A stretch of DNA of 64,000 nt, from contig QPGO01000135.1 in NCBI GenBank assembly GCA_008632985.1, forward strand, positions 1 through 64,000, given 5' to 3'. The notes under the pieces are model-generated. The model worked only from the letters and a program-made list of their open reading frames with translations, was not told the DNA's origin and made no database searches. The DNA comes from Psammoneis japonica. Taxonomy: Eukaryota. The stretch's first letter is position 1. The number at the start of each line of letters is the position of its first letter. The position numbers were made by a program, and so were the translations under genes. Below, piece by piece: positions 1 through 64,000 of this stretch.

Positions 1-160
1 TTTGTTTTGGCGGTGTCATGTTTTTGTGTCAGTTTGTCCGTGGGTGTGTCATTTCCATGCTGACCTCACATTGATTTTTGTGCTTGGCAGTGTCATGTTG
101 TCCGTGCCCCCCTTTCCCATTTCCTTTTCCCCGCTCCCATTTGTCATGTGAGGGGAGGCT

Positions 161-613
161 TGATCAGCTGGGCTGCTTGTTTCAGCACTCAAATGCCAAG
201 CATGGCAGCAGCCATCGAGGCCGGCCACATGATGGTCGTCGTTGCAGCCTCTGCTGCAGCCAAGCAGCTGCACCCCGGCCACATTGCAGAAGATCCGGTG
301 CCGATGGTTTGGTTCCTGGACAGAGCAGCCCACCCACATGACTTTCTTGAATTGGCAAAAACAAGTCGGTCCTCAAGCCCTCCACTGCAGCGCGATCCGT
401 CGCCATGGAACATGAGCTTTCTGCCCAAGCGGGCCGACTCATCAAGTCTCGCTCGGCGATCAGACCACTCGATGGGCACCCACACTTTTTCCCCGCATTC
501 ACCATTGCACCACACTGTCCCAGTTGATCCAGGACAGCAGAACACCAGCGCTGCCATCCCCACCCCGGCCTCAATCACTTCCGCCACTTCGGGCTTTTCA
601 TCTGCCCAGATGA
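161..613 (+). pseudogene. Gypsy-B RNase H / integrase N-terminal remnant (deleted copy)
   Basis: Homologous to the longer copies at 11115-12335 and 39540-41160; frameshifted. Confidence 0.5.
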
Positions 614-1137
614 CTTCATTGGGGCATTGCAAGTCTCCTGCAGGTGCACAGAAAATGCAATGTTCAGCGATGAAGAAAAAGAGTGATGATGTTGCTTTGT
701 TTCTTCTGTCATGCCCGCTTGACCGACACGAAGCTTGGGCGCATTGCTTTGTGCGCCACTTGTCTTCCGTGTCTTGCAATCTTCAGAACACTTGCTTCTT
801 GCCAAAGGAGCTGTTGGAGATCCAGCGGAAAGCAGTGTGCACGATTTTTGCAAAGTGTGGGTGCAATCGCAGTGCAAAACATGATGCGCTGTTCGGACCA
901 TGTGATCTTGGTGGAGGTGGCTTTCGTTCGTTGGATGTGGAGCGTGGCACATCCCAGTGCACGCAGTTTCTCCGACACTGGCGCAGCTGTGGTCAGCCTC
1001 ATGTTCTGTCATGCATTGCAGTGGCGTGGGTGCGGCTTCAGTTGGGCACAGGCGTCAGCTTCTTGCAGGATGTTCAGCCCACACTGCCTCACTCCGAATC
1101 CAAATGGCCCATGTCTTTGCGATCATTTTTGGCTGAA
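614..1137 (+). pseudogene. Non-LTR retrotransposon fragment (region downstream of RT)
   Basis: SLGHCKSPAG...EAW...IQRKA...KCGCNR...LFGP.DLGGGGF...FLRHWR...IAVAW..LQLG...LPHSESKW.SLRSFL resembles diatom non-LTR polyprotein motifs with Tyr replaced by Cys/His. It interrupts the CCCAGATGATGTCATTCC site that is intact at ~10152. Confidence 0.7.
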
Positions 1138-1769
1138 TCATTCCTGAGCCACTCAGTCAAGAGTGCCACGAAGCTCTGGTTTTCTGTCGTCAAGCCCAGG
1201 AAATGTTTGGCGACGCCAACAAACAGCAGCTCAACAATGCCGCCCTTGAAGCCAACGATGACTCTTCTGTTGTTTCAGACCAGTCAGCTCCTCTCTGAAG
1301 ATTCTTCCTTGCTTTGCTGCATTCTCCATCTGCATCTTTCACAGCGCACCTCATTTCTGCATTTTGTTTCTCTCTTTCAGTTTTGCAAACATTCGCCAAA
1401 GTTTGTTTTGCACTTGAGCTGAGTTCTGTGCTTCACCCATTTCCCATTTCCCATTTTCCCTTCAGCCTCACCTTTTGGCCTTTGCCCGCTGTCCGCTGCC
1501 CAAACCCAGTTAAATTGACGCACAATTTTTTGTTTGGTGGTGTCATTTTTTTGTCAGTTTGTCTGTGGGTGTGTCATTTCCATGCTGACCTGACATTGAT
1601 TTTTGTGCTTGGCAGTGTCATGTTGTCCGTGCTCCCCTTTCCCATTTCCTTTTCCCCGCTCCCATTTGTCATGTGAGGGGAGGCTTGATGAGCTGGGCTG
1701 CCCGGTTGTTTCAGCGTTCAAGTGCCAAGCATGGCGGCGGCCATCGAGGAAGGCCACATGATGGTCGTC

Positions 1770-2345
1770 ATTGCTGACAGGATTTGAGCAAGATTTCAGT
1801 TTGTCGCGCACAATCATGTGTGCTCTCAGCTCCGGGCACACCGCGCGATGCAAATTGCTTTCAAGCCACGTGGCTCACAAGAACAACAACAGCAGTGCCG
1901 ACATCATGACACCAGTCTTTCGGCTCCTGCAACAGTCTCCACATGGAGACTCATCTGCCACTCAGACAGCAGTGAGGAGTCACTGTTTTCTTCCACCCAG
2001 TCATCTTCAACTTCTGTCAGATCAACAGTCTTGCTCATTCTTGTCCACTGAGCGTTCGTCATTGTCGTCGAGAAATTTTTTGATGACGTGCACAGCTGGC
2101 GGTGGAAGCACACATCTGCCTTCTTCGCCGCTGCATGCTGGGTTAAATCCACACATTTGGTTTTGTCCAACACCTCCCATCATTGCATGTGTTTGTTCAA
2201 CGGACATTTGTTTGGTCAGGAATTCCCGAATTCTCAGAAATCTGAGATTCCGGATTCCCTGCAGCAGATTCTGCCCTGGTTGGCAGACAGACCAATCCAT
2301 CTGCTCGCGCTCATGTGCACACGACATGAGCCCTTGACTCTGGCC
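1770..2345. repeat. Unidentified repeated module U (also ~20960-21535 and ~51460-52035)
   Basis: Three diverged copies; no recognisable domain. Confidence 0.7.
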
Positions 2346-2496
2346 CTGCTTCGCAGCTCCCGCGTTTGTTCGTCCCTCCACAGTTGCCAAATTTGCCAAA
2401 TTTGGCCGGCCTGATCGGGTCATCCAACCAACACAAAATGAGAATGGTTCGGAGGTCTCCCACTCTGGCCAATCCCGACACTCACCCAGTTGCAAC

Positions 2497-4289
2497 ATGG
2501 TTCTGACCAGACAGCAACAAATCGATGGCCTCGAGCACATCCTGGGTGCTGTTCTGAATCAAGCCGCAGACAGTCCACTGCACTCCGCTCTCAACATTGA
2601 CAGAACTGACTTGCATCAGGACCTCTTTGCTTTTACTCCGATGCAACTGGGTGCCCTTGTTTGCAACAACGGCGCCAATCAAATGCCCTTGCCACATGGC
2701 TGCAAAGCACAGACAGCTGCGCTGACTGGCCTGCACATGGCAAAAGTGCGCAGCAGCACCAATGTCAGCAACAACCCCCAACTGTTCACACACGAGGAGT
2801 TCGCCGACTGGCGTCTCAGTCCTGAGCACGCAGCATCCCTCTCCATGGGCACAGCACCTTCTGCCCCCATTCCTGGCTTGTTGCCACCCAAACCACATGA
2901 CCCCATGTGTGACTTGAAACAAGGCATCAAACGCAACCCACTCACCTTCGTGCTTCTCAAGTCTGACAAACAGGGCACACGTGGCACACCTCCATCATTG
3001 CACAGGCCCGCTCCCATGAAGTTGACCGTGTTCTTGATCCGAAGCACAAGCCCTCTGCAGCTGAGGACAAGGCCCTGTTCGATGAACAACAGAAGCACAT
3101 GTTCATTGTGCTTGATGCATCTTGCAGAGTGACAAAGGCAAGGCACTCTTTTGTGAACATGTTGGCTCCTCCAATGCTCAAGCGGTGTGTCGTGACCTGT
3201 CCAAGTGCACCCTTGCTTCCACTCATGCATCCCTGGAGTCCTCAACCCTTCTCGCGCACCTCGCCACTGCTCACCTCGGTGATGGCACCTGGAAAGGATC
3301 CACTCGTGCCTTCACACTTGGCTGGCATGACCAGCTTTGCAAGCAAAAAGCTCTCATCCTGGGCACGGACCATTTCTTGGCTGGCCAGAAACGTGCCATG
3401 CTTGAGAACTCTGTTCACCCTGTCGAAGAACTGCGCTTGGCAAAGAATCAGGCTGATCAGTTTCGTGCGCAGAGTGGCAAGGGCCTTTCTTGTGAGCAGT
3501 GCCATGGACTCCTGCTTTCTGCCATGGCACAGCACGACAGCACGTTTGCACCCAAGACGGCTCCTTGTGCTCCGCACCATGCCATCTGCGAACATGACCT
3601 GGCCCCCAACGACCCCAACGACGATGCATTCTTCAACATCAACGGCGATGTTGATGTCATCCAAGCTCATGCTGTGCAAACTCGTGGCAACTCCCTCACC
3701 AGGGAACAACGGCGTCGCATTCCGCCGGACCATCAGCACATTTGGGACACCTTGCCCCAGCCCACCAAGGCCATCATTCTTGGCTCGCATGCCGCCCACA
3801 CGGGCAACTGCCATGACTTGACGGCGGTCAACCTGCGTGACCTCCGCACTGGCAGCAATGGCGATGTCAGCTTGTCCGCCAACACTCACGATCTTGCATT
3901 GGCCTCTGCACAATCCGATGCACAGCCAACGCAGCCGATGCTGACCCCACTCTGGCTCATCTCACCAGGTGCAAGCCTCTGCCACCCGGTGACTTGCAGC
4001 GTCTCCCTGCACCTGAGCTGCCTCCTTCCGCCCATTCTGGAGAGAAACCCCCCAGATCTGTGCCTTCCGTCTGCTCCAAAGCCCGATGATGCTGACGTTG
4101 AGATCAATGGTCATGAACGCCATCATGTCAACAACCACAATGTCGTCTGCTCTGCCTCGACCCAATCGTGGTGCCCCGTCCAAGCTCATCAGCAACTGTG
4201 CTCAAGTTGAGATGAGCAACAAGGTCCTTGGCATCCTCCGTGCCCTCTTCATCCCCAGTTGGCAAAGCGAGCCTCATCAACAGCACCAA
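2497..4289 (+). pseudogene. gag: Copia-2 (CoDi-like) gag with a deletion joining it to an integrase fragment
   Basis: MVLTRQQ...KQGIKRNP...LQSDKGKAL...HLGDGTWKGST, then SKLISNCAQVE...WQSEPHQQHQ; frameshifted. Confidence 0.85.
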
Positions 4290-4530
4290 ATGTGAAAATG
4301 GTAAAAAAAAGAAAAAAGGCAGAGACAAGGACTCGAACCCTTGGCTTCCAAATTTTTTCTTGTTTTGCTTTGTGCCTTTTTTCCCTTGGTTCCCTTGTTT
4401 CCCTCTGTCCCTTTTTCCCTTGTTTCCCTTTGTCCCTTTTTCCCTTGTTTCCCTTGTTTCCCTTGTCCCTTTTTCCCTTGTTTCCCTTTGTCTCTTTTTC
4501 CCTTTTTCCCTTTTTGCCCTTTTTTCTTTT

Positions 4531-4926
4531 GACGCGTTCCAGACGCAGGTGGGAATCCGTGTGACATTGGGCCCGTAGACTTCTGCGTGCGAGCTCCGCA
4601 GTAAAATCACACGGCAATTAAAATGTCAATGATCGCCAACAGAAAATGAGGCAATTTTGCGAGTGCACAAACTCGCACATGATTGAAGTGCATCATTTTT
4701 TACTCAGCCAGTTGCACTCTTCAGACATTGAAGAATGCAACTGGCGCATTGTTGTTTCCACAAATTTGTCATGTAAAATGTCTGGGGCTTCGCAAAACAG
4801 CGAGTCTGGACAATTTTTTTTAAATGTCACACGCAGAAATCTACGCATGAAACATGCGACGGATGACAAAAATTGTTGTTGTCACACGTCAGTGCTGCGA
4901 GCTCCCACCCAGGGCTGGAACGCGTC
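4531..4926. mobile_element. GAC-MITE, subfamily A
   Basis: TIR GACGCGTTCCAG-N5-GGTGGGA; TTTT on both flanks; empty site in the paralogs at ~24800 and ~37300. Confidence 0.9.
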
Positions 4927-5017
4927 TTTTTTTTTCTTTTTTCCTTTTTTTCCTTTTCCCTGACCCCAACCCAGAAGTGCTCGATGCGACAAGTTCAACG
5001 AGAGCGAGTGGAGCGGA

Positions 5018-5054
5018 CCCTGACCCCAACCCTGACCCCTGACCCCAACCCCAA
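5018..5054 (+). repeat. Eroded (CCCTAA)n telomere-type tract
   Basis: Only CCCCAA and CCCTGA variants are present; no intact CCCTAA. Confidence 0.75.
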
Positions 5055-5750
5055 ACATGACGGACTTCAAAAAAGCAAGGCTTGTTGCCGATGGACACCT
5101 CACAGACGTGCCCGTCGACAGTGTCTGTTCCGGAGCAGTGTCTCTTCGCGGCCTGCGAATGATGATCTTCCTGGCCGAATGGAGACTTGGGCCACCAACA
5201 ATGGGAGTGCTTGTCTTGAAGCTGCGACCAAGGAGAAACTGTGCATTGCAGCAGGCGACGCGTTCCAGGTCTGGGTGGGACCTCGCACTGCTGAACTGTG
5301 ACATCGACAGTTTTTTGAATCTCGTCGTATGTCGTGCACGTAGATTTCTACGTGATTTTTTCGACATTTTGTGTCATTTTATGGTGCACTCATTGAGCGA
5401 TCCGTCCAACAACTTTTGACATTTTTTGTTACAGTGCGATTCTACAATGTCTTAAGAATCGCGCAGGGCAGGCGAATTTGCAAAAACGTTGAGTGGCAAG
5501 AGGCACAATTGCACCACAAACTTGGCCGTTTATTTGATGTTGAAGACAAGTGCATCCATCAATTAAATTCTGGCACTGGGGAGCTCGCACGCAGAATTCT
5601 ACAGGCCCAATGTCACACGGAGTCCCACCTGGGGCTGGAATGTGTCAGGCCCTGAATTCGGCGAGCTGGAAGGACACATCCTTGGCATCCACAAGGCCTT
5701 GTGCGGACTCCGCAGCTCTGTCCTCAGATGGCATGAACGCTTTGCCGGTT
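5055..5750 (+). pseudogene. pol: Copia-2 reverse transcriptase fragment interrupted by a MITE
   Basis: KARLVADGHLTDVPVDSVCSG.VSLRGLRMMIFLAE...AGPEFGELEGH...HKALCGLRSS. Confidence 0.85.
5257..5646. mobile_element. GAC-MITE, subfamily B
   Basis: TIRs present; TSD AGGC; empty site GCAGGCCC at ~58300. Confidence 0.9.
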
Positions 5751-5853
5751 GCTTGCTCCAATGAACACTGGCAACTGCAGCGATTGCCCATGTGATCACT
5801 GCTTTGTTTCATGCCAAGGCACCATCGCACCCGGCTGTCCCGATGCACTCCAG

Positions 5854-6037
5854 TGAACAAACACTGCCATGACAGCCAAGAATTGGGTGCAAGACAAGAC
5901 AGAGTGTTGAACAGCATCAACAGGTTCTAGAATTGTGAGATGTCACGCTGCTGGGGCCACCAAACAAGCGACAGTGGACCAATCGCCAATGGTGCATGAA
6001 CTGCCCACATTTGTGACAGTGCATCAGCACTCATTCA
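5854..6037 (-). repeat. Copia-1 3' LTR
   Basis: Ungapped direct repeat of 9493-9676. Confidence 0.92.
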
Positions 6038-9000
6038 GTCCCCTCGAACTGACACCAGCTCCACTCAGGTCAGATCGACAGACAAATGCCACCTGATGCT
6101 GCCCTGTTCCAGGGCAGTGGCTGTGTTTTGGGGGTGGGAAAAGCCGCACCTGCGCGGCAAACCCGTTTGGTTTGTCCCCTTTTGGGACTTGCCACAGGGT
6201 GTGACTTATGATTTCCCGGAGCTTCGGTCCAGGCAACAACTTGGTTGGTGCGTCCGCTAGATTCGTGCGTCCATCTTCCCAAGCAATGCGCACTGTTCCA
6301 GCAGCTTGTGCCTCACGAGTCCTGTGACAGGCAATTGCATCATGCTTCTTCTTCAAAGTGGACTCTGGTTTAGTTGAGTTCTTGAAGACAGCTTCATTGT
6401 CGCAGAAAACGTCAGTGGCCCCATCCATGGGGATTCCGAGCATCCGAAGCTTGCAACGCAAGGCTTCAATTTGCTCCACTGCAGTCTTCATAGCCACAAA
6501 CTCCAACCCAAAAGTGGAGGACTCTACGGCATTCTGCCGCTTGGAGCAATGCAAGATGGGCGCTCGTTGGACAAATGTCAGGATCCCAGTGTGGGACCTG
6601 TGCATCACACGGCATCCAGCGTGATCAGCATCGACAAAGCAAGCAGTGGTCATGCTGTTTCCGCATGCCTCCGGCACATTCGGCGGCATTGGTTCAGCCG
6701 CGCCAGGGTGATGTTCTTCCCAATCACACTTGGCAAAGCGACTCTCGTCAAAGACGGGCTCAGTGTCATTGAACACTAGCGCAGACTTGGAATGAGCCTT
6801 CAAGCATGCAAAGACATGGAGCACCTCGTCCAGGTGTCCAACTCGTGGTGCCACTGAGCAGGAGGACATGAGCAAGACAGCGACAAAAATGTCCACTCAC
6901 CCCAGTTCAACCACCCACCGTAGCACACCGACAAGGCCTTGACAGCAGTCAGCCGTTTTGGCGTTCAACTCAGGTGAGCTGTCCAGTTCAGGCCTGTGTC
7001 CCGAGCTCAAGGGCGTCGACGCCTTCGTCGGAAGATGCCTGTCAGTTTTCTTGAGCTCCAATTCAAAATCAGCTAATGCCCTTTTGACATGAAGGTCAGA
7101 GGACATGGCCCAGCGTGTCTCACCGTCCGAGTCAGACAGCTGGTGCTTTCTGATCTGGGTGCCTGAGCACTCTTCCGGCTCGCAGACGCTTCCGTCCTTG
7201 AGCGCGCACCTAGAGCTCATGTAATCCATGACCTTCTGAGGTTCATGGGAGATGCACAACAAGTCGTCCACGTAGACAAGTGCACATTCCCAGTGCTTGA
7301 AGCCATCCGGCTTAACCGCAGCCCGCATCCAGACATCCGGGTCAGCCTTGCAAGACTCGAACCCAGCGCCACGCAGAGCAGCTGCCACATGTTCCCCAAA
7401 TCTTGCACCTGAAGATTTGAGACCATGCAAGGCCCGGACAATGATCACCGGCCTTCCTTCATTCTGCTTCCCAAATTCCAGGCCAGCAGTGGCACAACAC
7501 TTTTCCTTAGTGTGTGCATTCAAGCAGGCATTCTGAACGTCAGCACTCAGGACCTCCAGGTCATTCAGAGCTGCTGTGGTGAATGCTGTCTTAACGCTGT
7601 CACGCGACACCACGCTGGAACATGTCGATTCCTCAGGCGGATCGGTTTGATGGCCTCCGGCCACGAACCTCGCTTTACATTGGAGAGTGCTCTTGATGTC
7701 AAAGATCACATGACAGTCAATGTGTTTGCACCCGACCGGTGCAGCATCGTCATCGTGGAATTCGAACACAGGCATGACGTCACGCATTTCCTTCTCGATG
7801 GCTTTGAACCAGAAGTCGGTCCCCGTTCTGTTGTCTATCTCCACAGCTTCCTCAACAGATTTCGGGAGTTCAATTCCGAACTCATGCGCACGTTTCTAGT
7901 GACGCGACTTGACTTTCTTCAGGATCCTCGACCTGCGACGCAAGACGTCTCGGACCCACCAGTTGAAGGCTGGTTCACTGGCTGCTTTGTTCGCTGCAGC
8001 GTGCTCAGCAACCTCGACTGGGTTGGACTCCTTCAAATCCTTGAGAGGAACCCAGGATGCAGTCCCATCCTTCCATTCGACTTGCAGGTCCCAGCCTGCT
8101 GTCGTCCTCCTGGGAGCACGCCTGCCAGTCTCAGTCGTTGTGTGCCCGTCATCAGCCATTGCAGCACGGGCATCACGTCGGTGATCGACCATTTCCTCCA
8201 TGATCTGGCAGGCATTCCCTTCAGAGTCGATCTGAGCGAATGGGTTCTCTGCAATTACATTAGCAGCATGGGAATCAGTGGATCCATCAGGGAATTCCAC
8301 GTCGTGTGTTCTCGAGTCTAGGACAGGGTCATCGTTCCCAGTGCCAACAGGAACCCTGTCACCATCTCGCTTGCGTGCAATGACCCCAGCATGAGTCAGC
8401 TCGCCTCCACGTGGCAACATGACTTGAGCTGTGAGATGTTCATCTGGCCCTTCTGGGGTGTGCTCATCAGCTTCCAGTTTGGAAGCGTCAGGTTCCACGG
8501 GTTCAACGGCATCGTCCCATTCGTCCATGAAGTCGTCAGGGAGTTCAGGGAAGTCAGCACTGGCATCCTTTTCCGGGATGCTAAGCCATTCGATCAAAGC
8601 TTGATCGACCGATGCAAGATCCGTCTGGATCACCGGAGTTTTAAGGTCATCCTCCGGCATGGCCCATGCATCCTTCCGAATGATGGGTTTGCCTGATTCG
8701 GGCAAAATGATGAATGCCACATCGTCAGTGCAGTTGTCAGCTGCTCCGAGCCAACGGCCAATGCACTTCTTTTCGTGTGGGAACTCCGCCACAGGCATGC
8801 AGTGACAAACAGGTTGACACCAATCAAAGAGAGAGAGGGAAGAGATGTCGGGTGTCGAACCCGTCACCTCTTCTGGGACTCGTCCTCCCATGTCCGACAT
8901 GCTGGTCGCAATCATGCGACGGATGTCACACATCCATTTGGTGCTGTGGGACCAAAGTCGCCTGTGAGCGCCAGTCCGGCACAGAGTCGCACGGACTCTT

Positions 9001-9407
9001 TTCTTCAACTCACGAATGGATGCCTCGGCCAGGTTCTGCCAGGGGCTGCAAGGGGTGGACACCTCCTGGTGCATCCTGCATTCCTTGCAGATCTCCTTGG
9101 TCTGGCCTTCCACCATTTCCGGCACGCCATCCGACACAAGGACCTGCGGTGCGCCAATGTCATGTGTGAATGACATGACGGCATCCGGGTGGTCCTGTTT
9201 CCTCTTCCAAGGACAGAACCTGTCACACCCTCTTCCGTTGGCAAATGCGCTTCCTCCTGTCTCGCCATGTGTCGATTTAACCTTCAAAAACATTTGGTCG
9301 GAGTAGAGCAGTCCCTTGATCGCAGGGAACTTAAGCCAAGGGGCTTTCTTCCGAACTTTCCGTTTGGATGGTGTGCAGACATTACGGACCCCTGCCTGGG
9401 TCATCAC
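6024..9407 (-). pseudogene. pol: Copia-1 pol (integrase-RT-RNase H): one reading frame with two nonsense codons
   Basis: VLVSDG...SPWQNLAEASIRELK (IN); KARFVAGGH...DVQNACL...YVDDLL (RT); FVDADHAG...SKRQ..VESSTFG.EF...CDNEAV...NLAD.PTK (RNase H). ORFs 7896-9407, 6897-7844 and 6024-6896 are in frame. Confidence 0.93.
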
Positions 9408-9492
9408 TCCAAGGGTGTTCTTAGCGGCCGTCGTGCCGTTCGCAATGCCCGTTCCAGGCGATGAACATCACAGCGTGCTGGCTCTGAAAAAG

Positions 9493-9676
9493 TGAACAAA
9501 TGCCACCATGACAGCCAAGAATTGGGTGTGAGACAAGACAGAGTGTTGAACAGCATCAACGGGTTCCAGAATTGTGAGATGTTGCGCTGCTGGGGCCACC
9601 AAATGAGCGACAGTGGACCAATCGCCAACAGCACATAAACTGCCTGTGTTTGTGACAGTGTGTCAGCATTTGTTCA
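9493..9676 (-). repeat. Copia-1 5' LTR
   Basis: Direct repeat of 5854-6037. Confidence 0.92.
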
Positions 9677-10434
9677 CCAGCTCTGGGTGGGACCTCGCAC
9701 TGCTGAGCTGCGACACAATTGTTTTTTGTCATCCATCGCATGTTTCACACACACATTTCTGCGTGTTCTGTTGTGAAAAATTGTTCCATGCTGCCTGTTT
9801 TGCAAAGCCAAATGCTTTCTGTTGTGCACATCTGTGACAACAGAAATGCACTGGGTGTGTTCTTTAATGGCTGAAGAGTGTGCCCGGACACACTGCAAAG
9901 AATTTGCTTCAAGCATCGAGGAGGAGATGCGTTCGCAAAATTGACTCTGTTTCTGTTGGCAATCATTGGTGCATGTGTTGCTTGACAACTTCACTGCAGA
10001 GCTTGCGCACAGAATTCTGCGGGCCCAATGTCACAAAAAGTCCCACCTGGGGCTGGAGCCCGTCTCCCAGTTGATCCAGGACACCAGAACATCGGCGCTG
10101 CCATTCCCACCCCGGCCTCAATCACTTCCGCCACTTCAGGCTTTTCATCTGCCCAGATGATGTCATTCCTGAGCCACTCAGTCAAGAGCACCATGAGGCT
10201 CTGGTTTTCTGTTGTCAAGCCCAGGAAATGTTTGGCAACGCCAACAAACAGCAGCTCAACAACGCCGCCCTTGAAGCCAACGACAACTCTTCTGTTGTTT
10301 CAGACCAGCCAGCTCCTCTCTGAAGTTTCTTCCTTGCTTTGCTGCATTCTCCATCTGCATCTTTCACAGTGCACCTCATTTCTGCATTTTGTTTCTCTCT
10401 TTCAGTTTTGCAAACATTTGCCAAAGTTTGTTCT

Positions 10435-10830
10435 GACGCGTTCCAGCCCCAGGTGGGAGCTCGCAGCACTGACGTGTGACACAAATGATTTTTGTCATCC
10501 GTTGCATGTTTCGCACGTAGCTTTCTACGTGTGACATTAAAAAAAAATTGTCCAGACTCGCTGTTTTGCGAAGCCCCAGACGTTTTATGTGACGAATTTA
10601 TGGAAACAACAATGCGCCAGTTGCATTCTTCAATGTCTGAAGAACGCAACTGGCTGAGCAAAAAATGATGCACTTGAATCATGGGCGAGGTTGTGCGTTC
10701 GCAAAATTGCCTCATTTTCTGTTGGCGATCATTGACACTTTAATTGCCGCACAATTTTACTGCGGAGCTCGCACTCAGAAGTCTGCGGGCCCAATGTCAC
10801 ACGGATTCCCACCTGCGTCTGGAACGCGTC
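10435..10830. mobile_element. GAC-MITE, subfamily A (reverse orientation)
   Basis: TIRs present; TSD TTCT; empty site in several paralogs. Confidence 0.9.
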
Positions 10831-11114
10831 TTCTGCGCTTGAGCTGAGTTCTGTGCTTCACCCATTTCCCATTTCCCATTTTCCCTTCAGCCTCACCTTT
10901 TGGCCTTTGCTTGCTGTCCACTGCCCGAACTCTGTCAAATTGACACACAATTTTTTGTTTTGGCGGTGTCATGTTTTTGTGTCAGTTTGTCTGTGGGTGT
11001 GTCATTTCCATGCTGACCTGACATTGATTTTTGTGCTTGGCAGTGTCATGTTGTCCGTGCCCCCCTTTCCCATTTCCTTTTCCCCGCTCCCATTTGTCAT
11101 GTGAGGGGAGGCTT

Positions 11115-12335
11115 GATCAGCTGGGCTGCTTGTTTCAGCACTCAAATGCCAAGCATGGCATCAGCCATCGAGGCCGGCCACATGATGATCGTCGTTGCAG
11201 CCTCTGCTGCAGCCAAGCAGCTGCACCCCGGCCACATTGCAGAAGATCTGGCGCCAATGGTTTGGTTCCTGGACAGAGCGGCACATCCACATGACTTTCT
11301 TGAACTGGCAAAAACATGTTGGTCCTCAAGCCCTCTGTGGCAGCGCGATCCGTTGCCACTGAGCACAAGTTCTCTGCTCAAGCGAGCCAGCTCATCAAGT
11401 CTCGTTCGGCGATCAAACCACTCGATGGGCACCCGCGCTTCCCCTCTGCATTCCTGGCCCCAAGCGTCATGCATCCATGAAAGGAACAACCTTTTTGTCA
11501 GGCGCCGTTTGCAATGTGGGATGGGCAAGAGGTTGTGTGCCATCCGATCCAGATGCGCGAGCTTCTGTGGCTGCCGGGCTTCTTGGAGCTGTCCATCGGC
11601 TGACTGGGTGTGCCAACAGAGCTGATTCTCATGCAAGGACTCCAAAAAACACTGGAAATTGCAGCAGCCACCCATGTGACCACTGTTTTGTTTCATGCCA
11701 AGGCGCCATCGCACCACGCTGTCCCAGTTGACCCAGGACAACAGAGCATCAATGCCGCCATTCCCGCCCCGGCTGCACTCACGTTGGTGGCCACACCGCT
11801 TGACACAGCAACAATGTTGTTTCTTTCATTGGATTGTGTGCTTGCCAGCTGCACCTTGTACAAAGCACATGTGCAACTCCGCTTGCTGCCATGCAATGAA
11901 CCATGGTCAGCGGTGTTTTGGATCTTTGGTCTCCTGGCAGCGTGCCATCAATGGCGGGGGACGCCAAAATCCTTGCATGTCTGGACGGCATGACAAGTGT
12001 TGCCCTCGTGGGCTGCTTCTAGAAAATTGTTTTTTTTGGAAGAGGCAGCACGTGTGGTGACAGCAAAGTTCTCTGTGGCGGCGGGGTTGCCCCGGTTGAT
12101 TGTGGCGGATGCGGGCTCACTCTTCGCGGGCATCTTCGTCCAGCTGTTCAAAATCATCCAAGTTCCAGTGTTGCCGGCGCTGCAAGAAAATCATCGGGTG
12201 GCATGCAATGAGCAGCTCCACTGACATTCAAACAAGGCAGTGTGCGTCAATGTGGCCAACACATTGTCAACGGCATTGTGGAAGCAAGCAGTGCATTTCA
12301 CCTTGTGCGCCTGGTGTGCATCGCCAACCAACATG
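11115..12335 (+). pseudogene. pol: Gypsy-B RNase H-integrase remnant
   Basis: Frameshifted motifs VHR...ADS (end of RNase H); EPWSAVFLDLWSPG; GLPRLIVADAGSLFAGIF...ENHRVACNEQLH*HSNK (integrase core as recalled for diatom Gypsy elements). Confidence 0.7.
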
Positions 12336-13848
12336 ATGGATCTGCCCGGGTCAAATTGCGAGTGAGTTGAGGCTCAAATGTTGGTGCTGACAGATTGAGT
12401 CTTCTTGTGCCGCACTGCAGCCTCCATCAAGCATCTTCATTGTTGTGGCAGATGCCGCAGACTGCGGTCCTCATCACTCGTCAAAGCTCGCTTTGTGCTT
12501 GAGCTGAGTTCTGCACTTTGCCCATTTTCCATTTCCTTTTCCCTTCTCAGCTTTGCTTTCCCTTCAGCCTCACCTTTTGGCCTTTGCCCACTGTCCGCTG
12601 CCCGAACCCTGTCAAATTGACACATGTTTTTTTGTTTGGCGGTGTCATTTTTTTTGTCAATTTGTCTGTGGGTGTGTCATTTCCATGCTGACCTGACATT
12701 GGTGCTTGGTGGTGTCACGTTGTCCATGCTCCTCTCTCCCATTTCCTTTTCCCCACTCCCATTTGTCATGTGAGGGAAGGCTTGATCAGCTGGGCTGCTT
12801 GTCTCAGCACTCAAATGCCGAGCATGGCGGTGGCCATCGAGGCTGGCCACATGACAGCGGTCATTGCAGCCTCTGCTGCGATCAAGCAGCTGCGCCCCGG
12901 CGACATTGCAGAAGATCTGGTGCCGATGGTTTGGTTCCTGGACAGAGCAGCCCACCCACATGACTTTCTTGAATTGGCAAAAACAAGTCGGTCCTCAAGC
13001 CCTCCACGGCAGCGCGATCCGTCGCCATGGAACATGAGCTTTCTGCCCAATCGGGCCGACTCATCAAGTCTCGCTCGGCGATCAGACCACTCGATGGGCA
13101 CCCACACTTTTCCCCCGCATTCACCATTGCACCACACTGTCCCAGTTGATCCAGGACAGCAGAACACCAGCGCTGCCATCCCCACCCCGGCCTCAATCAC
13201 TTCCGCCACTTCAGGTTTTTCGTCTGCCCAGATGACTTCATTGGGGCATTGCAAGTCTGGCGATGAAGAAAAAGAGTGATGGTGTTGCTTTGTTTCTTCT
13301 GTCATGCCTGCTTGATCGACATGATGCAGCATGCCTCGCCACTGGACAACACGGCGAGACGTGCATGAGCCTCTTGTGCGTGGCAACGTGGCATTGTCAA
13401 CACACACCTGGGAAGCACGACCACAGGAGGGCGTGGCTCCAGGTCTCAGGCAATTCCAGAAGGATGCTAAGAGAGCATCCGTGTGAAGCACACTGGCCCG
13501 TCGTCTGGCCCACGATGGCAGCGTGATTCCACACGATGACATCACTCGTGCATGGCGCGTGATGGCTTGGTTCGCACGATCCACAATGCGAACGCACGAT
13601 CGATTTGATGCGATCCAAATGCGAACAAACAGGGACTTGGCAAGATTCCCCATTCGCACGATCCCACTTTCTCTGCTCTAAACTGGCTCACAATTTTCAC
13701 AACGACAAAGTCGTAACACATCTTCTTTTCAGCGCCCAGCACATGCATGGGGCACAGCAACATCACTCCCACATGTTGTGCGAGGCAACGAAATCTACAG
13801 AAACGAAACTACGAAATGTTGGCAGGACCAACAAATCTTAAAACGACC

Positions 13849-15285
13849 ATGAAGAAGCGGATTGAGCTGCCGATTCCGTTTGCACGGCCGGAGAAGAAAG
13901 AGCTGCAGCAGGGCGAGCACCAGACGTTCAAGCTGCGTAACAACCCTGCTGATCCGGATGGTCCAATGCACAAGATGGGCATTCCGCACCTTTCTGACGC
14001 GTTCCAGCCCCAGGTGGGACTCCGTGTGACATTTGGCCCGTAGAATTCTACGTGCGAGCTCCGTAGTACGAGAATTTAACCAATGGACATGTTTGTCTTC
14101 AACATCAAATAAACGGCCAAGTTTGTGGTGCAATTGTGCCTCTTGCCACTCGACGTTTTTGCAAATGCACCTGCCCTATGCGATTCTTAAGACATTGTAG
14201 AATCGCGCTGTAACAAAAAATGTCAAAAGTTTTTGGACGGATCGCTCAATGAGTGTACCGTAAAATGACACAAAATGTCAAAAAATCACGTAGAATTCTA
14301 CGTGCGCGACATACGACGAGATTCAAAAAACTGTCGATGTCACAGTTCAGCAGTGCGAGGTCCCACCTAGACCTGGAACGCGTCTTCTACGGCTACATGC
14401 GAGACACTCCCAATCTTTCTGTGCAACGTGGATCGCGTGCACGAAGGACAAAACATGACGACCGGGCCAGTGAAATTTGCCCTCATGCGTGACCTGCTGC
14501 AGGGCGATGCTCTGACGTCATTTGACAATGCCGCTGACAAGCAGGCATCCCAAACCAACGCCACGTGCGCAGCATGCATCGCGAAGCTAAAGGAAAGTGT
14601 CTTCCCACACAGGGCGGCACCTTTGCAGAAGCGTCATCTGAGGCGCTTCATGCGCAAGCCCGCAGAGGTTTCCACTCGTGACTGCATCGCGACGGCTGTT
14701 GAAATTAACGGCTGTGTCTCTCAGTTTCCACCCGTGACGGAGGATGGAGAAGCACTGGCACCATTGCCTGATGACAAACTGTGCGACATGTTCGAGTGCG
14801 GTGTGCCAAACGCATGGCAGAAGTTCATGACGCTACAGAATTTTGACCCGTTGGCGCATGCTGTCGCTGAATTTGTACAGTTCTGCGAGCGCATCGAGCA
14901 GGTCGAGCTTGCCGAAGGCAACCTGGACCAACATGCCAAGGTTCCACGCAAGCGGGGACATAGAACGGACAATCCTGAGTCATTGATCACGACCCAACGG
15001 AACACCCAGAAGTCGTGTGTGCCACACGGGACTGACTGTGGACATCATGCGGAGGATTGCCGTCAGCTCAAGCACCACGTGAAACGTGTCAAGACTGGAC
15101 ATTCCAGTGATGGAGGCAGCAAACCCAACACAAAACCTCAGAATGAGGAAGACATTGATGCTCTCATCGGATCGAAGGTCAAGGAGTTCTTTGCCAATGC
15201 TCAGAAAAAGCGCAAGGCACGTGAGGAGGAGCTCAATCACTTCCGCGACCTCAACACAAGTGATTCCGAAGACTCGGACACCTGA
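13849..15285 (+). pseudogene. gag: Gypsy-A gag interrupted by a MITE
   Basis: FKLRNNP...LLQGDAL..F...VFP.RA...QKRHLRRFMRKP...C..HG..CGH...DC knuckle. Confidence 0.85.
13996..14384. mobile_element. GAC-MITE, subfamily B (young, TA-rich copy)
   Basis: TIRs present; TSD TTCT; empty site at ~27865; perfect palindrome CACGTAGAATTCTACGTG at 14287-14304. Confidence 0.92.
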
Positions 15286-15333
15286 GAAGGGGGCCGACAC
15301 GATGCAGGTGGTTTTAACACATCAGATGAATGC

Positions 15334-18300
15334 ATGAATGAACAACTGAATTACCATCGTACACGTGTTGCAGGCCAATCCCGCAAACGAGTTAAAAAGA
15401 CTCATCTTGCTCCAATCTTGTTTGCAGCCATGAATGCCAAACATGGCAAGGGCAAGACTCAAACCATTGAGGCACCACCAGACAGTGGCGCCAGCAGTGC
15501 TCCACTCAACAGTCGACACTGCAAACGTCTGCGAAGCCATTCAACGGCTGAGACAAACTGGACTACGGTGGCAGGCTCGTTCAGTGCGTCCAACGACTGC
15601 ACCGTTAAATTTCGGTTACCAGAATTGTCCGAAACTGCAGAACTTAAACATGCCGTCCACGCACACAACGGAAAGTTGGGCAAGTGCGACATGATCATTG
15701 GACGTGACATTCTGGAGACACAAGGCATTGACATTGTCTTCTCTAAACAGATGACAGAGTGGCCATTGGTCAATGGAGAAGTGCCAATGAGGCACGCAGA
15801 TGCTGCGGTAGAAACCTCCTTCTATCTTCAAGATCCAGAAGCCTCATCTTCGGAAACCGACCGGATGTCACGCATTTCAGACGCTAAGTGCGCGCTGGCC
15901 TGCCTCAAGGACATAACGCGAGAGGCAATGGGACTTTCTGCAGTTCAACAAAACGACCTTTTGGCACCATTGAAATGCCATGAGTCCTCATTTGATGGGA
16001 CATTGGGAGAATGGAAGGGAGAACCCTGCCACATCCAACTCAAGGAGGGTGTAGAACCACACCACGCTCGTCCATGTAAAGTGCCTCGTGTGCACAAAGC
16101 TGCGCTGCGTAAAGAAGTAGAACGCCTGGCACGCATCGGTGTTCTCAAACGCGTTGACCGATCCCAATGGGCAGCTCCATCATTTGTCATGCCAAAGAAA
16201 GATTTAACGGTGCGCTTCATCAATGATTTGAGAGAGCCAAATGAACGGATCAAGCGATTGCCTCATCCAATTCCTCGTGTCCAAGACATGCCACTTGAGC
16301 TCGAAGGCTTCATGTGGGCCACATCGCTGGATTTAAATGTGGGCCATTGTCACATCCGATTGGACACTGATGGCAAGAAGCTCTGCACGCTCATCTTCCC
16401 GTGGGGCAAGCATGAGATGCAGGCATTGCCCATGGGATCATGCAACTCGCCAGACATTTTCCAAGAACGCATGTCAGGCTTGTTTGAAGATCTGTCGTTT
16501 GTTCGAACGCACTCAGATGACCTTCTCGTTGTGACGAAAGGCACCTGTGAAGATCACCTCAACAAACTTGAAGAAGTTTCATTGAGGGTCCAGAAAGCAG
16601 GGCTAAAAGTCAGTGCAACTAAATCTCACTTCTGTCAAACCCAATTGGAGTGCTTGGGTTGTCTGGTCAACAGAGACGGAGTGCGACCAACACCCAACAA
16701 AGTCGACGCCATTGAGCGAATCGTGACCCCAACCAACAAATGCGACCTGCGCTCATTTGTTGGCATGGTGAGCTGCTGCCGTGACACATGGATTAGACGT
16801 TCTGAAGTCTTGGCTCCGCCAACACGACTCGTAAGCGAGACTGTTGAGTGGGAGTGGACGTCCGTTGAAGACGAGGCGTTCGAAACCGTTAAACGGGTGA
16901 TGTCGGATGATGTTTTGTTGTCACATCCTGATTTTAATGAACCCTTTGAGACACATGCCGATGCCTCTAAATGTCAATTGGGAGCAGTCACATCCCAAGA
17001 CAATGAACCTGTCGCCTTTTACAGCAGAAAGCTCAACAGTGTGCAATTAAATTGTGCAACAACGGAGAGAGAATTGCTCGCCATTGTGGAGACGTTGAAA
17101 GAATTTCGAACAATTCTCCTTGGTCATCGCACAATTACACATGCTGATCATAAAAATCTTACGTGCAAAGCATTCAATGCCGAGCGCGTCATGCGCTGGC
17201 GGTTGATGTGCGAAGAATGCGGTCCCGAATTACGCTGTGTTGAGGGCACCCACAACCCAGTCGCTGACGCTCTTGGTCGCCTTCGACCAGCACCCAGCTT
17301 GCCTTCCGAGGCCAATCCGGATGTAAAAGACACTCCATCGAGTCATCCTTTGCATGAAGCTTTTAATGCAGACGCGCAAGATGAGATGTCTCTGCCTGTT
17401 GGCTTCAAGCGCATTCAAAAAGCACAACAAAAGGACAAGCGCCTGCTCTCACGAGCTGAGGACTCGTCCAACTGCTCCATTCGCGCGCATCGTGGGGGAG
17501 GGTCATCACGACAGTTAATCTGTCATAAGGACAAAATCGCAGTGCCACAGTCATTGCAGGTTCCGCTAACTGAATGGTGCCACGAGACACTGTGTCATCC
17601 AGGTGAGACACGTGCGGAAATGTCTGTTGCCCAGCACTTCTGCTGGCCTGGCATGAGGTCTACGGTGCATTCTACGTGCATCAAGTGCGATCGATGCCAG
17701 AAGACAAAACGCCGAATGCAGCATTGTGGGAAGCCACCAGAAAAGGTCGCAGAGATAATTCCATGGGAGACTCCATGCATGGATGTGACAGGGCCACATA
17801 AAATTCAAAGACGCGGAAAGGACACTTTGCAATTGTGGGCAGTCACAATGATTGACCCAGCAACCGGATGGTTCGAGATTGAAGAAGTGTCTGCGAAACG
17901 CGCAGACGTCGCAGCAAACGTCGTGGAACAAACGTGGCCATGCAGACATCCGTGGCCAACCCAGGTGGTTTATGACCGTGGGACAGAATTTATGGCAGAA
18001 TTCAGCCAGATGATTAAAAATGACTGTGGGATTTTGAAGAAACCCACAAGCAAACAGAATCCACAGGCGAATGCCACAGTGGAACGTGCACACCAGACAC
18101 TTGGCAACATGGTGCGTTCCTTTTCAGCACAGGGTGTGGAACTGGACAAAGATGACCCATGGAGTGGCATCCTCTCCGCAGTGGCCTTTGCCATCAGAGC
18201 TGCGGCACATGCGACCACGCGTGCAAGTCCCATGCAATTGGTCTTCGGACGCGATGCAGTTTCATCTGTTGCCCATCGTGCCAAGTGGAAGCGCGCAAGA

Positions 18301-19462
18301 TGAGATGTCTCTGCCCATTAGCTTCAAGCACATTCAAAAAGCACAACAAAAGGACAAGCGCCTGCTCTTACGAGCTGAGGACTCGTCCGACCACTCCATT
18401 CGCACGCATCATGGGGGAGGGTCATCACGACAGTTAATCTGTCATAAGGACAAAATCGCAGTGCCACAGTCATTGCAGGTTCCGCTAACTGAATGGTGCC
18501 ATGAGACACTGTGTCATCCAGGTGAGACACGCACGGAAACATCTGTTGCCCAGCACTTCTGTTGGCCTGGTGTGAGGTCTACGGTGCATTCTATGTGCGT
18601 TAAGTGCGATCGATGCCAGAAGACAAAACGCCGAACGCAGCATTGTGGGAAGCCACCAGAAAAGGTCGCAGAGACAATTCCATGGGAGACTCCATGCATG
18701 GATGTGACAGGGCCATATAAAATTCAAAGACGCGGAAAGGACACTTTGCAATTGTGGGCAGTCACAATGATTGACCCAGCAACCGGATGGTTCGAGATTG
18801 AAGAAGTGTCTGCGAAACGCGCAGACGTCGCAGCAAACGTCGTGGAACAAACGTGGCCATGCAGACATCCGTGGCCAACCCAGGTGGTTTATGACCGTGG
18901 GACAGAATTTATGGCAGAATTCAGCCAGATGATTAAAAATGACTGTGGGATTTTGAAGAAACCCACAAGCAAACAGAATCCACAGGCGAGTGCCACAGTG
19001 GAACGTGCACACCAGACACTTGGCAACATGGTGCATTCCTTTTCAGCACAGGGTGTGGAACTGGACGAAGATGACCCATGGAGTGGCATCCTCTCTGCAG
19101 TGGCCTTCGCCATTGGAGCTGTGGCACATGTGACCACGCGTGTGAGTCCCATGCAATTGGTCTTCGGACGCAATGCGGTTTCATCTGTTGCCCATCGTGC
19201 CAAGTGGAAGCACATAGAAGCCAGAAAGCAGAAGCTTGTCCACTTGAACAACAAGCGTGAACATCAGAAACGCAAGGAGCATCAATGTGCCGTCGGGCAA
19301 TTGGTGCTTGTCAAACAGGAACAATCCTCTAAATGCGGTTCTGACAGCCATGCAGGACCCGCCAGAGTTGTCCGTGTGTGTGACAATGGCATGTTGCGCA
19401 TCCAGAACAGAGCGCTGATGGATGCGCACAATCTACGGCAGATTGCACCCCATCACCAGCAA
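15334..19462 (+). pseudogene. pol: Gypsy-A pol (protease, RT, RNase H, integrase) with an internal 919-bp duplication
   Basis: PDSGA; DMIIGRD; SLDLNVGHCHI; HSDD (YLDD site); HADAS.CQLG; FYSRKL; ADALGR; H...H...C..C; YDRGTEF; ERAHQTL. Confidence 0.93.
17373..19210 (+). repeat. Tandem duplication (919-bp period) of the integrase region
   Basis: 17402 GCTTCAAGC matches 18321; the junction at ~18291 shifts the frame. Confidence 0.9.
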
Positions 19463-19932
19463 CACATCCTGTCACTCAACGGCCCTGATCATGGGGGAGT
19501 GTGCAGCATGCCTCGCTGCTGGACAACACAGCGAGACCGTGCATGAGCCTCTTGCACGTGGCAACGCAGTGTTGTTAACACGCACCTGGGAAGCATGACC
19601 AAAGGAGGGCGTGGCTCTGGGTCTTAGGCAATTCCAGAAGGATGCCAAGAGAGCATCCGTGTGAAGCACACCAGCCCGTCGTCTGGCCCACGATGGTGGC
19701 GTGATTCCACACGATGACATCACTCATGCACAGCGCATGATGGCTTGGTTCGCATGATCCACAATGCGAACGCACGATCGATTTGATGCGATCCAAATGC
19801 GAACGAATGGGGATTTGGCAAGATTCCCCATTCGCACGATCCCACTTTCTCTACTCTAAACCAGCTCACAATTTTCACATCGACAAAGTCGCAACACATC
19901 TTCTTTTCAGCGCCTGGTGCATGCATGGGGCA

Positions 19933-20328
19933 ATGAAGCTTGGGCACTTGTCTTCCGTGTCTTGCAATCTTCAGAACACTTGCTTCTTGCCAAAGGAGCT
20001 GTTGGAGATCCAGCGGAAAGCAATGTGCACGATTTTCACAAACTGTGGGTGCAATCACAGTGCGAAACATGATGCACTGTTTGGACCATGTGCTCTTGGT
20101 GGAGGTGGCTTTCGTTCATTGGATGTGGAGCAGCAGGGCACATCCCAATGCGCGCAGTTTCTCCGACACTGGCGCAGCTGTGGTCAGCCTCATGTTCTGT
20201 CATGCATTGCAGTGGCGTGGGTGCAGCTTCAGTTGGGCACAGGTGTCAGCTTCTCGCAGGATGTTCAGCCCACACTGCCTCACTCCGAGTCCAAATGGCC
20301 CATGTCTTTGCGATCATTTTTGGCTTGA
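19933..20328 (+). pseudogene. Non-LTR fragment (continues 13236-13324)
   Basis: Homologous to 614-1137. Confidence 0.7.
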
Positions 20329-21975
20329 ATCATTCCTGAGCCACTCAGTCAAGAGTGCCACGAAGCTCTGGTTTTCTGTCAAGCCCAGGAAATGTTTGGT
20401 GATGCCAACAAACAGCAGCTCAACAATGCCGTCCTTGAAGCCAACGACAACTCTTCTGTTGTTTCAGACCAGTCAGCTCCTCTCTGAAGATTCTTCCTTG
20501 CTTTGCTGCATTCTCCATCTGCATCTTTCACAGCGCACCTCATTTCTGCATTTTGTTTCTCTCTTTCAGTTTTGCAAACATTCGCCAAAGTTTGTTTTGC
20601 ACTTGAGCTGAGTTCTGTGCTTCACCTGTTTCCCATTTCCCATTTTCCCTTCAGCCTCACCTTTTGGCCTTTGCCCGCTGTCTGCTGCCCAAACCCAGTC
20701 AAATTGACGCAGAATTTTTTTGTTTGGTGGTGTCATTTTTTTGTCAGTTTGTCTGTGGGTGTGTCATTTCCATGCTGACATGACATTGATTTTTGTGCTT
20801 GGCAGTGTCATGTTGTCCGTGCTCCCCTTTCCCATTTCCTTTTCCCCGCTCCCATTTGTCATGTGAGGGGAGGCTTGATGAGCTGGGCTGCCCGGTTGTT
20901 TCAGCGTTCAAGTGCCAAGCATGGCGGCGGCCATCGAGGAAGGCCACATGATGGTCATCATTGCTGACAGGATTTGAGCAAGATTTCAGTTTGTCGCACA
21001 CAGTCATGTGTGCTCTCAGCTCCGGGCACACCGTGCAATGCAAATTGCTTTCAAGCCACATGGCTCACAAGAACAACAACAGCAGTGCCGACATCACGAC
21101 ACCAGTCTTTCGGCTCCTGCAACAGTCTCCACATGGAGACTCATCTGCCACTCAGACAGCAGCGAGGAGTCACTGTTTTCTTCCACCCAGTCATCTTCAA
21201 CTTCTGTCAGATCAACAGTCTTGCTCATTCTTGTCCACTGAGCGTTCGTCATTGTCATCGAGAAATTTTTTGATGACGTGCACAGCTGGCGGTGGAAGCA
21301 CATGTCTGCCTTCTTCGCTGCTGGATGCTGGATTAAATCCTCACATTTGGTTTTGTCCAACACCTCCCATCATTGCACGTGTTTGTTCAACGGACATTTG
21401 TTTGGTCAGGAATTCCCGAATTCTCAGAAATCTGAGATTCCGGATTCCCCGCAGCAGATTCTGCCCTGGTTGGCAGACAGACCAATCCATCTGCTTGTGC
21501 TCATGTGCGCACGACATGAGCCCTTGACTCTGGCCCTGCTTTGCACACGCCAAGTCCACCATCTTGCATCTGTGCCGGATTGCTGGTCTTCTGCAGTCCT
21601 GCAAGGTCCACGAACATTGGGGCGAGGGCACAGCTCCCGTGTTTGTTCGTCCCTCCACAGTGCCAAATTTGGCCGGCCTGATCGGGTCATCCAACCAACA
21701 CAAAATGAGAACGGTTCGGAGGTCTTGTCCACCTCCAGCTGGCTTGTCAGCAGGGGTTTTTAACCCATTGCTCTGCTCTGAAGCAACCCAAATTGTCGCC
21801 AGCTGCGGGTTCGGACGTGCCGGCACAACTCTGCAGGCAAACGGGATGTCATGGCACGGTGGCTTCTGACTTGCAAGATGGCTCAAGACTTCAAGTCAAG
21901 ACTCAAGCCAAGTTTCAAGTTGTTTCAAGCTCACCTTCCCACTCTGGCCAATCCCGACACTCACCCAGTTGCAAC

Positions 21976-24628
21976 ATGGTTCTGACCAGACAGCAACAAA
22001 TTGATGGCCTTGAGCACATCCTGGGTGCTGTTCTGAATCAAGCCGCAGACAGTCCACTGCACTCCACTCTCAACATTGACAGAACTGACTCGCATCAGGA
22101 CCTCTTTTCTTTTGCTCCTGTGCAACTGGGTGCCTTTGTTTGCAATGACGGTGCCAATCAAATGCCCGACGCGTTCCAGCCCCAGGTGGGAGCTCGCAGT
22201 GCTGACGTGTGACAACAATGATTTTTGTCATCCGTCGTATGTTTCGTACGTAGATTTCCACGTGTGGTTTAAAAAAAATGTCCAGACTCGCTGTTTTGCG
22301 AAACCCCAGACGTTTTACATGACAAATTTATAGAAACAACAATGCGCCAGTTACATTCTTCAATGTCTGAAGAATGTAACTGGCCAAGTAAAAAATGATG
22401 CACTTCAATCATGTGCGAGTTTGTGCATTCGCAAAATTGCCTCATTTTCTGTTGCGATCATTGACATTTTAATTGCCGCACAATTTTGCTACGGAGCTCG
22501 CACGTAGAAGTCTGCGGGCCCAATGTCACACGGATTCCCACCTGCGTCTGGAACGCGTCGCCCTTGCCACATGGCTGCAAAGCACAGAGAGCTGCGCTGA
22601 TTAGCCTGCACATGGCAAAAGTGCGCGGCAGCACCAATGTCAGCAACAACCCCCAATTGTTCACACACGAGGAGTTCACCAACTGTCGTCTCAGTCCTGA
22701 GCACGCAGCGTCCCTCTCCATGGCACAGCACCTTCTGCCCCCATTCCTGGCTTGTTGCCACCCAAACCACATGACCCCATGCGTGACTTGAAACAAGGCA
22801 TCAAACGCAACCCACTCACCTTTGCGCTTCTCAAGTCTGACAAACAGTGGCACACGTGGCACACCTCCATCATTGCACAGGCCCACTCCCACGAAGTTGA
22901 CCGCGTTCTTGATCCGAAGCACAAGCCCTCTGCAGCTGAGGACAAGGCCCTGATCGATGAACAACGGGGGCACATGGTCATTGTGCTCGAATGCATCTTG
23001 CAGAGTGACAAAGGCAAGGCACTCTTTTGTGAACATGTTGGCTCCTCTGATGCTCAAGCAAGCTCTCATCCTGGGCACGGACCATTTCTTGGCTGGACAG
23101 AAACGTGTCATGCTTGAGAACTCTGTTCACCCTGTCGAAGAACTGCGCTTGGCAAAGAATCAGGCCAATCAGTTTCGCGCACAGAATGGCAAGGCCTTCT
23201 TGTGAGCAGTGCCATGGACTCCTGCTTTCTGCCATGGCACAGCACGACAGCACGTTTGCCCCCAAGACGGCTCCTTGTGCTCCGCACCATGCCATGCTGC
23301 GTTGCTGACCCCATTCTGGCTCATCTCACCAGCTGCAAGCCTCTGCCACCCAGTGACTTGCAACGTCTCCTTGCACCTGAGCTGCCTCCTTCCGCCCATT
23401 CTGGAGAGAAACCCCCCGGATCTGTGCCTTCTGTCTGCTCTGACGAGAAGCTTGATGACACTGACATTGAGATCAATGGTCATGAACACCATCATGTCAA
23501 CAACCACAATGTCGTCTGCTCTGCCTCGACCCACAAATCCACTTGCAAAGGCACCCACGTGAATTGCGGTGCAAACAGCGGTGTTGCCGGTGACGATGTT
23601 CATGTCATTGCTCACGCTGGTCACCAGGTTGATGTCAAAGGTGTCGACAATCACCAGCTGGTCGATGTTCCCATTGTCACTGCGGGTGGTGTCATCCACA
23701 CCCAACGTGGCCCCATCATCACCACTCTTCACCAGCATGCCTGCACTGGTGAGGGCAAGACCATGCACTCTTGCGGTCAACTTGAGCGGCACAAACACGA
23801 CATCAATGATCGGCCCATCAAGGTCCCCAGTGGTCTGCAGTGCATCACCACATTGATGGATGTGTCATCCCCATTGACATCAAAGCGGCCTTCTGCACAT
23901 TGCCATGCTCCCACACACTGACGCCAAATGGGACACCTTGCCACACGTCATCCTCACAGGTGACAACACTTGGGACCCATCTGTCCTCAACCACCAGATC
24001 GCCGACAATGAGACGCAGCATGATGCTGCATCTGACCTCCAGGCCAACCCGACTGCCAACCTCTTTGACAAGTTCGGCAACCATCACCACCATCATGTCA
24101 TCAACAATGCCATGCTTGTGGACTCCGTCCTTGATGACCACCTGCTCCCGACGTCCAATTTCTTCTGCAAATGCCATGAGCATGAGATCAATCCAAAGGA
24201 CCCCAACTTTGAGTCTCTGCACCCTTGTTTTGGCTTTCTTCCAAAGGACACTGTCCACCACACTTTTGATTGCATGACGCACAGCACGCACTTGAAAAAG
24301 GTGCACAAGTTGCCCAACCCGGCTCTCAACGTCCACTGATGCAACGAACCCGTTGCCACCAACATGGTGCACTCTGACACCCCCGCTGTTGACTCCAGCT
24401 GCGCCAGTGCCCAGCTCTTTGTTGGCACCAAATCCCTTGTCACGGATGTGTGCGGAGTCAAAACCGACAAGAATTTGTCAACACGCTTGAAGACAACATT
24501 CGCAATCGCCGTGCCCCGCCCAAGCTCATTGGCAACTGTGCTCAAGTTGAGATCAGCAACAAGGTCCTCGGCATCCTCCGTGCCCTCTTGATCCCCAGTT
24601 GGCAAAGCGAGCCTCATCAACAGCACCA
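21976..24628 (+). pseudogene. pol: Copia-2 gag-protease-integrase remnant
   Basis: VNCGANSGVAGDDV (LVDRGANGG-type protease), GKTMHSCGQLE, WDTLPHVILT, PNPALNVH...NEPVAT. Confidence 0.85.
22168..22559. mobile_element. GAC-MITE, subfamily A (young, TA-rich copy)
   Basis: TIRs present; TSD GCCC; empty site at ~2684. Confidence 0.92.
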
Positions 24629-24933
24629 AATGTGAAAATGGTAAAAAAAAAGTAAAAAAAGGCAGAGACAAGGACTCGAACCCTTGGTCTCCAAATTTTT
24701 TTCTTGTTTTGCTTTGTTCCTTTTTTCCCCTTGTTTCCCTTGTTTCCCTCTGTCCCTTTTCCCTTTTTCCCTTGTTCCCTTTGTTTCTTTTTCCCTTTTT
24801 TCCCTTTTTTCTTTTTTCCTTTTTTCCTTTTCCCTGACCCCAACCCAGAAGTGCTCGATGCGACAAGTTCAACGAGAGAGAGTGGAGCGGAGCGAGCTCG
24901 ATCGAGTTGACGTCGCGAGAGCACTTGGTTCTG

Positions 24934-24987
24934 CCTGACCCCAACCCCAACCCCAACCCTGACCCCTGACCCCAACCCCAACCCCAA
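24934..24987 (+). repeat. Eroded (CCCTAA)n telomere-type tract
   Basis: About 9 units, all CCCCAA or CCCTGA types. Confidence 0.75.
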
Positions 24988-25366
24988 ACATGACGGATGG
25001 CACAAAGTGAGGCTTGTTGCCGATGGACACCTCACAGACGTGCCCGTCGACAGCGTCTGTTCCGGAGCAGTGTCTCTTTGCGGCCTGCGAATGATGATCT
25101 TCCTGGCCAAACTCAACAAGCTGGAGACTTGGGCCACCAACAATGGGAGTGCCTGTCTTTGAAGCTGTGACCAAGGAGAAACTGTGCATTGCAGCAGGCC
25201 CCAAATTCAGCAAGCTGGAAGGGCACATCCTTGTCATCCACAAGGCCTTGTGCGGACTCCGCAGCTCTGGCCTCAGATGGCATGAACGCTTTGCCGATTG
25301 CTTGCATGCTGAAGGCTTCTTCCCGCGCAAAGCGAAACCCAACATCTGGCTGCACAGGAATGGTCC
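24988..25366 (+). pseudogene. pol: Copia-2 RT fragment
   Basis: HKALCGLRSSGLRWHERFADCL.AEGFFP.KAKPNIWL. Confidence 0.85.
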
Positions 25367-25586
25367 GTTTGCAATGTGGGATGAGCAAGAGGGTGGCGTG
25401 CCATCCGACCCAGATGCGCGAACTTCTGCAGCTGTCGGGCTTCTCAGAATTGTCCTTCAGCCCACTGGGTTGGCCACCTCAGCCAATTTTCATGCAAGGG
25501 CTCCAACGAACACTGGCAATTGCAGCGATTGCCCATGTGATCACTGCTTTGTTTCATGCCAAGGCACCATTGCACCCCACTGTCCC

Positions 25587-25915
25587 GACGCGTTCCAGCT
25601 CTGGGGTGGGACCTCACACTGCTGAGCTGCGACACAATCGTTTTTGTCATCCGTCGCATGTTTCGCGTGCACATTTCTGTGTGTTCTGTTGTAAAAAATT
25701 GTTCCACACTGCCTGTTTTGTGAAGCCAAATGCTTTCTGTTGTGCGCATCTGTGACAATGAAAATGCGCTGGGTGTGTTCTTTGGTGACTGAAGAATGTG
25801 CCCGGACACACTGCAAAGGGCACATGCATTGCTTGACAATTTCACTGCGGAGCTTGCACGCAGAATTCTGCAGAACCAGTGTCACAAAAAGTCCCACCTG
25901 GGGCTGGAACCCGTC
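25587..25915. mobile_element. GAC-MITE, subfamily C
   Basis: TIRs present; TSD TCCC. Confidence 0.88.
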
Positions 25916-26825
25916 TCCCAGTTGATCCAGGACACCAGAACATTGGTGCTGCCGTTCCCACCCCGGCCTCAATCACCTCCACCACTTCGGGCTTTTCATC
26001 TGCCCAGATGATGTCATTCCTGAGCCACTCAGTCAAGAGTGCCATGAAGCTCTGGTTTTCTGTCGTCAAGCCCAGGAAATGTTTGGTGGTGCCAACAAAC
26101 AGCAGCTGAACAACGCCGCCCTTGAAGCCAACAATGACTCTTCTGTTGTTTCAGACCAGCCAGCTCCTCTCTGAAGTTTCTTCCTTGCTTTGCTGCATGC
26201 TCCATCTGTGTCTTTCACAGTGCACCTCATTTCTGCATTTTGTTTCTCTCTTTCAGTTTTGCAAACATTCGCCAAAGTTTGTTTTGTGCTTGAGCTGAGC
26301 TCTGCACTTCACCCATTTCCCATTTCCCATTTTCCCTTCAGCCTCACCTTTTGGCCTTTGCTTGCTGTCCACTGCCCGAACCCTGTCAAATTGACACACA
26401 ATTTTTTGTTTGGTGGTGTCATTTTTTGTCAGTTTGTCTGTGGGTGTGTCATTTCCATGCTGTCCTGACATTGATTTTTGTGCTTGGCAGTGTTGTGTTG
26501 TCCGTGCTCCCCTTTCCCATTTCCTTTTCCCCGCTTCCATTTGTCATGTGAGGGGGGGAGGCTTGATGAGCTGGGCTGCCCGGTTGTTTCAGCGTTCAAG
26601 TGCCAAGCATGGCGGCGGCCATCGAGGCTGGCCACATGACAGCGGTCATTGCAGCCTCTGCTGCGATCAAGCAGCTGCGCCCCGGCAACATTGCAGAAGA
26701 TCCAGTGCTGGTGGTTTGGTTCCTGGACGGAGCGGCCCACCCACATGACTTTCTTGTGCAGCATGCCTCGCTGCTGGACAACACGGCGAGACCGTGCATG
26801 AGCCTCTTGTGCGTGGCAACGCAGT

Positions 26826-27260
26826 TGCAACACACAGCTGCCAACAAGAGTCAATGCATCACGGCGACGTGTTACAGCCTTTAAATGTCACAAAGGGCGT
26901 GACAAAATAACCTTTTGTCTGCATGCATGCTGCATTATGAATTCACAGCGGAGTGGTGCATCGCAACCACCAGGCAGGAGGCCAGGGGTTCGAAACCCGA
27001 GTGGGAGTTGTCTGCAGCAACGTTGATCACTGTCGAACGCGTAAAACTCTGTGCAGTTCTGTGTGTTCCTTCGTACGTACCCACACTGTTCTGCCAAAAC
27101 CGTGCAGTGTCAGCACACGTGAGCATGGGTCGCGTGACACATGGGGAGGAGTGCAACACACAGCTGCTGACAAGAGCCAGCGCATCACGGCGACGTGTTG
27201 CAGCCTTTAAATGTCACAAAGGGCGTGACAAAATAACCTTTTGTCTGCATGCATGCTGCA
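26826..27260 (+). mobile_element. TRIM (miniature LTR element) with internal tRNA-like A/B boxes
   Basis: 109-bp TG...CA direct repeats at 26826-26934 and 27152-27260; PPT ATGGGGAGGAG; TSD CAGT; no coding capacity. Confidence 0.88.
26946..26998 (+). promoter_or_regulatory. Putative type-2 Pol III internal promoter in the TRIM
   Basis: A-box CAGCGGAGTGG (TGGCRGAGTGG in other copies) and B-box GGTTCGAAACC about 30 nt downstream. Confidence 0.55.
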
Positions 27261-27721
27261 CAGTGTTGTCAACACGCACCTGGGAAGCACGACCACAGGA
27301 GGGCATGGCTCTGGGTCTCAGGCAATTCCAGAAGGATGCCAAGAGAGCGTCCGTGTGAAGCACACTGGCCCGTCGTCTGGCCCACGATGGCAGCGTGATT
27401 CCACACGATGACATCACTCGTGCATGGCGCGTGATGGCTTGATTCGCACGATCCACAATGCGAACGCACGATCGATTTAATGCGATCCAAATGCGAACGA
27501 ACAGGGATTTGGCAAGATTCCCCATTCGCACGATCCCATTTTCTCTGCTCCAAACTAGCTCACAATTTTCACAACAACAAAGTCGTAACACATCTTCTTT
27601 TTCAGCGCCTGGCACATGCATGGGGCACAGCAATGTCACTCCTGCATGTTGTGCGAGGCAACGAAATCTGCAGAAACGAAACTACGAAATGTTGGTTGGA
27701 CCGACAAATCTTAAAACGACC

Positions 27722-29281
27722 ATGAAGAAGCGGATCAAGCCGCCGATTCTGTTCGCACGGCCGGAGAAGAAAGAGCTGCAGCAGGGGGAGTGCCAGACGT
27801 TCAAGCTGCGTAACAACCCCACTGATCCGGACAGTCCAACGCACGAGATGGGCATTCCGCACCTTTCTGCGGCTACATGCGAGACACTCCTGATCTTTCC
27901 ATGCAACGTGGATCGCATGCACGAAGGACAAAACATCATGACCGGGCCAGCGAAATTTGCCCTTGTGCGTGACCCACTGCAGGGCGATGCTCTGACGTCA
28001 TTTGATGATGCCGCTGACAAGCAGGCATCCCAAGCTAACGCCACATGCACAGCATGCGTCGCGAAGCTAAAGGAAAGTATCTTCCCACATGGGGCGGCAC
28101 TGCTGCAGAAGCATTGTCTGTGGCGCTTCATGCGCAAGCCCGCAGAGGTTTCCACTCGTGACTGCGTCGCGAGGGCTGTTGAAATTAACGGCCACATCTC
28201 TCAGTTTCCACCCGTGATGCAAAAGTTTTTGGACGGATCGCTCAATGAGTGTACCGTAAAATGACACAAAATGTCAAAAAATCACGTAGAATTCTACGTG
28301 CGCGACATACGACGAGATTCAAAAAACTGTCGATGTCACAGTTCAGCAGTGCGAGGTCCCACCTAGACCTGGAACGCGTCTTCTACGGCTACATGCGAGA
28401 CACTCCCAATCTTTCTGTGCAACGTGGATCGCGTGCACGAAGGACAAAACATGACGACCGGGCCAGTGAAATTTGCCCTCATGCGTGACCTGCTGCAGGG
28501 CGATGCTCTGACGTCATTTGACAATGCCGCTGACAAGCAGGCATCCCAAACCAACGCCACGTGCGCAGCATGCATCGCGAAGCTAAAGGAAAGTGTCTTC
28601 CCACACAGGGCGGCACCTTTGCAGAAGCGTCATCTGAGGCGCTTCATGCGCAAGCCCGCAGAGGTTTCCACTCGTGACTGCATCGCGACGGCTGTTGAAA
28701 TTAACGGCTGTGTCTCTCAGTTTCCACCCGTGACGGAGGATGGAGAAGCACTGGCACCATTGCCTGATGACAAACTGTGCGACATGTTCGAGCACGGTGT
28801 GCCGAATGCATGGCAGAAGTTCATGACGCTGCAGAATTTTGACCCGTTGGCGCATGCCATCGCCGAATTTGTACAGTTCTGCGAGCACATCGAGCAGGTC
28901 GAGCTTGCCGAAGGTAACCAGGACCAACATGCTGAGGTTCCACGCAAGCGGGGACGTAGAACGGACAATCCTGAGTCGTTGATCACGACCCAATGGAACA
29001 CCCAGAAGTCGTGCATGCTGCACGGGACCAACTGTGGACATCATGCGGAGGATTGCCGTCAGCTCAAGCACCACGTGAAACGTGTCAAGACTGGACATTC
29101 CAATGACGGAGGCGGCAAGCCCAACACAAAACCTCGGAATGAGGAAGACACCAACACTCTCATCGGATTGAAGGTCGAGGAGTTCTTTGCCAACGCTCAG
29201 AAAAAGCGCAAGGCCCGCGAGGAGGAGCTTGATCACTTCCGCGACCTCAACTTAAGTGATTCCGAAGATTCGGACGCCTGA
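27722..29281 (+). pseudogene. gag: Gypsy-A gag (copy 2) with an internal patch copied from copy 1
   Basis: Gag motifs as in copy 1; 28220-28792 matches 14224-14796, including a half MITE at 28220-28380. Confidence 0.85.
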
Positions 29282-29317
29282 GAAGGGGGCCGACACGACA
29301 CAGGTGGTTTTAATGCA

Positions 29318-32300
29318 TTGGATGAATGCACAAATGAACAACTGAATTACCATCGTACACGTGTTGTAGGCCAATCCCGCAAACGAGTTAAAAAGACTCA
29401 TCTCACTCCAATCTTGTTTGTGGCTGTGAATGCCAAACATGGCAAGGGCAAGACTCAAACTGTTGAGGCACTGCCAGACAGTGGCGCCAGCAGTGCTCTA
29501 CTAGACAGTCGATGCTGTGAACGTCTGCGAAGCCATTCAACGGCTGAGACAAACTGGACTGCGGTGGCAGGCTCGTTCAGTGCGTCCAACAACTGCACCG
29601 TTAAATTTCGGTTGCCAGAATTGTCCGAAACTGCAGAAATTGAGCATGCCGTCCACGCACACAACGGAAGGTTGGGCAAGTGCGACATGATTGTTGGACG
29701 TGACATTCTGGAGACGCAAGGCATTGACATTGTCTTCTCTGAACAGATGACAGAGTGGCCATCAGTCAATGGAGAAGCACCAATGAGGCACGTAGATGCT
29801 GCGGTGGAAACCTCCTTCTATCTTCAAGATCCAGAAGCCTTGTCTTCGGAAACCGACTGGATTTCGCGTATTTTAGACGCCAAGCACGCGCCGGCCTGCC
29901 TCGAGGACATAACGCGAGGGGCAACAAAACTTTCTGCAGTTCAACAAAACGACCTTTTGGCACCATTGAAACGCCATGAGTCCTCATTTGATGGGACATT
30001 GGGAGAATGGAAGGGAGAACCCTGCCACATCCAACTCAAGGAGGGTGTAGAACCATGCCATGCTCGTCCGTGTAAAGCACCTCGTGCGTGCGAAGCTGTG
30101 CTGCGTAAAGAAGTAGAACGCCTGGCATGCATCGGTGTTCTCAAATGCGTCAACTGATCCAAATGGGCAGCTCCATCATTTGTCATGCCGAAGAAAGATT
30201 TAATGGTGCGCTTTGTCAATGATTTCAGAGAGCTGAACAAACGGATCAAGCGATTGCCCCATCCGATTCCTCACATCCAAGACATGCTGCTCAAGCTCGA
30301 AGGCCCCATGTGGGCTACATCGCTGGATTTAAATGTGGGCCATCATCATGTCCGATTGGATGCTGATGGCAAGAAGCTCTGCACGCTCATCTTCCCGTGG
30401 GGTGAGCATGAGATGCAGGCATTGCCCATGGGATCATGCAATTCGCCAGACATTTTCCAAGAACGCATGTCAGGCTCATTTGAAGATCCATCGTTCGTTC
30501 GAACGCACTTAGATGACCTTCTCGTCGTGACGAAAGGCACCTGTGAAGATCACCTCAACAAACTTGAAGAAGTTTTGTTGAGGGTCCAGAAAGCAGGACT
30601 AAAAGTCAACGCAACTAAATCTCACTTCTGTCAAACCCAATTAGAGTGCTTGGGTCATCTGGTCAACAGAGACGGAGTGCGACCAATGCCTGATAAAGTC
30701 GACGCCATTAAGCGAATCGCGACCCCAACCAATGAACGCGACCCATGTTCATTCATTGGCATGGTGAACTGCCACCGCGACACGTGGATTAGACATTCTG
30801 AAGTCTTGGCTCCGCTGACATGACTCGTAAGCGAGACTGTCAAGTGGGAGTGGACGTCCGTTGAAGACGAGGCGTTCGAAACCGTTAAACGGGTGATGTC
30901 GGATGATGTTTTGTTGTCACATCCTGATTTTAACAAACCCTTTGAGATGCATGCCGATGCCTCTAAATGTCAATTGGGAGCAGTCACATCCCAAGACAAT
31001 AAACCTGTCGCCTTTTACAGCAGAAAGCTCAACAATGCGCAATTAAATTGTGCAACAACGGAGAGAGAATTGCTCGCCATTGTGGAGACGTTGAAAGAAT
31101 TTCGAACGATTCTCCTTGGTCATCGCATGATCACACATGCTGATCATAAAAATCTTACGTACAAAGCATTCAACACCGAGCGCGTCATGTGCTGGCGGTT
31201 GACATGCGAAGAATGCGGTCCCGAATTACGCCATGTTAAAGGCGCCCATGACCCAGTCGCTGACGCTCTCAGTCGCCTTCGACTGGCACCCAGCTTGCCT
31301 TCCGAGGCTAATCCGGATGTAAAAGACACTCCATCGAGTCGTCCTTTGCATGAAGCGTTTAATGCAGACGCGCAAGATGAGCTGTCTCTGCCCATTAGCT
31401 TCAAGCGCATTCAAAAAGCACAACAAAAGGACAAGCGCCTGCTCTCAAGAGCCAAGGACTCGTCCGACTGCTCCATTCGCGCGCATCGTGGGGGAGGGTC
31501 ATCACGACAGTTGATCTGTCACAAGGACAAAATCGTAGCACCACAGTCATTGCAGGTTCCGCTAACTGAATGGTGCCACGAGACACTGTGTCATCCAGGT
31601 GAGACACGCACAGAAATGTCCATTGCCCAGCACTTCCATTGGCCTGGCATGAGGTCTACGGTGCATTCTACGTGCGTTAAGTGCGATCGATGCCAGAAGA
31701 CAAAACGCCGAACGCAGCGTCATGGGAAGCTGCCAGAAAAGGTCACAGAGATAATTCCATGGGAGACTCTGTGCATGGATGTGACAGGGCCATGTGAAAT
31801 TCAAAGACGCGGAAAGGACACCTTGCAATTGTGGGCAGTCACAATGATTGACCCAGCAACTGGGTGGTTCGAGATTAAAGAAGTGTCTACGAAGCACGCA
31901 GACGTTGTGGCAAACATCGTGGAACAAACGTGGCCATGCAGATGTCCGTGGCCAACCCAGGTGGTTTATGACCGTGGGACAGAATTTGTGGCAGAATTTA
32001 ACCAGATGATTAAAAATGACTGTGGGATTTTGAAGAAACCCATGAGTGAACGGAATCCACAGGCAAATGCCACAGTGGAACGTGTGCACCAGACACTTGG
32101 CAACATGGTGCGTTCCTTTTCAGCACAGGATGTGGAACTGGACGAAGATGACCCATGGAGTGGCATCCTCTCTGCAGCAGCCTTCGCTGTTAGAGCTGCA
32201 GCACACACGACCACGCGTGCAAGTCCCGCGCAATTGGTCTTCGGACGCGATGCGGTTTTGTCCATTGCCCATCGTGCCAAGTGGAAGCACATAGAAACCA

Positions 32301-32540
32301 GAAAGCAGAAGCTCATCCACTTAAACAACAAGCGTGAAAATCAGAAACGCAAGGAGCATCAACACACCGCAGGGCAATTGGCACTTGTCAAACAGGAACA
32401 ATCCTCTAAATGCGGTTCTGACAGCTGTGCAGGACCCGCCAGAGTTGTCCGTGCACACGACAACGGCACGTTGCGTGTCCAGAACGGAGCGCTGACAGAC
32501 ACATGCAATCTACGGCAGATTGCACCCTGTCACCAGCAAG
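29318..32540 (+). pseudogene. pol: Gypsy-A pol (copy 2): one reading frame with two TGA stops
   Basis: LPDSGA, HLDD, FYSRKL, ADALSR, YDRGTEF. The stops at ~30155 and ~30821 align to CGA in copy 1. Confidence 0.93.
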
Positions 32541-33272
32541 ACATCCTGTCACTTAACGGCCCTGATCATGGGGGAGTGTGCAGTGTGCCTCGCCACTGGA
32601 CAACACGGCGAGACCGTGCATGAGCCTCTTGCATGTGGCAACGCAGTGTTGTTAACACGTGCCTGGGAAGCACGACCACAGGAGGGCGTGGCTCTAGGTC
32701 TTGGGCAATTCCAGAAGGATGCCAAGAGAGCGTCCGTGTGAAGCACACTGGCCCGTCGTCTGGCCCACGATGGTGGCGTGATTCCACACGATGACATCAC
32801 TCGTGCATGGCGCGTGATGGCTTGATTCACACGATCCACAATGCAAATGCACGATCAATTTAATGCGATCCAAATGCGAACGAATGGGGATTTGGCAAGA
32901 TTCCCTGTTCGCACGATCCCATTTTCTCTACTCTAAACTAGCTCACAATTTTCACAATGACAAAGTCGTAACACAACTTCTTTTTCAGCGCCCAGCACAC
33001 ACACAGGGCACTTGAATTGGCAAAAACAAGTCGGTCCTCAAGCCCTCCACGGAAGCGCGATCCATCGCCATGGAACACGAGCTGTTTGCCCAAGCGGGCC
33101 AACTCATCAAGTCTTGCTCGGCGATCAGACCACTCGATGGGCACCCACACTTTTCCCCCACATTCCCAGCCCAAGTGTCATGCACCGATGACAGGAGCAA
33201 CCTTTTTGTCAGGTGCCGTTGGCAACGTGGGATGAGGCAAGAGGAGGAGTGCCATCCGACCCAGATGCGCGA

Positions 33273-33634
33273 GACGGGTTCCAATCCCAGGTGGGACTTT
33301 TTGTGACATTGGGCGCGTGGAATTCTGCGTGGGAGCTCCGCAGTAAAAATGTCAAGCAATGAAAATGTGAATGATCGCTGACAGAAACAGAGGCAATTTT
33401 ACGAATGCATCTCCTCCTCCAAATTTGAAGTGCGTCATTTGCAGTTTGCCCGGGTGCATTCTTTGGACATCAAAGAACACACCCAGCACATTTTTGTTGT
33501 CATAAATGTGGAAAACAGAAAGCCTTTGGCTTCGCAAAAGAGGCAGTCTGGAACATTTTTTTACAACAGAACACGCAGAAATGTGCACACAAAACACACG
33601 ACGGATGACAAAAAACAACTGTGTCACAGTCCAG
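33273..33634. mobile_element. GAC-MITE, subfamily C (reverse orientation, truncated)
   Basis: Same insertion as 41975-42370 with the right end deleted. Confidence 0.8.
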
Positions 33635-33875
33635 CAGAGCTTGGAGTTGTCCATCGGCCAACTGGGTGCGCTGCCTGAGCCGACTCTCATGCAAAGACTC
33701 CAGAGAATGCTGGCAATTGCAGCAGTCACCCATGTGACCACTGCTTTGTTTCTTGCCAAGGCACCATCGCACCACACTGTCCCAGTTGATCCACGACAGC
33801 AGAACACCAACGCTGCCATTCCCACCCCGGCCTCAATCACTTCCACCACTCCAGGCTTTTCATCTGCCCAGATGA

Positions 33876-34400
33876 CTTCATTGGGGCATTGCAAGTCTCC
33901 TGCAGGTGCACAGAAAATGCAATGTTCAGCGATGAAGAAAAAGAGTGATGATGTTGCTTTGTTTCTTCAATCGTGCCCGCTTGATCGACATGAAGCTTGG
34001 ATGCATTGCTTTGTGCACCACTTGTCTTCCATGTCTTGCAATCTTCAGAACACTTGCTTCTTGCCAAAGGAGCTGCTGGAGATCCAGCGGAAAGCAATGT
34101 GCACGATTTTCACAAAGTGTGGGTGCAATCGCAGTGCAAAACGTGGTGCACTGTTCGGCCCGTGTGCTCTTGGTGGAGGTGGCTTTCGTTCGTTGAATGT
34201 GGAGCAGGGCACATCCCAGTGCATGCAGTTTCTCTGACACTGGTGCAGCTGTGGTCAGCCTCATGTTCTGTCATGCATTGCAGTGGCGTGGGTGCAGCTT
34301 CAGTTGGGCACAGGTGTCAGCTTCTTGCAGGATGCTCAGCCCAAACTGCCTCACTCCGAATCCAAATGGCCCACGTCTTTGCGATCATTTTTGGCTTGAA
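33876..34400 (+). pseudogene. Non-LTR fragment
   Basis: Homologous to 614-1137. Confidence 0.7.
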
Positions 34401-34997
34401 TCATTCCTGAGCCACTCAGTCAAGATTGCCACCAAGCTCTGGTTTTCTGTCATCAAGCCCAGGAAATGTTTGGTGATGCCAACAAATGGCAGCTCAACAA
34501 TGCCGCCCTTGAAGCCAATGATGACTCTTCTGTTGTTTCAGACCAGTTGGCTCCTCTCTGAAGTTTCTTCCTTGCTTTGCTGCACTCTCCATCTGCATCT
34601 TTCACAGCGCACCTCATTTCTGCATTTTGTTTCTCTCTTTCAGTTTTGCAAACATTCACCAAAGTTTGTTTTGCACTTGAGCTGAGTTCTGTGCTTCACC
34701 CATTTCCCATTTCCCATTTTCCCTTCAGCCTCACCTTTTGGCCTTTGCTCGCTGTCCGCTGCCCAAACCCAGTCAAATTGATGCACAATTTTTTGTTTGG
34801 TGGTGTCATTTTTTTGTCAGTTTGTTTCTGGCCCTGCTTTGCACATGCCAAGTCCACCATCGTGCATCTGCACTGGATTGCTGGTCTTCTGCAGTCCTGC
34901 AAGGTCCACGAACGTTGGGGCGGGGGTGCAGTTCCCACATTTGTTCGTCCCTCCACAGTGCCAAATTTGGCCGGCCTGATCAGTTCATCCAACCGGC

Positions 34998-37131
34998 ACA
35001 AAGGCAAGGCACTCTTTCGTGAACATGTTGGCTCCTCTGATGCTCAAGCGGTGTGTCGTGACCTGTCCAAGTGCGCCCTTGCTTCCGCTCACACATCCCT
35101 GGAGTCCTCGACCCTTGTCACGCACCTCACCACTGCTCACCTCGGTGATGGCACCTGGAAAGGATCCACTCGTGCCTTCACACTTCACTGGCATGACCAG
35201 CTTTGCAAGCACAATTCTCTCATCCTGGGCACGGACCATTTCTTGGCTGGCCAGAAACGTGTCATGCTTGAGAACTCTGTTCACCCTGTCGAAGAACTGC
35301 GCTTGGCAAAGAATCAGGCCTTTCAGTTTTGCGCACAGAGTGGCAAGGGCATTTCTTGTGAGCAGTGCCATGGACTCCTGCTTTCTGCCGTGGCACAGCA
35401 CGACAGAACGTTTGCCCCCAAGACGGCTCCTTGTGCTCTGCACCGTGCCATCTGTGAACATGACCTGGCCCCCAATGACCCTGACGTCGATGCATTCTTC
35501 AACATCAACAGTGATGTTGACGTCATCCAAGCTCATGCTGTGCAAACTCGCAGCAACTCCCTCGCCAGGGAACAACGGCGTTGCATTCCGCCGGACCATC
35601 AGCACATTTGGGACACCTTGCCCCAGCCCACCAAGGCCATCATTCTTGGCTCGCACGCCGCCCACATGGGCAACTGCCATGACTTGACAGTGGTCAACCT
35701 GCACAACCTCCGCATTGGCAGCAATGGCGATGTCAACTTGTCCGCCAACACTCACAATCTTGCGTTGGCCTCTGCACAATCCAACGCCACAGCCAATGCA
35801 GCCGATGCTGACCCCATTCTGGCTCATCTCACCAGGTGCAAGCCTCTGCCACCCGGTGACTTGCAATGCCTCCTTGCACCTGAGCTGCCTCCTTCCGCCC
35901 GTTCTGGAGAGAAACCCCCCAGATCTGTGCCTTCCGTCTGCTCCGAGACGAAGCCCGACGACACTGACACTGAGATCAATGGTCATGAACACCATCATGT
36001 CAACAACCACAATGTCGTCTGCTCTGCCTCGACCCACAAATCCACTTGCAAAGGCGCCCACGTGAATCGCGGTGAAAACAGCGGTGTTGCCGGTGACGAT
36101 GTTCATGTCATTGCTCACGCTGGTCGCCAGGTTGATGTCAAAGGTGTTGACAATCACCAGCTGGTCGATGTTCCCATTGTCACTGCGGGTGGTGTCATCC
36201 ACACACAACGTGGCCCCATCATCACCACTCTTCACCAGCATGCCTGCACTGGAAAGGGCAAGACCATGCACTCTTGCGGTCAACTTGAGCGGCACAAACA
36301 CGACATCAACGATCGGCCCATCAAGGTCCCCAATGGTCTGCAGCGCATCACCACATTGATGGATGCATCATCCCCATTGACATCAAAGGCGGCCTTCTGC
36401 ACATTGCCATGCTCCCACACACTGATGCCAAATGGGACACCTTGCCACACGTCGTCCTCACAGGTGATGACACTCGGGACCCATCTGTCCTCGACCACCA
36501 GCTTGCCGACAATGAGACGTGGCATGATGCTGCATCTGACCTCCAGGCCGACCCGACTGCCAACCTCTTTGATGAGTTCGGCAACCATCGCCACTGTCAT
36601 GTTGTCAACAATGCCATGCTTGTGGACTCCGCCCTTGATGACCACCTGCTCCCGATGCCCGATTTCTTCTGCAAATGCCATGAGCATGAGATCAATGCAA
36701 AGGATCCCAACTTTGAGTCTCTGCACCCTTGTTTTGGCTTTCTTCCAAAGGACACTGTCCAGCACACTTTTGATTGCACGATGCACAGCACGCACTTGAA
36801 AAAGGTGCACAAGTTGCCCAACCCGGCTCTCAACGTCCACCGATGCAACGAACCTGTTGCCACCGACACGGTGCACTCTGACACCCTTGCTGTTGACTCC
36901 AGCTGCACCAGCGCCCAGCTCTTTTTGGCACCAAATCCCTTGTCACGGACTTGTGCGGAGCCAAGACCGACAAGAGTTTGCCAACATGCTTGAAAGCATC
37001 ACTCGCAATCGTGGTGCCCCGTCCAAGCTCATCAGCAACTGTGCTCAAATTGAGATCAGCAACAAGGTCCTTGGCATCCTCCATGCCCTCTTCATCCCCA
37101 GTTGGCAGAGCCAGCCTCATCAACAGCACCA
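34998..37131 (+). pseudogene. pol: Copia-2 gag-protease-integrase remnant
   Basis: KGKALFREH...LGDGTWKG...VNRGENSGVAGDD...NEPVATDTVHSD. Confidence 0.85.
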
Positions 37132-37440
37132 AATGTGAAAATGGCAAAAAAAAGTTAAAAAAAGGCAGAGACAAGGACTCGAACCCTTGGTTTCCAAATG
37201 TTTTTTCTTGTTTTGCTTTGTTCCTTTTTTCCCCTTGTTTCCCTTGTTTCCCTCTGTCCCTTTTTCCCTTTTTCCCTTGTTTCCCTTTGTTTCTTTTTCC
37301 CTTTTTTCCCTTTTTTCTTTTTTCCTTTTTTCCTTTTCCCTGACCCCAACCCAGAAGTGCTCGATGCGACAAGTTCAACGAGAGCGAGTGGAGCGGAGCG
37401 GAGCTCGATCGAGTTGACGTCGCGAGAGCACTTGGTTCCG

Positions 37441-37519
37441 CCTGGCCCCAACCCCAACCCCAACCCTGACCCCAACCCCTGACCCCAACCCTGACCCCTG
37501 GCCCCAACCCCAACCCCAA
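37441..37519 (+). repeat. Eroded (CCCTAA)n telomere-type tract (longest copy)
   Basis: About 13 units of CCCCAA, CCCTGA or CCCTGG; none intact. Confidence 0.78.
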
Positions 37520-37544
37520 ACATGACGGATGGCACAAAGCAAGG

Positions 37545-37991
37545 TGCAACACACAGCTGCTGACAAGAGTTGGTGCATCACGGCGACGTGTTGCAGCCTT
37601 TAAATGTTAAAAAGGGCGTGACAAAAAAAACCTTTTGTCTGCATGCATGCTGCATTGTGAATTCACAGCAGAGTGGTTCATCGCAACCATCAGGCAGGAG
37701 GCCAGGGGTTCGAAACCCTGAGTGGGAGTTGTCTGCAGCAACGCTGATCACTGTCGAACGTGCAAAACTCTGTGCAGTTCTGTGTGTTCCTTTGTGCGCA
37801 CCCACACTGTTCCGCCAAAACCGTGCAGTGTCAGCACACGTCAGTGAAGAGCCGCATGGATGCGCGGCACATGGGGAGGAGTGCAGCACACAGCTGCTGG
37901 TGAGAGTCAATGCACCACGGCGACGTGTCACAGCCTTTAAATGTCACAAAGGGCATGACAAAAAAAACCTTTTGTCTGCATGCATGTGGCA
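37545..37991 (+). mobile_element. TRIM copy inserted in Copia-2 RT
   Basis: Two terminal repeats, PPT and TSD AAGG. Confidence 0.88.
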
Positions 37992-38349
37992 AAGGCTTGT
38001 TGCCGATGGACACCTCACAGACGTGCCCGTTGACAGTGTCTGTTCCAGAGCAGCATCTCTTTGCGGCCTGCGAATGATGATCTTCCTGGCCAAACTCAAC
38101 AAGCTGGAGACTTGGGCCACCAACAATGGGAGTGCCTGTCTTTGAAGCTGCGACCAAGGAGAAACTGTGCATTGCAGCAGGCCCCGAATTCAGCGAGCTG
38201 GAAGGGCACATCCTTGTCATCCACAAGGCCTTGTGCGGACTCCGCAGCTCTGGCCTCAGATGGCATGAACGCTTTGCCGATTGCTTGCATGCTGAAGGCT
38301 TCTTCCCGCGCAAAGCCAAACCCAACATCTGGCTGCACAGGAATGGTCC
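37992..38349 (+). pseudogene. pol: Copia-2 RT fragment
   Basis: RLVADGHLTDVPVDSV...AGPEFSELEGH...WHERFAD. Confidence 0.85.
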
Positions 38350-38568
38350 GTTTGCAACGTGGGATGAGCAAGAGGTGGCACGCCATCCGACCCAGATGCG
38401 CAAGCTTCTGCAGCTGTCGGGCTTCTCAGAATTGTCCGTCAGCCTGCTGGGTTGGCCACCTCAGCCAATTTTCATGCAAGGGCTCCAACGAACACTGGCA
38501 ATTGCAGCGATTGCCCATGTGATCACTGCTTTGTTTCATGCCAAGGCACCATCGCACCCCACTGTCCC

Positions 38569-38896
38569 GACGCGTTCCAGCTCTGGGTGGGACCTTGCAC
38601 TGCTGAGCTGCAACACAATCGTTTTTGTCATCCGTCGCATGTTTCACGCGCACATTTCTGCGTGTTCTGTTGTAAAAAATTGTTCCACACTGCCTGTTTT
38701 GTGAAGCCAAATGCTTTCTGTTGCGCACATCTGTGACAATGAAAATGCACTGGGTGTGTTCTTTGGTGACTGAAGAATGTGCCCGGACACACTGCAAAGG
38801 GCACATGCATTGCTTGACAATTTCACTGCAGAGCTTGCACGCAGAATTCTGCAGACCCAGTGTCACAAAAAGTCCCACCTGGGGCTGGAACCCGTC
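38569..38896. mobile_element. GAC-MITE, subfamily C
   Basis: TIRs present; TSD TCCC. Confidence 0.88.
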
Positions 38897-39539
38897 TCCC
38901 AGTTGATCCAGGACACCAGAACATCGGTGCTGCCGTTCCCACCCCGGCCTCAATCACCTCCACCACTTCGGGCTTTTCATCTGCCCAGATGATGTCATTC
39001 CTGAGCCACTCAGTCAAGAGTGCCATGAAGCTCTGGTTTTCTGTCGTCAAGCCCAGGAAATGTTTGGCGACGCCAACAAACAGCAGCTGAACAATGCCGC
39101 CCTTGAAGCCAACGATGATTCTTCTGTTGTTTCAGACCAGTCAGCTCCTCTCTGAAGTTTCTTCCTTGCTTTGCTGCATTCTCCATCTGCATCTTTCACA
39201 GTGCACCTCATTTCTGCATTTTGTTTCTCTCTTTCAGTTTTGCAAACATTCGCCAAAGTTTGTTTTGTGCTTGAGCTGAGCTCTGTGCTTCACCCATTTC
39301 CCATTTTCCCTTCAGCCTCACCTTTTGGCCTTTGCTTGCTGTCCACTGCCCGAACTCTGTCAAATTGACACACAATTTTTTGTTTTGGCAGTGTCATGTT
39401 TTTGTGTCAGTTTGTCTGTGGGTGTGTCATTTCCATGCTGACCTGACATTGATTTTTGTGCTTGGCAGTGTCATGTTGTCCGTGCCTCCCTTTCCCATTT
39501 CCTTTTCCCCGCTCCCATTTGTCATGTGAGGGGAGGCTT

Positions 39540-41160
39540 GATCAGCTGGGCTGCTTGTTTCAGCACTCAAATGCCAAGCATGGCAGCAGCCATCGAGGCC
39601 GGCCACATGATGATCGTCATTGCAGCCTCTGCTGCAATCAAGCAGCTGCACCCCGGCCACATTGCAGAAGATCCGGCGCCGATGGTTTGGTCCTGGACAG
39701 AGTGGCACATCCACATGACTTTCTTGAATTGGCAAAAATGTGTCGGTCCTCAAGCCCTCTGTGGCAGTGCGATCCGCAGCCACTGAGCACAAGTTCTCTG
39801 CTCAAGCGAGCCAGCTCATCAAGTCTCGTTCGGCGATCAAACCACTCAATGGGCACCCGCGCTTCCCCTCTGCATTCCTGGCCCCAAGTGTCATGCATCC
39901 ATGAAAGGAACAACCTTTTTGTCAGGTGCCGTTTGCAGTGTGGGATGGGCAAGAGGTTGTGTGCCATCCCATCCAGATGTGCGAGCTTCTGTGGCTGCCG
40001 GGCTTCTTGGAGCTGTCCATCGGCCGATTGGGTGTGCCAACAGAGCTGATTCTCATGCAAGGACTCCAACAAGCACTGGAAATTGCAGCAGCCACCCATG
40101 TGACCACTGTTTTGTTTCATGCCAAGGCGCCATTGCACCACGCTGTCCCAGTTGACCCAGGACAACAGAGCATCATCGCCGCCATTCCCGCCCCGGCTGC
40201 ACTCACGTTGGCAGCCATGCCACTTGACACAGCAACAATGTTGTTTCTTCCGTCAGATTGTGTGCTTGCCAGATGCACCTTGTACAAAGCACATGTGCAA
40301 CTTTGCTTGCTGCCACGCAATGAACCATGGTCAGCGGTCTTTTGGATTTTTGGTCTCCTGGCAGCGTGCCATCAATGGCAGGGGACATCAAAATCCTTGC
40401 ATGTCTGGACGGCATGACAAGTGTTGCCCTCGTGGGCTGCTTCTAAAAATTGTTTTTTTGGAAGAGGCAGCACGTGTGGTGACAGCAAAGTTCTCTGTGG
40501 CGGCGGGGTTGCCCCGGTTGATTGTGGCGGATGCGGGCTCACTCTTCGCGGGCATCTTCGCCCAGCTGTTCGAAATCATCCAAGTTCCAGTGTTTCCGGC
40601 GCTGCAAGAAAATCATCGGGTGGCATGCAATGAGCAGCTCCACTGACATTTAAACAAGGTGGCATGTGTCAATGTGGCCAACACATCATCAACAGCATTG
40701 TGGAAGCAAGCAGCGCATTTCACCTTGCGCGTGACGCGTTCCAGATGCAGGTGGGAATCCGCGCGACATTGGGCCCGCAGACTTCTGCGTGCGAGCTCCG
40801 CAGTGAAATCACACGGCAATTAAAATGTCAATGATTGCCAACAGAAAATGAGGCAATTTTGCAAATGCACAAACTCGCACATGATTGAAGTGCATCATTT
40901 TTTACTTGGCCAGTTACATTCTTCAGACATTGAAGAGTGCAACTGGCGCGTTGTTGTTTCCACAAATTTGTCATGTGAAACGTCTGGGGCTTCGCAAAAC
41001 AGCGAGTCTGGACAATTTTTTTTAAATGTCACACGTAGAAATCTACGCACGAAACATGCGACGGATGACAAAAATTGTTGTTGTCACACGTCAGCACTGC
41101 GAGCTCCCACCTGGGGCTGGAACGCGTCGCGCCTGGGGTGCATCGCCAACCAACATGATG
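39540..41160 (+). pseudogene. pol: Gypsy-B RNase H-integrase remnant interrupted by a MITE
   Basis: Homologous to 11115-12335. Confidence 0.7.
40733..41128. mobile_element. GAC-MITE, subfamily A
   Basis: TIRs present; TSD GCGT/GCGC; empty sites at ~12305 and ~63120. Confidence 0.88.
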
Positions 41161-41974
41161 GGTCTGCCCGGATCAAATTGCGAGTGAGTTGAGGCTCAAT
41201 TGTTGGTGCTGACAGATTGAGTCTTCTTGTGCCGCACTGCAGCCTCCATCAAGCATCTTCATTGTTGCCGCAGATGCCGCAGACTGCGGTCCTCATCGCT
41301 CGTCAAAGCTTGCTTTGTGCTTGAGCTGAGCTCTGCACTTTGCCCATTTTCCATTTCCTTTTCCCTTCTCAGCTTTGCTTTCCCTTCAGCCTCACCTTTT
41401 GGCCTTTGCCCACTGTCTGCTGCCCGAACCCTGTCAAATTGACGCACAATTTTTTGTTTGGTGGTGTCATTTTTTGTCAGTTTGTCTGTGGGTGTGTCAT
41501 TTCCATGCTGTCCTGACATTGATTTTTGTGCTTGGCAGTGTTGTGTTGTCCGTGCTCCCCTTTCCCATTTCCTTTTCCCCGCTCCCATTTGTCATGTGAG
41601 GGGGGGAGGCTTGATGAGCTGGGCTGCCCGGTAGTTTCAGCGTTCAAGTGCCAAGCATGGCGGCGGTGCTGGTGGTTTAGTTCCTGGACAGAATGGCCCA
41701 CCCACATGACTTTCTTGAATTGGCAAAAACAAGTCGGTCCTCAAGCCCTCCACGGAAGCACAATCCATCGCCATGGAACACGAGCTGTTTGCCCAAGCGG
41801 GCCAACTCATCAAGTCTTGCTTGGCGATCAGACCACTCGATGGGCACCCACACTTTTCCCCCACATTCCCAGCCCGATGTCGTGCACCGATGACAGGAGC
41901 AACCTTTTTGTCAGGTGCCGTTGGCAACGTGGGATGAGGCAAGAGGAGGAGTGCCATCCGACCCAGATGCGCGA

Positions 41975-42370
41975 GACGGGTTCCAATCCCAGGTGGGACT
42001 TTTTGTGACATTGGGCGCGTGGAATTCTGCATGTGAGCTCCGCAGCAAAAATGTCAAGCAATGAAAATGTGAATGATCGCTGACAGAAACAGAGGCAATT
42101 TTACGAACGCATCTCCTCCTCCAAATTTGAAGTGCGTCATTTGCAGTTTGGCCGGGTGCATTCTTTGGACATCAAAGAACACACCCAGCACATTTTTGTT
42201 GTCACAAATGTGGAAAACAGAAAGCCTTTGGCTTCGCAAAAGAGGCAGTCTGGAACAATTTTTTACAACAGAACACGCAGAAATGTGCACGCAAAACACA
42301 CGACGGATGACAAAAAACAATTGTGTCACAGTCCAGAAGTGTGAGGTCCCACCTAGAGCTGGAACGTGTC
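41975..42370. mobile_element. GAC-MITE, subfamily C (reverse orientation)
   Basis: TIRs present; TSD GCGA/GCAA. Confidence 0.85.
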
Positions 42371-42631
42371 GCAAGCTTCTGTGGCTGCCAAGCTTCTTGG
42401 AGTTGTCCATCGGCCAACTGGGTGCGCTGCCTGAGCCCACTCTCATGCAAAGACTCCAGAGAATGCTGGCAATTGCAGCGGTCACCCATGTGACCACTGC
42501 TTTGTTTCTTGCCAAGGCACCATCGCACCACACTGTCCCAGTTGATCCAGGACAGCAGAACACCAACGCTGCCATTCCCACCCCGGCCTCAATCACTTCC
42601 GCCACTTCAGGCTTTTCATCTGCCCAGATGA

Positions 42632-43157
42632 CTTCATTGGGGCATTGCAAGTCTCCTGCAGGTGCACAGAAAATGCAATGTTCAGCGATGAAGAAAAAGA
42701 GTGATGATGTTGCTTTGTTTCTTCAATCGTGCCCGCTTGATCGACATGAAGCTTGGACGCATTGCTTTGTGCGCCACTTGTCTTCCATGTCTTGCAATCT
42801 TCAGAACACTTGCTTCTTGCCAAAGGAGCTGTTGGAGATCCAGCGGAAAGCAATGCGCACGATTTTCGTGAAGTGTGGGTGCAATCGCAGTGCAAAACGT
42901 GGTGCACTGTTCGGCCTGTGTGCTCTTGGTGGAGGTGGCTTTCGTTCGTTGAATGTGGAGCAGGGCACATCCCAGTGCACGCAGTTTCTCCGACACTGGC
43001 GCAGCTGTGGTCAGCCTCATGTGCTGTCATGCATTGCAGTGGCGTGGGTGCAGCTTCAGTTGGGCACAGGCGTCAGCTTCTTGCAGGATGTTCAGCCCAA
43101 ACTGCCTCACTCTGAATCCAAATGGCCCACATCTTTGCGATCATTTTTGGCTTGAAT
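42632..43157 (+). pseudogene. Non-LTR fragment
   Basis: Homologous to 614-1137. Confidence 0.7.
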
Positions 43158-43725
43158 CATTCCTGAGCCACTCAGTCAAGAGTGCCACGAAGCTCTGGTT
43201 TTCTGTCGTCAAGCCCAGGAAATGTTTGGTGATGCCAACAAATGGCAGCTCAACAACGCCGCCCTTGAAGCCAACGACAACTCTTCTGTTGTTTCAGACC
43301 AGTTGGCTCCTCTCTGAAGTTTCTTCCTTGCTTTGCTGCATTCTCCATCTGCATCTTTCACAGTGCACCTCATTTCTGCATTTTGTTTCTCTCTTTCAGT
43401 TTTGCAAACATTCGCCAAAGTTTGTTTTGCACTTGAGCTGAGTTCTGTGCTTCGCCCATTTCCCATTTTCCCTTCAGCCTCACCTTTTGGCCTTTGCCCG
43501 CTGTCAGCTGCCCAAACCCAGTCAAATTGACACACAATTTTTTGTTTGGTGGTGTCATTTTTTTGTCAGTTTGTTTCTGGCCCTGCTTCGCACATGCCAA
43601 GTCCACCGCCTTGCATCTGCACCGGATTGCTGGTCTTCTGCAGTCCTGCAAGGTCCACGAACGTTGGGGCGAGGGTGCAGTTCCCACGTTTGTTCTTTGG
43701 ATGGCCTGATCAGTTCATCCAACCG

Positions 43726-45664
43726 CACAAAGGCAAGGCACTCTTTCGTGAACATGCTGGCTCCTCTGATGCTCAAGCGGTGTGTCGTGACCTGTCCAAG
43801 TGTGCCCTTGCTTCCGCTCACACATCCCTGGAGTCCTCGACCCTTCTCGCACACCTCACAACTGCTCACCTCGGTGATGGCACCTGGAAAGGATCCACTC
43901 GTGCCTTCACACTTCACTGGCATGACCAGCTTTGCAAGCACAATTCTCTCATCCTGGGCACGGACCATTTTGCGGCTGGCCAGAAACGTGTCATGCTTGA
44001 GAACTCTGTTCACCCTGTCAAAGAACTGCGCTTGGCAAAGAATCAGGCCTTTCAGTTTCGCGCACAGAGTGGCAAGGGCATTTCTTGTGAGCAGTGCCAT
44101 GGACTCCTGCTTTCTGCCGTGGCACAGCACGACAGAACGTTTGCCCCTAAGACGGCTCCTTGTGCTCCGCACCGTGCCATCTGCGAACATGACCTGGCCC
44201 CCAACGACCCTGACGATGATGCATTCTTCAACATCAACAGTGATGTTGATGTCATCCAAGCTCATGCTGCGCAAACTTGCAGCAACTCCCTCGCCAGGGA
44301 ACAACGGCGTTGCATTCCGCCGGACCATCAGCACATTTGGGACACCTTGCCCCAGCCCACCAAGGCCATCATTCTTGGCTCGCACGCCGCCCACACGGGC
44401 AACTGCCATGACTTGACGGTGGTCAACCTGCACAACCTCCGCATTGGCAGCAATGGCGATGTCAAATTGTCCGCCAACACTCACGATCTTGCGTTGGCCT
44501 CTGCACAATCCAACGCCACAGCCAACGCAGCCGATGCTGACCCCATTCTGGCTCATCTCACCAGGTGCAAGCCTCTGCCACCCGGTGACTTGCAATGTCT
44601 CCTTGCACCTGAGCTGCCTCCTTCCGCCCGTTCTGGAGAGAAACACCCGGATCTGTGCCTTCTGTCTGCTCCGAGACGAAGCCCGACGACACTGACACTG
44701 AGATCAATGGTCATGAACACCATCATGTCAACAACCACAATGTCGTCTGCTCTGCCTCGACCCACAAATCCACTTGCAAAGGCACCCACGTGAATCGCGG
44801 TGCAAACAGCGGTGTTGCCGGTGACGATGTTCATGTCACTGCTCACGCTGGTCGCCAGGTTGATGTCAAAGGTGTTGACAATCACCAGCTGGTCGATGTT
44901 CCCATTGTCACTGCGGGTGGTGTCATCCACACACAACATGGCCCCATCATCACCACTCTTCACCAGCATGCCTGCACTGGAAAGGGCAAGACCATGCACT
45001 CTTGCGGTCAACTTGAGCGGCACAAACACGACATCAACGATCGGCCCATCAAGGTCCCCAGTGGTCTGCAGTGCATCACCACATTGATGGATGCATCATC
45101 CCCATTGACATCAAAGGCGGCCTTCTGCACATTGCCATGCTCCCACACACTGATGCCAAATGGGACACCTTGCCACACGTCGTCCTCACAGGTGACGACA
45201 CTTGGGACCCAGCTGTCCTCGACCACCAGCTTGCTGACAATGAGACGTGGCATGATGCTGCATCTGACCTCCAGGCTGACCCGACTGCCAACCTCTTTGA
45301 CGAGTTTGGCAACCATCGCCACCGTCATGTCGTCAACAATGCCATGCTTGTGGACTCCGCCCTTGATGACCACCTGCTCCCGATGCCCGATTTCTTCTGC
45401 AAATGCCATGAGCACGAGATCAATCCAAAGGATCCCAACTTTGAGTCTCTGCACCCTTGTTTTGGCTTTCTTCCAAAGGACACTGTCCACCACACTTTTG
45501 ATTGCACGATGCACAGCACGCACTTGAAAAAGGTGCACAAGTTTCCCAACCCGGCTCTCAACGTCCACCGATGCAACGAACCCGTTGCCACCGACACAGT
45601 GCACTCTGACCCCCCGCTGTTGACTCCAGCTGCACCAGCGCCCAGCTCTTTGTTGGCACCAAAT
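43726..45664 (+). pseudogene. pol: Copia-2 gag-protease-integrase remnant (continues at 49598-49902)
   Basis: VNRGANSGVAGDD; GCIIPIDIKGGL; after the insertion EFVNTLEDN...WQSEPHQQHQNFA. Confidence 0.85.
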
Positions 45665-46161
45665 TGCAGCAGGCATCCCAGCCGCAGCCGCAGATGATGC
45701 TACTTTCCTGCGTCTGCAGGCTGTCCATGGCGACGCTGATCCCGCAGAAGCGCGCATTGGGAAACGCGACTCTCAGCATGAGACCCATGAAGGGCTGCGG
45801 GAGCTCCACGCGACTGAGACCGGCGCGACTGGCCATCGCGTGCATGACTCACCTTGCGTGAAGGGACTGCACAGGATGCACGCAGCACAGAGTGTGATTG
45901 GTTCCGCGCAGGGACTGAAGACGCGGCATGTCTCACTGTCGCGCGCACACACACTCTGTGCAAAACAGTCTCGCAATTTACGCAACACACGAATTGTCAA
46001 CCTCTTTGTGACTGAGCACTTAGACCCCATTTTTGCATGGGGCACAGTGACATTGCTCCCAGCAAGTGCAAGAACACCCTTTGTTCAACTGACCATGACT
46101 GTCAGCCGTTCTGCAGAGAAGAGTGGGACGCAACAGAATGTCATTTTCCTGTTCTCTATGA

Positions 46162-46643
46162 CTGTTTCCTCAGGCGGTTTCTTTTGTAAATTTTCGACAA
46201 ACGACAAATGACAAACATTTTGAGTCTTGTCAGTCATTTGGGTTGTGAAGTGTTTGTTTGTTTGTCTTTGTTGATGCCACTGTGGCACCAAAATCGAATC
46301 GCTGCCACAACTCGAGAGACAAACAAAATGGACAAACAAACGCCCGCCAGCCGAAATGACATTTATGATGCATGCAATCACAAACACCAATGTAAATGTT
46401 CGTCATGTCTTGAGCACATGACATGAACAAACGTGAAAAGATTCAAAAATTTGTGTTGTCACAGATGCACGACAATGCACAAAGCAATTCAAACTGCTGC
46501 CAGCCGATGTTTGTCTTTCATTTGCATTAGAAGGGGTCGGAAAGCGACACATTGACAAACACATTTTGACCAATTAGACTCAAAATGTTTGTCGTTTGTT
46601 TGTTTGTCGAATTTTTACAAAAGAAACCGCCTTGGGAGGACAG
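46162..46643. mobile_element. MITE with ~65-bp imperfect TIRs inside Gypsy-C
   Basis: AGGCGGTTTCTTTTGTAAA...AAACATTTTGAGTCT is inverted at 46576-46643; TSD unresolved. Confidence 0.7.
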
Positions 46644-47486
46644 CAGAAAGCAAAAAAGTCGCCAAAATGGCGATCGTGCGGCAAGAACGTGCACGAGTGT
46701 TTTTTCAGAACTTTCAGTGATTGTGATGTGCTGCATGCACTGCCGAACGATGAGAAAATTGATCTCGTCGAATGACAGACCTCGTGCATGTCAGTGCGAG
46801 AAGAGAACTCCAAGATTCAACATGCTTGACACGAAAACCGCAGATGTTGCGTTCAGTGAGCGATTTGAGAATCTTGTTCTAAATTTCATTGACCACCGGT
46901 GAGAAAGACACTGACGCCGATGACTGCCAAGAAGCAGTGCTGCAAACTGCGCAAAAATGGTGGTTTGGACATGCCAAACAGCCCAAGACAAAATGTGTCT
47001 ACAGAAAATAACTTGTGACACTGTCTGTGGTGTGTTTTCCACATCTCCGGGACGTGGAATAGACACAATGTTTCTTTGAGGCCCACAAATGGCCTGGAGC
47101 CAATGCTCACACTGGACACACACAATTCCATGTGCAGTGTCATGCACACGTCATTTGTTGACACTCAAATGTGAGAATGACCGTGCAGCAGCGAAGATGC
47201 CAGCTGCTGCGTAAAATGAAAAAGGCCAAACAGCACGTCAGACAAAAGGCCCACACAAAGAATGATGCGCAGCAAGAATGACTGCATGCGCTGATGTTTG
47301 GATGCGAGATGTCAATTGGCGTGACGCTTGAAGGGTTCAACGGAAAAACCCATTGTGCGAGAAAAGCACACACACAGGAGCACACACATCATGCTCTCCT
47401 CCACTGGCACCTGCATGCAGTGCCGTGTAAAAAATGCTGAACGAGCCGTCATGTTGCAAAACGCTCGAAGGGTGAACGGAGCACCC

Positions 47487-47874
47487 GACGCGTTCCAGCC
47501 CTGGGTGGGACTCCGTGTGACATTGGGCTTGCAGAATTCTGCGTGCAAGCTCCGCAGCACGAGAATTGAACCAATGGACACATTTGTCTTCAACATCAAA
47601 CAAACGGCCAAGTTTGTGGTGCAATTGTGCCTCTTGCCACTCGACGTTTTTGCAACTTTGCCTGCCCCACGCGATTCTTAAGACATCACAGAATCGCGCT
47701 GCAACAAAAAATGTCAAAAGTTGTTGGACGGATCGCTCAACAAGTGCACGCAAAATGACACAAAACATCAAAAAAATCACGTAGAAATCTACGTGCACGA
47801 CATGCGACGAGACTCAAAAAACTGTGATGTCACAGTTCAGTGGTGCGAGGTCCCACCTAGACCCGGAGCGTGTC
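47487..47874. mobile_element. GAC-MITE, subfamily B (TA-eroded copy)
   Basis: TIRs present; TSD ACCC. Confidence 0.88.
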
Positions 47875-48088
47875 ACCCCAATTTGTGTGACAAATTGCAC
47901 GCGCAAGAGTCAATGCACTCTAAAAACTGAGAGCACTCAACCGCTCATGGGCTGCAGACCATTTGGTTTAACTGACTTCAACGATGCCAGCGGACAAGAA
48001 GAATGCCATTTCGAAAGGCCGAACAAGGACATGACACTTCAGCCACAAAAAATGCAAAAGCCACAAAAATGCCCAGAAAAAGGCATGA

Positions 48089-48535
48089 TGCAGTGTGCAT
48101 GCAGACAAAAGGTTATTTTTGTCACACCCTTTGTGACATTTAAAGGCTGCAACACGTCGCCGTGATGCATTGACTCTTGTCAGCAGCTGTGTGTTGCACT
48201 CCTCCCCATGTGTCACGCATCCATGCGGCTCTTCACTGACGTGCACTGGCGCTGCATGGTTTTGGCGGAACAGTGTGGGCACGTGCGAAGGAACGTGCAG
48301 AACTGCACAGAGTTTTGCGCGTTCGACAGTGATCAACGTTGCTGCAGACAACTCCCACTCAGGGTTTCGAACCCCTGGCCTCCTGCCCAATGGTCACGAT
48401 GAACCACTCCGCCATGAATTCACAATGCAGCATGCATGCCGACAAAAGGTCATTTTTGTCACGCCCTTTGTGACATTTAAAGGCTGTGACACGTCGCCGT
48501 GATACATTGGCTCTCATCAGCAGCTGTGTGTTGCA
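48089..48535 (-). mobile_element. TRIM copy, reverse orientation
   Basis: Two terminal repeats; TSD ATGA. Confidence 0.88.
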
Positions 48536-49902
48536 ATGAAAATGCCCAAAAAGGCGCGCAAACTTCAAAAAACAACCCGAGCTGGCGCAAAAAGAGCTTT
48601 GTGATGAAAAGCCTGCTGTTCAAATCAAAATTTGATGCGCTCTTTCCGCGAAGGTGAAAGAATGTGATGTGGTGTTGCCATGACAGAGAGTGGAACCTGA
48701 TCAACTCTGCACACATGTCGGCGCGCCACCTTTTTCCTTCTTTTTTTTTTTGCCCAGGTCGAACTCCATCGTGGAACGCGCACATCAGACGATTGGAAAC
48801 TTGATGCTGCCGTGCCGGCACACGTGCGTTCTTGGCACAGTGCTCTGAGCACAAGACATGGAGTTAGACAAAGACAACCCTTGGACTGAAACTTTTTGCC
48901 GTGACCTTTGCTGTGTGTGCAATTGCACAGACCACTGCCAAGGCAACTCCGATGCAGCCAGTCTTCTGACGTGACACAAGATTGTCCATTGCCTTTTGCA
49001 ACAAGTGGAGGCATGTCTCGGACAGAAATCAGAAAATGTTTTGCTTGACAGACAAGCGTGAGAATTGAGCATGAACAACGGACAAACAGCGGCACCGACA
49101 ATTGCCAAGCAGGGCCAGCTGCAGTTGTTCAAGTCAATGAAAATGTCATCCTTTGTGTGCGAGAAGGTGCGCTGGTTTTTTGGACACAACAAAAAATGTC
49201 CTTTTCCAGCAGCAGGACCCTTCTGTCACTCGCACGACCTTGTCATGGGGGTGAGTGCAGCAGGCATCCCTGCCACAGCTGCCGATGATGCTGCTTTCCT
49301 GCATCTGTGGGCTGTCCACAGCGACGCTGATCCCACAGAAGCGCGCGTTGGGAAACGCGACTCTCAGCATGAGACCCACGAAGGGCTGCGGGAGTTCCAC
49401 ATGACTGAGACCGGCGCGACTGGCCATCGCGTGCATGACTCACCTTGTGTGAAGGGACTGCGCAGGATGCACGCAGTGCCGAGTGTGATTGTCTCGTGCA
49501 CACATGCTCTGCGCAAAACAGTCTCACAATTTACGCAACACACGAATTGTCAACCTCTTTGTGACTGAGCACTTAGACCCTGTTTTTGCACAGGGCAAAA
49601 TCCCTTGTCATGGACGTGTGCGGAGCCAAGACCAACAAGAATTTGTCAACACACTTGAAGACAACGTTCCCAATCGTGGTGCCCCATCCAAGCTCGTCAG
49701 CAACTGTGCTCAAGTTGAGATCAGCAACAAGGTCCTCGGCATCCTCTGTGCCCTTTTCATCCCCAGTTGGCAGAGCGAGCCTCATCAACAGCACCAGAAT
49801 TTTGCTGGACATTGCTGCCAAGCTGTGGAGACCATGGCCAACACCGCCGTGGATTGCTTTGGGTCCCCGGCTTGCACCTGGCCACTCGCCCTGATGTGCA
49901 TG

Positions 49903-50131
49903 TGCAACACACAGCCACTTGTGAGAGCCAATGCATCACAGCAACGTGTTGCAGTTCAAATGCCACAAAGGTCATGACAAGGGTGATCTTTTGTCTGCAT
50001 GCATGCTGTACCATGAATTCATGGCAGAGTGGTTCATTGCGCAACCATCAGGCAGAAGGCCAGGGGTTGAAACCCTGAGTGGGAGTTGTCTGCAGCAATG
50101 TTGATCACTGTTGAACGCGCAAAACTCTGCA
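49903..50131 (+). mobile_element. Truncated TRIM (same junction at 55745-55973)
   Basis: One terminal repeat plus the A/B-box region. Confidence 0.75.
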
Positions 50132-50201
50132 CAAAACAAAACCAAAAATCTGTGTTTGAGGTGCTGCTGCGCTCCCGCCCGCAACTCCGGCAACAAGCCA
50201 T

Positions 50202-50825
50202 CTGTTCGGCCGGTGTGCTCTTGGTGGAGGTGGCTTTGTTCGTTGAATGTGGAGCAGGGCACATCCCAGTGCATGCAGTTTCTCCGACACTGGCACAGCT
50301 GTGGTCAGCCTCATGTTCTGTCATGCATTGCAGTGGCATGGGTGCAGCTTCAGTTGGGCACAGGCGTCAGACGCGTTCCAGGTCTAGGTGGGACCTCGCG
50401 CCATTGAACTGTGACATCGACAGTTTTTTGAATCACGTCGCATGTCGCGCACGTGGATTTCTGCGTGTCATTTTACAGTGCACTTGTTGAGCAATCCATC
50501 CAACAACTTTTGACATTTTTTGTCACAGCGCGATTCTACAATGTCTTAAGAATCGCATGGGGCAGGTGCACCTGCAAAAACATCGATTGACAAGAGGCAC
50601 AATTGCACCACAAACTTGGCCGTTCATTTGATGTTGAAGACAAATGTGTCCATTGGTTGAATTCTCACACTGCGGAGCTCGCACGTAGAATTCTGCGGGC
50701 CCAATGTAACACGGAGTCCCACCTGGGGCTGGAACGCATCGTCAGCTTCTTGCAGGATGTTCAGCCCAAACTGCCTCACTCCGAATCCAAATGGCCCACA
50801 TCTTTGTGATCATTTTTGGCTTGAA
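50202..50825 (+). pseudogene. Non-LTR fragment interrupted by a MITE
   Basis: Homologous to the 3' part of 614-1137. Confidence 0.7.
50370..50740. mobile_element. GAC-MITE, subfamily B
   Basis: TIRs present; TSD GTCA; empty site at ~1054. Confidence 0.9.
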
Positions 50826-52474
50826 TCATTTCTGAGCCACTCAGTCAAGAGTGCCACGAAGCTCTGGTTTTCTGTCGTCAAGCCCAGGAAATGTTTGGCG
50901 ACGCCAACAAACAGCAGCTCAACAGCGCCGCCTTTGAAGCCAACGACGACTCTTCTGTTGTTTCAGACCAGTCAGCTCCTCTCTGAAGTTTTTTCCTTGC
51001 TTTGCTGCATTCTCCATCTGCATCTTTCACAGTGCACCTCATTTCTGCATTTTGTTTCTCTCCCTCAGTTTTGCAGACATTCGCCAAAGTTTGTTTTGCA
51101 CTTGAGCTGAGTTCTGTGCTTCACCCATTTCCCATTTTCCGTTTTCCCTTCAGCCTCACCTTTTGGCCTTTGCTTGATGTCCGCTGCCCGAACCCTGTCA
51201 AATTGACACACAATTTTTTGTTTGGCGGTGTCATGTTTTTGTGTCAGTTTGTCTGTGGGTGTGTCATTTCCATGCTGACCTGACATTGATTTTTGTGCTT
51301 GGCAGTGTCATGTCGTCCGTGCTCCCCTTTCCCATTTCCTTTTCCCCGCTCCCATTTGTCATGTGAGGGGAGGCTTGATGAGCTGGGCTGCCCGGTTGTT
51401 TCAGCGTTCAAGTGCCAAGCATGGCAATGGCCACCAAGGAAGGCCGCATGATGGTCGTCATTGCTGGCAGGATTTGAGCAAGATTTCAGTTTGTCACGCA
51501 CAATCATGTGTGCTCTCAGCTCCGGGCACACCACATGATGCAAATTGCTTTCAAGCCACGTGGCTCACAAGAACAACAACAGTGGTGCCGACATCACGAC
51601 ACCAGTCTTTCGGCTCCTGCAACAGTCTCCACACGGAGACTCATCTGCCACTCAGACAGCAGCGAGGAGTCACTGTTTTCTTCCACCCAGTCATCTTCAA
51701 CTTCTGTCAGATCAACAGTCTTGCTCATTCTTGTCCACTGAGCGTTCATCATTGTCGTCGAGAAATTTTTTGCTCACGTGCACAGCTGGCTGTGGAAGCA
51801 CACATCTGCCTTCTTTGCTGCTGGATGCTGGATTAAATCCACACATTTGGTTTTGTCCAACACCTCCCATCATTGCATGTGTTTGTTCAATGGACATTTG
51901 TTTGGTCAGGAATTCCTGATTCTCAGAAATCTGAGATCCCGGATTCCCCGCAGCAGATTCTGCCCTGGTTGGCAGACAGGCCAATCCATCTGCTCGCGCT
52001 CATGTGCGCATGACATGAGCCCTTGACTCTGGCCCTGCTTCGCACATGCCAAGTCCACCGCCTTGCATCTGCACTGGATTGCTGGTCTTCTGCAGTCCTG
52101 CAAGGTCCATGAACATTGGGGCGAGGGTGCAGTTCCCACGTTTGTTCGTCCCTCCACAGCGCCAAATTTGGCTGGCCTGATCGGGTCATCCAACCGACAC
52201 AAAATGAGAACGGTTCGGAGGTCTTGTCCACCTCCAGCTGGCTTGTCAGCATTTTTTTTTAACCCATTGCTCCACTCTCAAGCAACCCAAATTGTCACCA
52301 GCTGCGGGTTCGGACGTGCCGGCACAACTCTGCAGGCAAACGGGATGTCATGGCACGGTGGCTTCTGACTTGCAAGATGGTTCAAGACTTCAAGTCAAGA
52401 CTCAAGCCAAGTTTCAAGTTGTTCCAAGCTCACCTTCCCACTCTGGCCAATCCTGACAATCACCCAGTTGCAAC

Positions 52475-55400
52475 ATGGTTCTGACCAGACAGCAACAAAT
52501 CGATGGCCTCGAGCACATCCTGGGCACTGTTCTGAATCAAGCCGCAGACAGTCCACTGCACTCTGCTCTCAACATTGACAGAACTGACTCGCATCAGGAC
52601 CTCTTTGCTTTTACTCCGACGCAACTGGATGCCCTTGTTTGCAATGACAGTGCCAATCAAATGCCCTTGCCACGTGGTTGCAAAGCACAGACAGCTGCGC
52701 TGATTAGCCTGCACATGGCAAAAGTGCGCGGCAGCACCAATGTCAGCAACAACCCCCAATTGTTCACACACAAGGAGTTCACCAACTGTCGTCTCAGTCC
52801 TGAGCACGCAGCGTCCCTCTCCATGGGCACAGCACCTTCTGCCCCCATTCCTGGCTTGTTGCCACCCAAACCACATGACCCCATGCATGACTTGAAACAA
52901 GGCATCAAACGCGACCCACTCACCTTTGTGCTTCTCAAGTCTGACAAACAGTGGCACACGTGGCACACCTCCATCATTGCACAGGCCCGCTCCCACAAAG
53001 TTGACCGCATTCTTGATCCGAAGCACAAGCCCTCTGCAGCTGAGGACAAGGCCCTGTTCGATGAACAACAGAAGCACATGTTCATTGTGCTCGAATGCAT
53101 CTTGCAGAGTGACAAAGGCAAGGCACTCTTTTGTGAACATGTTGGCTCCTCTGATGCTCAAGCAGTGTGTCGACGCGTTCCAGCTCTAGGTGGGACCTCG
53201 CACTGCTGAACTGTGACACAAATCCTCGGCACGGACCATTTCTTGGCTGGCCAGAAACGTGTCATGCTTGAGAACTCTGTTCAACTGTCAAAGAAATCCT
53301 CGGCACGGACCATTTCTTGGCTGGCCAGAAACGTGTCATGCTTGAGAACTCTGTTCACCCTGTCGAAGAACTGTGCTTGGCAAAGAATCAGGCCGATCAG
53401 TTTCACGCGCAGAATGGCAAGGGCCTTTCTTGTGAGCAGTGCCATGGACTCCTGCTTTCTGCCATGGCACAGCACAACAGCACGTTTGCCCCCAAGACGG
53501 CTCCTTGTGCTCCGCACCGTGCCATCTGCAAACATGACCTGGCCCCCAATGACCCTGACGACGATGCATTCTTCAACATCAACAGTGATGTTGACATCAT
53601 CCAAGCTCATGCTGTGCAAACTCACGGCAACTCCCTTGCCAGGGAACAATGGCATCGCATTCCGCCGGACCATCAGCACATTTGGGACACCTTGCCCCAG
53701 CCCACCAAGGCCATCATTCTTGGCTCGCACGCCGCCCACACGGGCAACTGCCATGACTTGACGGCGGTCAACCTGCACAACCTCCGCATTGGCAGCAATG
53801 GCGATGTCAACTTGTCCGCCAACACTCACGATCTTGCATCGGCCTCTGCACAATCCAACGCCACAGCCAACGCAGCCGATGCTAACCCCATTCTGGCTCA
53901 TCTCACCAGGTGCAAGCCTCTGCCACCCAGTGACTTGCAACTTCTCCTTGCACCTGAGCTGCCTCCTTCTGCCCGTTCTGGAGAGAAACCCCCCAGTGCA
54001 GCATGCCTCGCCACTGGACAACACGGCGAGACCATGCACAAGCCTCTTGTACGTGGCAACGTGGCATTGTAACACGTGCCTGGGAAGCACGACCACAGGA
54101 GGGCGTGGCTCTAGGTCTCAGGCAATTCCAGAAGGATGCTAAGAGAGCATCCGTGTGAAGCACACCAGCCCGTCGTCTGGCCCACGATGGTGGCGTGATT
54201 CCACACGATGACATCACTCGTGCATGGCGCGTGATGGCTTGATTCGCACGATCCACAATGCGAGCGCACGATCGATTTGATGCGATCCAAATGCGAACGA
54301 ACAGGGATTTGGCAAGATTCCCTGTTCACACGATCCCATTTTCTCTGCTCTAAACTAGCTCATGATTTTCACAACGACAAAGTCGCAACACATCTTCTTT
54401 TTCAGCGCCCAGTGCATGCATGGGGCACCAGATTTGCACCTTTCGTCTGCTCTGACGCAAAGCCCGACGACACTGACATTGAGATCAATGGTCATGAACA
54501 CCATCATGTCAACAACCACAATGTCGTCTGCTCTGCCTCAACCCACAAATCCACTTGCAAAGGTGCCCACGTGAATCGCGGTGCAAACAGCGGTGTTGCC
54601 AGTGATGATGTTCATGTCATTGCTCGCGCTGGTTGCCAGGTTGATGTCAAAGGTGTCGACAATTGCCAGCTGGTTGATGTTCCCATTGTCGCTGTGGGTG
54701 GTGTCATCCACACACAACGTGGCCCCATCATCGCCACTCTTCACCAGCATGCCTGCACTGGAAAGGGCAAGACCATGCATTCTTGCGGTCAACTTGAGCG
54801 GCACAAACATGACATCAATGATCGGCCCATCAAGGTCCCCAACGGTCTGCAGCGCATCACCACATTGACAGATGCATCATCCCGATTGACATCAAAGGCG
54901 GCCTTCTGCACATTGCCATGCTCCACACTGATGCCAAATGGGACACCTTGCCACACGCCATCCTCACAGGTGACGACACTTGGGACCCATCTGTCTTCGA
55001 CCACCAGCTCGCCAACAATGAGACGTGGCATGATGCTGCATCTGACATCCAGGCCAACCCGACTGCCAACCACTTTGACGAGTTCGGCAACCATTGCCAC
55101 CGTCATGTCGTCAACAATGCCATGCTTGTGGACTCCGTCCTTGATGACCACCTGCTCCCGACGTCCAATTTCTTCTGCAAATGCCATGAGCATGAGATCA
55201 ATCCAAAGGACCCCAACTTTGAGTCTCTGCGCCCTTGTTTTGGCTTTCTTCCAAAGGACACTGTCTGCCGCACTTTTGATTGCACGACACACAGCACGCA
55301 CTTGAAAAAGGCGCGCAAGTCGCCCAACCCGGCTCTTGACGTCCACTGATGCAATGAACCCGTTGCCACCGACACGGTGCACTCTGACACCCCCGCTGTT

Positions 55401-55744
55401 GACTCCAGCTGCACCAGTGCCCAGCTCTTTGTTGGCACCAAATCCCTTGTCATGGACGTGTGCGGAGCCAAGACTGACAAGAATTTGTCAATGCGCTTGA
55501 AGACAACATTCCCAATCGTGGTGCCCCGTCCAAGCGCATCAGCAACTGTGCTCAAGTTGAGATCAGCAACAAGGTCCTCGGCATCCTCCGCATCCTTTTC
55601 ATCCCCAGTTGGCAGAGTGAGCCTCATCAACAGCACCAGAGTTTTGCTGAACATTGCTGCCAAGCTGTGGAGACCATGGCCAACACTGCCGTGGATCGCT
55701 TGGGGTCCCCGGCTTGCACCTGGCCACTCGCCCTGATGTGCATG
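52475..55744 (+). pseudogene. pol: Copia-2 gag-protease-integrase remnant containing a solo LTR and a MITE stub
   Basis: GIKRDPLTF.LLKSDKQWHTWH...LQSDKGKAL, followed by protease and integrase motifs. Confidence 0.87.
53997..54427 (+). repeat. Gypsy-A solo LTR
   Basis: 431-bp match to the Gypsy-A LTRs, flanked by TSD CCAG. Confidence 0.92.
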
Positions 55745-56065
55745 TGCAACACACAGCCACTTGTGAGAGCCAATGCATCACGGCAACGTGCTGCAGTTTA
55801 AATGTCACAAAGGTCATGACAAGGGTGACCTTTTGTCTGCATGCATGCTGCACCATGAATTCATGGCAGAGTGGTTCATTGCGCAACCATCAGGCAGAAG
55901 GCCAGGGGTTCGAAACCCTGAGTGGGAGTTGTCTGCAGCAATGTTGATCACTGTCGAACGCGCAAAACTCTGCACAAAACAAAACCAAAAATCTGTGTTT
56001 AAGGTGCTGCTGTGCTCCCGCCGCACAACTCTGGCAACAAGCTGGCCCACACCCCCAGTGCACCA

Positions 56066-57040
56066 TCAGCCAGGATCAGCATCACCCTGGGGTGATGCCA
56101 CACCGAAACAACTTGCAATGGCTCTCACACCTCCAACAGCAAGTCGTTTTGCTTCTTTGATGCTTGACTCAAATGTTGGTCTCACCGCAGCTGGCCAATT
56201 ACGAAGATGGTGTGTTGAGTGCATCAAATGTTCTTCTGCCAAATCACACAGTTGTGCCTTGTCTTTCGCCAAGTGCTCATCCGATCGTGAACACATGGCC
56301 CTCGCTTGGGCTTTGGCGTCACGATGCTGGGAAGACTTCCGTGTCTCGGCATCATGTCCATGGATGGCATCATTGTGGTCATCCCACAACTCCCACCGCT
56401 GTTCCCAAATGCAGCCACCTGTTGCAGCTGCCCAATCCAATCGCTTTTCTTGGTCTGAAAGGTTGTGGCAGACACCACTTGCCAACAAATGTGAAGTTTG
56501 CGTGATGTTCCAAGTCTTGGAAAAGCGTCCATTGAACAGTTGACACCAACCCGTCAACGCCTGACTCTGGAATGCCATCACCACACTGCAATGAAAGTCA
56601 TCGATGCAAAGCATCTGCCGCGAAACCAAGCTTCAGTGGCAGAAAAAATAAGATCGTGCAAAGAGGGAGATGTGTGAGTGTCTTCGCACTTCTTTCACAG
56701 GCCTTGCAGGAATTTCCGACACCAAGCTTCGTTGTGTGGGCAGCAGAGAATGTGATCTCCATCTTCCATGGGATCTTGACAGTGAGTGCAACAGTCCGGG
56801 TGTGCTTGATTGAATTGCCGGTTTGCACTTTGCCGACATCGTGGCTCCTCGCAGGACCAAGCCAGCGTCACAGTGAGGCATTCATGGCACATGAAGAGTG
56901 TCACCTGCACAGCGACCCTGATGCTGTCCTGCCAGCCAATCTGCTCTTACATTCAGCGTGCCGCCAAGGACAGGGAGTCAATGGGCAGTGTGTCATCTTG
57001 ATGTCCCTTGACCCAATGGACTGAGATGTCCGTGCCGCAC
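56066..57040 (-). pseudogene. Non-LTR retrotransposon 3' region (end of RNase H, Cys/His finger, C-terminus)
   Basis: HWVKGHQDD...LAAR; CTHCQDPMEDGDHILCC; QALTGWCQLFNGRFSKTW; WELWDDHNDAIHG. Confidence 0.75.
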
Positions 57041-58470
57041 TCGCAGGGAGACAACTCAAATGTCTGCCTCAACCTGGATGATTCCAACTGGCCGCCCAAA
57101 CAGTGTTGATCACACGGTTGCTTTGCTGGCATTGCTGAGCACATGGGCCACCAAATGACGTTCAAGATTCTTTCTGACAACACTCAGAATGTTCTCTGCC
57201 ATTCCAATGTGCACTCTGCCTGTGAGATCCGTCTGCTCCAAACCTGCGTCTTGATCCTCCTGATGAAAAATCTGCTGCACCCATCATTAAATCCCGGCAC
57301 GACTCCAAGGATTTGCCGGATTCACCAGATGGGGAGGCAATCAGGATGCCCAAAATGCCGGTCTTTGACCCCGAGGACATCATCGGACGTGCCTTCCTCA
57401 TGAAGCCACAAGAGGATGGACAACACCACAGAGCCCACATCATCAAAGCCATTGAGGACCATGACTGGAAAATTGGAGGCAATCTTGAGCTGGTCAAGTT
57501 CATTTGCTCCACAAACAATGACGAATGTGAGGAAGTCCCATCCTGCAACAACGTCATGCACCACATCAAGCAAGAAGAGGAGGACACCACCCTCTGGAAG
57601 TTCCGATGCATCGCATCACACGAAGGACCATTGCAACCCCATGATCCCTCCTGAAAAGGCTCAAGCCACAATGTCATGCTTGAGTGGGAGAATGGGGAGA
57701 TCTGATCCAAACCCCTTGCCGTCATTGCCAAGGATGATCCTGTCACATGTGCCATCTGCCCACATGAGCATGGCCTCCTTGAAACTGAAGGATGGAGGCA
57801 TTTTTGCAAGATGGCCCTGCATCAGAAGAAGCTGTTCCGCATGGCCAACCAAGCCAAGTTGCGCTCCTTTTGAAATGCACCACAATGCAAGTGTGGATGT
57901 GAAGTGCCGCGGGACTGCAAGCATGCCTTGGCCCTTGATGAGCGCAATGGCAGCTGCAAGTGGGGAGGTGCAACAGACCTCAAGATGACTCAGCTTGATG
58001 AGCACGAGGTCTTCCATGACTGTTGACATTGCAAAGATTCCAGCACTCCGCTGGGACACAAGAAGATCTGGGTGCATCTTGTCTGCAATGTCAAAAATGA
58101 CGGACGGCACAAAGCAAGGCTTGTTGCCAATGGACACCTCACAGACGTGCCCGTCGACAGTGTCTGTTCCGGAGCAGTGTCTCTTTGCGGCCTGCAAATG
58201 ATGATCTTCCTGGCCAAACTCAACAAACTGGAGACTTGGGCCACCAACAATGGGAATGCCTCTCTTGAAGCTGCGACCAAGGAGAAACTGTGCATTGCAG
58301 CAGGCCCTGAATTCGGCGAGCTGGAAGGACACATCCTTGTCATCCACAAGGCCTTGTGCCGACTCTGCAGCTCTGGCCTCAGATGGCATGAACGCTTTGC
58401 CGATTGCTTGCATGCTGAAGGCTTCTTCCCGCGCAAGCCAAACCCAACATCTGGCTGTGCAGGAATGGTC
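57041..58470 (+). pseudogene. pol: Copia-2 integrase C-terminus and RT (the segment missing from the other copies)
   Basis: GHQMTFKIL; IIGRAFL..QEDGQ; WKFRCIASHEGPL; DDPVTCAI; HLVCNVKNDGRHKARLVA.GHLT. Confidence 0.88.
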
Positions 58471-58689
58471 CATTTGCAACGTAGGATGAGCAAGAGGTGG
58501 CACGCCATCCGACCCAGATGCACAAGCTTCTGCAGCTGTCAGGCTTCTCAGAATTGTCTGTCAGCCCGCTGGGTTGGCCACCTCAGCCAATTTTCATGCA
58601 AGGGCTCCAACGAACACTGGCAATTGCAGCGATTGCCCATGTGATCACGTTTTGTTTCATGCCAAGGCACCATCGCACCCCACTGTCCC

Positions 58690-59630
58690 GACGCGTTCCA
58701 GCTCTGGGTGGGACCTCGCACTGCTGAGCTGCGACACAATCATTTTTTGTCATCCGTCGCATGTTTTGCGCGCACATTTCTGCGTGTTCTGTTGTAAAAA
58801 ATTGTTCCACACTGCCTGTTTTGCAAAGCCAAATGCTTTCTGTTGCGCACATCTGTGACAATGAAAATGCACTGGGTGTGTTCTTTGGTGACTGAAGAAT
58901 GTGCCCAGACACACTGCAAAGAATGTGCTTCAACTGTCGAGGAGGAGATGCACTCGCAAAATTGACTCTGTTTCTGTTGGCGATCATTGACACATGCATT
59001 GCTTGACAATTTTGCTGCAGAGCTCGCACGCAGAATTCTGCAGGCCCAATGTCACAAAAAGTCCCACCTGGCTGCCAAATCGAAAAATTTGCGACATCGC
59101 AAAATTTGCGACAAATTCCGAATCCCCGCACAATCATCGCGCGGCGAGTCGTCGTCGAGAAACGACCCTTGTCACCCTCCAAGATCGTCTTTGCGACGCG
59201 GCCAACATCCTCTGGTGCAATTCAAGGTGCAGGCGTTCTTTCTACTTCGATTAAGAAAAGATGTGATGCACGAGAAATGACAAGAAATCCTCATTTTCAA
59301 AGGAAATTGCCTTCTCGTGACAGCAACTCATGCCGATGCATCGCAAGATTTCAACAAAAAATGACCTTTTTGGATGATTGCACCGCCTTTCCTCACAAAC
59401 AAAACGTCATGTAGCTCTTCACAATGATGGTGATCTGATTGGTTTGTTGTTTCATGTCACTTGCAGACCTTCGGTTGTCGAAACAGCAGCATTTGCTCAT
59501 TTGAAGCGAAAAATGAAGCACTCAGAGACCTCGCACGTGCTTTCATCGTCAAAAAATTCGAGCCATTTGTTTTTATGTTAATTTGCGATTCGCAAATTTT
59601 GCGTTTCAGTGGCTGGGGCTGGAACCCGTC
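58690..59630. mobile_element. GAC-MITE, subfamily C, with a nested insertion in its right TIR
   Basis: TSD TCCC; right TIR split at 59070/59614. Confidence 0.85.
59071..59613. mobile_element. TIR element (~24-bp imperfect TIRs), TG duplicated on both flanks
   Basis: Left end GCTGCCAAATCGAAAAATTTGCGA versus reverse complement of the right end GCCACTGAAACGCAAAATTTGCGA. Confidence 0.65.
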
Positions 59631-60106
59631 TCCCAGTTGATCCAGGACACCAGAACATCGGCGCTGCCGCTCCCACCCCGGCCTCAATCACTTTCACCAT
59701 TTCGGGCTTTTCATCTGCCCAGATGATGTCATTCCTGAGCCACTCAGTCAAGAGTGCCATGAAGCTCTGGTTTTCTGTCGTCAAGCCCAGGAAATGTTTG
59801 GTGACGCCAACAAACAGCAGCTGAACAACGCCGCCCTTGAAGCCAACAACGACTCTTCTGTTGTTTCAGACCAGTCAGCTCCTCTCTGAAGTTTCTTCCT
59901 TGCTTTGCTGCATTCTCCATCTGCATCTTTCACAGTGCACCTCATTTCTGCATTTTGCTTCTCTCTTTCAGTTTTGCAAACATTCACCAAAGTTTGTTTT
60001 GCACTTGAGCTGAGTTCTGTGCTTCACCCATTTCCCATTTCCCATTTTCCCTTCAGCCTCACCTTTTGGCCTTTGCTTGCTGTCCACTGCCCGAACCCTG
60101 TCAAAT

Positions 60107-60841
60107 GGGGCAACGCACTTTTCAAAAGTCCGGTTCCCGCGCCAATCTACACAAAATTTGTGTGTGTAGAATGTGCTGCAAAATTCGCAGTGATCGATTT
60201 GAATTCACTCCGACACACACAAACATCATGGCAACGATGCCGCGACATCAGCGATGGCCACACACGACAACAACAGCCAACTGGGGGGTTCTGGTGCACC
60301 GAGACGACAACGCACATGACAACAAGTGCAGCAAAAATGTTGGATGACAGTGATCGAGTCATTTTGGGAGCTGATTGAGCGACTGGCGACAACTGATTTT
60401 TGACACGCACAACTTGGTGCTGAAAGCACGCAGAGTTTTCGGCCACGGTGAGACTGTTGAGTTTCACTTTTTGTGGAGTGCATTTGGAGTTTTCTTGTTT
60501 GTTTGCATCGACGAAGCACTGAATGAGCACGCGACAAGAGATTTTGATGAAAAGTTGGATTTTCACTCATTGTGGAAGATCATCACGGGGTTTTTAGCAC
60601 GGTGAGCACAAAGGGACAATTTTTGCCCAGATTTTGCAAAGATCCTGTATCCCATCGAATTCGCATGTACAACATTGGTGGATTGATGTGTTTTTTACAT
60701 GCAAGAAGAGCGATGACGTCGATGCACCCGACATGACAGACTTCCGTGTTGCAGTCGTGATGAGTGCAGTGTTGTTGTGTTCTGCTTGCAGATGCCAGTG
60801 CCAGTTCTACGCAAGCAGAATTCCACTGGGAACGTTGCCCC
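60107..60841. mobile_element. TIR element with GGGGCAACG ends and an AT duplication
   Basis: Empty site TGTCAAATTGAC in many paralogs. Confidence 0.75.
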
Positions 60842-61019
60842 ATTGACACACAAATTTTTGTTTGGCGGTGTCATGTTTTTGTGTCAGTTTGTCTGTGGGT
60901 GTGTCATTTCCATGCTGACCTGACATTGATTTTTGTGCTTGGCAGTGTCACATTGTCCGTGCCCCCCTTTCCCATTTCCTTTTCCCTGCTCCCATTTGTC
61001 ATGTGAGGGGAGGCTTGAT

Positions 61020-63150
61020 CAGCTGGGCTGCTTGTTTCAGCACTCAAATGCCAAGCATGGCAGCAGCCATCGAGGCCGGCCACATGACGATTGTCATTGC
61101 AGCCTCTGCTGCAATCAAACAGCTGCACCCCGGCCACGACTTGTTCCAGACTTGGGTGGCGCGCACATGCCCCTTTTCGCAGAAAAAACAATCATTTGTG
61201 CTTTGTTCAACATCGTGCACATTTCATCACATTGATCACATCAATTGCTTGCAAGCAAAATGAACAGAATGAACTTGAACAAACAAACAGCCAAACGGCC
61301 ATGGCTTTCAGTGACCATGACGGCCCACTTTTTTCAGCCTTGTGGAAAATTCAATGTCATGATGAGGACCTTTGTATTTGATGTAGTCTGAGGCATCAAC
61401 AACAACAGTGAAAATGCTTGCCACAGGCTGCAGCGCGGCACAATGATGCCAAATCTGTCAGCAACAACAATTGAGCATCAGCTCACTCACAATTTGCCTC
61501 CAAGGACCATTTCTTTGCCATCACCATGTACATTTCCTCAACATGTTCGACTGATTAAGTGCATCAATCGTTCATGCCTTTCAAACAGTGAAAAATGGTC
61601 CAAAGTTGATGCCATTGCGTGGGCTGAGCTGCCCTTCTTCTCACGTCATCCGAAACTTGTCAATCAATGCATGTTTTGTTCAATCCGTTGAATGACAGTT
61701 GCATTCACGCATTTTAACCAAAGATAAATTGTGTCATGTTAGAGGTTTAATTTGTGCACAAGAGTGGTGTTTTGTGCGTTTCTCCACACATTGAGACATC
61801 TGCAAATCGCTCCTCAGAAAACAGAGCTCTCAACTTACGGCACAATTTAGCGACTGACAACTGAGTCCATCCACAGTTTCGAATACATGGGTGCACGCAC
61901 AAGACCTTTCTGCATGTGCCCACAACAACACATTTGAAAATTGTCATGTTTTTACCATCGAAAATGGTGCCGCAAGTGTGGACCGCGCGTTTCATGCGGA
62001 AAAGGGTCATTTTTTCGCACGTGAGCGCACCTGAGTCTGGAACAAGTCCCACATTGCAGAAGATCCGGCGCCGATGGTTTGGTTCCTGAACAGAGCGGCA
62101 CATCCACATGACTTTCTTGAATTGGCAAAAACATGTCGGTCCTCAAGCCCTCCGTGGCAGTGCGATCCGTCGCCACTGAGCACAAGTTCTCTGCTCAAGC
62201 GAGCCAGCTCATCAAGTCTCGTTCGGCGATCAAACCACTTGATGGGCACCCGCACTTCCCCTCTGCATTCCTGGCCCCAAGCGTCATGCATCCATGAAAG
62301 GAGCAACCTTTTTGTCAGGTGCCGTTTGCAGTGTGGGATGGGCAAGAGGTTGTGTGCCATCCGATCCAGATGCGCGAGCTTCTGTGGCTGCCGGGCTTCT
62401 TGGAGCTGTCCATCGGCCGACTGGGTGTGCCAACAGAGCTGATTCTCATGCAAGGACTCCAACAAACACAGGAAATTGCAGCAGCCACCCATGTGACCAC
62501 TGTTTTGTTTCATGCCAAGGCGCCATTGCACCACACTGTCCCAGTTGACCCAGGACAACAGAGCATCAACGCCGCCATTCCCGCCCCGGCTGCACTCACG
62601 TTGGCGGCCACACCACTTGACACAGCAACAATTTTGTTTCTTCCATCAGATTGTGTGCTTGCCAGCTGCACCTTGTACAAAGCACATGCGCAACTTCGCT
62701 TGCTGCCGTGCAATGAACCATGGTCAGCGGTCTTTTGGATCTTTGGTCTCCTGGCAGAGTGCCATCAATGGCAGGGGACATCAAAATCCTTGCATGTCTG
62801 GATGGCATGACAAGTGTTGCCCTCGTGGGCTGCTTCTAAAAAATTGTTTTTGTGGAAGAGGCAGCACGTGTGGTGATGGCAAAGTTCTCTGTGGCAGTGG
62901 GGTTGCCCCCGTTGATTGTGGTGGATGTGGGCTCACTCTTCACGGGCATCTTCATCCAGCTGTTCAAAATCATCCAAGTTCCAGTGTTGCCGGTGCTGCA
63001 AGAAAATCATTGGGTGGCACGCAATGAGCAGCTCCACTGACATTTAAACAAGGTGGTGTGCATCAATGTGGCCAACACATCGTCAATGGCATTGTGGAAG
63101 CAAGCAGCGCATTTCACCTTGTGCGCCTGGGGTGCATCGCCAACCAACAT
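61020..63150 (+). pseudogene. pol: Gypsy-B RNase H-integrase remnant
   Basis: GLPPLIVVDVGSLFTGIF...ENHWVARNEQLH*HLNKV. Confidence 0.7.
61138..62048. mobile_element. Longer (911-bp) relative of the GAC-MITEs
   Basis: TIR GACTTGTTCCAGACT..GGTG; TSD CCAC. Confidence 0.85.
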
Positions 63151-63504
63151 GATGGGTCTGCCCGGGTCAAATTGCGAGTGAGTTGAGGCTCAATTGTTGG
63201 TGCTGAAAGATTGAGTCTTCTTGTGCTGTGCTGCAGCCTCCATCAAGCATCTTCATTGTTGCAGCAGATGCCGCAGACTGCCGCCCTCATCACTCTTCAA
63301 AGCTCGCTTTGTGCTTGAGCTGAGTTCTGCACTTTGCCTGTTTTCCATTTCCTTTTCCCTTCTCAGCTTTGCTTTCCCTTCAGCCTCACCTTTTGGCCTT
63401 TGCCCACTGTCCACTGCCCAAACCCTGTCAAATTGACACACAATTTTTTGTTTGGCGGTGTCATTTTTTTGTCAGTTTGTCTGTGGGTGTTTCATTTCCA
63501 TGCT

Positions 63505-64000
63505 TGCCTTGACAGAATGCCGAAGGTCGACAGTGATGGAGGCATGAAAGACTCCCTAAAGTGCCAGGACTGTGACAACACGAGCACTGGCAGATGAGAA
63601 AGTGAGAAGCAGATCTCAGAGAGATCTGCTCGTCTATCCACATGGTCCAGCCATCATCCGCATCCAGTCTGTCCATCATGCGATGGGCACAGATGGGCTG
63701 ACACCCTCCCCTGATCTGTGACATCTCAACACAGAGAACAGTGCAGATCAAACCAAAGAATGGGGATGATGTGAGGAAAAAATAGAGAGACTAGACACAG
63801 GACACGAGAAGTGTCCATGCCCAATGCGCCATCAAACAAGAGGGCAATGCGCAGCAGGGAGGCCACCGCAGAAAAAAATGTCAACAGCAGTGTCCCATCA
63901 TGCGTCGAGCGTGGCGAGCGTGTGGCACCCAGCCAAGGGCCTTGGTGAGGTCATCGCTGGGGTTGACAATGCCAGGAACATGTCTCGTGACAATCTTGCC
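63505..64000 (-). mobile_element. Copia-3 3' end: RNase H C-terminus (63881-64000), PPT and probable 3' LTR (63505-63703)
   Basis: Minus-strand translation GKIVTRHVPGIVNPSDDLTKALGWVPHARHARRMMGHCC*; PPT GATCAGGGGAGGG directly before TGTCA; runs off the window edge. Confidence 0.75.

Follow-up and report, generated by a model that had tools for sequence, protein, structure and literature searches.

The question raised by this locus is which process could have removed the TpA step from a whole stretch of DNA, coding or not. In the window, as the entire stretch of 64,000 nt that was analysed is called here, 385 TA dinucleotides are found against 3689 expected from base composition (observed/expected ratio, O/E, 0.10), with TG (O/E 1.62) and CA (1.61) enriched and CG depleted (0.66). 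The deficits of TA (-3304) and CG (-1459), 4763 in all, match the combined excesses of TG (+2344) and CA (+2563), 4907 in all. Every one of the 16 bins of 4 kb is depleted (TA O/E 0.01 to 0.31), as is every one of the 64 bins of 1 kb (rho_TpA ≤0.40), compared with a baseline of 0.42-0.86 for TA O/E in 80 metagenome Copia relatives. The loss of TA irrespective of coding status, which the first-pass annotation had reported, is thus confirmed as real and extreme.

The window consists of dead LTR retrotransposons along with unclassified repeats and has the following features:

1..64000, no strand: transposable element island, TpA-depleted throughout (O/E 0.10), TpG/CpA-enriched and moderately CpG-depleted (from composition)
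6027..9467, minus strand: Copia polyprotein frame, 1147 codons with 2 in-frame stops; RVT_2 at 6900-7895
13325..19932, plus strand: Gypsy element E1; LTRs at 13325-13755 and 19502-19932; TSD ATGA
15286-18300, plus strand: polyprotein frame of E1 with RVT_1, RNase H and integrase (Pfam)
17373-18292 and 18292-19211, plus strand: tandem duplication, within E1, of its integrase part
24938..24994, plus strand: telomere-like array of CCCCAA and CCCTGA units; second copy at 37441-37519
25004-25532 and 37939-38365: further Copia remnants
26757..33010, plus strand: Gypsy element E2; TSD CTTG; 3' LTR at 32579-33010; frame broken by stops
26757-26845 and 27255-27632, plus strand: 5' LTR of E2, split by an insertion of about 410 bp
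33011..36936, plus strand: older repeat block; duplicate at 41714-45664 with 95% identity
48756..49171, plus strand: Gypsy integrase remnant
53997..54427, plus strand: solo LTR of the same Gypsy family as E1 and E2; TSD CCAG
57826..58446, plus strand: second Copia reverse transcriptase remnant, degraded

Among the classes of elements previously listed as damaged, Gypsy and Copia are recovered, whereas the non-LTR and DNA elements are not: a Pfam search of all 215 stop-to-stop frames of at least 110 aa yielded no domains other than those of Gypsy and Copia. No rRNA, tRNA or host gene was found within the 64-kb window, nor is a deaminase gene encoded there, in agreement with the earlier statement that the window holds no responsible enzyme. 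The 215 open frames illustrate how TpA-stripped regions come to resemble coding DNA through the disappearance of TAA and TAG stops; homology-based transposon annotation fails in them as well, the codons for Tyr, Ile and Leu having been rewritten. In the Copia frame at 6027..9467, Tyr amounts to 0.26% of the residues, as against 3.76% in 30 homologues.

The direction of change was derived from 537 conserved columns of the Gypsy polyprotein aligned with 40 homologues, in which 97 changes were resolvable as single steps (22 more are multi-step and 6 ambiguous). A>G or T>C accounts for 76 of the 97, and 71 of these 76 lie in the TpA context, namely 38 A>G after T, producing TpG, and 33 T>C before A, producing CpA; the remaining changes include 5 other A>G, no other T>C, 8 of the CpG type and 12 transversions. 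For Copia, the TpA type makes up 25 of 54 resolved changes and 25 of the 27 A:T>G:C changes. Columns with conserved Tyr are now occupied by Cys (15), His (8), Trp (1) and Tyr (1) in Gypsy (25 columns) and by Cys (10), His (8), Trp (1) and Tyr (1) in Copia (20 columns), and between the two Gypsy blocks TA/TG and TA/CA pairs are balanced (28 vs 26). The direction is therefore from TA to TG or CA, on both strands about equally (38 vs 33), as had been surmised in the first-pass annotation; what the intact relatives have at the variable sites is Tyr (TAY) instead of CG. The telomere-like arrays are what would be expected of (CCCTAA)n in which each TA became CA or TG, and no CCCTAA unit is left in the array at 24938..24994.

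Two known cytosine-directed processes were considered and rejected. RIP, which changes C to T at CpA and thereby creates TpA, resembles the present case as a transition-only hypermutation of mobile DNA in ascomycete fungi that acts at one dinucleotide on both strands and wrecks coding capacity. Unlike RIP targets, however, the window loses TpA and gains CpA/TpG (O/E 0.10 and 1.6, respectively), and the polarised direction upholds the original dismissal of RIP. Deamination of the APOBEC type finds no counterpart either, with a single non-CpG C>T and no non-CpG G>A among the 97 Gypsy changes.

Decay of methylated CpG in silenced repeats also yields TpG and CpA, but it cannot remove TpA, and at the affected sites the intact relatives encode Tyr. 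Its contribution can be assessed from the two Gypsy copies, which were compared without a gap over 4069 bp and differ by 291 transitions vs 11 transversions. The alternation of CA, TG and TA at the same site, described before, is evident here, with 81 TG/CA, 17 TA/TG and 18 TA/CA sites, next to 205 CG/CG, 33 CG/TG, 35 CG/CA and no TA/CG sites. By our arithmetic, CpG decay predicts about 3 TG/CA sites, vs the 81 observed, so that it accounts for the deficit of CpG but not for that of TA, and its exclusion as the cause in the first-pass annotation holds. Arithmetic on the same pair indicates a mutation in no fewer than 197 of 322 ancestral-TA site-copies, compared with 68 of 546 for CpG and roughly 0.6% for all other positions. 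Conversion of TpA is near saturation and far quicker than CpG decay or background mutation, and ordinary CpG decay proceeds alongside it at a lower pace.

The two LTRs of one element are identical at integration, owing to the mechanism of reverse transcription, and any difference between them dates from the time thereafter. The three Gypsy insertions have different TSDs (ATGA, CTTG and CCAG), and their 432-bp LTR contains 26 variable TA-derived sites, at which the 5' and 3' LTRs agree in only 9 of 26 cases in E1 and 11 of 26 in E2. When the elements inserted, the rho_TpA of their LTRs was 0.91-0.97 or more; today it is 0.14-0.29. The Gypsy copies were accordingly mutated after integration. This bears on the idea that retrotransposon transcripts were edited by an ADAR-like enzyme (A to I after U) and the changes fixed by reverse transcription, for which one might invoke the retroelement nature of the identified targets and the ADAR-like preference for a 5' U/T (Mettrop et al., 2026; bioRxiv 10.64898/2026.01.13.699255). 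Such hyperediting before integration is contradicted by the LTRs of single elements, which differ at 17 of 26 (E1) and 15 of 26 (E2) TA-derived sites, by the equality of sense and antisense changes (38:33) and by the conversion of telomere-like repeats, and its probability is practically negligible.

The normal TpA content of the active source element when each copy inserted also bears on targeting. Since source copies escape, targeting by state rather than by sequence is indicated, and for this reason the silent chromatin state of integrated mobile DNA is the most likely determinant. An untargeted genome-wide bias against TpA, under which dead transposons would drift to equilibrium while selection keeps TA in active copies, would agree with the effect on the whole window, coding or not. 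It is nevertheless very unlikely, given that, in the active lineage, the rho_TpA of the non-coding LTR still stood at 0.91 or more upon insertion, which is hard to reconcile with a bias roughly a hundredfold faster than background, and that TpA is ordinary and the spectrum AT-biased in the rest of the Bigelowiella natans genome (Mettrop et al., 2026). The first-pass annotation had proposed instead a repeat-inactivation system; taken as a true counterpart of RIP, it would be triggered by repetition through homology sensing. Repetition is certainly extensive: 53,688 of the 64,000 bases (84%) have a second copy within the window, and 15,312 contigs from a public run match 20 kb of it, so the families must be very high in copy number. 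However, the source LTR of Gypsy had normal TpA at each of three insertions, even though the family by then existed in multiple copies, the parts that are single within the window (though possibly repeated elsewhere) are depleted to the same extent as those with a second copy (TA O/E 0.11 and 0.10), and the main hypermutable region of B. natans is single copy (Mettrop et al., 2026), all of which renders a repeat trigger unlikely. The older repeats are uninformative on targeting because TA was already gone when they were duplicated: over 3981 bp, the two copies of the older block differ at 3 TG/CA sites, with CpG accounting for 65 of the 112 mismatches, and as the copies share their TG/CA states, the loss of TA was complete before the duplication.

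The same comparison is relevant to a possible artefact, in which a modified base at TpA would be miscalled as TG or CA in the consensus; strand-dependent miscalls would indeed give equal numbers of TG and CA. Yet neither random nor context-fixed miscalls would give both 3 TG/CA differences per 3981 bp between segmental duplicates and 81 per 4069 bp between Gypsy copies. The read check suggested earlier, carried out on contigs of the public run (run X1), returned the same TA-poor sequence: 4019 of the 15,312 contigs are at least 99% alike to the window, although they possibly derive from the same sample as the assembly and so are not independent of it. Word depth is 59-259 for the listed pieces of this run, and G>A and C>T variant places number no more than 78 and 74, respectively, in 20 kb. 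A miscalling artefact is therefore extremely improbable.

The bases flanking TpA have a strong effect on its fate. The surviving TA dinucleotides of the window include 1 in ATAT and 87 in TTAA, and at polarised sites TA is retained in 1 of 19 ATAT and 41 of 63 TTAA, values that are overstated since sites changed alike in both copies are invisible. ATAT is nearly always lost and TTAA often spared, a hierarchy that any candidate enzyme must reproduce. In a comparison of the flank with the strand that is hit, the ratios were 18:10 and 18:12 (p 0.18 and 0.36), short of significance.

The first-pass annotation left open whether the pattern was undescribed; it is not, the hypermutation of TpA to TpG/CpA having been reported in B. 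natans, where A:T-to-G:C changes confined to TpA arise de novo in integrated, silent viral DNA (Mettrop et al., 2026). The direct evidence in that preprint comes from a region of an NCLDV (rho_TpA 0.45) and a virophage region; the long-term footprint consists of clustered 1-kb windows that are poor in TpA and rich in CpA+TpG, and TpA-poor coding sequences are enriched in RT and DDE domains. When the cut-offs of the preprint are applied here, the rho_TpA limit holds for all 64 bins and both limits hold for 48 of the 64. The two cases are alike in that almost only A>G/T>C changes occur, all at TpA in B. natans, with TpG or CpA resulting according to the strand. They differ in the targets, which in the window are LTR retrotransposons and unclassified repeats, in the far deeper depletion seen here (0.10 over 64 kb) and in the kind of evidence, experimental (de novo mutation) for B. 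natans and comparative for the window. The window thus appears to be a near-saturated new example of a recently described process, with retrotransposons as direct targets. Relative to the preprint, what is new here is the timing by LTR pairs, the hierarchy of flanking bases and the CpG decay running in parallel.

These observations are probably best explained by a host process that edits elements after their integration, with the same signature as in the viral DNA of B. natans. This process would convert TpA to TpG or CpA, the A of 5'-TA-3' in either strand undergoing an A:T to G:C transition, and would most likely be directed by the silent chromatin state of integrated mobile DNA and not by sequence repetition. 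As for the chemistry, it is tentatively suggested, with a confidence slightly short of even, that adenine is enzymatically deaminated to hypoxanthine in DNA, which would be read as G at the next replication.

Because TpA is palindromic, the sequence alone is equally compatible with an attack on A or on T. The T could be hydroxylated or glucosylated by an enzyme of the TET/JBP type, and the modified thymine could mispair with G or be misrepaired, resulting in T to C, seen as A to G in the opposite strand. Every observation on direction and LTRs fits this alternative equally well, the effect of the flanks, being a property of the site, could not be assigned to one strand, and thymine hypermodification with a preference for TpA occurs in dinoflagellate DNA. 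On the other hand, 5-hydroxymethyluracil opposite A is not strongly mutagenic, and we know of no thymine-modifying enzyme or modified base in the source of this DNA. The authors of the B. natans study, moreover, prefer deamination of adenine and point to an ADAT2 homologue (Mettrop et al., 2026). Attack on thymine has, on balance, a low but appreciable probability.

With respect to the preferred adenine deamination, the natural substrates of the known adenosine deaminases are RNAs, TadA and ADAT2-ADAT3 acting on A34 of tRNA after U33 and ADAR on dsRNA. Unlike for ADAT, the most favoured 3' neighbour in the window is T; to our knowledge, U at position 35 is present in no ADAT substrate anticodon. 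The resemblance of TadA/ADAT2-ADAT3 and ADAR to the activity sought here lies in the conversion of A to I, read as G, and in the U/T located 5' of the target (see also Mettrop et al., 2026). Targeted A:T to G:C hypermutation of DNA has so far been reported in only one preprint, of 2026, in which the enzyme is at the candidate stage.

To that process the window adds that LTR retrotransposons are hit after integrating, and it preserves the long-term residue, 64 kb that have lost 90% of their TpA. The atlas taxa associated with the Gypsy are a mixed set. Should the DNA come from an organism other than B. natans, the process extends further than has been reported. A more far-reaching and doubtful, though possible, reading is that the source is indeed a different organism and that TpA editing is a lineage-spanning eukaryotic defence, an adenine-side counterpart of RIP directed through chromatin at any integrated mobile DNA, retrotransposons included, which would read the duplex TpA step (the susceptibility of ATAT being much greater than that of TTAA) instead of a single-strand motif. 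If so, the editing would proceed to saturation and remodel repeats, for instance turning (TTAGGG)n into mixtures of TTGGGG and TCAGGG, and four Tyr-free Copia reverse transcriptases in other public data sets would represent further footprints of it.

The window contains 385 TA dinucleotides against the 3689 predicted by base composition, an observed/expected ratio (O/E) of 0.10 and a deficit far beyond chance; the respective O/E values of TG, CA and CG are 1.62, 1.61 and 0.66. The strong TA shortage throughout the sequence that had been claimed in the first-pass annotation is thus confirmed: TA O/E ranges from 0.01 to 0.31 across the sixteen 4-kb bins, 15 of the 64 one-kb bins lack TA altogether, and rho_TpA (the TpA measure per bin or LTR) does not exceed 0.40 in any of the 64. 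The deficits of 3304 TA and 1459 CG are balanced by excesses of 2344 TG and 2563 CA. TA O/E is 0.10 in the 53,688 bases that have a second copy within the window and 0.11 in the 10,312 bases that do not.

All 215 stop-to-stop frames of at least 110 aa on both strands (24 + 140 + 51 frames) were searched against Pfam. The domains detected in these frames are exclusively of LTR-retrotransposon types, with none of the non-LTR and DNA elements named in the first-pass annotation represented among the matches. No host gene was found in the window, and searches of it with Rfam (gathering threshold) and ARAGORN yielded no RNA family and no tRNA. The recognizable elements, located through Pfam and tblastn, are the following.

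13325-19932: Gypsy copy E1
26757-33010: Gypsy copy E2 (plus strand)
6027-9467, minus strand: Copia frame (Pfam), besides which there are weaker remnants of Copia reverse transcriptase (RT)
25004-25532, 37939-38365 and 57826-58446: further Copia RT remnants (tblastn)
48756-49171: Gypsy integrase remnant (tblastn)

The remainder of the window is mostly a mosaic of same-orientation repeats that are 82-96% alike. The homologues of the Gypsy elements in the Protein Atlas come from mixed taxa (Oomycota, Cnidaria, Bacillariophyta). Many long open frames exist because TAA and TAG stops have been lost, and most of the 215 frames belong to no family. The longest unexplained one (34562-36796, 745 aa) has no Pfam match, and a comparison with proteins of 409-1304 aa gave no homologue at E ≤ 0.001; it is overlapped by a 460-aa frame on the opposite strand. 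In a public sequencing run whose contigs match the window, by far the greatest summed contig depth falls on 13996-14384 and 26846-27254 (95,367 in bin 13668-14334 and 47,389 in bin 27008-27674), and these two stretches, the second of which splits the 5′ LTR of E2, are probably small elements present in very high copy number.

The direction of change can be read from conserved protein positions. The polyprotein frame of E1 (15286-18300) was aligned with 40 homologues from public metagenomes that are 50-56% identical to it. At the 25 columns with Tyr in at least 70% of the homologues, the window encodes Cys 15 times, His 8 times, and Trp and Tyr once each, such that Tyr makes up 0.4% of its Gypsy protein vs 3.75% of the homologues. 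The active-site motif of RTs is YxDD, and the translation of the E1 RT reads HSDD. Codon-based back-inference over 537 conserved columns resolved 97 changes to a single step, as listed below, in addition to 22 multi-step and 6 ambiguous changes.

A>G after T: 38
T>C before A: 33
A>G in other contexts: 5
T>C in other contexts: 0
CpG-type: 8
non-CpG C>T: 1
transversions: 12

The Copia frame, with X at its two stops, was compared with 30 full-length homologues; the 20 conserved-Tyr columns contain 10 Cys, 8 His, 1 Trp and 1 Tyr, and the resolved changes comprise 25 of the TpA type, 13 of the CpG type, 8 other transitions and 8 transversions. Taken together, the Tyr columns and the resolved changes in the Gypsy and Copia frames indicate that TA is the ancestral state, that the two strands are about equally affected, and that the process has reached two retrotransposon superfamilies. 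The proposal in the first-pass annotation that TA had been converted to TG and CA on both strands was largely right, given the replacement of Tyr by Cys and His and the 38 vs 33 changes by strand. RIP creates TpA, so that the process seen here, which destroys it, is the opposite of RIP. GC-biased gene conversion can be rejected because it is not TpA-specific, whereas 71 of the 76 A:T>G:C changes sit at TpA. Selection against UpA in RNA is rejected as well, considering that conserved Tyr residues, including those in RT motifs, have been destroyed and that the LTRs have changed too.

The LTRs also date the changes relative to integration. Perfect 4-bp target-site duplications flank E1 (ATGA), E2 (CTTG) and a solo LTR of the same Gypsy family at 53997-54427 (CCAG), and being distinct, they identify three separate insertions. 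Owing to the mechanism of reverse transcription, both LTRs of one element are identical at integration. Among the five LTR copies (432 bp), there are 26 variable TA-derived sites, at none of which TA is kept in all five, and 17 sites of the CpG type. At the TA-derived sites, the 5′ and 3′ LTRs agree at 9 of 26 in E1 and 11 of 26 in E2, no more than unrelated pairs do (8-17 of 25-26). This disagreement, together with the separate insertions, implies that TA was changed copy by copy in chromosomal DNA after integration, which rules out RNA editing ahead of reverse transcription. From site counts only, rho_TpA of the LTRs was at least 0.91-0.97 at insertion, compared to 0.14-0.29 today; the source element, when active, was without TA depletion. 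This undepleted state at insertion also argues against a uniform bias with long exposure of the active lineage. Separately, the 5′ LTRs of E1 (13325-13755) and E2 (26757-26845 plus 27255-27632) agree at 17 of 26 sites, with 8-14 for the other LTR pairs, a similarity for which chance may be responsible, or else gene conversion or an effect of position.

The E1/E2 alignment (4069 bp, gap-free) includes 291 transitions and 11 transversions. Its dinucleotide pairs are TA/TA (45), TA/TG (17), TA/CA (18), TG/CA (81), CG/CG (205), CG/TG (33), CG/CA (35) and TA/CG (0). Independent CpG decay, judged by the 205 sites that both copies retain and the 68 that one of them has lost, predicts only about 3 TG/CA sites as opposed to the 81 observed and is accordingly rejected as their source; those beyond about 3 must derive from TA changed independently in each copy. 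In this pair, at least 197 of 322 ancestral TA site-copies have changed; the corresponding figures are 68 of 546 for CpG site-copies and about 0.6% for the other positions. There is a second, slower process in the same DNA, which converts CpG to TpG or CpA, and this CpG loss suggests that cytosines of the island are methylated. CpG O/E is 0.79-0.94 in the younger Gypsy bins vs 0.55-0.65 in the older bins. The repeat blocks 33011-36936 and 41714-45664 show 112 differences, of which 65 are of the CpG type, with only 3 TG/CA and 3 TA/CA sites, so that TA was lost already before the duplication, and CpG decay has continued since. In E1, the integrase part is additionally duplicated head to tail (17373-18292 and 18292-19211; 920 bp, 37 mismatches). 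The mismatches include 7 TG/CA sites, 5 of the TA type and 16 of the CpG type, which places this duplication in the course of ongoing TA loss.

The sharing of nearly all TG/CA states by the old duplicates, in the presence of 81 such differences between the Gypsy copies, fits neither random nor context-fixed miscalls. Of the public sequencing runs listed, one DNA run contains the sequence, two runs belong to its sample, and there is no RNA run. On 13001-33000, 4019 of 15,312 contigs of the public run, which is possibly the assembly's own source and hence not independent, are at least 99% alike to the window, with word depths of 59-259 among the contig pieces listed. Variant places in this region include 78 G>A and 74 C>T, where many hundreds would be expected had the reads TA at positions at which the window has TG or CA. 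TA in raw reads had been named as an observation that would speak against the process; the contigs of this run, possibly the source of the assembly, side with the TA-poor sequence.

Survival of TA depends on the flanking bases. Window-wide, the surviving sites number 1 for ATAT, 10 for ATAC/GTAT, 14 for ATAG/CTAT and 87 for TTAA. Among the 229 E1/E2 sites at which ancestral TA is inferable, TA is kept at 1 of 19 ATAT and 41 of 63 TTAA site-copies, retention being overstated because changes of the same kind in both copies are invisible. For the relationship between flank and the strand changed, the counts are 18:10 and 18:12 (p 0.18 and 0.36); the 229-site set, which carries an ascertainment bias, was left out for strand direction. 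Two interstitial telomere-like arrays, 24938-24994 and 37441-37519, consist of 6 and 8 CCCCAA units and 2 and 3 CCCTGA units, respectively, and neither contains a CCCTAA unit. Judged by its composition, this is the product expected if (CCCTAA)n had undergone conversion of every TA to CA or TG.

In the literature, the only description of a TpA to TpG/CpA signature that we found is a preprint on Bigelowiella natans (Mettrop et al., bioRxiv 10.64898/2026.01.13.699255). According to this preprint, 231 of 302 nuclear single-nucleotide mutations in mutation-accumulation lines fell within two integrated viral regions; these mutations all lie at TpA and, with few exceptions, are A>G or T>C. The larger of the two regions is present in a single copy and is transcriptionally silent. 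The preprint also reports 124 genomic clusters of TpA-poor, CpA- and TpG-rich 1-kb windows and enrichment of RT and DDE domains in TpA-poor CDS, and its authors suggest that a DNA adenine deaminase resembling ADAT2 is responsible. When the B. natans cut-offs, as they appear there, are applied to the present window, 64 of 64 bins pass for rho_TpA and 48 of 64 pass both. A Rhizoctonia paper concerns RIP indices (PMC7884421), and the passages of a Lemnamoeba paper contain no TpA analysis and describe (AC)n:(GT)n microsatellites as unusually frequent in two rhizarians, one of them B. natans (PMC13746701). It is speculation that such tracts originate from TpA to CpA/TpG conversion of (TA)n; the window has no (AC)n:(GT)n array.

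Public metagenomes were scanned with a query alignment in which the Copia RT of the window was combined with four Tyr-free relatives. The best 80 of 164 Copia relatives have TA O/E of 0.42-0.86, with the lowest values in contigs that also are CpG-poor, and strong TA depletion was detected in none of these 80, which do not include the contigs of the Tyr-free proteins. Among 150 Copia RT cluster representatives, 4 are free or nearly free of Tyr (0-0.4%):

P0135 and P0269 (Logan), P0183 and P0228 (JGI/IMG): Tyr-free Copia RTs, 41-46% identical to the RT of the window

These four have Cys or His at conserved Tyr motifs, for example, ALCGLK or ALHGLK for ALYGLK, and accordingly the same footprint is present in public data besides the window, whether these come from its own source organism or from others.

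The TpA hypermutation pattern is already described, in preprint form, and the window is a further example of this very recently described kind. The observations demonstrate a TpA-specific A:T>G:C process that acts on both strands of integrated DNA and is fast, near-saturating and flank-dependent. The most likely chemistry would be deamination of adenine in DNA to hypoxanthine; attack on the T of TpA would leave an identical footprint in the sequence. The integrated DNA would be targeted by virtue of its silent state rather than its repetition, the trigger proposed in the first-pass annotation, because the source copies kept TA and the B. natans target is single copy.

What the first reader, a model, noticed from the sequence alone, without database searches (positions are those of the whole stretch)
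5854..9676. Copia-1 LTR pair differs only by transitions, mostly CA<->TG doublets
The two 184-bp LTRs align without gaps. By eye there are 26 differences, all transitions: 11 CA/TG doublets plus 4 singles, two of which keep TA in one LTR (TTCTAG/TTCCAG and CATAAA/CATGAA). Shared CpGs survive (CGCTG, AGCGA, ATCGCC). LTRs are identical at insertion, so each doublet implies one ancestral dinucleotide hit on opposite strands after integration. Restoring TA turns CCCACATTT/CCTGTGTTT into CCTATATTT, a TATA-like motif. About 14% divergence with no transversions suggests a young element that was rapidly mutated, so LTR dating would be misleading.
Basis: partly seen in the sequence, partly recalled or inferred. 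Interest (0 to 1): 0.85.

Follow-up and report, generated by a model that had tools for sequence, protein, structure and literature searches.

The report
TpA hypermutation scars on retrotransposon LTRs
The two end-repeats of one jumping gene differ almost only because each TA in them was independently rewritten to CA or TG after insertion, the footprint of a TA-targeted DNA mutation process so far described in print for a single alga.

Summary
The LTRs at 5854-6037 and 9493-9676 align without gaps. They differ at 26 sites, all transitions: 11 CA/TG doublets plus 4 singles. Random placement of 26 transitions gives 0.93 doublets on average.

The pair belongs to one 5'-truncated Ty1/copia insertion on the minus strand. 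It has a 4-bp target duplication (CCAG) and three uninterrupted paralogous target sites in the window.

- The whole window has TpA obs/exp 0.10 and CA/TG about 1.6.
- At 28 family-conserved tyrosine (TAY) columns this copy keeps 2 Tyr and has 15 Cys (TGY) and 11 His (CAY).
- Between two Gypsy copies in the window, 33 of 35 informative in-codon doublets trace to TA and 2 to CG.

TA sites changed roughly 700-1700 times faster than background. There is no strand clustering, and the adenine in 5'-TAC is hit preferentially. Without TA and CpG sites the LTRs differ at 1 of 184 positions, so LTR dating would mislead.

The signature matches TpA->TpG/CpA hypermutation measured in Bigelowiella natans (bioRxiv 2026). 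I rate it a new instance of a recently described process, here on LTR retrotransposons and near saturation. The organism and the enzyme remain unidentified.

The parts
5850..5853 (.). Target-site duplication CCAG, left copy
   Evidence: identical CCAG at both ends; paralogous empty sites hold one CCAG.
5854..6037 (-). 3' LTR of the Copia element (the element lies on the minus strand), 184 bp, TG..CA ends
   Evidence: gapless partner of 9493-9676; 26 transition differences, 11 of them CA/TG doublets.
6038..6045 (-). Purine-rich tract (GAGGGGAC on the sense strand) next to the 3' LTR, polypurine-tract-like
   Evidence: read from the sequence; not tested further.
6024..9488 (-). Degenerate polyprotein frame (P0001, 1155 codons, in-frame stops TGA, TAG, TGA): integrase region, then RVT_2 reverse transcriptase, then RNase H region. 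The gag/protease part is missing.
   Evidence: 62% identity to P0002 starting at its residue 285. Tyr to Cys/His.
9473..9492 (-). Stretch just inside the 5' LTR where a primer-binding site is expected; no canonical match recognised
   Evidence: by eye only; not tested against tRNAs.
9493..9676 (-). 5' LTR of the Copia element
9677..9680 (.). Target-site duplication CCAG, right copy
   Evidence: the contig joint 5849->9677 has 4 ambiguous letters.
25575..25618 (+). Paralogous uninterrupted target site (also at about 38560-38600 and 58680-58720)
13325..19932 (+). Gypsy/Ty3 copy A (LTRs 13325-13754 and 19502-19932; internal 920-bp tandem duplication 17373-19211), used as comparator; same TA->CA/TG scars
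27250..33011 (+). Gypsy/Ty3 copy B (5' LTR truncated), comparator
53996..54428 (+). Solo LTR of the same Gypsy family, comparator
1..64000 (.). TpA-depleted, CpA/TpG-enriched repeat landscape in which the element sits
   Evidence: TA o/e 0.104, CA 1.61, TG 1.62, CG 0.66. TA o/e is 0.00-0.33 in every 2-kb bin; 64 of 64 1-kb windows have rho TpA <= 0.43, and 48 of 64 also have rho(CpA+TpG) >= 1.52.

Best explanation
One Ty1/copia element, truncated at its 5' internal end, inserted into a repeat and made a 4-bp duplication.

After integration, a DNA-level process converted T:A to C:G specifically at TpA. Each hit turns TA into CA (T of the top strand) or TG (T of the bottom strand). The two LTRs were hit independently at almost every TA, with an estimated per-copy hit probability of about 0.96. 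Where the two copies took opposite outcomes we see a CA/TG doublet. About as many sites should have taken the same outcome in both copies and are now invisible.

The same process has almost erased TpA from all 64 kb of this transposon-derived window. It runs beside a slower CpG decay.

Shown: the direction (TA ancestral), the timing (after integration), the action on both strands without strand runs, and the speed (about 10^3 times background).

Inferred: that it is an enzymatic, repeat- or foreign-DNA-directed defence of the kind measured in Bigelowiella natans. Most likely it is adenine deamination (A to inosine, read as G) by a TadA/ADAT-type deaminase acting on DNA, because the adenine in 5'-TAC is hit in preference to the adenine on the other strand of the same site.
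For: LTR pair and single insertion.

TA ancestry:
- 28 conserved Tyr columns give 2 Y, 15 C, 11 H. Tyr is 0.26% of the copy against 3.57% in 60 intact relatives.
- of 133 differing conserved columns, 55 fit a single TA->CA/TG change, 17 a CpG change, 12 another transition, 27 a transversion, and 22 need two or more changes.
- Gypsy A against B, 33 TA: 2 CG: 2 unclear among 37 in-codon doublets. Of 24 conserved Tyr columns, only 1 is still Y in both copies.
- 6 three-state TA/CA/TG columns against 2 CG/CA/TG.
- a third, older element has 0 of 10 conserved Tyr left (4 C, 4 H, 1 F, 1 A).

CpG cannot supply the doublets. Decay estimated from the 3 surviving CpGs predicts 0.04 CpG-derived doublets. 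A saturated CG model predicts 0.011 shared CG against 3 seen (P = 2e-7).

Generality:
- 987 doublets, 387 TA/CA or TA/TG sites and 2159 CpG-type sites in 95,941 aligned repeat columns.
- the two other LTR pairs show 12 and 9 doublets, with only 3 and 1 non-TA, non-CpG differences.

Rate: 677-1695 times background.

No strand runs: z = -0.11, 0.59, -0.3.

Context: the adenine followed by C is hit in 32 of 39 CTAC/GTAG events and 25 of 32 GTAA/TTAC events. TTAA is the best survivor, and ATAT occurs once in 64 kb.

Contigs of run X1, which may not be independent of the window's assembly: of the 40 best-supported differences to this copy, only 1 restores TA; 6 rows are 3 CA/TG doublets.

Precedent: de novo TpA->TpG/CpA mutations in mutation-accumulation lines of B. 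natans, with a rate about 1000-fold above the rest of the genome and an ADAT2-like candidate. I read Results and Discussion of bioRxiv 10.64898/2026.01.13.699255.

A review passage states that a TadA-derived editor variant prefers a 'YAC' context (PMC13109818, passage read).
Against: - The 11 LTR sites themselves could not be polarised with other copies of this LTR (the table was cut).
- A minority of doublets elsewhere do trace to CG: 2 of 35 and 2 of 8 three-state columns. So about 0.6 of the 11 could be CpG-derived.
- A single-rate model fails for the Gypsy interior: 45 shared TA beside 81 doublets. The process must depend strongly on context, which weakens the simple likelihood argument.
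- The window holds no recognisable host gene. Targeting to repeats, as opposed to a genome-wide bias, is therefore not shown.
- The sequencing technology behind the window is unknown, and run X1 may be the window's own source.
- The enzyme and chemistry are not observed. Thymine modification with mispairing would give the same letters.
Confidence: 0.85

Rival explanations
1. Ancestral CpG. Methyl-cytosine deamination hit the top strand in one LTR (TG) and the bottom strand in the other (CA).
For: CpG decay is real in the window: CG o/e 0.66 and 2159 CG/CA or CG/TG sites between repeat copies. There is one CG/CA difference in this LTR pair. 2 of 35 informative Gypsy doublets and 2 of 8 three-state columns trace to CG.
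Against: Three CpGs survive in both LTRs, while a saturated CG model predicts 0.011 (P = 2e-7). Decay estimated from the survivors predicts 0.04 doublets. Tyr columns and in-codon doublets point to TA. TpA, not CpG, is the dinucleotide that has vanished.
Confidence: 0.04
2. Assembly or base-calling artefact. A modified base at TpA is misread as C on whichever strand was read, and polishing picks CA or TG at random.
For: Such an artefact would give exactly this letter pattern. The technology behind the window is unknown. Only 0.49 of the sampled 31-mers of the element are held by run X1.
Against: - In X1 contigs, only 1 of the 40 best-supported differences restores TA. Contigs themselves show CA<->TG doublets, and C/G where the window keeps T/A: A>G at 120 places and T>C at 116.
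- TpA loss scales with CpG loss and element age across the window.
- The same signature was obtained from Illumina mutation-accumulation lines in B. natans.
Confidence: 0.05
3. RNA editing before integration: ADAR-like A-to-I editing of the transcript, fixed by reverse transcription.
For: ADAR favours a 5' U (as stated in the preprint's Discussion). Such editing could add to changes in the internal region.
Against: Both LTRs are copied from the same template and are identical at integration, so LTR-LTR differences cannot arise this way. Both strands are hit at neighbouring sites, with no strand runs. A post-integration tandem duplication inside Gypsy A also carries 7 doublets.
Confidence: 0.02
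4. The process is real but not targeted. The whole genome has a strong TpA->CpA/TpG mutational bias, visible here only because transposon relics are unconstrained.
For: No host gene lies in the window to serve as a control. Every 2-kb bin is depleted.
Against: In B. natans the rate is 1000-fold local and confined to foreign DNA. In this window, bins at TA o/e 0.3 abut bins at 0.00-0.07, which indicates a time-dependent erosion of inserts. Neither point settles it for this organism.
Confidence: 0.1

Closest known systems
TpA hypermutation of integrated viral DNA in Bigelowiella natans (Mettrop et al., bioRxiv 10.64898/2026.01.13.699255; abstract, Results and Discussion read)
   Same: Both show exclusively T/A->C/G at TpA, giving TpG or CpA depending on strand. 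Both run about 10^3 times the background rate. Both leave a long-term TpA-depleted, CpA+TpG-enriched footprint in reverse-transcriptase and transposase sequences. 48 of 64 1-kb windows here pass that paper's two cut-offs.
   Different: There the targets shown are an integrated giant virus and a virophage at moderate depletion (rho TpA 0.45). Here the targets are LTR retrotransposons at near saturation (rho 0.00-0.33 over 64 kb). The words LTR and retrotransposon do not occur in its main text. The 5'-TAC preference and the LTR-pair demonstration are not in the sections I read, and its supplements could not be opened. Whether this window is from that species is unknown.
Repeat-induced point mutation (RIP) of fungi
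   Same: Both cause transition-only hypermutation of repeated or mobile DNA in the genome, on both strands, with dinucleotide specificity. Both make LTR dating and homology searches misleading.
   Different: RIP runs in the opposite direction: C->T, mainly at CpA, which creates TpA and lowers GC. Here TpA is destroyed and GC rises. Dependence on duplication and on a sexual cycle is unknown here.
CpG methylation-deamination decay
   Same: It also ends in TG/CA, and it operates in this window as a second, slower process.
   Different: It starts from CG and does not explain TpA loss or the Tyr->Cys/His replacements.
APOBEC3 / ADAR editing of retroelements
   Same: Both are deaminase-made transition clusters in retroelements. 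ADAR and TadA-type enzymes favour a 5' U/T.
   Different: Those act on single-stranded cDNA or RNA before integration. They are strand-coordinated and leave the two LTRs alike. Here the changes follow integration and show no strand runs.
Diatom-type Ty1/copia elements (CoDi / Blackbeard)
   Same: The polyprotein shows 50-66% identity to many intact relatives with an RVT_2 domain. One relative is named from Fragilaria crotonensis. An Atlas cluster is auto-named Blackbeard.
   Different: This copy lacks the N-terminal 270 or so residues and has lost nearly all tyrosine codons. No closer relative than 66% was found in 5.8 billion proteins.

Membership tests
Ty1/copia LTR retrotransposon | RVT_2-type reverse transcriptase | tested here: met
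   PF07727, E = 1.4e-9, 38.3 bits against a cut-off of 31.6. All 120 listed relatives carry PF07727.
Ty1/copia LTR retrotransposon | Integrase upstream of reverse transcriptase | tested here: inconclusive
   No rve hit in this copy. In relatives P0039 and P0094, rve lies at 293-469, before RVT_2 at 844-1108, but scores 26 bits, below the 32.6 cut-off.
Ty1/copia LTR retrotransposon | Direct LTRs with TG..CA ends and a short target-site duplication | tested here: met
   The TSD is 4 bp (CCAG), confirmed by empty paralogous sites.
Ty1/copia LTR retrotransposon | Complete gag-protease region (autonomous copy) | tested here: not met
   The alignment to P0002 starts at its residue 285, and there are three in-frame stops. 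This is a truncated, dead copy. That does not affect family assignment of the remainder.
TpA-directed T:A->C:G hypermutation (B. natans type) | Changes are TpA->TpG / CpA only, on both strands | tested here: met
TpA-directed T:A->C:G hypermutation (B. natans type) | TpA depletion coupled to CpA+TpG enrichment (rho <= 0.43 and >= 1.52 per 1 kb) | tested here: met
   64 of 64 windows pass the first cut-off, and 48 of 64 pass both.
TpA-directed T:A->C:G hypermutation (B. natans type) | Rate about three orders of magnitude above the local background | tested here: met
   677-1695 times, from three LTR pairs. This is a rough estimate.
TpA-directed T:A->C:G hypermutation (B. natans type) | Confined to foreign or mobile DNA, sparing host genes; active only in some lineages | not testable with these tools
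   No host gene lies in the window and no genome is held.
Fungal RIP | C->T at CpA giving TpA excess | tested here: not met
   TpA o/e is 0.10 and CpA/TpG are in excess. Polarised changes run from TA to CA/TG.
Pre-integration deaminase editing (APOBEC/ADAR type) | Strand-coordinated runs; LTRs of one insertion alike | tested here: not met
   Runs tests give z = -0.11, 0.59, -0.3. The LTRs differ at 13 TA-type sites.

The most novel reading that the evidence does not exclude
This organism runs a mirror image of fungal RIP: a DNA adenine deaminase of TadA/ADAT ancestry (preference 5'-TAC). It is directed at integrated retrotransposons and erases TpA to saturation over tens of kilobases.

The organism may lie outside the chlorarachniophytes, since the elements' nearest named relatives are diatom-type. 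If so, TpA hypermutation would be a widespread eukaryotic genome defence rather than a peculiarity of one alga.
Probability: 0.3. Interest if true: 0.85.

Novelty: new member of a known kind. Interest (0 to 1): 0.65.

Why it matters
TpA-directed hypermutation is known from one 2026 preprint, and its enzyme is unidentified.

This window gives a natural, internally controlled demonstration. Paired LTRs, a confirmed single insertion and three element families show that the process acts on integrated LTR retrotransposons after insertion. It acts on both strands, reaches near saturation, and has a measurable neighbour preference (5'-TAC). That preference narrows the search for the enzyme.

There are practical consequences:
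- LTR-divergence dating overestimates age roughly ten-fold here.
- Tyrosine codons turn into Cys or His.
- TAA and TAG stops vanish, so long spurious ORFs appear in all six frames.
- Homology searches lose sensitivity.

Anyone annotating such genomes needs to know this.

Tried and rejected
- Whole genome: none is held, so no genome-wide LTR census or host-gene control was possible.
The total size of run X1's contigs (141 Mb) argues against a gigabase genome. I dropped it as an identification. Thymine modification is kept only as an alternative chemistry.
The only named relative is a diatom reverse transcriptase at 54% identity, which does not identify the host.
- No RNA holder is listed for the element. 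This says nothing on expression.
- Other copies of this LTR: none in the window by BLAST or in purine/pyrimidine space; 0 matches to a degenerate LTR pattern in metagenome contigs; no relative in viral contigs. Read laying put 4956 contig pieces on the element, but only 40 of 593 variable places are printed, and none lies in an LTR.
- Earlier notes of this scan: nothing found.
- Pfam on 23 long ORFs: only the two Gypsy elements hit.
- The 745-codon ORF at 34562-36796 has relatives (best E = 1.6e-85). One of the five relatives scanned is fused to RVT_2, so I read it as another Copia-like relic.
- Literature: four searches found no second description of TpA->CpA/TpG hypermutation. All other hits were fungal RIP or unrelated. 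A search for the TadA context preference first hit 'YAC' as yeast artificial chromosome. One review passage was usable.
- A single-rate model for TA decay is rejected for the Gypsy interior: 45 shared TA against about 2 expected (my arithmetic).
Full report
**The observation**

The region 5854-6037 and the region 9493-9676 are a gapless 184-bp direct repeat with TG..CA ends. They differ at 26 positions, and 26 of 26 are transitions. In purine/pyrimidine coding the two copies are identical, and the next best place in the window reaches 66%.

The differences are:
- 11 CA/TG doublets
- one TA/CA site (5928)
- one TA/TG site (5997)
- one CG/CA site
- one other C/T site

No TA is shared and three CG are shared. 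Placing 26 transitions at random on the LTR gave 0.93 doublets on average and never more than 6 in 100,000 trials.

**One element, one insertion**

The coding frame lies on the minus strand (6024-9488). It carries a Pfam RVT_2 domain. It aligns at 62% identity to an intact 1370-residue relative, starting at that protein's residue 285. The copy therefore lacks gag/protease, and it has three in-frame stops. In two relatives a sub-threshold integrase match lies upstream of RVT_2, which is the Copia order.

CCAG flanks both LTRs. Three paralogous copies of the target repeat elsewhere in the window run straight through a single CCAG. One contig of run X1 joins 5849 to 9677 with four ambiguous letters. 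The refuter 'LTRs from different elements' is therefore rejected.

**The surroundings change the picture**

Dinucleotide observed/expected values for the whole window:

| Dinucleotide | obs/exp |
|---|---|
| TpA | 0.104 (385 TA in 64 kb) |
| CpA | 1.61 |
| TpG | 1.62 |
| CpG | 0.66 |

Every 2-kb bin is depleted in TpA, from 0.00 to 0.33. The least depleted bins are two Gypsy/Ty3 elements (13325-19932 and 27250-33011). On both strands together there are 339 TAA and 181 TAG, against 2778 TGA. This is why 61 ORFs of 200 or more codons appear across all six frames.

**Is the ancestor TA or CG?**

Four independent tests point to TA.

1. *Copia polyprotein against 60 intact relatives.* Of 28 columns with a conserved Tyr (TAY), this copy keeps Tyr in 2 and has Cys (TGY) in 15 and His (CAY) in 11. 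Tyr is 0.26% of the copy against 3.57% in the relatives. Of 133 differing conserved columns:
   - 55 are explained by one TA->CA/TG change
   - 17 by a CpG change
   - 12 by another transition
   - 27 by a transversion
   - 22 need more than one change
2. *The two Gypsy copies.* They align without gaps over 4069 bp and show 81 CA/TG doublets. For the 37 doublets that lie inside a codon of the 1005-codon ORF, the family consensus of 60 relatives supports a TA ancestor in 33 and a CG ancestor in 2, and is unclear in 2. Of 11 His/Cys pairs, 10 sit on a Tyr consensus and none on Arg (binomial P = 4e-8 for 33:2).
3. *Three-state columns.* In the five-copy Gypsy LTR alignment and a three-copy internal stretch, columns holding CA, TG and a third state have TA as the third state 6 times and CG 2 times.
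4. *An older element.* A relic at 34562-36796 has 0 of 10 conserved Tyr left (4 Cys, 4 His, 1 Phe, 1 Ala).

For the Copia LTR itself, CpG decay estimated from its three surviving CpGs predicts 0.04 CpG-derived doublets. A saturated CpG model predicts 0.011 shared CG against 3 observed. The TA model, with one parameter (p = 0.957), predicts 0.05 shared TA against 0 observed. It implies about 24 ancestral TA in 184 bp.

**Limits of this inference**

- The 11 LTR sites were not polarised directly. No other copy of this LTR is in the window. The metagenome and viral-contig scans found none.
- About 6% of doublets elsewhere do come from CG, so roughly 0.6 of the 11 may.
- A single-rate model fails in the Gypsy interior, where 45 TA are shared beside 81 doublets. 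Survivors concentrate in TTAA, GTAA, CTAC and CTAA. Sites with A before or T after the TA are nearly exhausted, so context matters strongly.

**Properties of the process**

- *After integration.* LTRs start identical, yet all three LTR pairs of the window differ mainly at TA-type and CpG-type sites. Doublets number 11, 12 and 9; non-TA, non-CpG differences number 1, 3 and 1. A 920-bp tandem duplication inside Gypsy A has also acquired 7 doublets.
- *Speed.* TA sites changed about 677-1695 times faster per site than the background.
- *Strand choice.* It is random from site to site. Runs tests on 81, 55 and 11 ordered outcomes give z = -0.11, 0.59 and -0.3. The two Gypsy copies agree in outcome at 12 Tyr columns and disagree at 9 (P = 0.66).
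- *Which strand of an asymmetric site is hit.* This is not random. Among 183 sites where a paralogue still holds TA, the adenine followed by C is preferred:
  - over the one followed by G in 32 of 39 events
  - over the one followed by A in 25 of 32 events
  - TAT beats TAA 10 to 2
  - TAC beats TAT 10 to 2
  
  These events share some ancestry, so the P values are optimistic.
- *CpG decay runs alongside.* There are 2159 CpG-type sites in 95,941 aligned columns, against 987 doublets and 387 TA-type singles.

**Artefact check**

A modified base at TpA misread on either strand could mimic the pattern. Against this, contigs of run X1 laid at 80% likeness gave 4956 pieces. Variable places by kind of change:

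| Change | Places |
|---|---|
| A>G | 120 |
| T>C | 116 |
| C>T | 172 |
| G>A | 157 |
| Transversions | 28 |

Of the 40 best-supported differences to this copy:
- only 1 restores TA
- 2 show TA in the window where the contigs have CA or TG
- 6 rows are three CA/TG doublets
- 21 are CpG-type
- 10 are other changes

So the contigs are TA-poor too. X1 may be the window's own source, which leaves a small residual doubt.

**What is known**

Four full-text searches returned one relevant work: Mettrop et al., bioRxiv 10.64898/2026.01.13.699255. I read its abstract, Results and Discussion.

In mutation-accumulation lines of Bigelowiella natans, 231 of 302 new mutations fell in an integrated giant virus and a virophage. 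All but one were A->G or T->C, all at TpA, at about 6e-7 per site per generation against 3.5e-10 elsewhere. TpA-depleted, CpA+TpG-enriched clusters were enriched in reverse-transcriptase and transposase domains. An ADAT2-like deaminase was proposed.

The present window meets that paper's cut-offs in 48 of 64 1-kb windows, and 64 of 64 for TpA alone. The rate ratio agrees. The words LTR and retrotransposon do not occur in its main text.

The preference for 5'-TAC fits a TadA/ADAT-type enzyme only loosely. A review passage says one TadA-derived editor prefers 'YAC' (PMC13109818, passage). That the natural TadA substrate reads U-A-C-G is my recollection, not a call.

**Organism**

The organism is not identified. 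Intact relatives of the Copia and Gypsy proteins are plentiful in ENA, JGI and Logan assemblies, at up to 66% identity, and have normal tyrosine content of 2.9-4.6%. One is named from the diatom Fragilaria crotonensis, and an Atlas cluster is auto-named Blackbeard. This does not tell whether the window is from B. natans, another chlorarachniophyte or an unrelated protist.

**Verdict**

It is an instance of a process described once, very recently. New here are:
- LTR retrotransposons as targets
- near saturation over 64 kb
- the paired-LTR proof of post-integration action
- absence of strand runs
- a neighbour preference

I rate it a new member of a known kind, with interest 0.65.

Noticed in passing
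window 13325-19932, 27250-33011 and 53996-54428: There are two Gypsy/Ty3 copies of one family, 92.6% alike over 4069 gapless bases, plus a solo LTR. Copy A carries a 920-bp internal tandem duplication (17373-18292 / 18292-19211) that duplicates the integrase zinc-finger/core region.
   Followed up: partly
whole window, both strands: Because TAA and TAG have almost vanished (339 and 181 against 2778 TGA), 61 ORFs of 200 or more codons appear across all six frames. Most have 0% tyrosine and raised His/Cys. Gene callers would predict many false proteins here.
   Followed up: partly
window 34562-36796 (+): A 745-codon ORF with no Pfam hit has 2384 relatives at E <= 0.001 (best E = 1.6e-85, 39% identity). 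One of the five relatives scanned is fused to an RVT_2 domain. It is probably the N-terminal half of another, older Copia-like polyprotein, with all conserved Tyr lost.
   Followed up: partly
whole window, 8-kb bins: CA outnumbers TG on the plus strand in every bin (ratio 1.06-1.17), and C outnumbers G overall (17924 against 15340). This is a mild, uniform strand asymmetry of unknown cause; element orientation, replication or transcription could be involved.
   Followed up: no
whole window: The surviving TA are strongly context-biased: 87 TTAA, but only 1 ATAT and 2 TATA in 64 kb. CpG obs/exp tracks TpA obs/exp across bins (0.46-0.97), which suggests cytosine methylation of the same repeats.
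   Followed up: partly
window 9677-10065 and about ten related stretches (e.g. 5257-5648, 10435-10831, 22168-22559, 41975-42370): A repeat of about 390 bp flanks the Copia and recurs in both orientations. Summed contig depth over 9673-9800 in run X1 is about ten times that of the Copia interior, so it is a very high-copy family of unknown type.
   Followed up: no
window 7896-7898 (minus-strand TAG stop): This in-frame stop is private to this copy. All the contig depth laid there (35 contigs) reads C at 7897, giving TGG (Trp). The change is a G->A that created a TA, the opposite direction to the main process.
   Followed up: partly

Follow-up and report, generated by a model that had tools for sequence, protein, structure and literature searches.

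The window (the whole stretch of DNA analysed, 64,000 nucleotides of a contig from the diatom Psammoneis japonica) is a block of nested transposon relics from which the dinucleotide TA has been erased throughout. Observed/expected ratios (O/E) across it are 0.10 for TA, 1.61 for CA, 1.62 for TG, and 0.66 for CG, far from chance, and TA is mostly low in the downstream 50 kb of the same contig as well. The block includes elements assigned to Ty3/Gypsy by their LTRs with target duplications and by the pol order RT-RNase H-integrase, and the five Gypsy LTR copies described in an earlier note on this DNA are all present among its features:

1..64000, no strand: the block of relics; TA O/E at most 0.40 in all 1-kb bins and at most 0.15 in 48 of 64
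6024..9467, minus: Copia-type pol relic; RVT_2 match; TA-poor (O/E 0.15)
13325..13754, plus: 5' LTR belonging to Gypsy element 1, with ATGA at 13321-13324 as target duplication
13996..14384, no strand: MITE-like insert in the gag region; 25-nt terminal inverted repeats; TA O/E 0.57; empty-site joint in read contigs
14371..15285, plus: 304-codon open frame, probably gag judging by its position; no Pfam match
15286..18303, plus: pol of element 1 (RT, RNase H, integrase), open over 1005 codons
17381..19218, plus: 919-bp internal tandem duplication, with 7 CA/TG doublets, 6 TA/x, 18 CpG, and 3 other sites distinguishing its copies
19502..19932, plus: 3' LTR of element 1; differs from the 5' LTR at 11 CA/TG doublets, 5 TA/x, 7 CpG, and 3 other sites
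26757..27627, plus: 5' LTR belonging to Gypsy element 2, interrupted at about 26826-27260 by an insert, with CTTG as target duplication
29282..32623, plus: pol of element 2; 3 in-frame stops
32579..33010, plus: 3' LTR of element 2; differs from the 5' LTR at 10 CA/TG doublets, 4 TA/x, 6 CpG, and 2 other sites
53997..54427, plus: solo LTR; target duplication CCAG

TA loss and its direction

The earlier note drew attention to two doublets that occur in three states among these LTRs, and all seven of the doublets that it named were located, within one base of where it had placed them. At the first (after GGCTC), element 1 reads CA at 13440 and TG at 19618, TA is retained at 32695 and in the solo LTR at 54112, and the fifth LTR has TG at 27312; at the second (after CTTG), element 1 reads TG at 13377 and CA at 19555, and the solo LTR retains TA at 54050. 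Both columns belong to a TA class, with CG in 0 of 33-34 copies; TA is ancestral at both, and neither reflects CpG decay. However, the reasoning offered for this, that TA lies one step from both CA and TG, does not fix the direction alone, because CG is likewise one step from each and because the path CG > TG > TA, or RIP, could also end in TA; three-state parsimony on five LTRs was accordingly rejected as proof. Further, the note leaves aside that CpG decay does affect these LTRs, at a different set of columns. In the five-LTR alignment that the note had proposed as a check, the last few columns of which sit at ragged ends, three-state columns are of TA type four times and of CG type once, as it expected, yet 18 of the 44 variable doublet columns involve CG (CA/TG 16, CA/CG 13, CG/TG 4, CA/TA/TG 4, CA/TA 4, TA/TG 2, and CA/CG/TG 1).

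A larger set of 34 LTR copies, comprising the five from the window and 29 from elsewhere in the genome (40 of 258 candidates, those nearest to LTR A, were scored), separates the two classes. TA occurs in 25 columns, 22 of them three-state (TA 194, CA 393, TG 249, CG 2), and only one of the 25 also has CG. None of the 32 CG-majority columns contains TA (CG 978, CA 59, TG 41, TA 0), and 100 of 1082 cells in CG-class columns are now CA or TG. For the 13 window columns with only CA and TG that survive in this alignment, other copies show TA without CG at 11, both at one, and neither at one. TA loss and CpG decay are two separate processes acting at separate LTR columns.

The direction, from TA to TG or CA, is settled by this near separation together with the fate of conserved Tyr codons and a family member whose TA sites persist. 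In the pol of element 1, 18 of 19 conserved Tyr residues are replaced (Cys 11, His 7), as are 19 of 20 in element 2 (Cys 9, His 10), and at eight of 18 shared positions one copy has His and the other Cys. Other conserved residues are unchanged (Cys 5/5, His 11/11, Gln 10/10, Trp 13/14). The TA-rich family member, L055, has a TA O/E of 1.01 and 28 Tyr and is 90.8% identical to the window copy, in which its 180 TA sites read TA 36, CA 70, TG 72, CG 0, and other 2, while 116 of 137 CG sites are kept. That a process of this kind exists, and runs in this direction, we regard as nearly certain.

Specificity, timing, and extent

The change is confined to a narrow context. A>G amounts to 0.363 per base at TA, 0.021 at AA, and 0.008 at GA (0.008-0.033 across all non-TA contexts of A), compared with 0.056 for C>T at CG; it is thus 17-fold enriched at TA relative to AA, with few transversions. 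The base following TA is preferentially a pyrimidine (C 1.71, T 1.70, G 0.87, A 0.71). Double changes from TA to CG number 0-2 per copy, and a site altered once is immune to a second change. CA and TG are about equal in every copy, showing that both strands are affected about equally; because A>G at TA on one strand is T>C on the other, the two are indistinguishable by sequence. Neighboring changes show no strand-coordinated runs (1255 of 2464 in the same direction, null 1263 ± 20), nor do those of a second family (665 of 1285, null 643 ± 18, p 0.11), and private changes of the younger family give a borderline p of 0.054. Events are independent from site to site. The process creates no stop codons, but pol is crippled by the loss of Tyr and by damage to codons for Leu, Ile, Lys, and Thr.

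It acts on chromosomal DNA after insertion, because TA sites differ between paired LTRs, between the copies of the internal duplication, and between window sequence and its 14.3-kb duplicate on contig C380, and because younger inserts are richer in TA. The C380 duplicate differs at 66 TA sites, 123 CpG sites, and 52 others, and the window copy of it retains 114 TA and 676 CG; younger nested inserts have TA at 0.25-0.57 versus 0.00-0.04 in flanking sequence. As a relative estimate over neutral divergence, TA loss proceeds at about 100 times background, also faster than CpG decay. It is not a simple age clock: L055 retains about 87% of its TA, yet its neutral and CpG divergence resembles that of erased copies. 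Loss is patchy between copies, and at the copy level it tracks neither neutral divergence (rho -0.22) nor, significantly, CpG loss (rho 0.36, p 0.11).

TA loss is organized into tracts, from roughly 0.5 kb up to tens of kb long, in which CpG decay is also more frequent: CG is lost at 816 of 5855 sites in TA-erased bins versus 29 of 817 in TA-intact bins, and within copies the two co-localize (rho 0.45, p 3e-7). Across 194 1-kb bins of two other contigs, TA is bimodal, with 75 bins at 0.15 or below (median CG 0.24) and 102 above 0.35 (median CG 0.97), although 11 of the 75 have CG above 0.7. Transposon annotation extends to some but not all of the low-TA islands, and methyltransferase pseudocopies, which are non-retroelement sequence, are TA-erased as well. 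Recent gene conversion from a young copy was rejected as the origin of spared tracts, intact tracts diverging neutrally from one another by 1.72% (206/11987) and erased ones by 1.98%. In a 21-kb duplication, 0 of 223 TA and 0 of 300 CG sites differ in the gene part, and the transposon part shows 4 TA-type and 21 CpG differences (p 0.002 for TA, from only four TA events); with the duplicated gene part untouched and the transposon part changed, this speaks against repeat pairing as the trigger.

Candidate mechanism and alternatives

We think it somewhat probable that a host process, combining chromatin targeting with a deaminase of TadA/ADAT type, turns TpA of silenced transposon DNA into TpG or CpA, adenine deamination in silenced chromatin appearing to be the best mechanism. 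The affected tracts would be CG-methylated heterochromatin, and this state rather than repeat pairing would recruit the mutator; according to the available part of one report, diatom transposable elements are CG-methylated by DNMT5a (PMC9998398). A TadA/ADAT-type enzyme diverted onto DNA would deaminate the A of 5'-TA, and the resulting inosine would be fixed as G at the next replication, with deamination at low density spread over many cell cycles. The TpA signature and a proposal of the same enzyme class already appear in the available portion of a preprint on Bigelowiella natans (bioRxiv 10.64898/2026.01.13.699255). As excerpted, work on tRNA A34 editing by ADAT gives U at -1 in 100% of cases, and in fungi a cofactor redirects this deaminase to mRNA, where Tad2/Tad3 editing prefers A or G at +1 (PMC11156358).

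The pyrimidine preference seen here counts against a Tad2/Tad3-like enzyme. TadA-type enzymes require a single-stranded substrate, for which strand-coordinated runs would be expected, and their absence also counts against this type. A literature search on TadA sequence context returned nothing. The genome holds dCMP deaminase, TadA-like, ADAT2-like, guanine-deaminase-like, and RibD genes, two ADAT1/ADAR-type genes, and 29 DNA methyltransferase matches, and no single candidate stood out among them. An ADAT2-like gene is universal in eukaryotes, and the second of the ADAR-like genes occurs widely among diatoms; the search found no deaminase with a chromatin domain, and the deaminases present resemble housekeeping genes.

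With the same targeting, the T of TpA might instead be modified (oxidized thymine or another mark) and pair with G, giving T>C in R-T-A, an alternative that is possible but doubtful. Symmetric, site-independent, run-free changes fit a mark placed on duplex DNA, on the T strand the context reads purine-T-A, and dinoflagellates use 5hmU for transposon silencing in the part of PMC11572971 available. The genome yields no Tet_JBP candidate, from a single profile that is weak evidence for absence. Moreover, 5hmU pairs mostly with A. We consider it unlikely that TA loss is a by-product of error-prone repair or replication in methylated chromatin, with a Y-family polymerase placing G opposite template T during methyl-C patch repair. 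The co-localization with CpG decay would suit such repair, but the bias toward TA over AA with few transversions is more restricted than Pol eta's WA signature, far more TA than CpG is lost, strand runs are absent, and local dependence on an adjacent CpG is unsupported, TA loss rising slightly with distance from CpG (rho 0.19).

Editing of element RNA before reverse transcription, by an ADAR-like enzyme favoring U before A, is very improbable in spite of the two ADAT1/ADAR-type genes and the known 5'-U preference of ADAR-type enzymes: under it, only TG should appear on the sense strand and the two LTRs of an element should be identical, whereas CA is about as frequent as TG, TA-site differences exist within LTR pairs and between chromosomal duplicates, which refutes it, and the pseudocopies are erased too. 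An artifact of base calling or assembly at modified bases is hardly credible either. Read run X1 may stem from the assembly's own sample, its library not being on record; against an artifact, for X1 read contigs aligned to element 1, 2005 of 8086 are at least 99% alike, a 108-base X1 piece with erased sites has 0 differences, only one of the 26 differences checked outside the insert, among 40 of 111 listed, restores TA, and public proteins of other origin share the Tyr signature. The weakest alternative, a derived TA arising by CpG decay and then RIP-like C>T at CpA/TpG, has a negligible chance even though a single step separates TA from CA and TG either way, CpG decay does occur here, and a RID-related DNMT4 exists in diatoms as far as the available source goes: it is refuted by the Tyr test, and further opposed by the absence of TA from the 32 CG columns of the LTRs and all 149 in pol, by intact Trp, Gln, His, and Cys codons and a stop-free element 1 pol, by repeats that are TA-poor rather than TA-rich, and by the TA-rich copy being nearest to outside homologs (62% versus 53-57%).

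Significance and comparison with known systems

At the protein level, from which all other-host evidence comes, the Tyr signature appears in six of 240 public homologs from three lineages, and those members that were tested lack a close match here. Scanning metagenomes with P0023 yielded 17 loci, and TA was erased at none of them (O/E 0.55-0.99). We tentatively propose, as an idea with a little under an even chance, that a heterochromatin-guided, TpA-erasing DNA mutator, a natural adenine deaminase or thymine-modifying enzyme acting on chromosomal DNA, is a widespread, unnamed transposon defense of SAR microalgae and an A:T>G:C counterpart of RIP, visible in public assemblies of several unrelated hosts. 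Dedicated transposon mutagenesis is barely known outside fungi, and the direction here opposes the usual GC>AT bias. Elements killed silently keep open frames, so relics (no Tyr, many Cys/His) pass as intact genes in annotation, and LTR-based ages are inflated because most of the divergence between 5' and 3' LTRs falls on TA and CG positions. For enzyme discovery there are now a diatom that can be cultured and a simple screen at the protein level, and a natural enzyme making A>G on chromosomal DNA, if real, would be relevant to base editing.

Like RIP in fungi, the process makes irreversible, dinucleotide-specific transitions in transposons after insertion and yields two-compartment genomes. 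RIP makes TpA from CpA/TpG and creates stops, whereas TpA is destroyed here, and no C>T at CpA/TpG with TpA gain was seen (TA O/E 0.10; Trp, Gln, His, and Cys codons intact). Unlike in RIP, strand-coordinated runs are absent and duplicated genes are spared; duplication as such was no trigger in the 21-kb case, on small numbers. Nor was the ADAR-type pattern of sense-strand A>G fixed before integration found, there being no strand bias and LTR pairs differing. Methyl-CpG decay of DNMT5-methylated diatom transposons, the subject of PMC9998398, whose available text lacks the words "TpA" and "deamination," is seen here too, in CG-class columns of the same tracts, but at separate columns and about sixfold lower per base than TA loss, and it cannot explain Tyr>Cys/His. 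A search of open-licence PMC and bioRxiv literature found no report of TpA erasure in diatoms. Fungal Tad2-Tad3-Ame1 A-to-I mRNA editing, a tRNA deaminase with strong 5'-U/T preference given a new substrate, is a model for the proposed enzyme, although in the text available it acts on RNA rather than DNA, favors A/G at +1, and is non-heritable (PMC11156358).

The closest precedent is the 2026 Bigelowiella preprint (bioRxiv 10.64898/2026.01.13.699255), whose available part describes TpA hypermutation of integrated viral DNA and TpA-poor CDS enriched in transposon domains. Both systems show only TpA>TpG/CpA, regionally, on both strands of nuclear DNA, with silent foreign DNA targeted, no second copy required, and patchy activity; here too, A>G/T>C is confined to TpA in integrated DNA, mobile DNA is hit, and host genes are spared. 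In that part of the preprint the rate is about 1000-fold per generation, in only some lines; the roughly 100-fold figure here is relative to neutral divergence. Bigelowiella, a rhizarian, was followed in mutation-accumulation lines with two viral regions far from saturated (Rho TpA 0.45), whereas this stramenopile host is near saturation across transposon islands and, unlike Bigelowiella as far as described there, shows sharp borders, spared tracts, a +1 pyrimidine preference, and co-localized CpG decay.

Direction of change at TpA

The window (bases 1-64000 of C133 in the Psammoneis japonica genome, 91.4 Mb in 597 contigs) consists of nested transposon relics, with dinucleotide O/E of 0.10 for TA, 1.61 for CA, 1.62 for TG, and 0.66 for CG. 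Two full Gypsy elements account for four of its five LTRs and the fifth is a solo LTR; all three insertions have a 4-bp target duplication:

Window 13325-13754 and 19502-19932: LTRs of element 1
Window 26757-27627 and 32579-33010: LTRs of element 2, the former (LTR C) split by an insert at about 26826-27260
Window 53997-54427: solo LTR
Window 13996-14384: MITE-like element bounded by 25-nt terminal inverted repeats, with a further 19-nt inverted pair inside; the window has several copies, and read contigs show it at high copy number
C196, about 32.6-44.9 kb: L055, a TA-rich family member keeping about 85% of TA over its full length, LTRs included

An earlier note had reported TA, CA, and TG doublets at matching sites of these LTRs, all of which we found at the positions claimed, and had argued that TA, being one step from both other states, fixes the direction of change. 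That argument is insufficient by itself. In the five-LTR alignment, three-state columns were TA/CA/TG in four cases and CG/CA/TG in one, but 16 columns held CA and TG only, and CG was involved in 18 of 44. The direction itself, with TA as the starting state, is borne out by column classes, Tyr columns, and L055.

The one-step TpA transitions of a Tyr codon are TAY>TGY and TAY>CAY. The comparison set was 120 homologous pol proteins taken from public assemblies. At the conserved Tyr columns, element 1 has 11 Cys, seven His, and one Tyr, and element 2 has nine Cys, 10 His, and one Tyr; the window pol keeps its conserved Cys, His, Gln, Asp, and Gly columns, along with 13 of 14 Trp. Under RIP the codons lost would be those for Trp, Gln, His, and Cys, and stops would arise, whereas here Tyr is lost. 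L055 belongs to the element 1 family (90.8% identical to element 1; TA O/E 1.01; 28 Tyr and a stop in pol). At its 180 TA sites, element 1 reads TA at 36, CA at 70, TG at 72, CG at none, and another state at two, and TA>CG relative to L055 occurs 0-2 times per copy across 20 copies. Per base, A>G runs at 0.363 in TA, 0.033 in CA, 0.021 in AA, and 0.008 in GA, with C>T at CG at 0.056, after leaving out 19 non-TA sites where >60% of copies differ from L055.

Two processes acting after insertion

Among 34 LTR copies (five from the window and 29 other loci; best 40 of 258 candidates scored), any CG occurs in only one of 25 TA-containing columns, and TA in none of 32 CG-majority columns. Across 21 pol copies, stray CG appears in 13 of 200 TA-class columns and TA in 0 of 149 CG-class columns. 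TA loss and CpG change are two processes at cleanly split columns, and TA is not the end product of CG>TG>TA, because such a route would mix the two classes.

An element inserts with two identical LTRs. In element 1 they now differ at 16 TA-type, seven CpG, and three other sites, and in element 2 at 14, six, and two. A related comparison is provided by a second copy of part of the window:

C380:4468-21473: duplicate or allele, 97.8-98% identical to window 11191-28217, without the insert in LTR C

Over 14.3 kb this copy differs from the window at 66 TA-type, 123 CpG, and 52 other sites, the window copy retaining just 114 TA vs. 676 CG. The C380 copy has lost more TA (one-sided differences 40 vs. 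9). Nested inserts of younger age retain more TA than the DNA around them.

CA is about as frequent as TG in every copy, and both states are present among copies at 159 of 175 mutated sites. Neighboring changes share direction in 1255 of 2464 cases (null 1263±20), so there is no strand coordination; the count is 665 of 1285 (null 643±18) in a younger second Gypsy family (L072-L082), where TA loss is already 21-67% and private change elsewhere only 0.05-0.5%. Values for the +1 base on the strand changing A>G are C 1.71, T 1.70, G 0.87, and A 0.71 (345 sites), a pyrimidine after the A of TA doubling the rate.

Regional targeting and spared tracts

Contigs C6 and C10, scored in 194 1-kb bins, have TA O/E ≤0.15 in 75 bins, >0.35 in 102 (median 0.56), and intermediate values in 17. 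Across element copies, TA loss in erased bins, which are defined on TA, is 86%, an excess of about 100-fold over neutral change of about 1% per lineage. Retention is clustered (residual autocorrelation 0.30 at lag 1, 0.15 at lag 20): tracts of 0.5-1.5 kb, often mid-element, retain 75-100% of TA and adjoining stretches 10-25%, although spared tracts are over-represented since copies were chosen by likeness to intact protein (55 of 1218 candidates scored). CpG is lost at 29 of 817 sites in spared tracts vs. 816 of 5855 in erased DNA. By neutral divergence, spared tracts are not younger (1.72% vs. 1.98%). The L055 region escaped the process, although it matches erased copies in neutral and CpG divergence; adjoining C196 sequence has intermediate TA. 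Most copies of the younger family are erased at both ends with the middle spared, as if the process spreads inward, which is partly a search-selection effect.

Genes are represented in two features:

C6:877446-924029: 21-kb tandem segmental duplication (99.6%) with a silicon transporter gene and a transposon block
C38:226311-230342: single frame of 1511 codons, three silicon-transporter units in tandem

In the C6 duplication, the gene-bearing 6 kb differs at 0 of 223 TA and 0 of 300 CG, and the transposon part at four TA-type and 21 CpG sites; on this small count, duplication as such is not the trigger, because only the transposon part changed. The silicon transporter family has 24 matches in the genome, many full length, which points to a diatom host. 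A DNA cytosine methyltransferase-like gene has additional copies (L113-L115, L119, L122, L125, L126; C301, C297, C28) that are TA-erased and other paralogs that are normal; a pseudocopy of a guanine-deaminase-like gene (L107/L157, C151) is also TA-erased.

Mechanism and comparison with known systems

The copies compared here show a loss of intact TpA that is symmetric, site-independent, and tract-limited, in DNA also decaying at CpG. Its target is probably silenced chromatin, because CpG decays in the same DNA and DNMT5a methylates CG in Phaeodactylum transposons (PMC9998398). Sequence does not distinguish A>G from T>C at TA. We favor deamination, in which a TadA/ADAT-type enzyme would convert the adenine of TpA, on two grounds: a 5'-T is strictly required, and the same idea has been put forward for Bigelowiella. 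ADAT has a strict 5' requirement of this kind on tRNA and, redirected, on fungal mRNA (PMC11156358). Against a deaminase, the +1 preference is unlike the fungal one (PMC11156358), there are no strand runs, and those deaminases identified in the genome look ordinary; the available text of PMC3239186 names no fitting diatom family. Two ADAT1/ADAR-type deaminase genes are present (L148-L151; C40, C79), the C79 type with relatives across centric and pennate diatoms. Error-prone repair as the source of TA loss is a live rival to deamination, as is a modified thymine at TA, although the genome has no Tet_JBP match. RNA editing, RIP, and artefact can be ruled out or very nearly so, base-calling artefact being disfavored because contigs of one sequencing run, possibly the assembly's own sample, carry the erased states.

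The same signature occurs in pol proteins encoded in other public assemblies. Among 240 homologs with at least six conserved Tyr columns covered, six have His or Cys at 43-92% of these columns, while their Asp, Glu, Gln, and Pro columns are preserved. They form three lineages that share 47-55% identity with the window pol:

P0023: pol protein, Tyr>His/Cys
P0237: pol protein, Tyr>His/Cys
P0175/P0248/P0207/P0156: pol proteins, Tyr>His/Cys

Judging by protein sequences only, other hosts probably have the process too, because the best matches in this genome to one member per lineage, among the best candidates scored, reach only 58%, 61%, and 53%.

We found no diatom report of TpA loss in the open-licence PMC and bioRxiv literature. 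RIP is similar in purpose, but its defining features were not found here. The process is real, and its kind is known from one preprint, which reports the same TpA signature in two integrated viral regions of Bigelowiella natans and hints at transposons (bioRxiv 10.64898/2026.01.13.699255). The testable features described there were found here; unlike Bigelowiella, the diatom case nears saturation across transposon islands, is limited to tracts, and goes with CpG decay.
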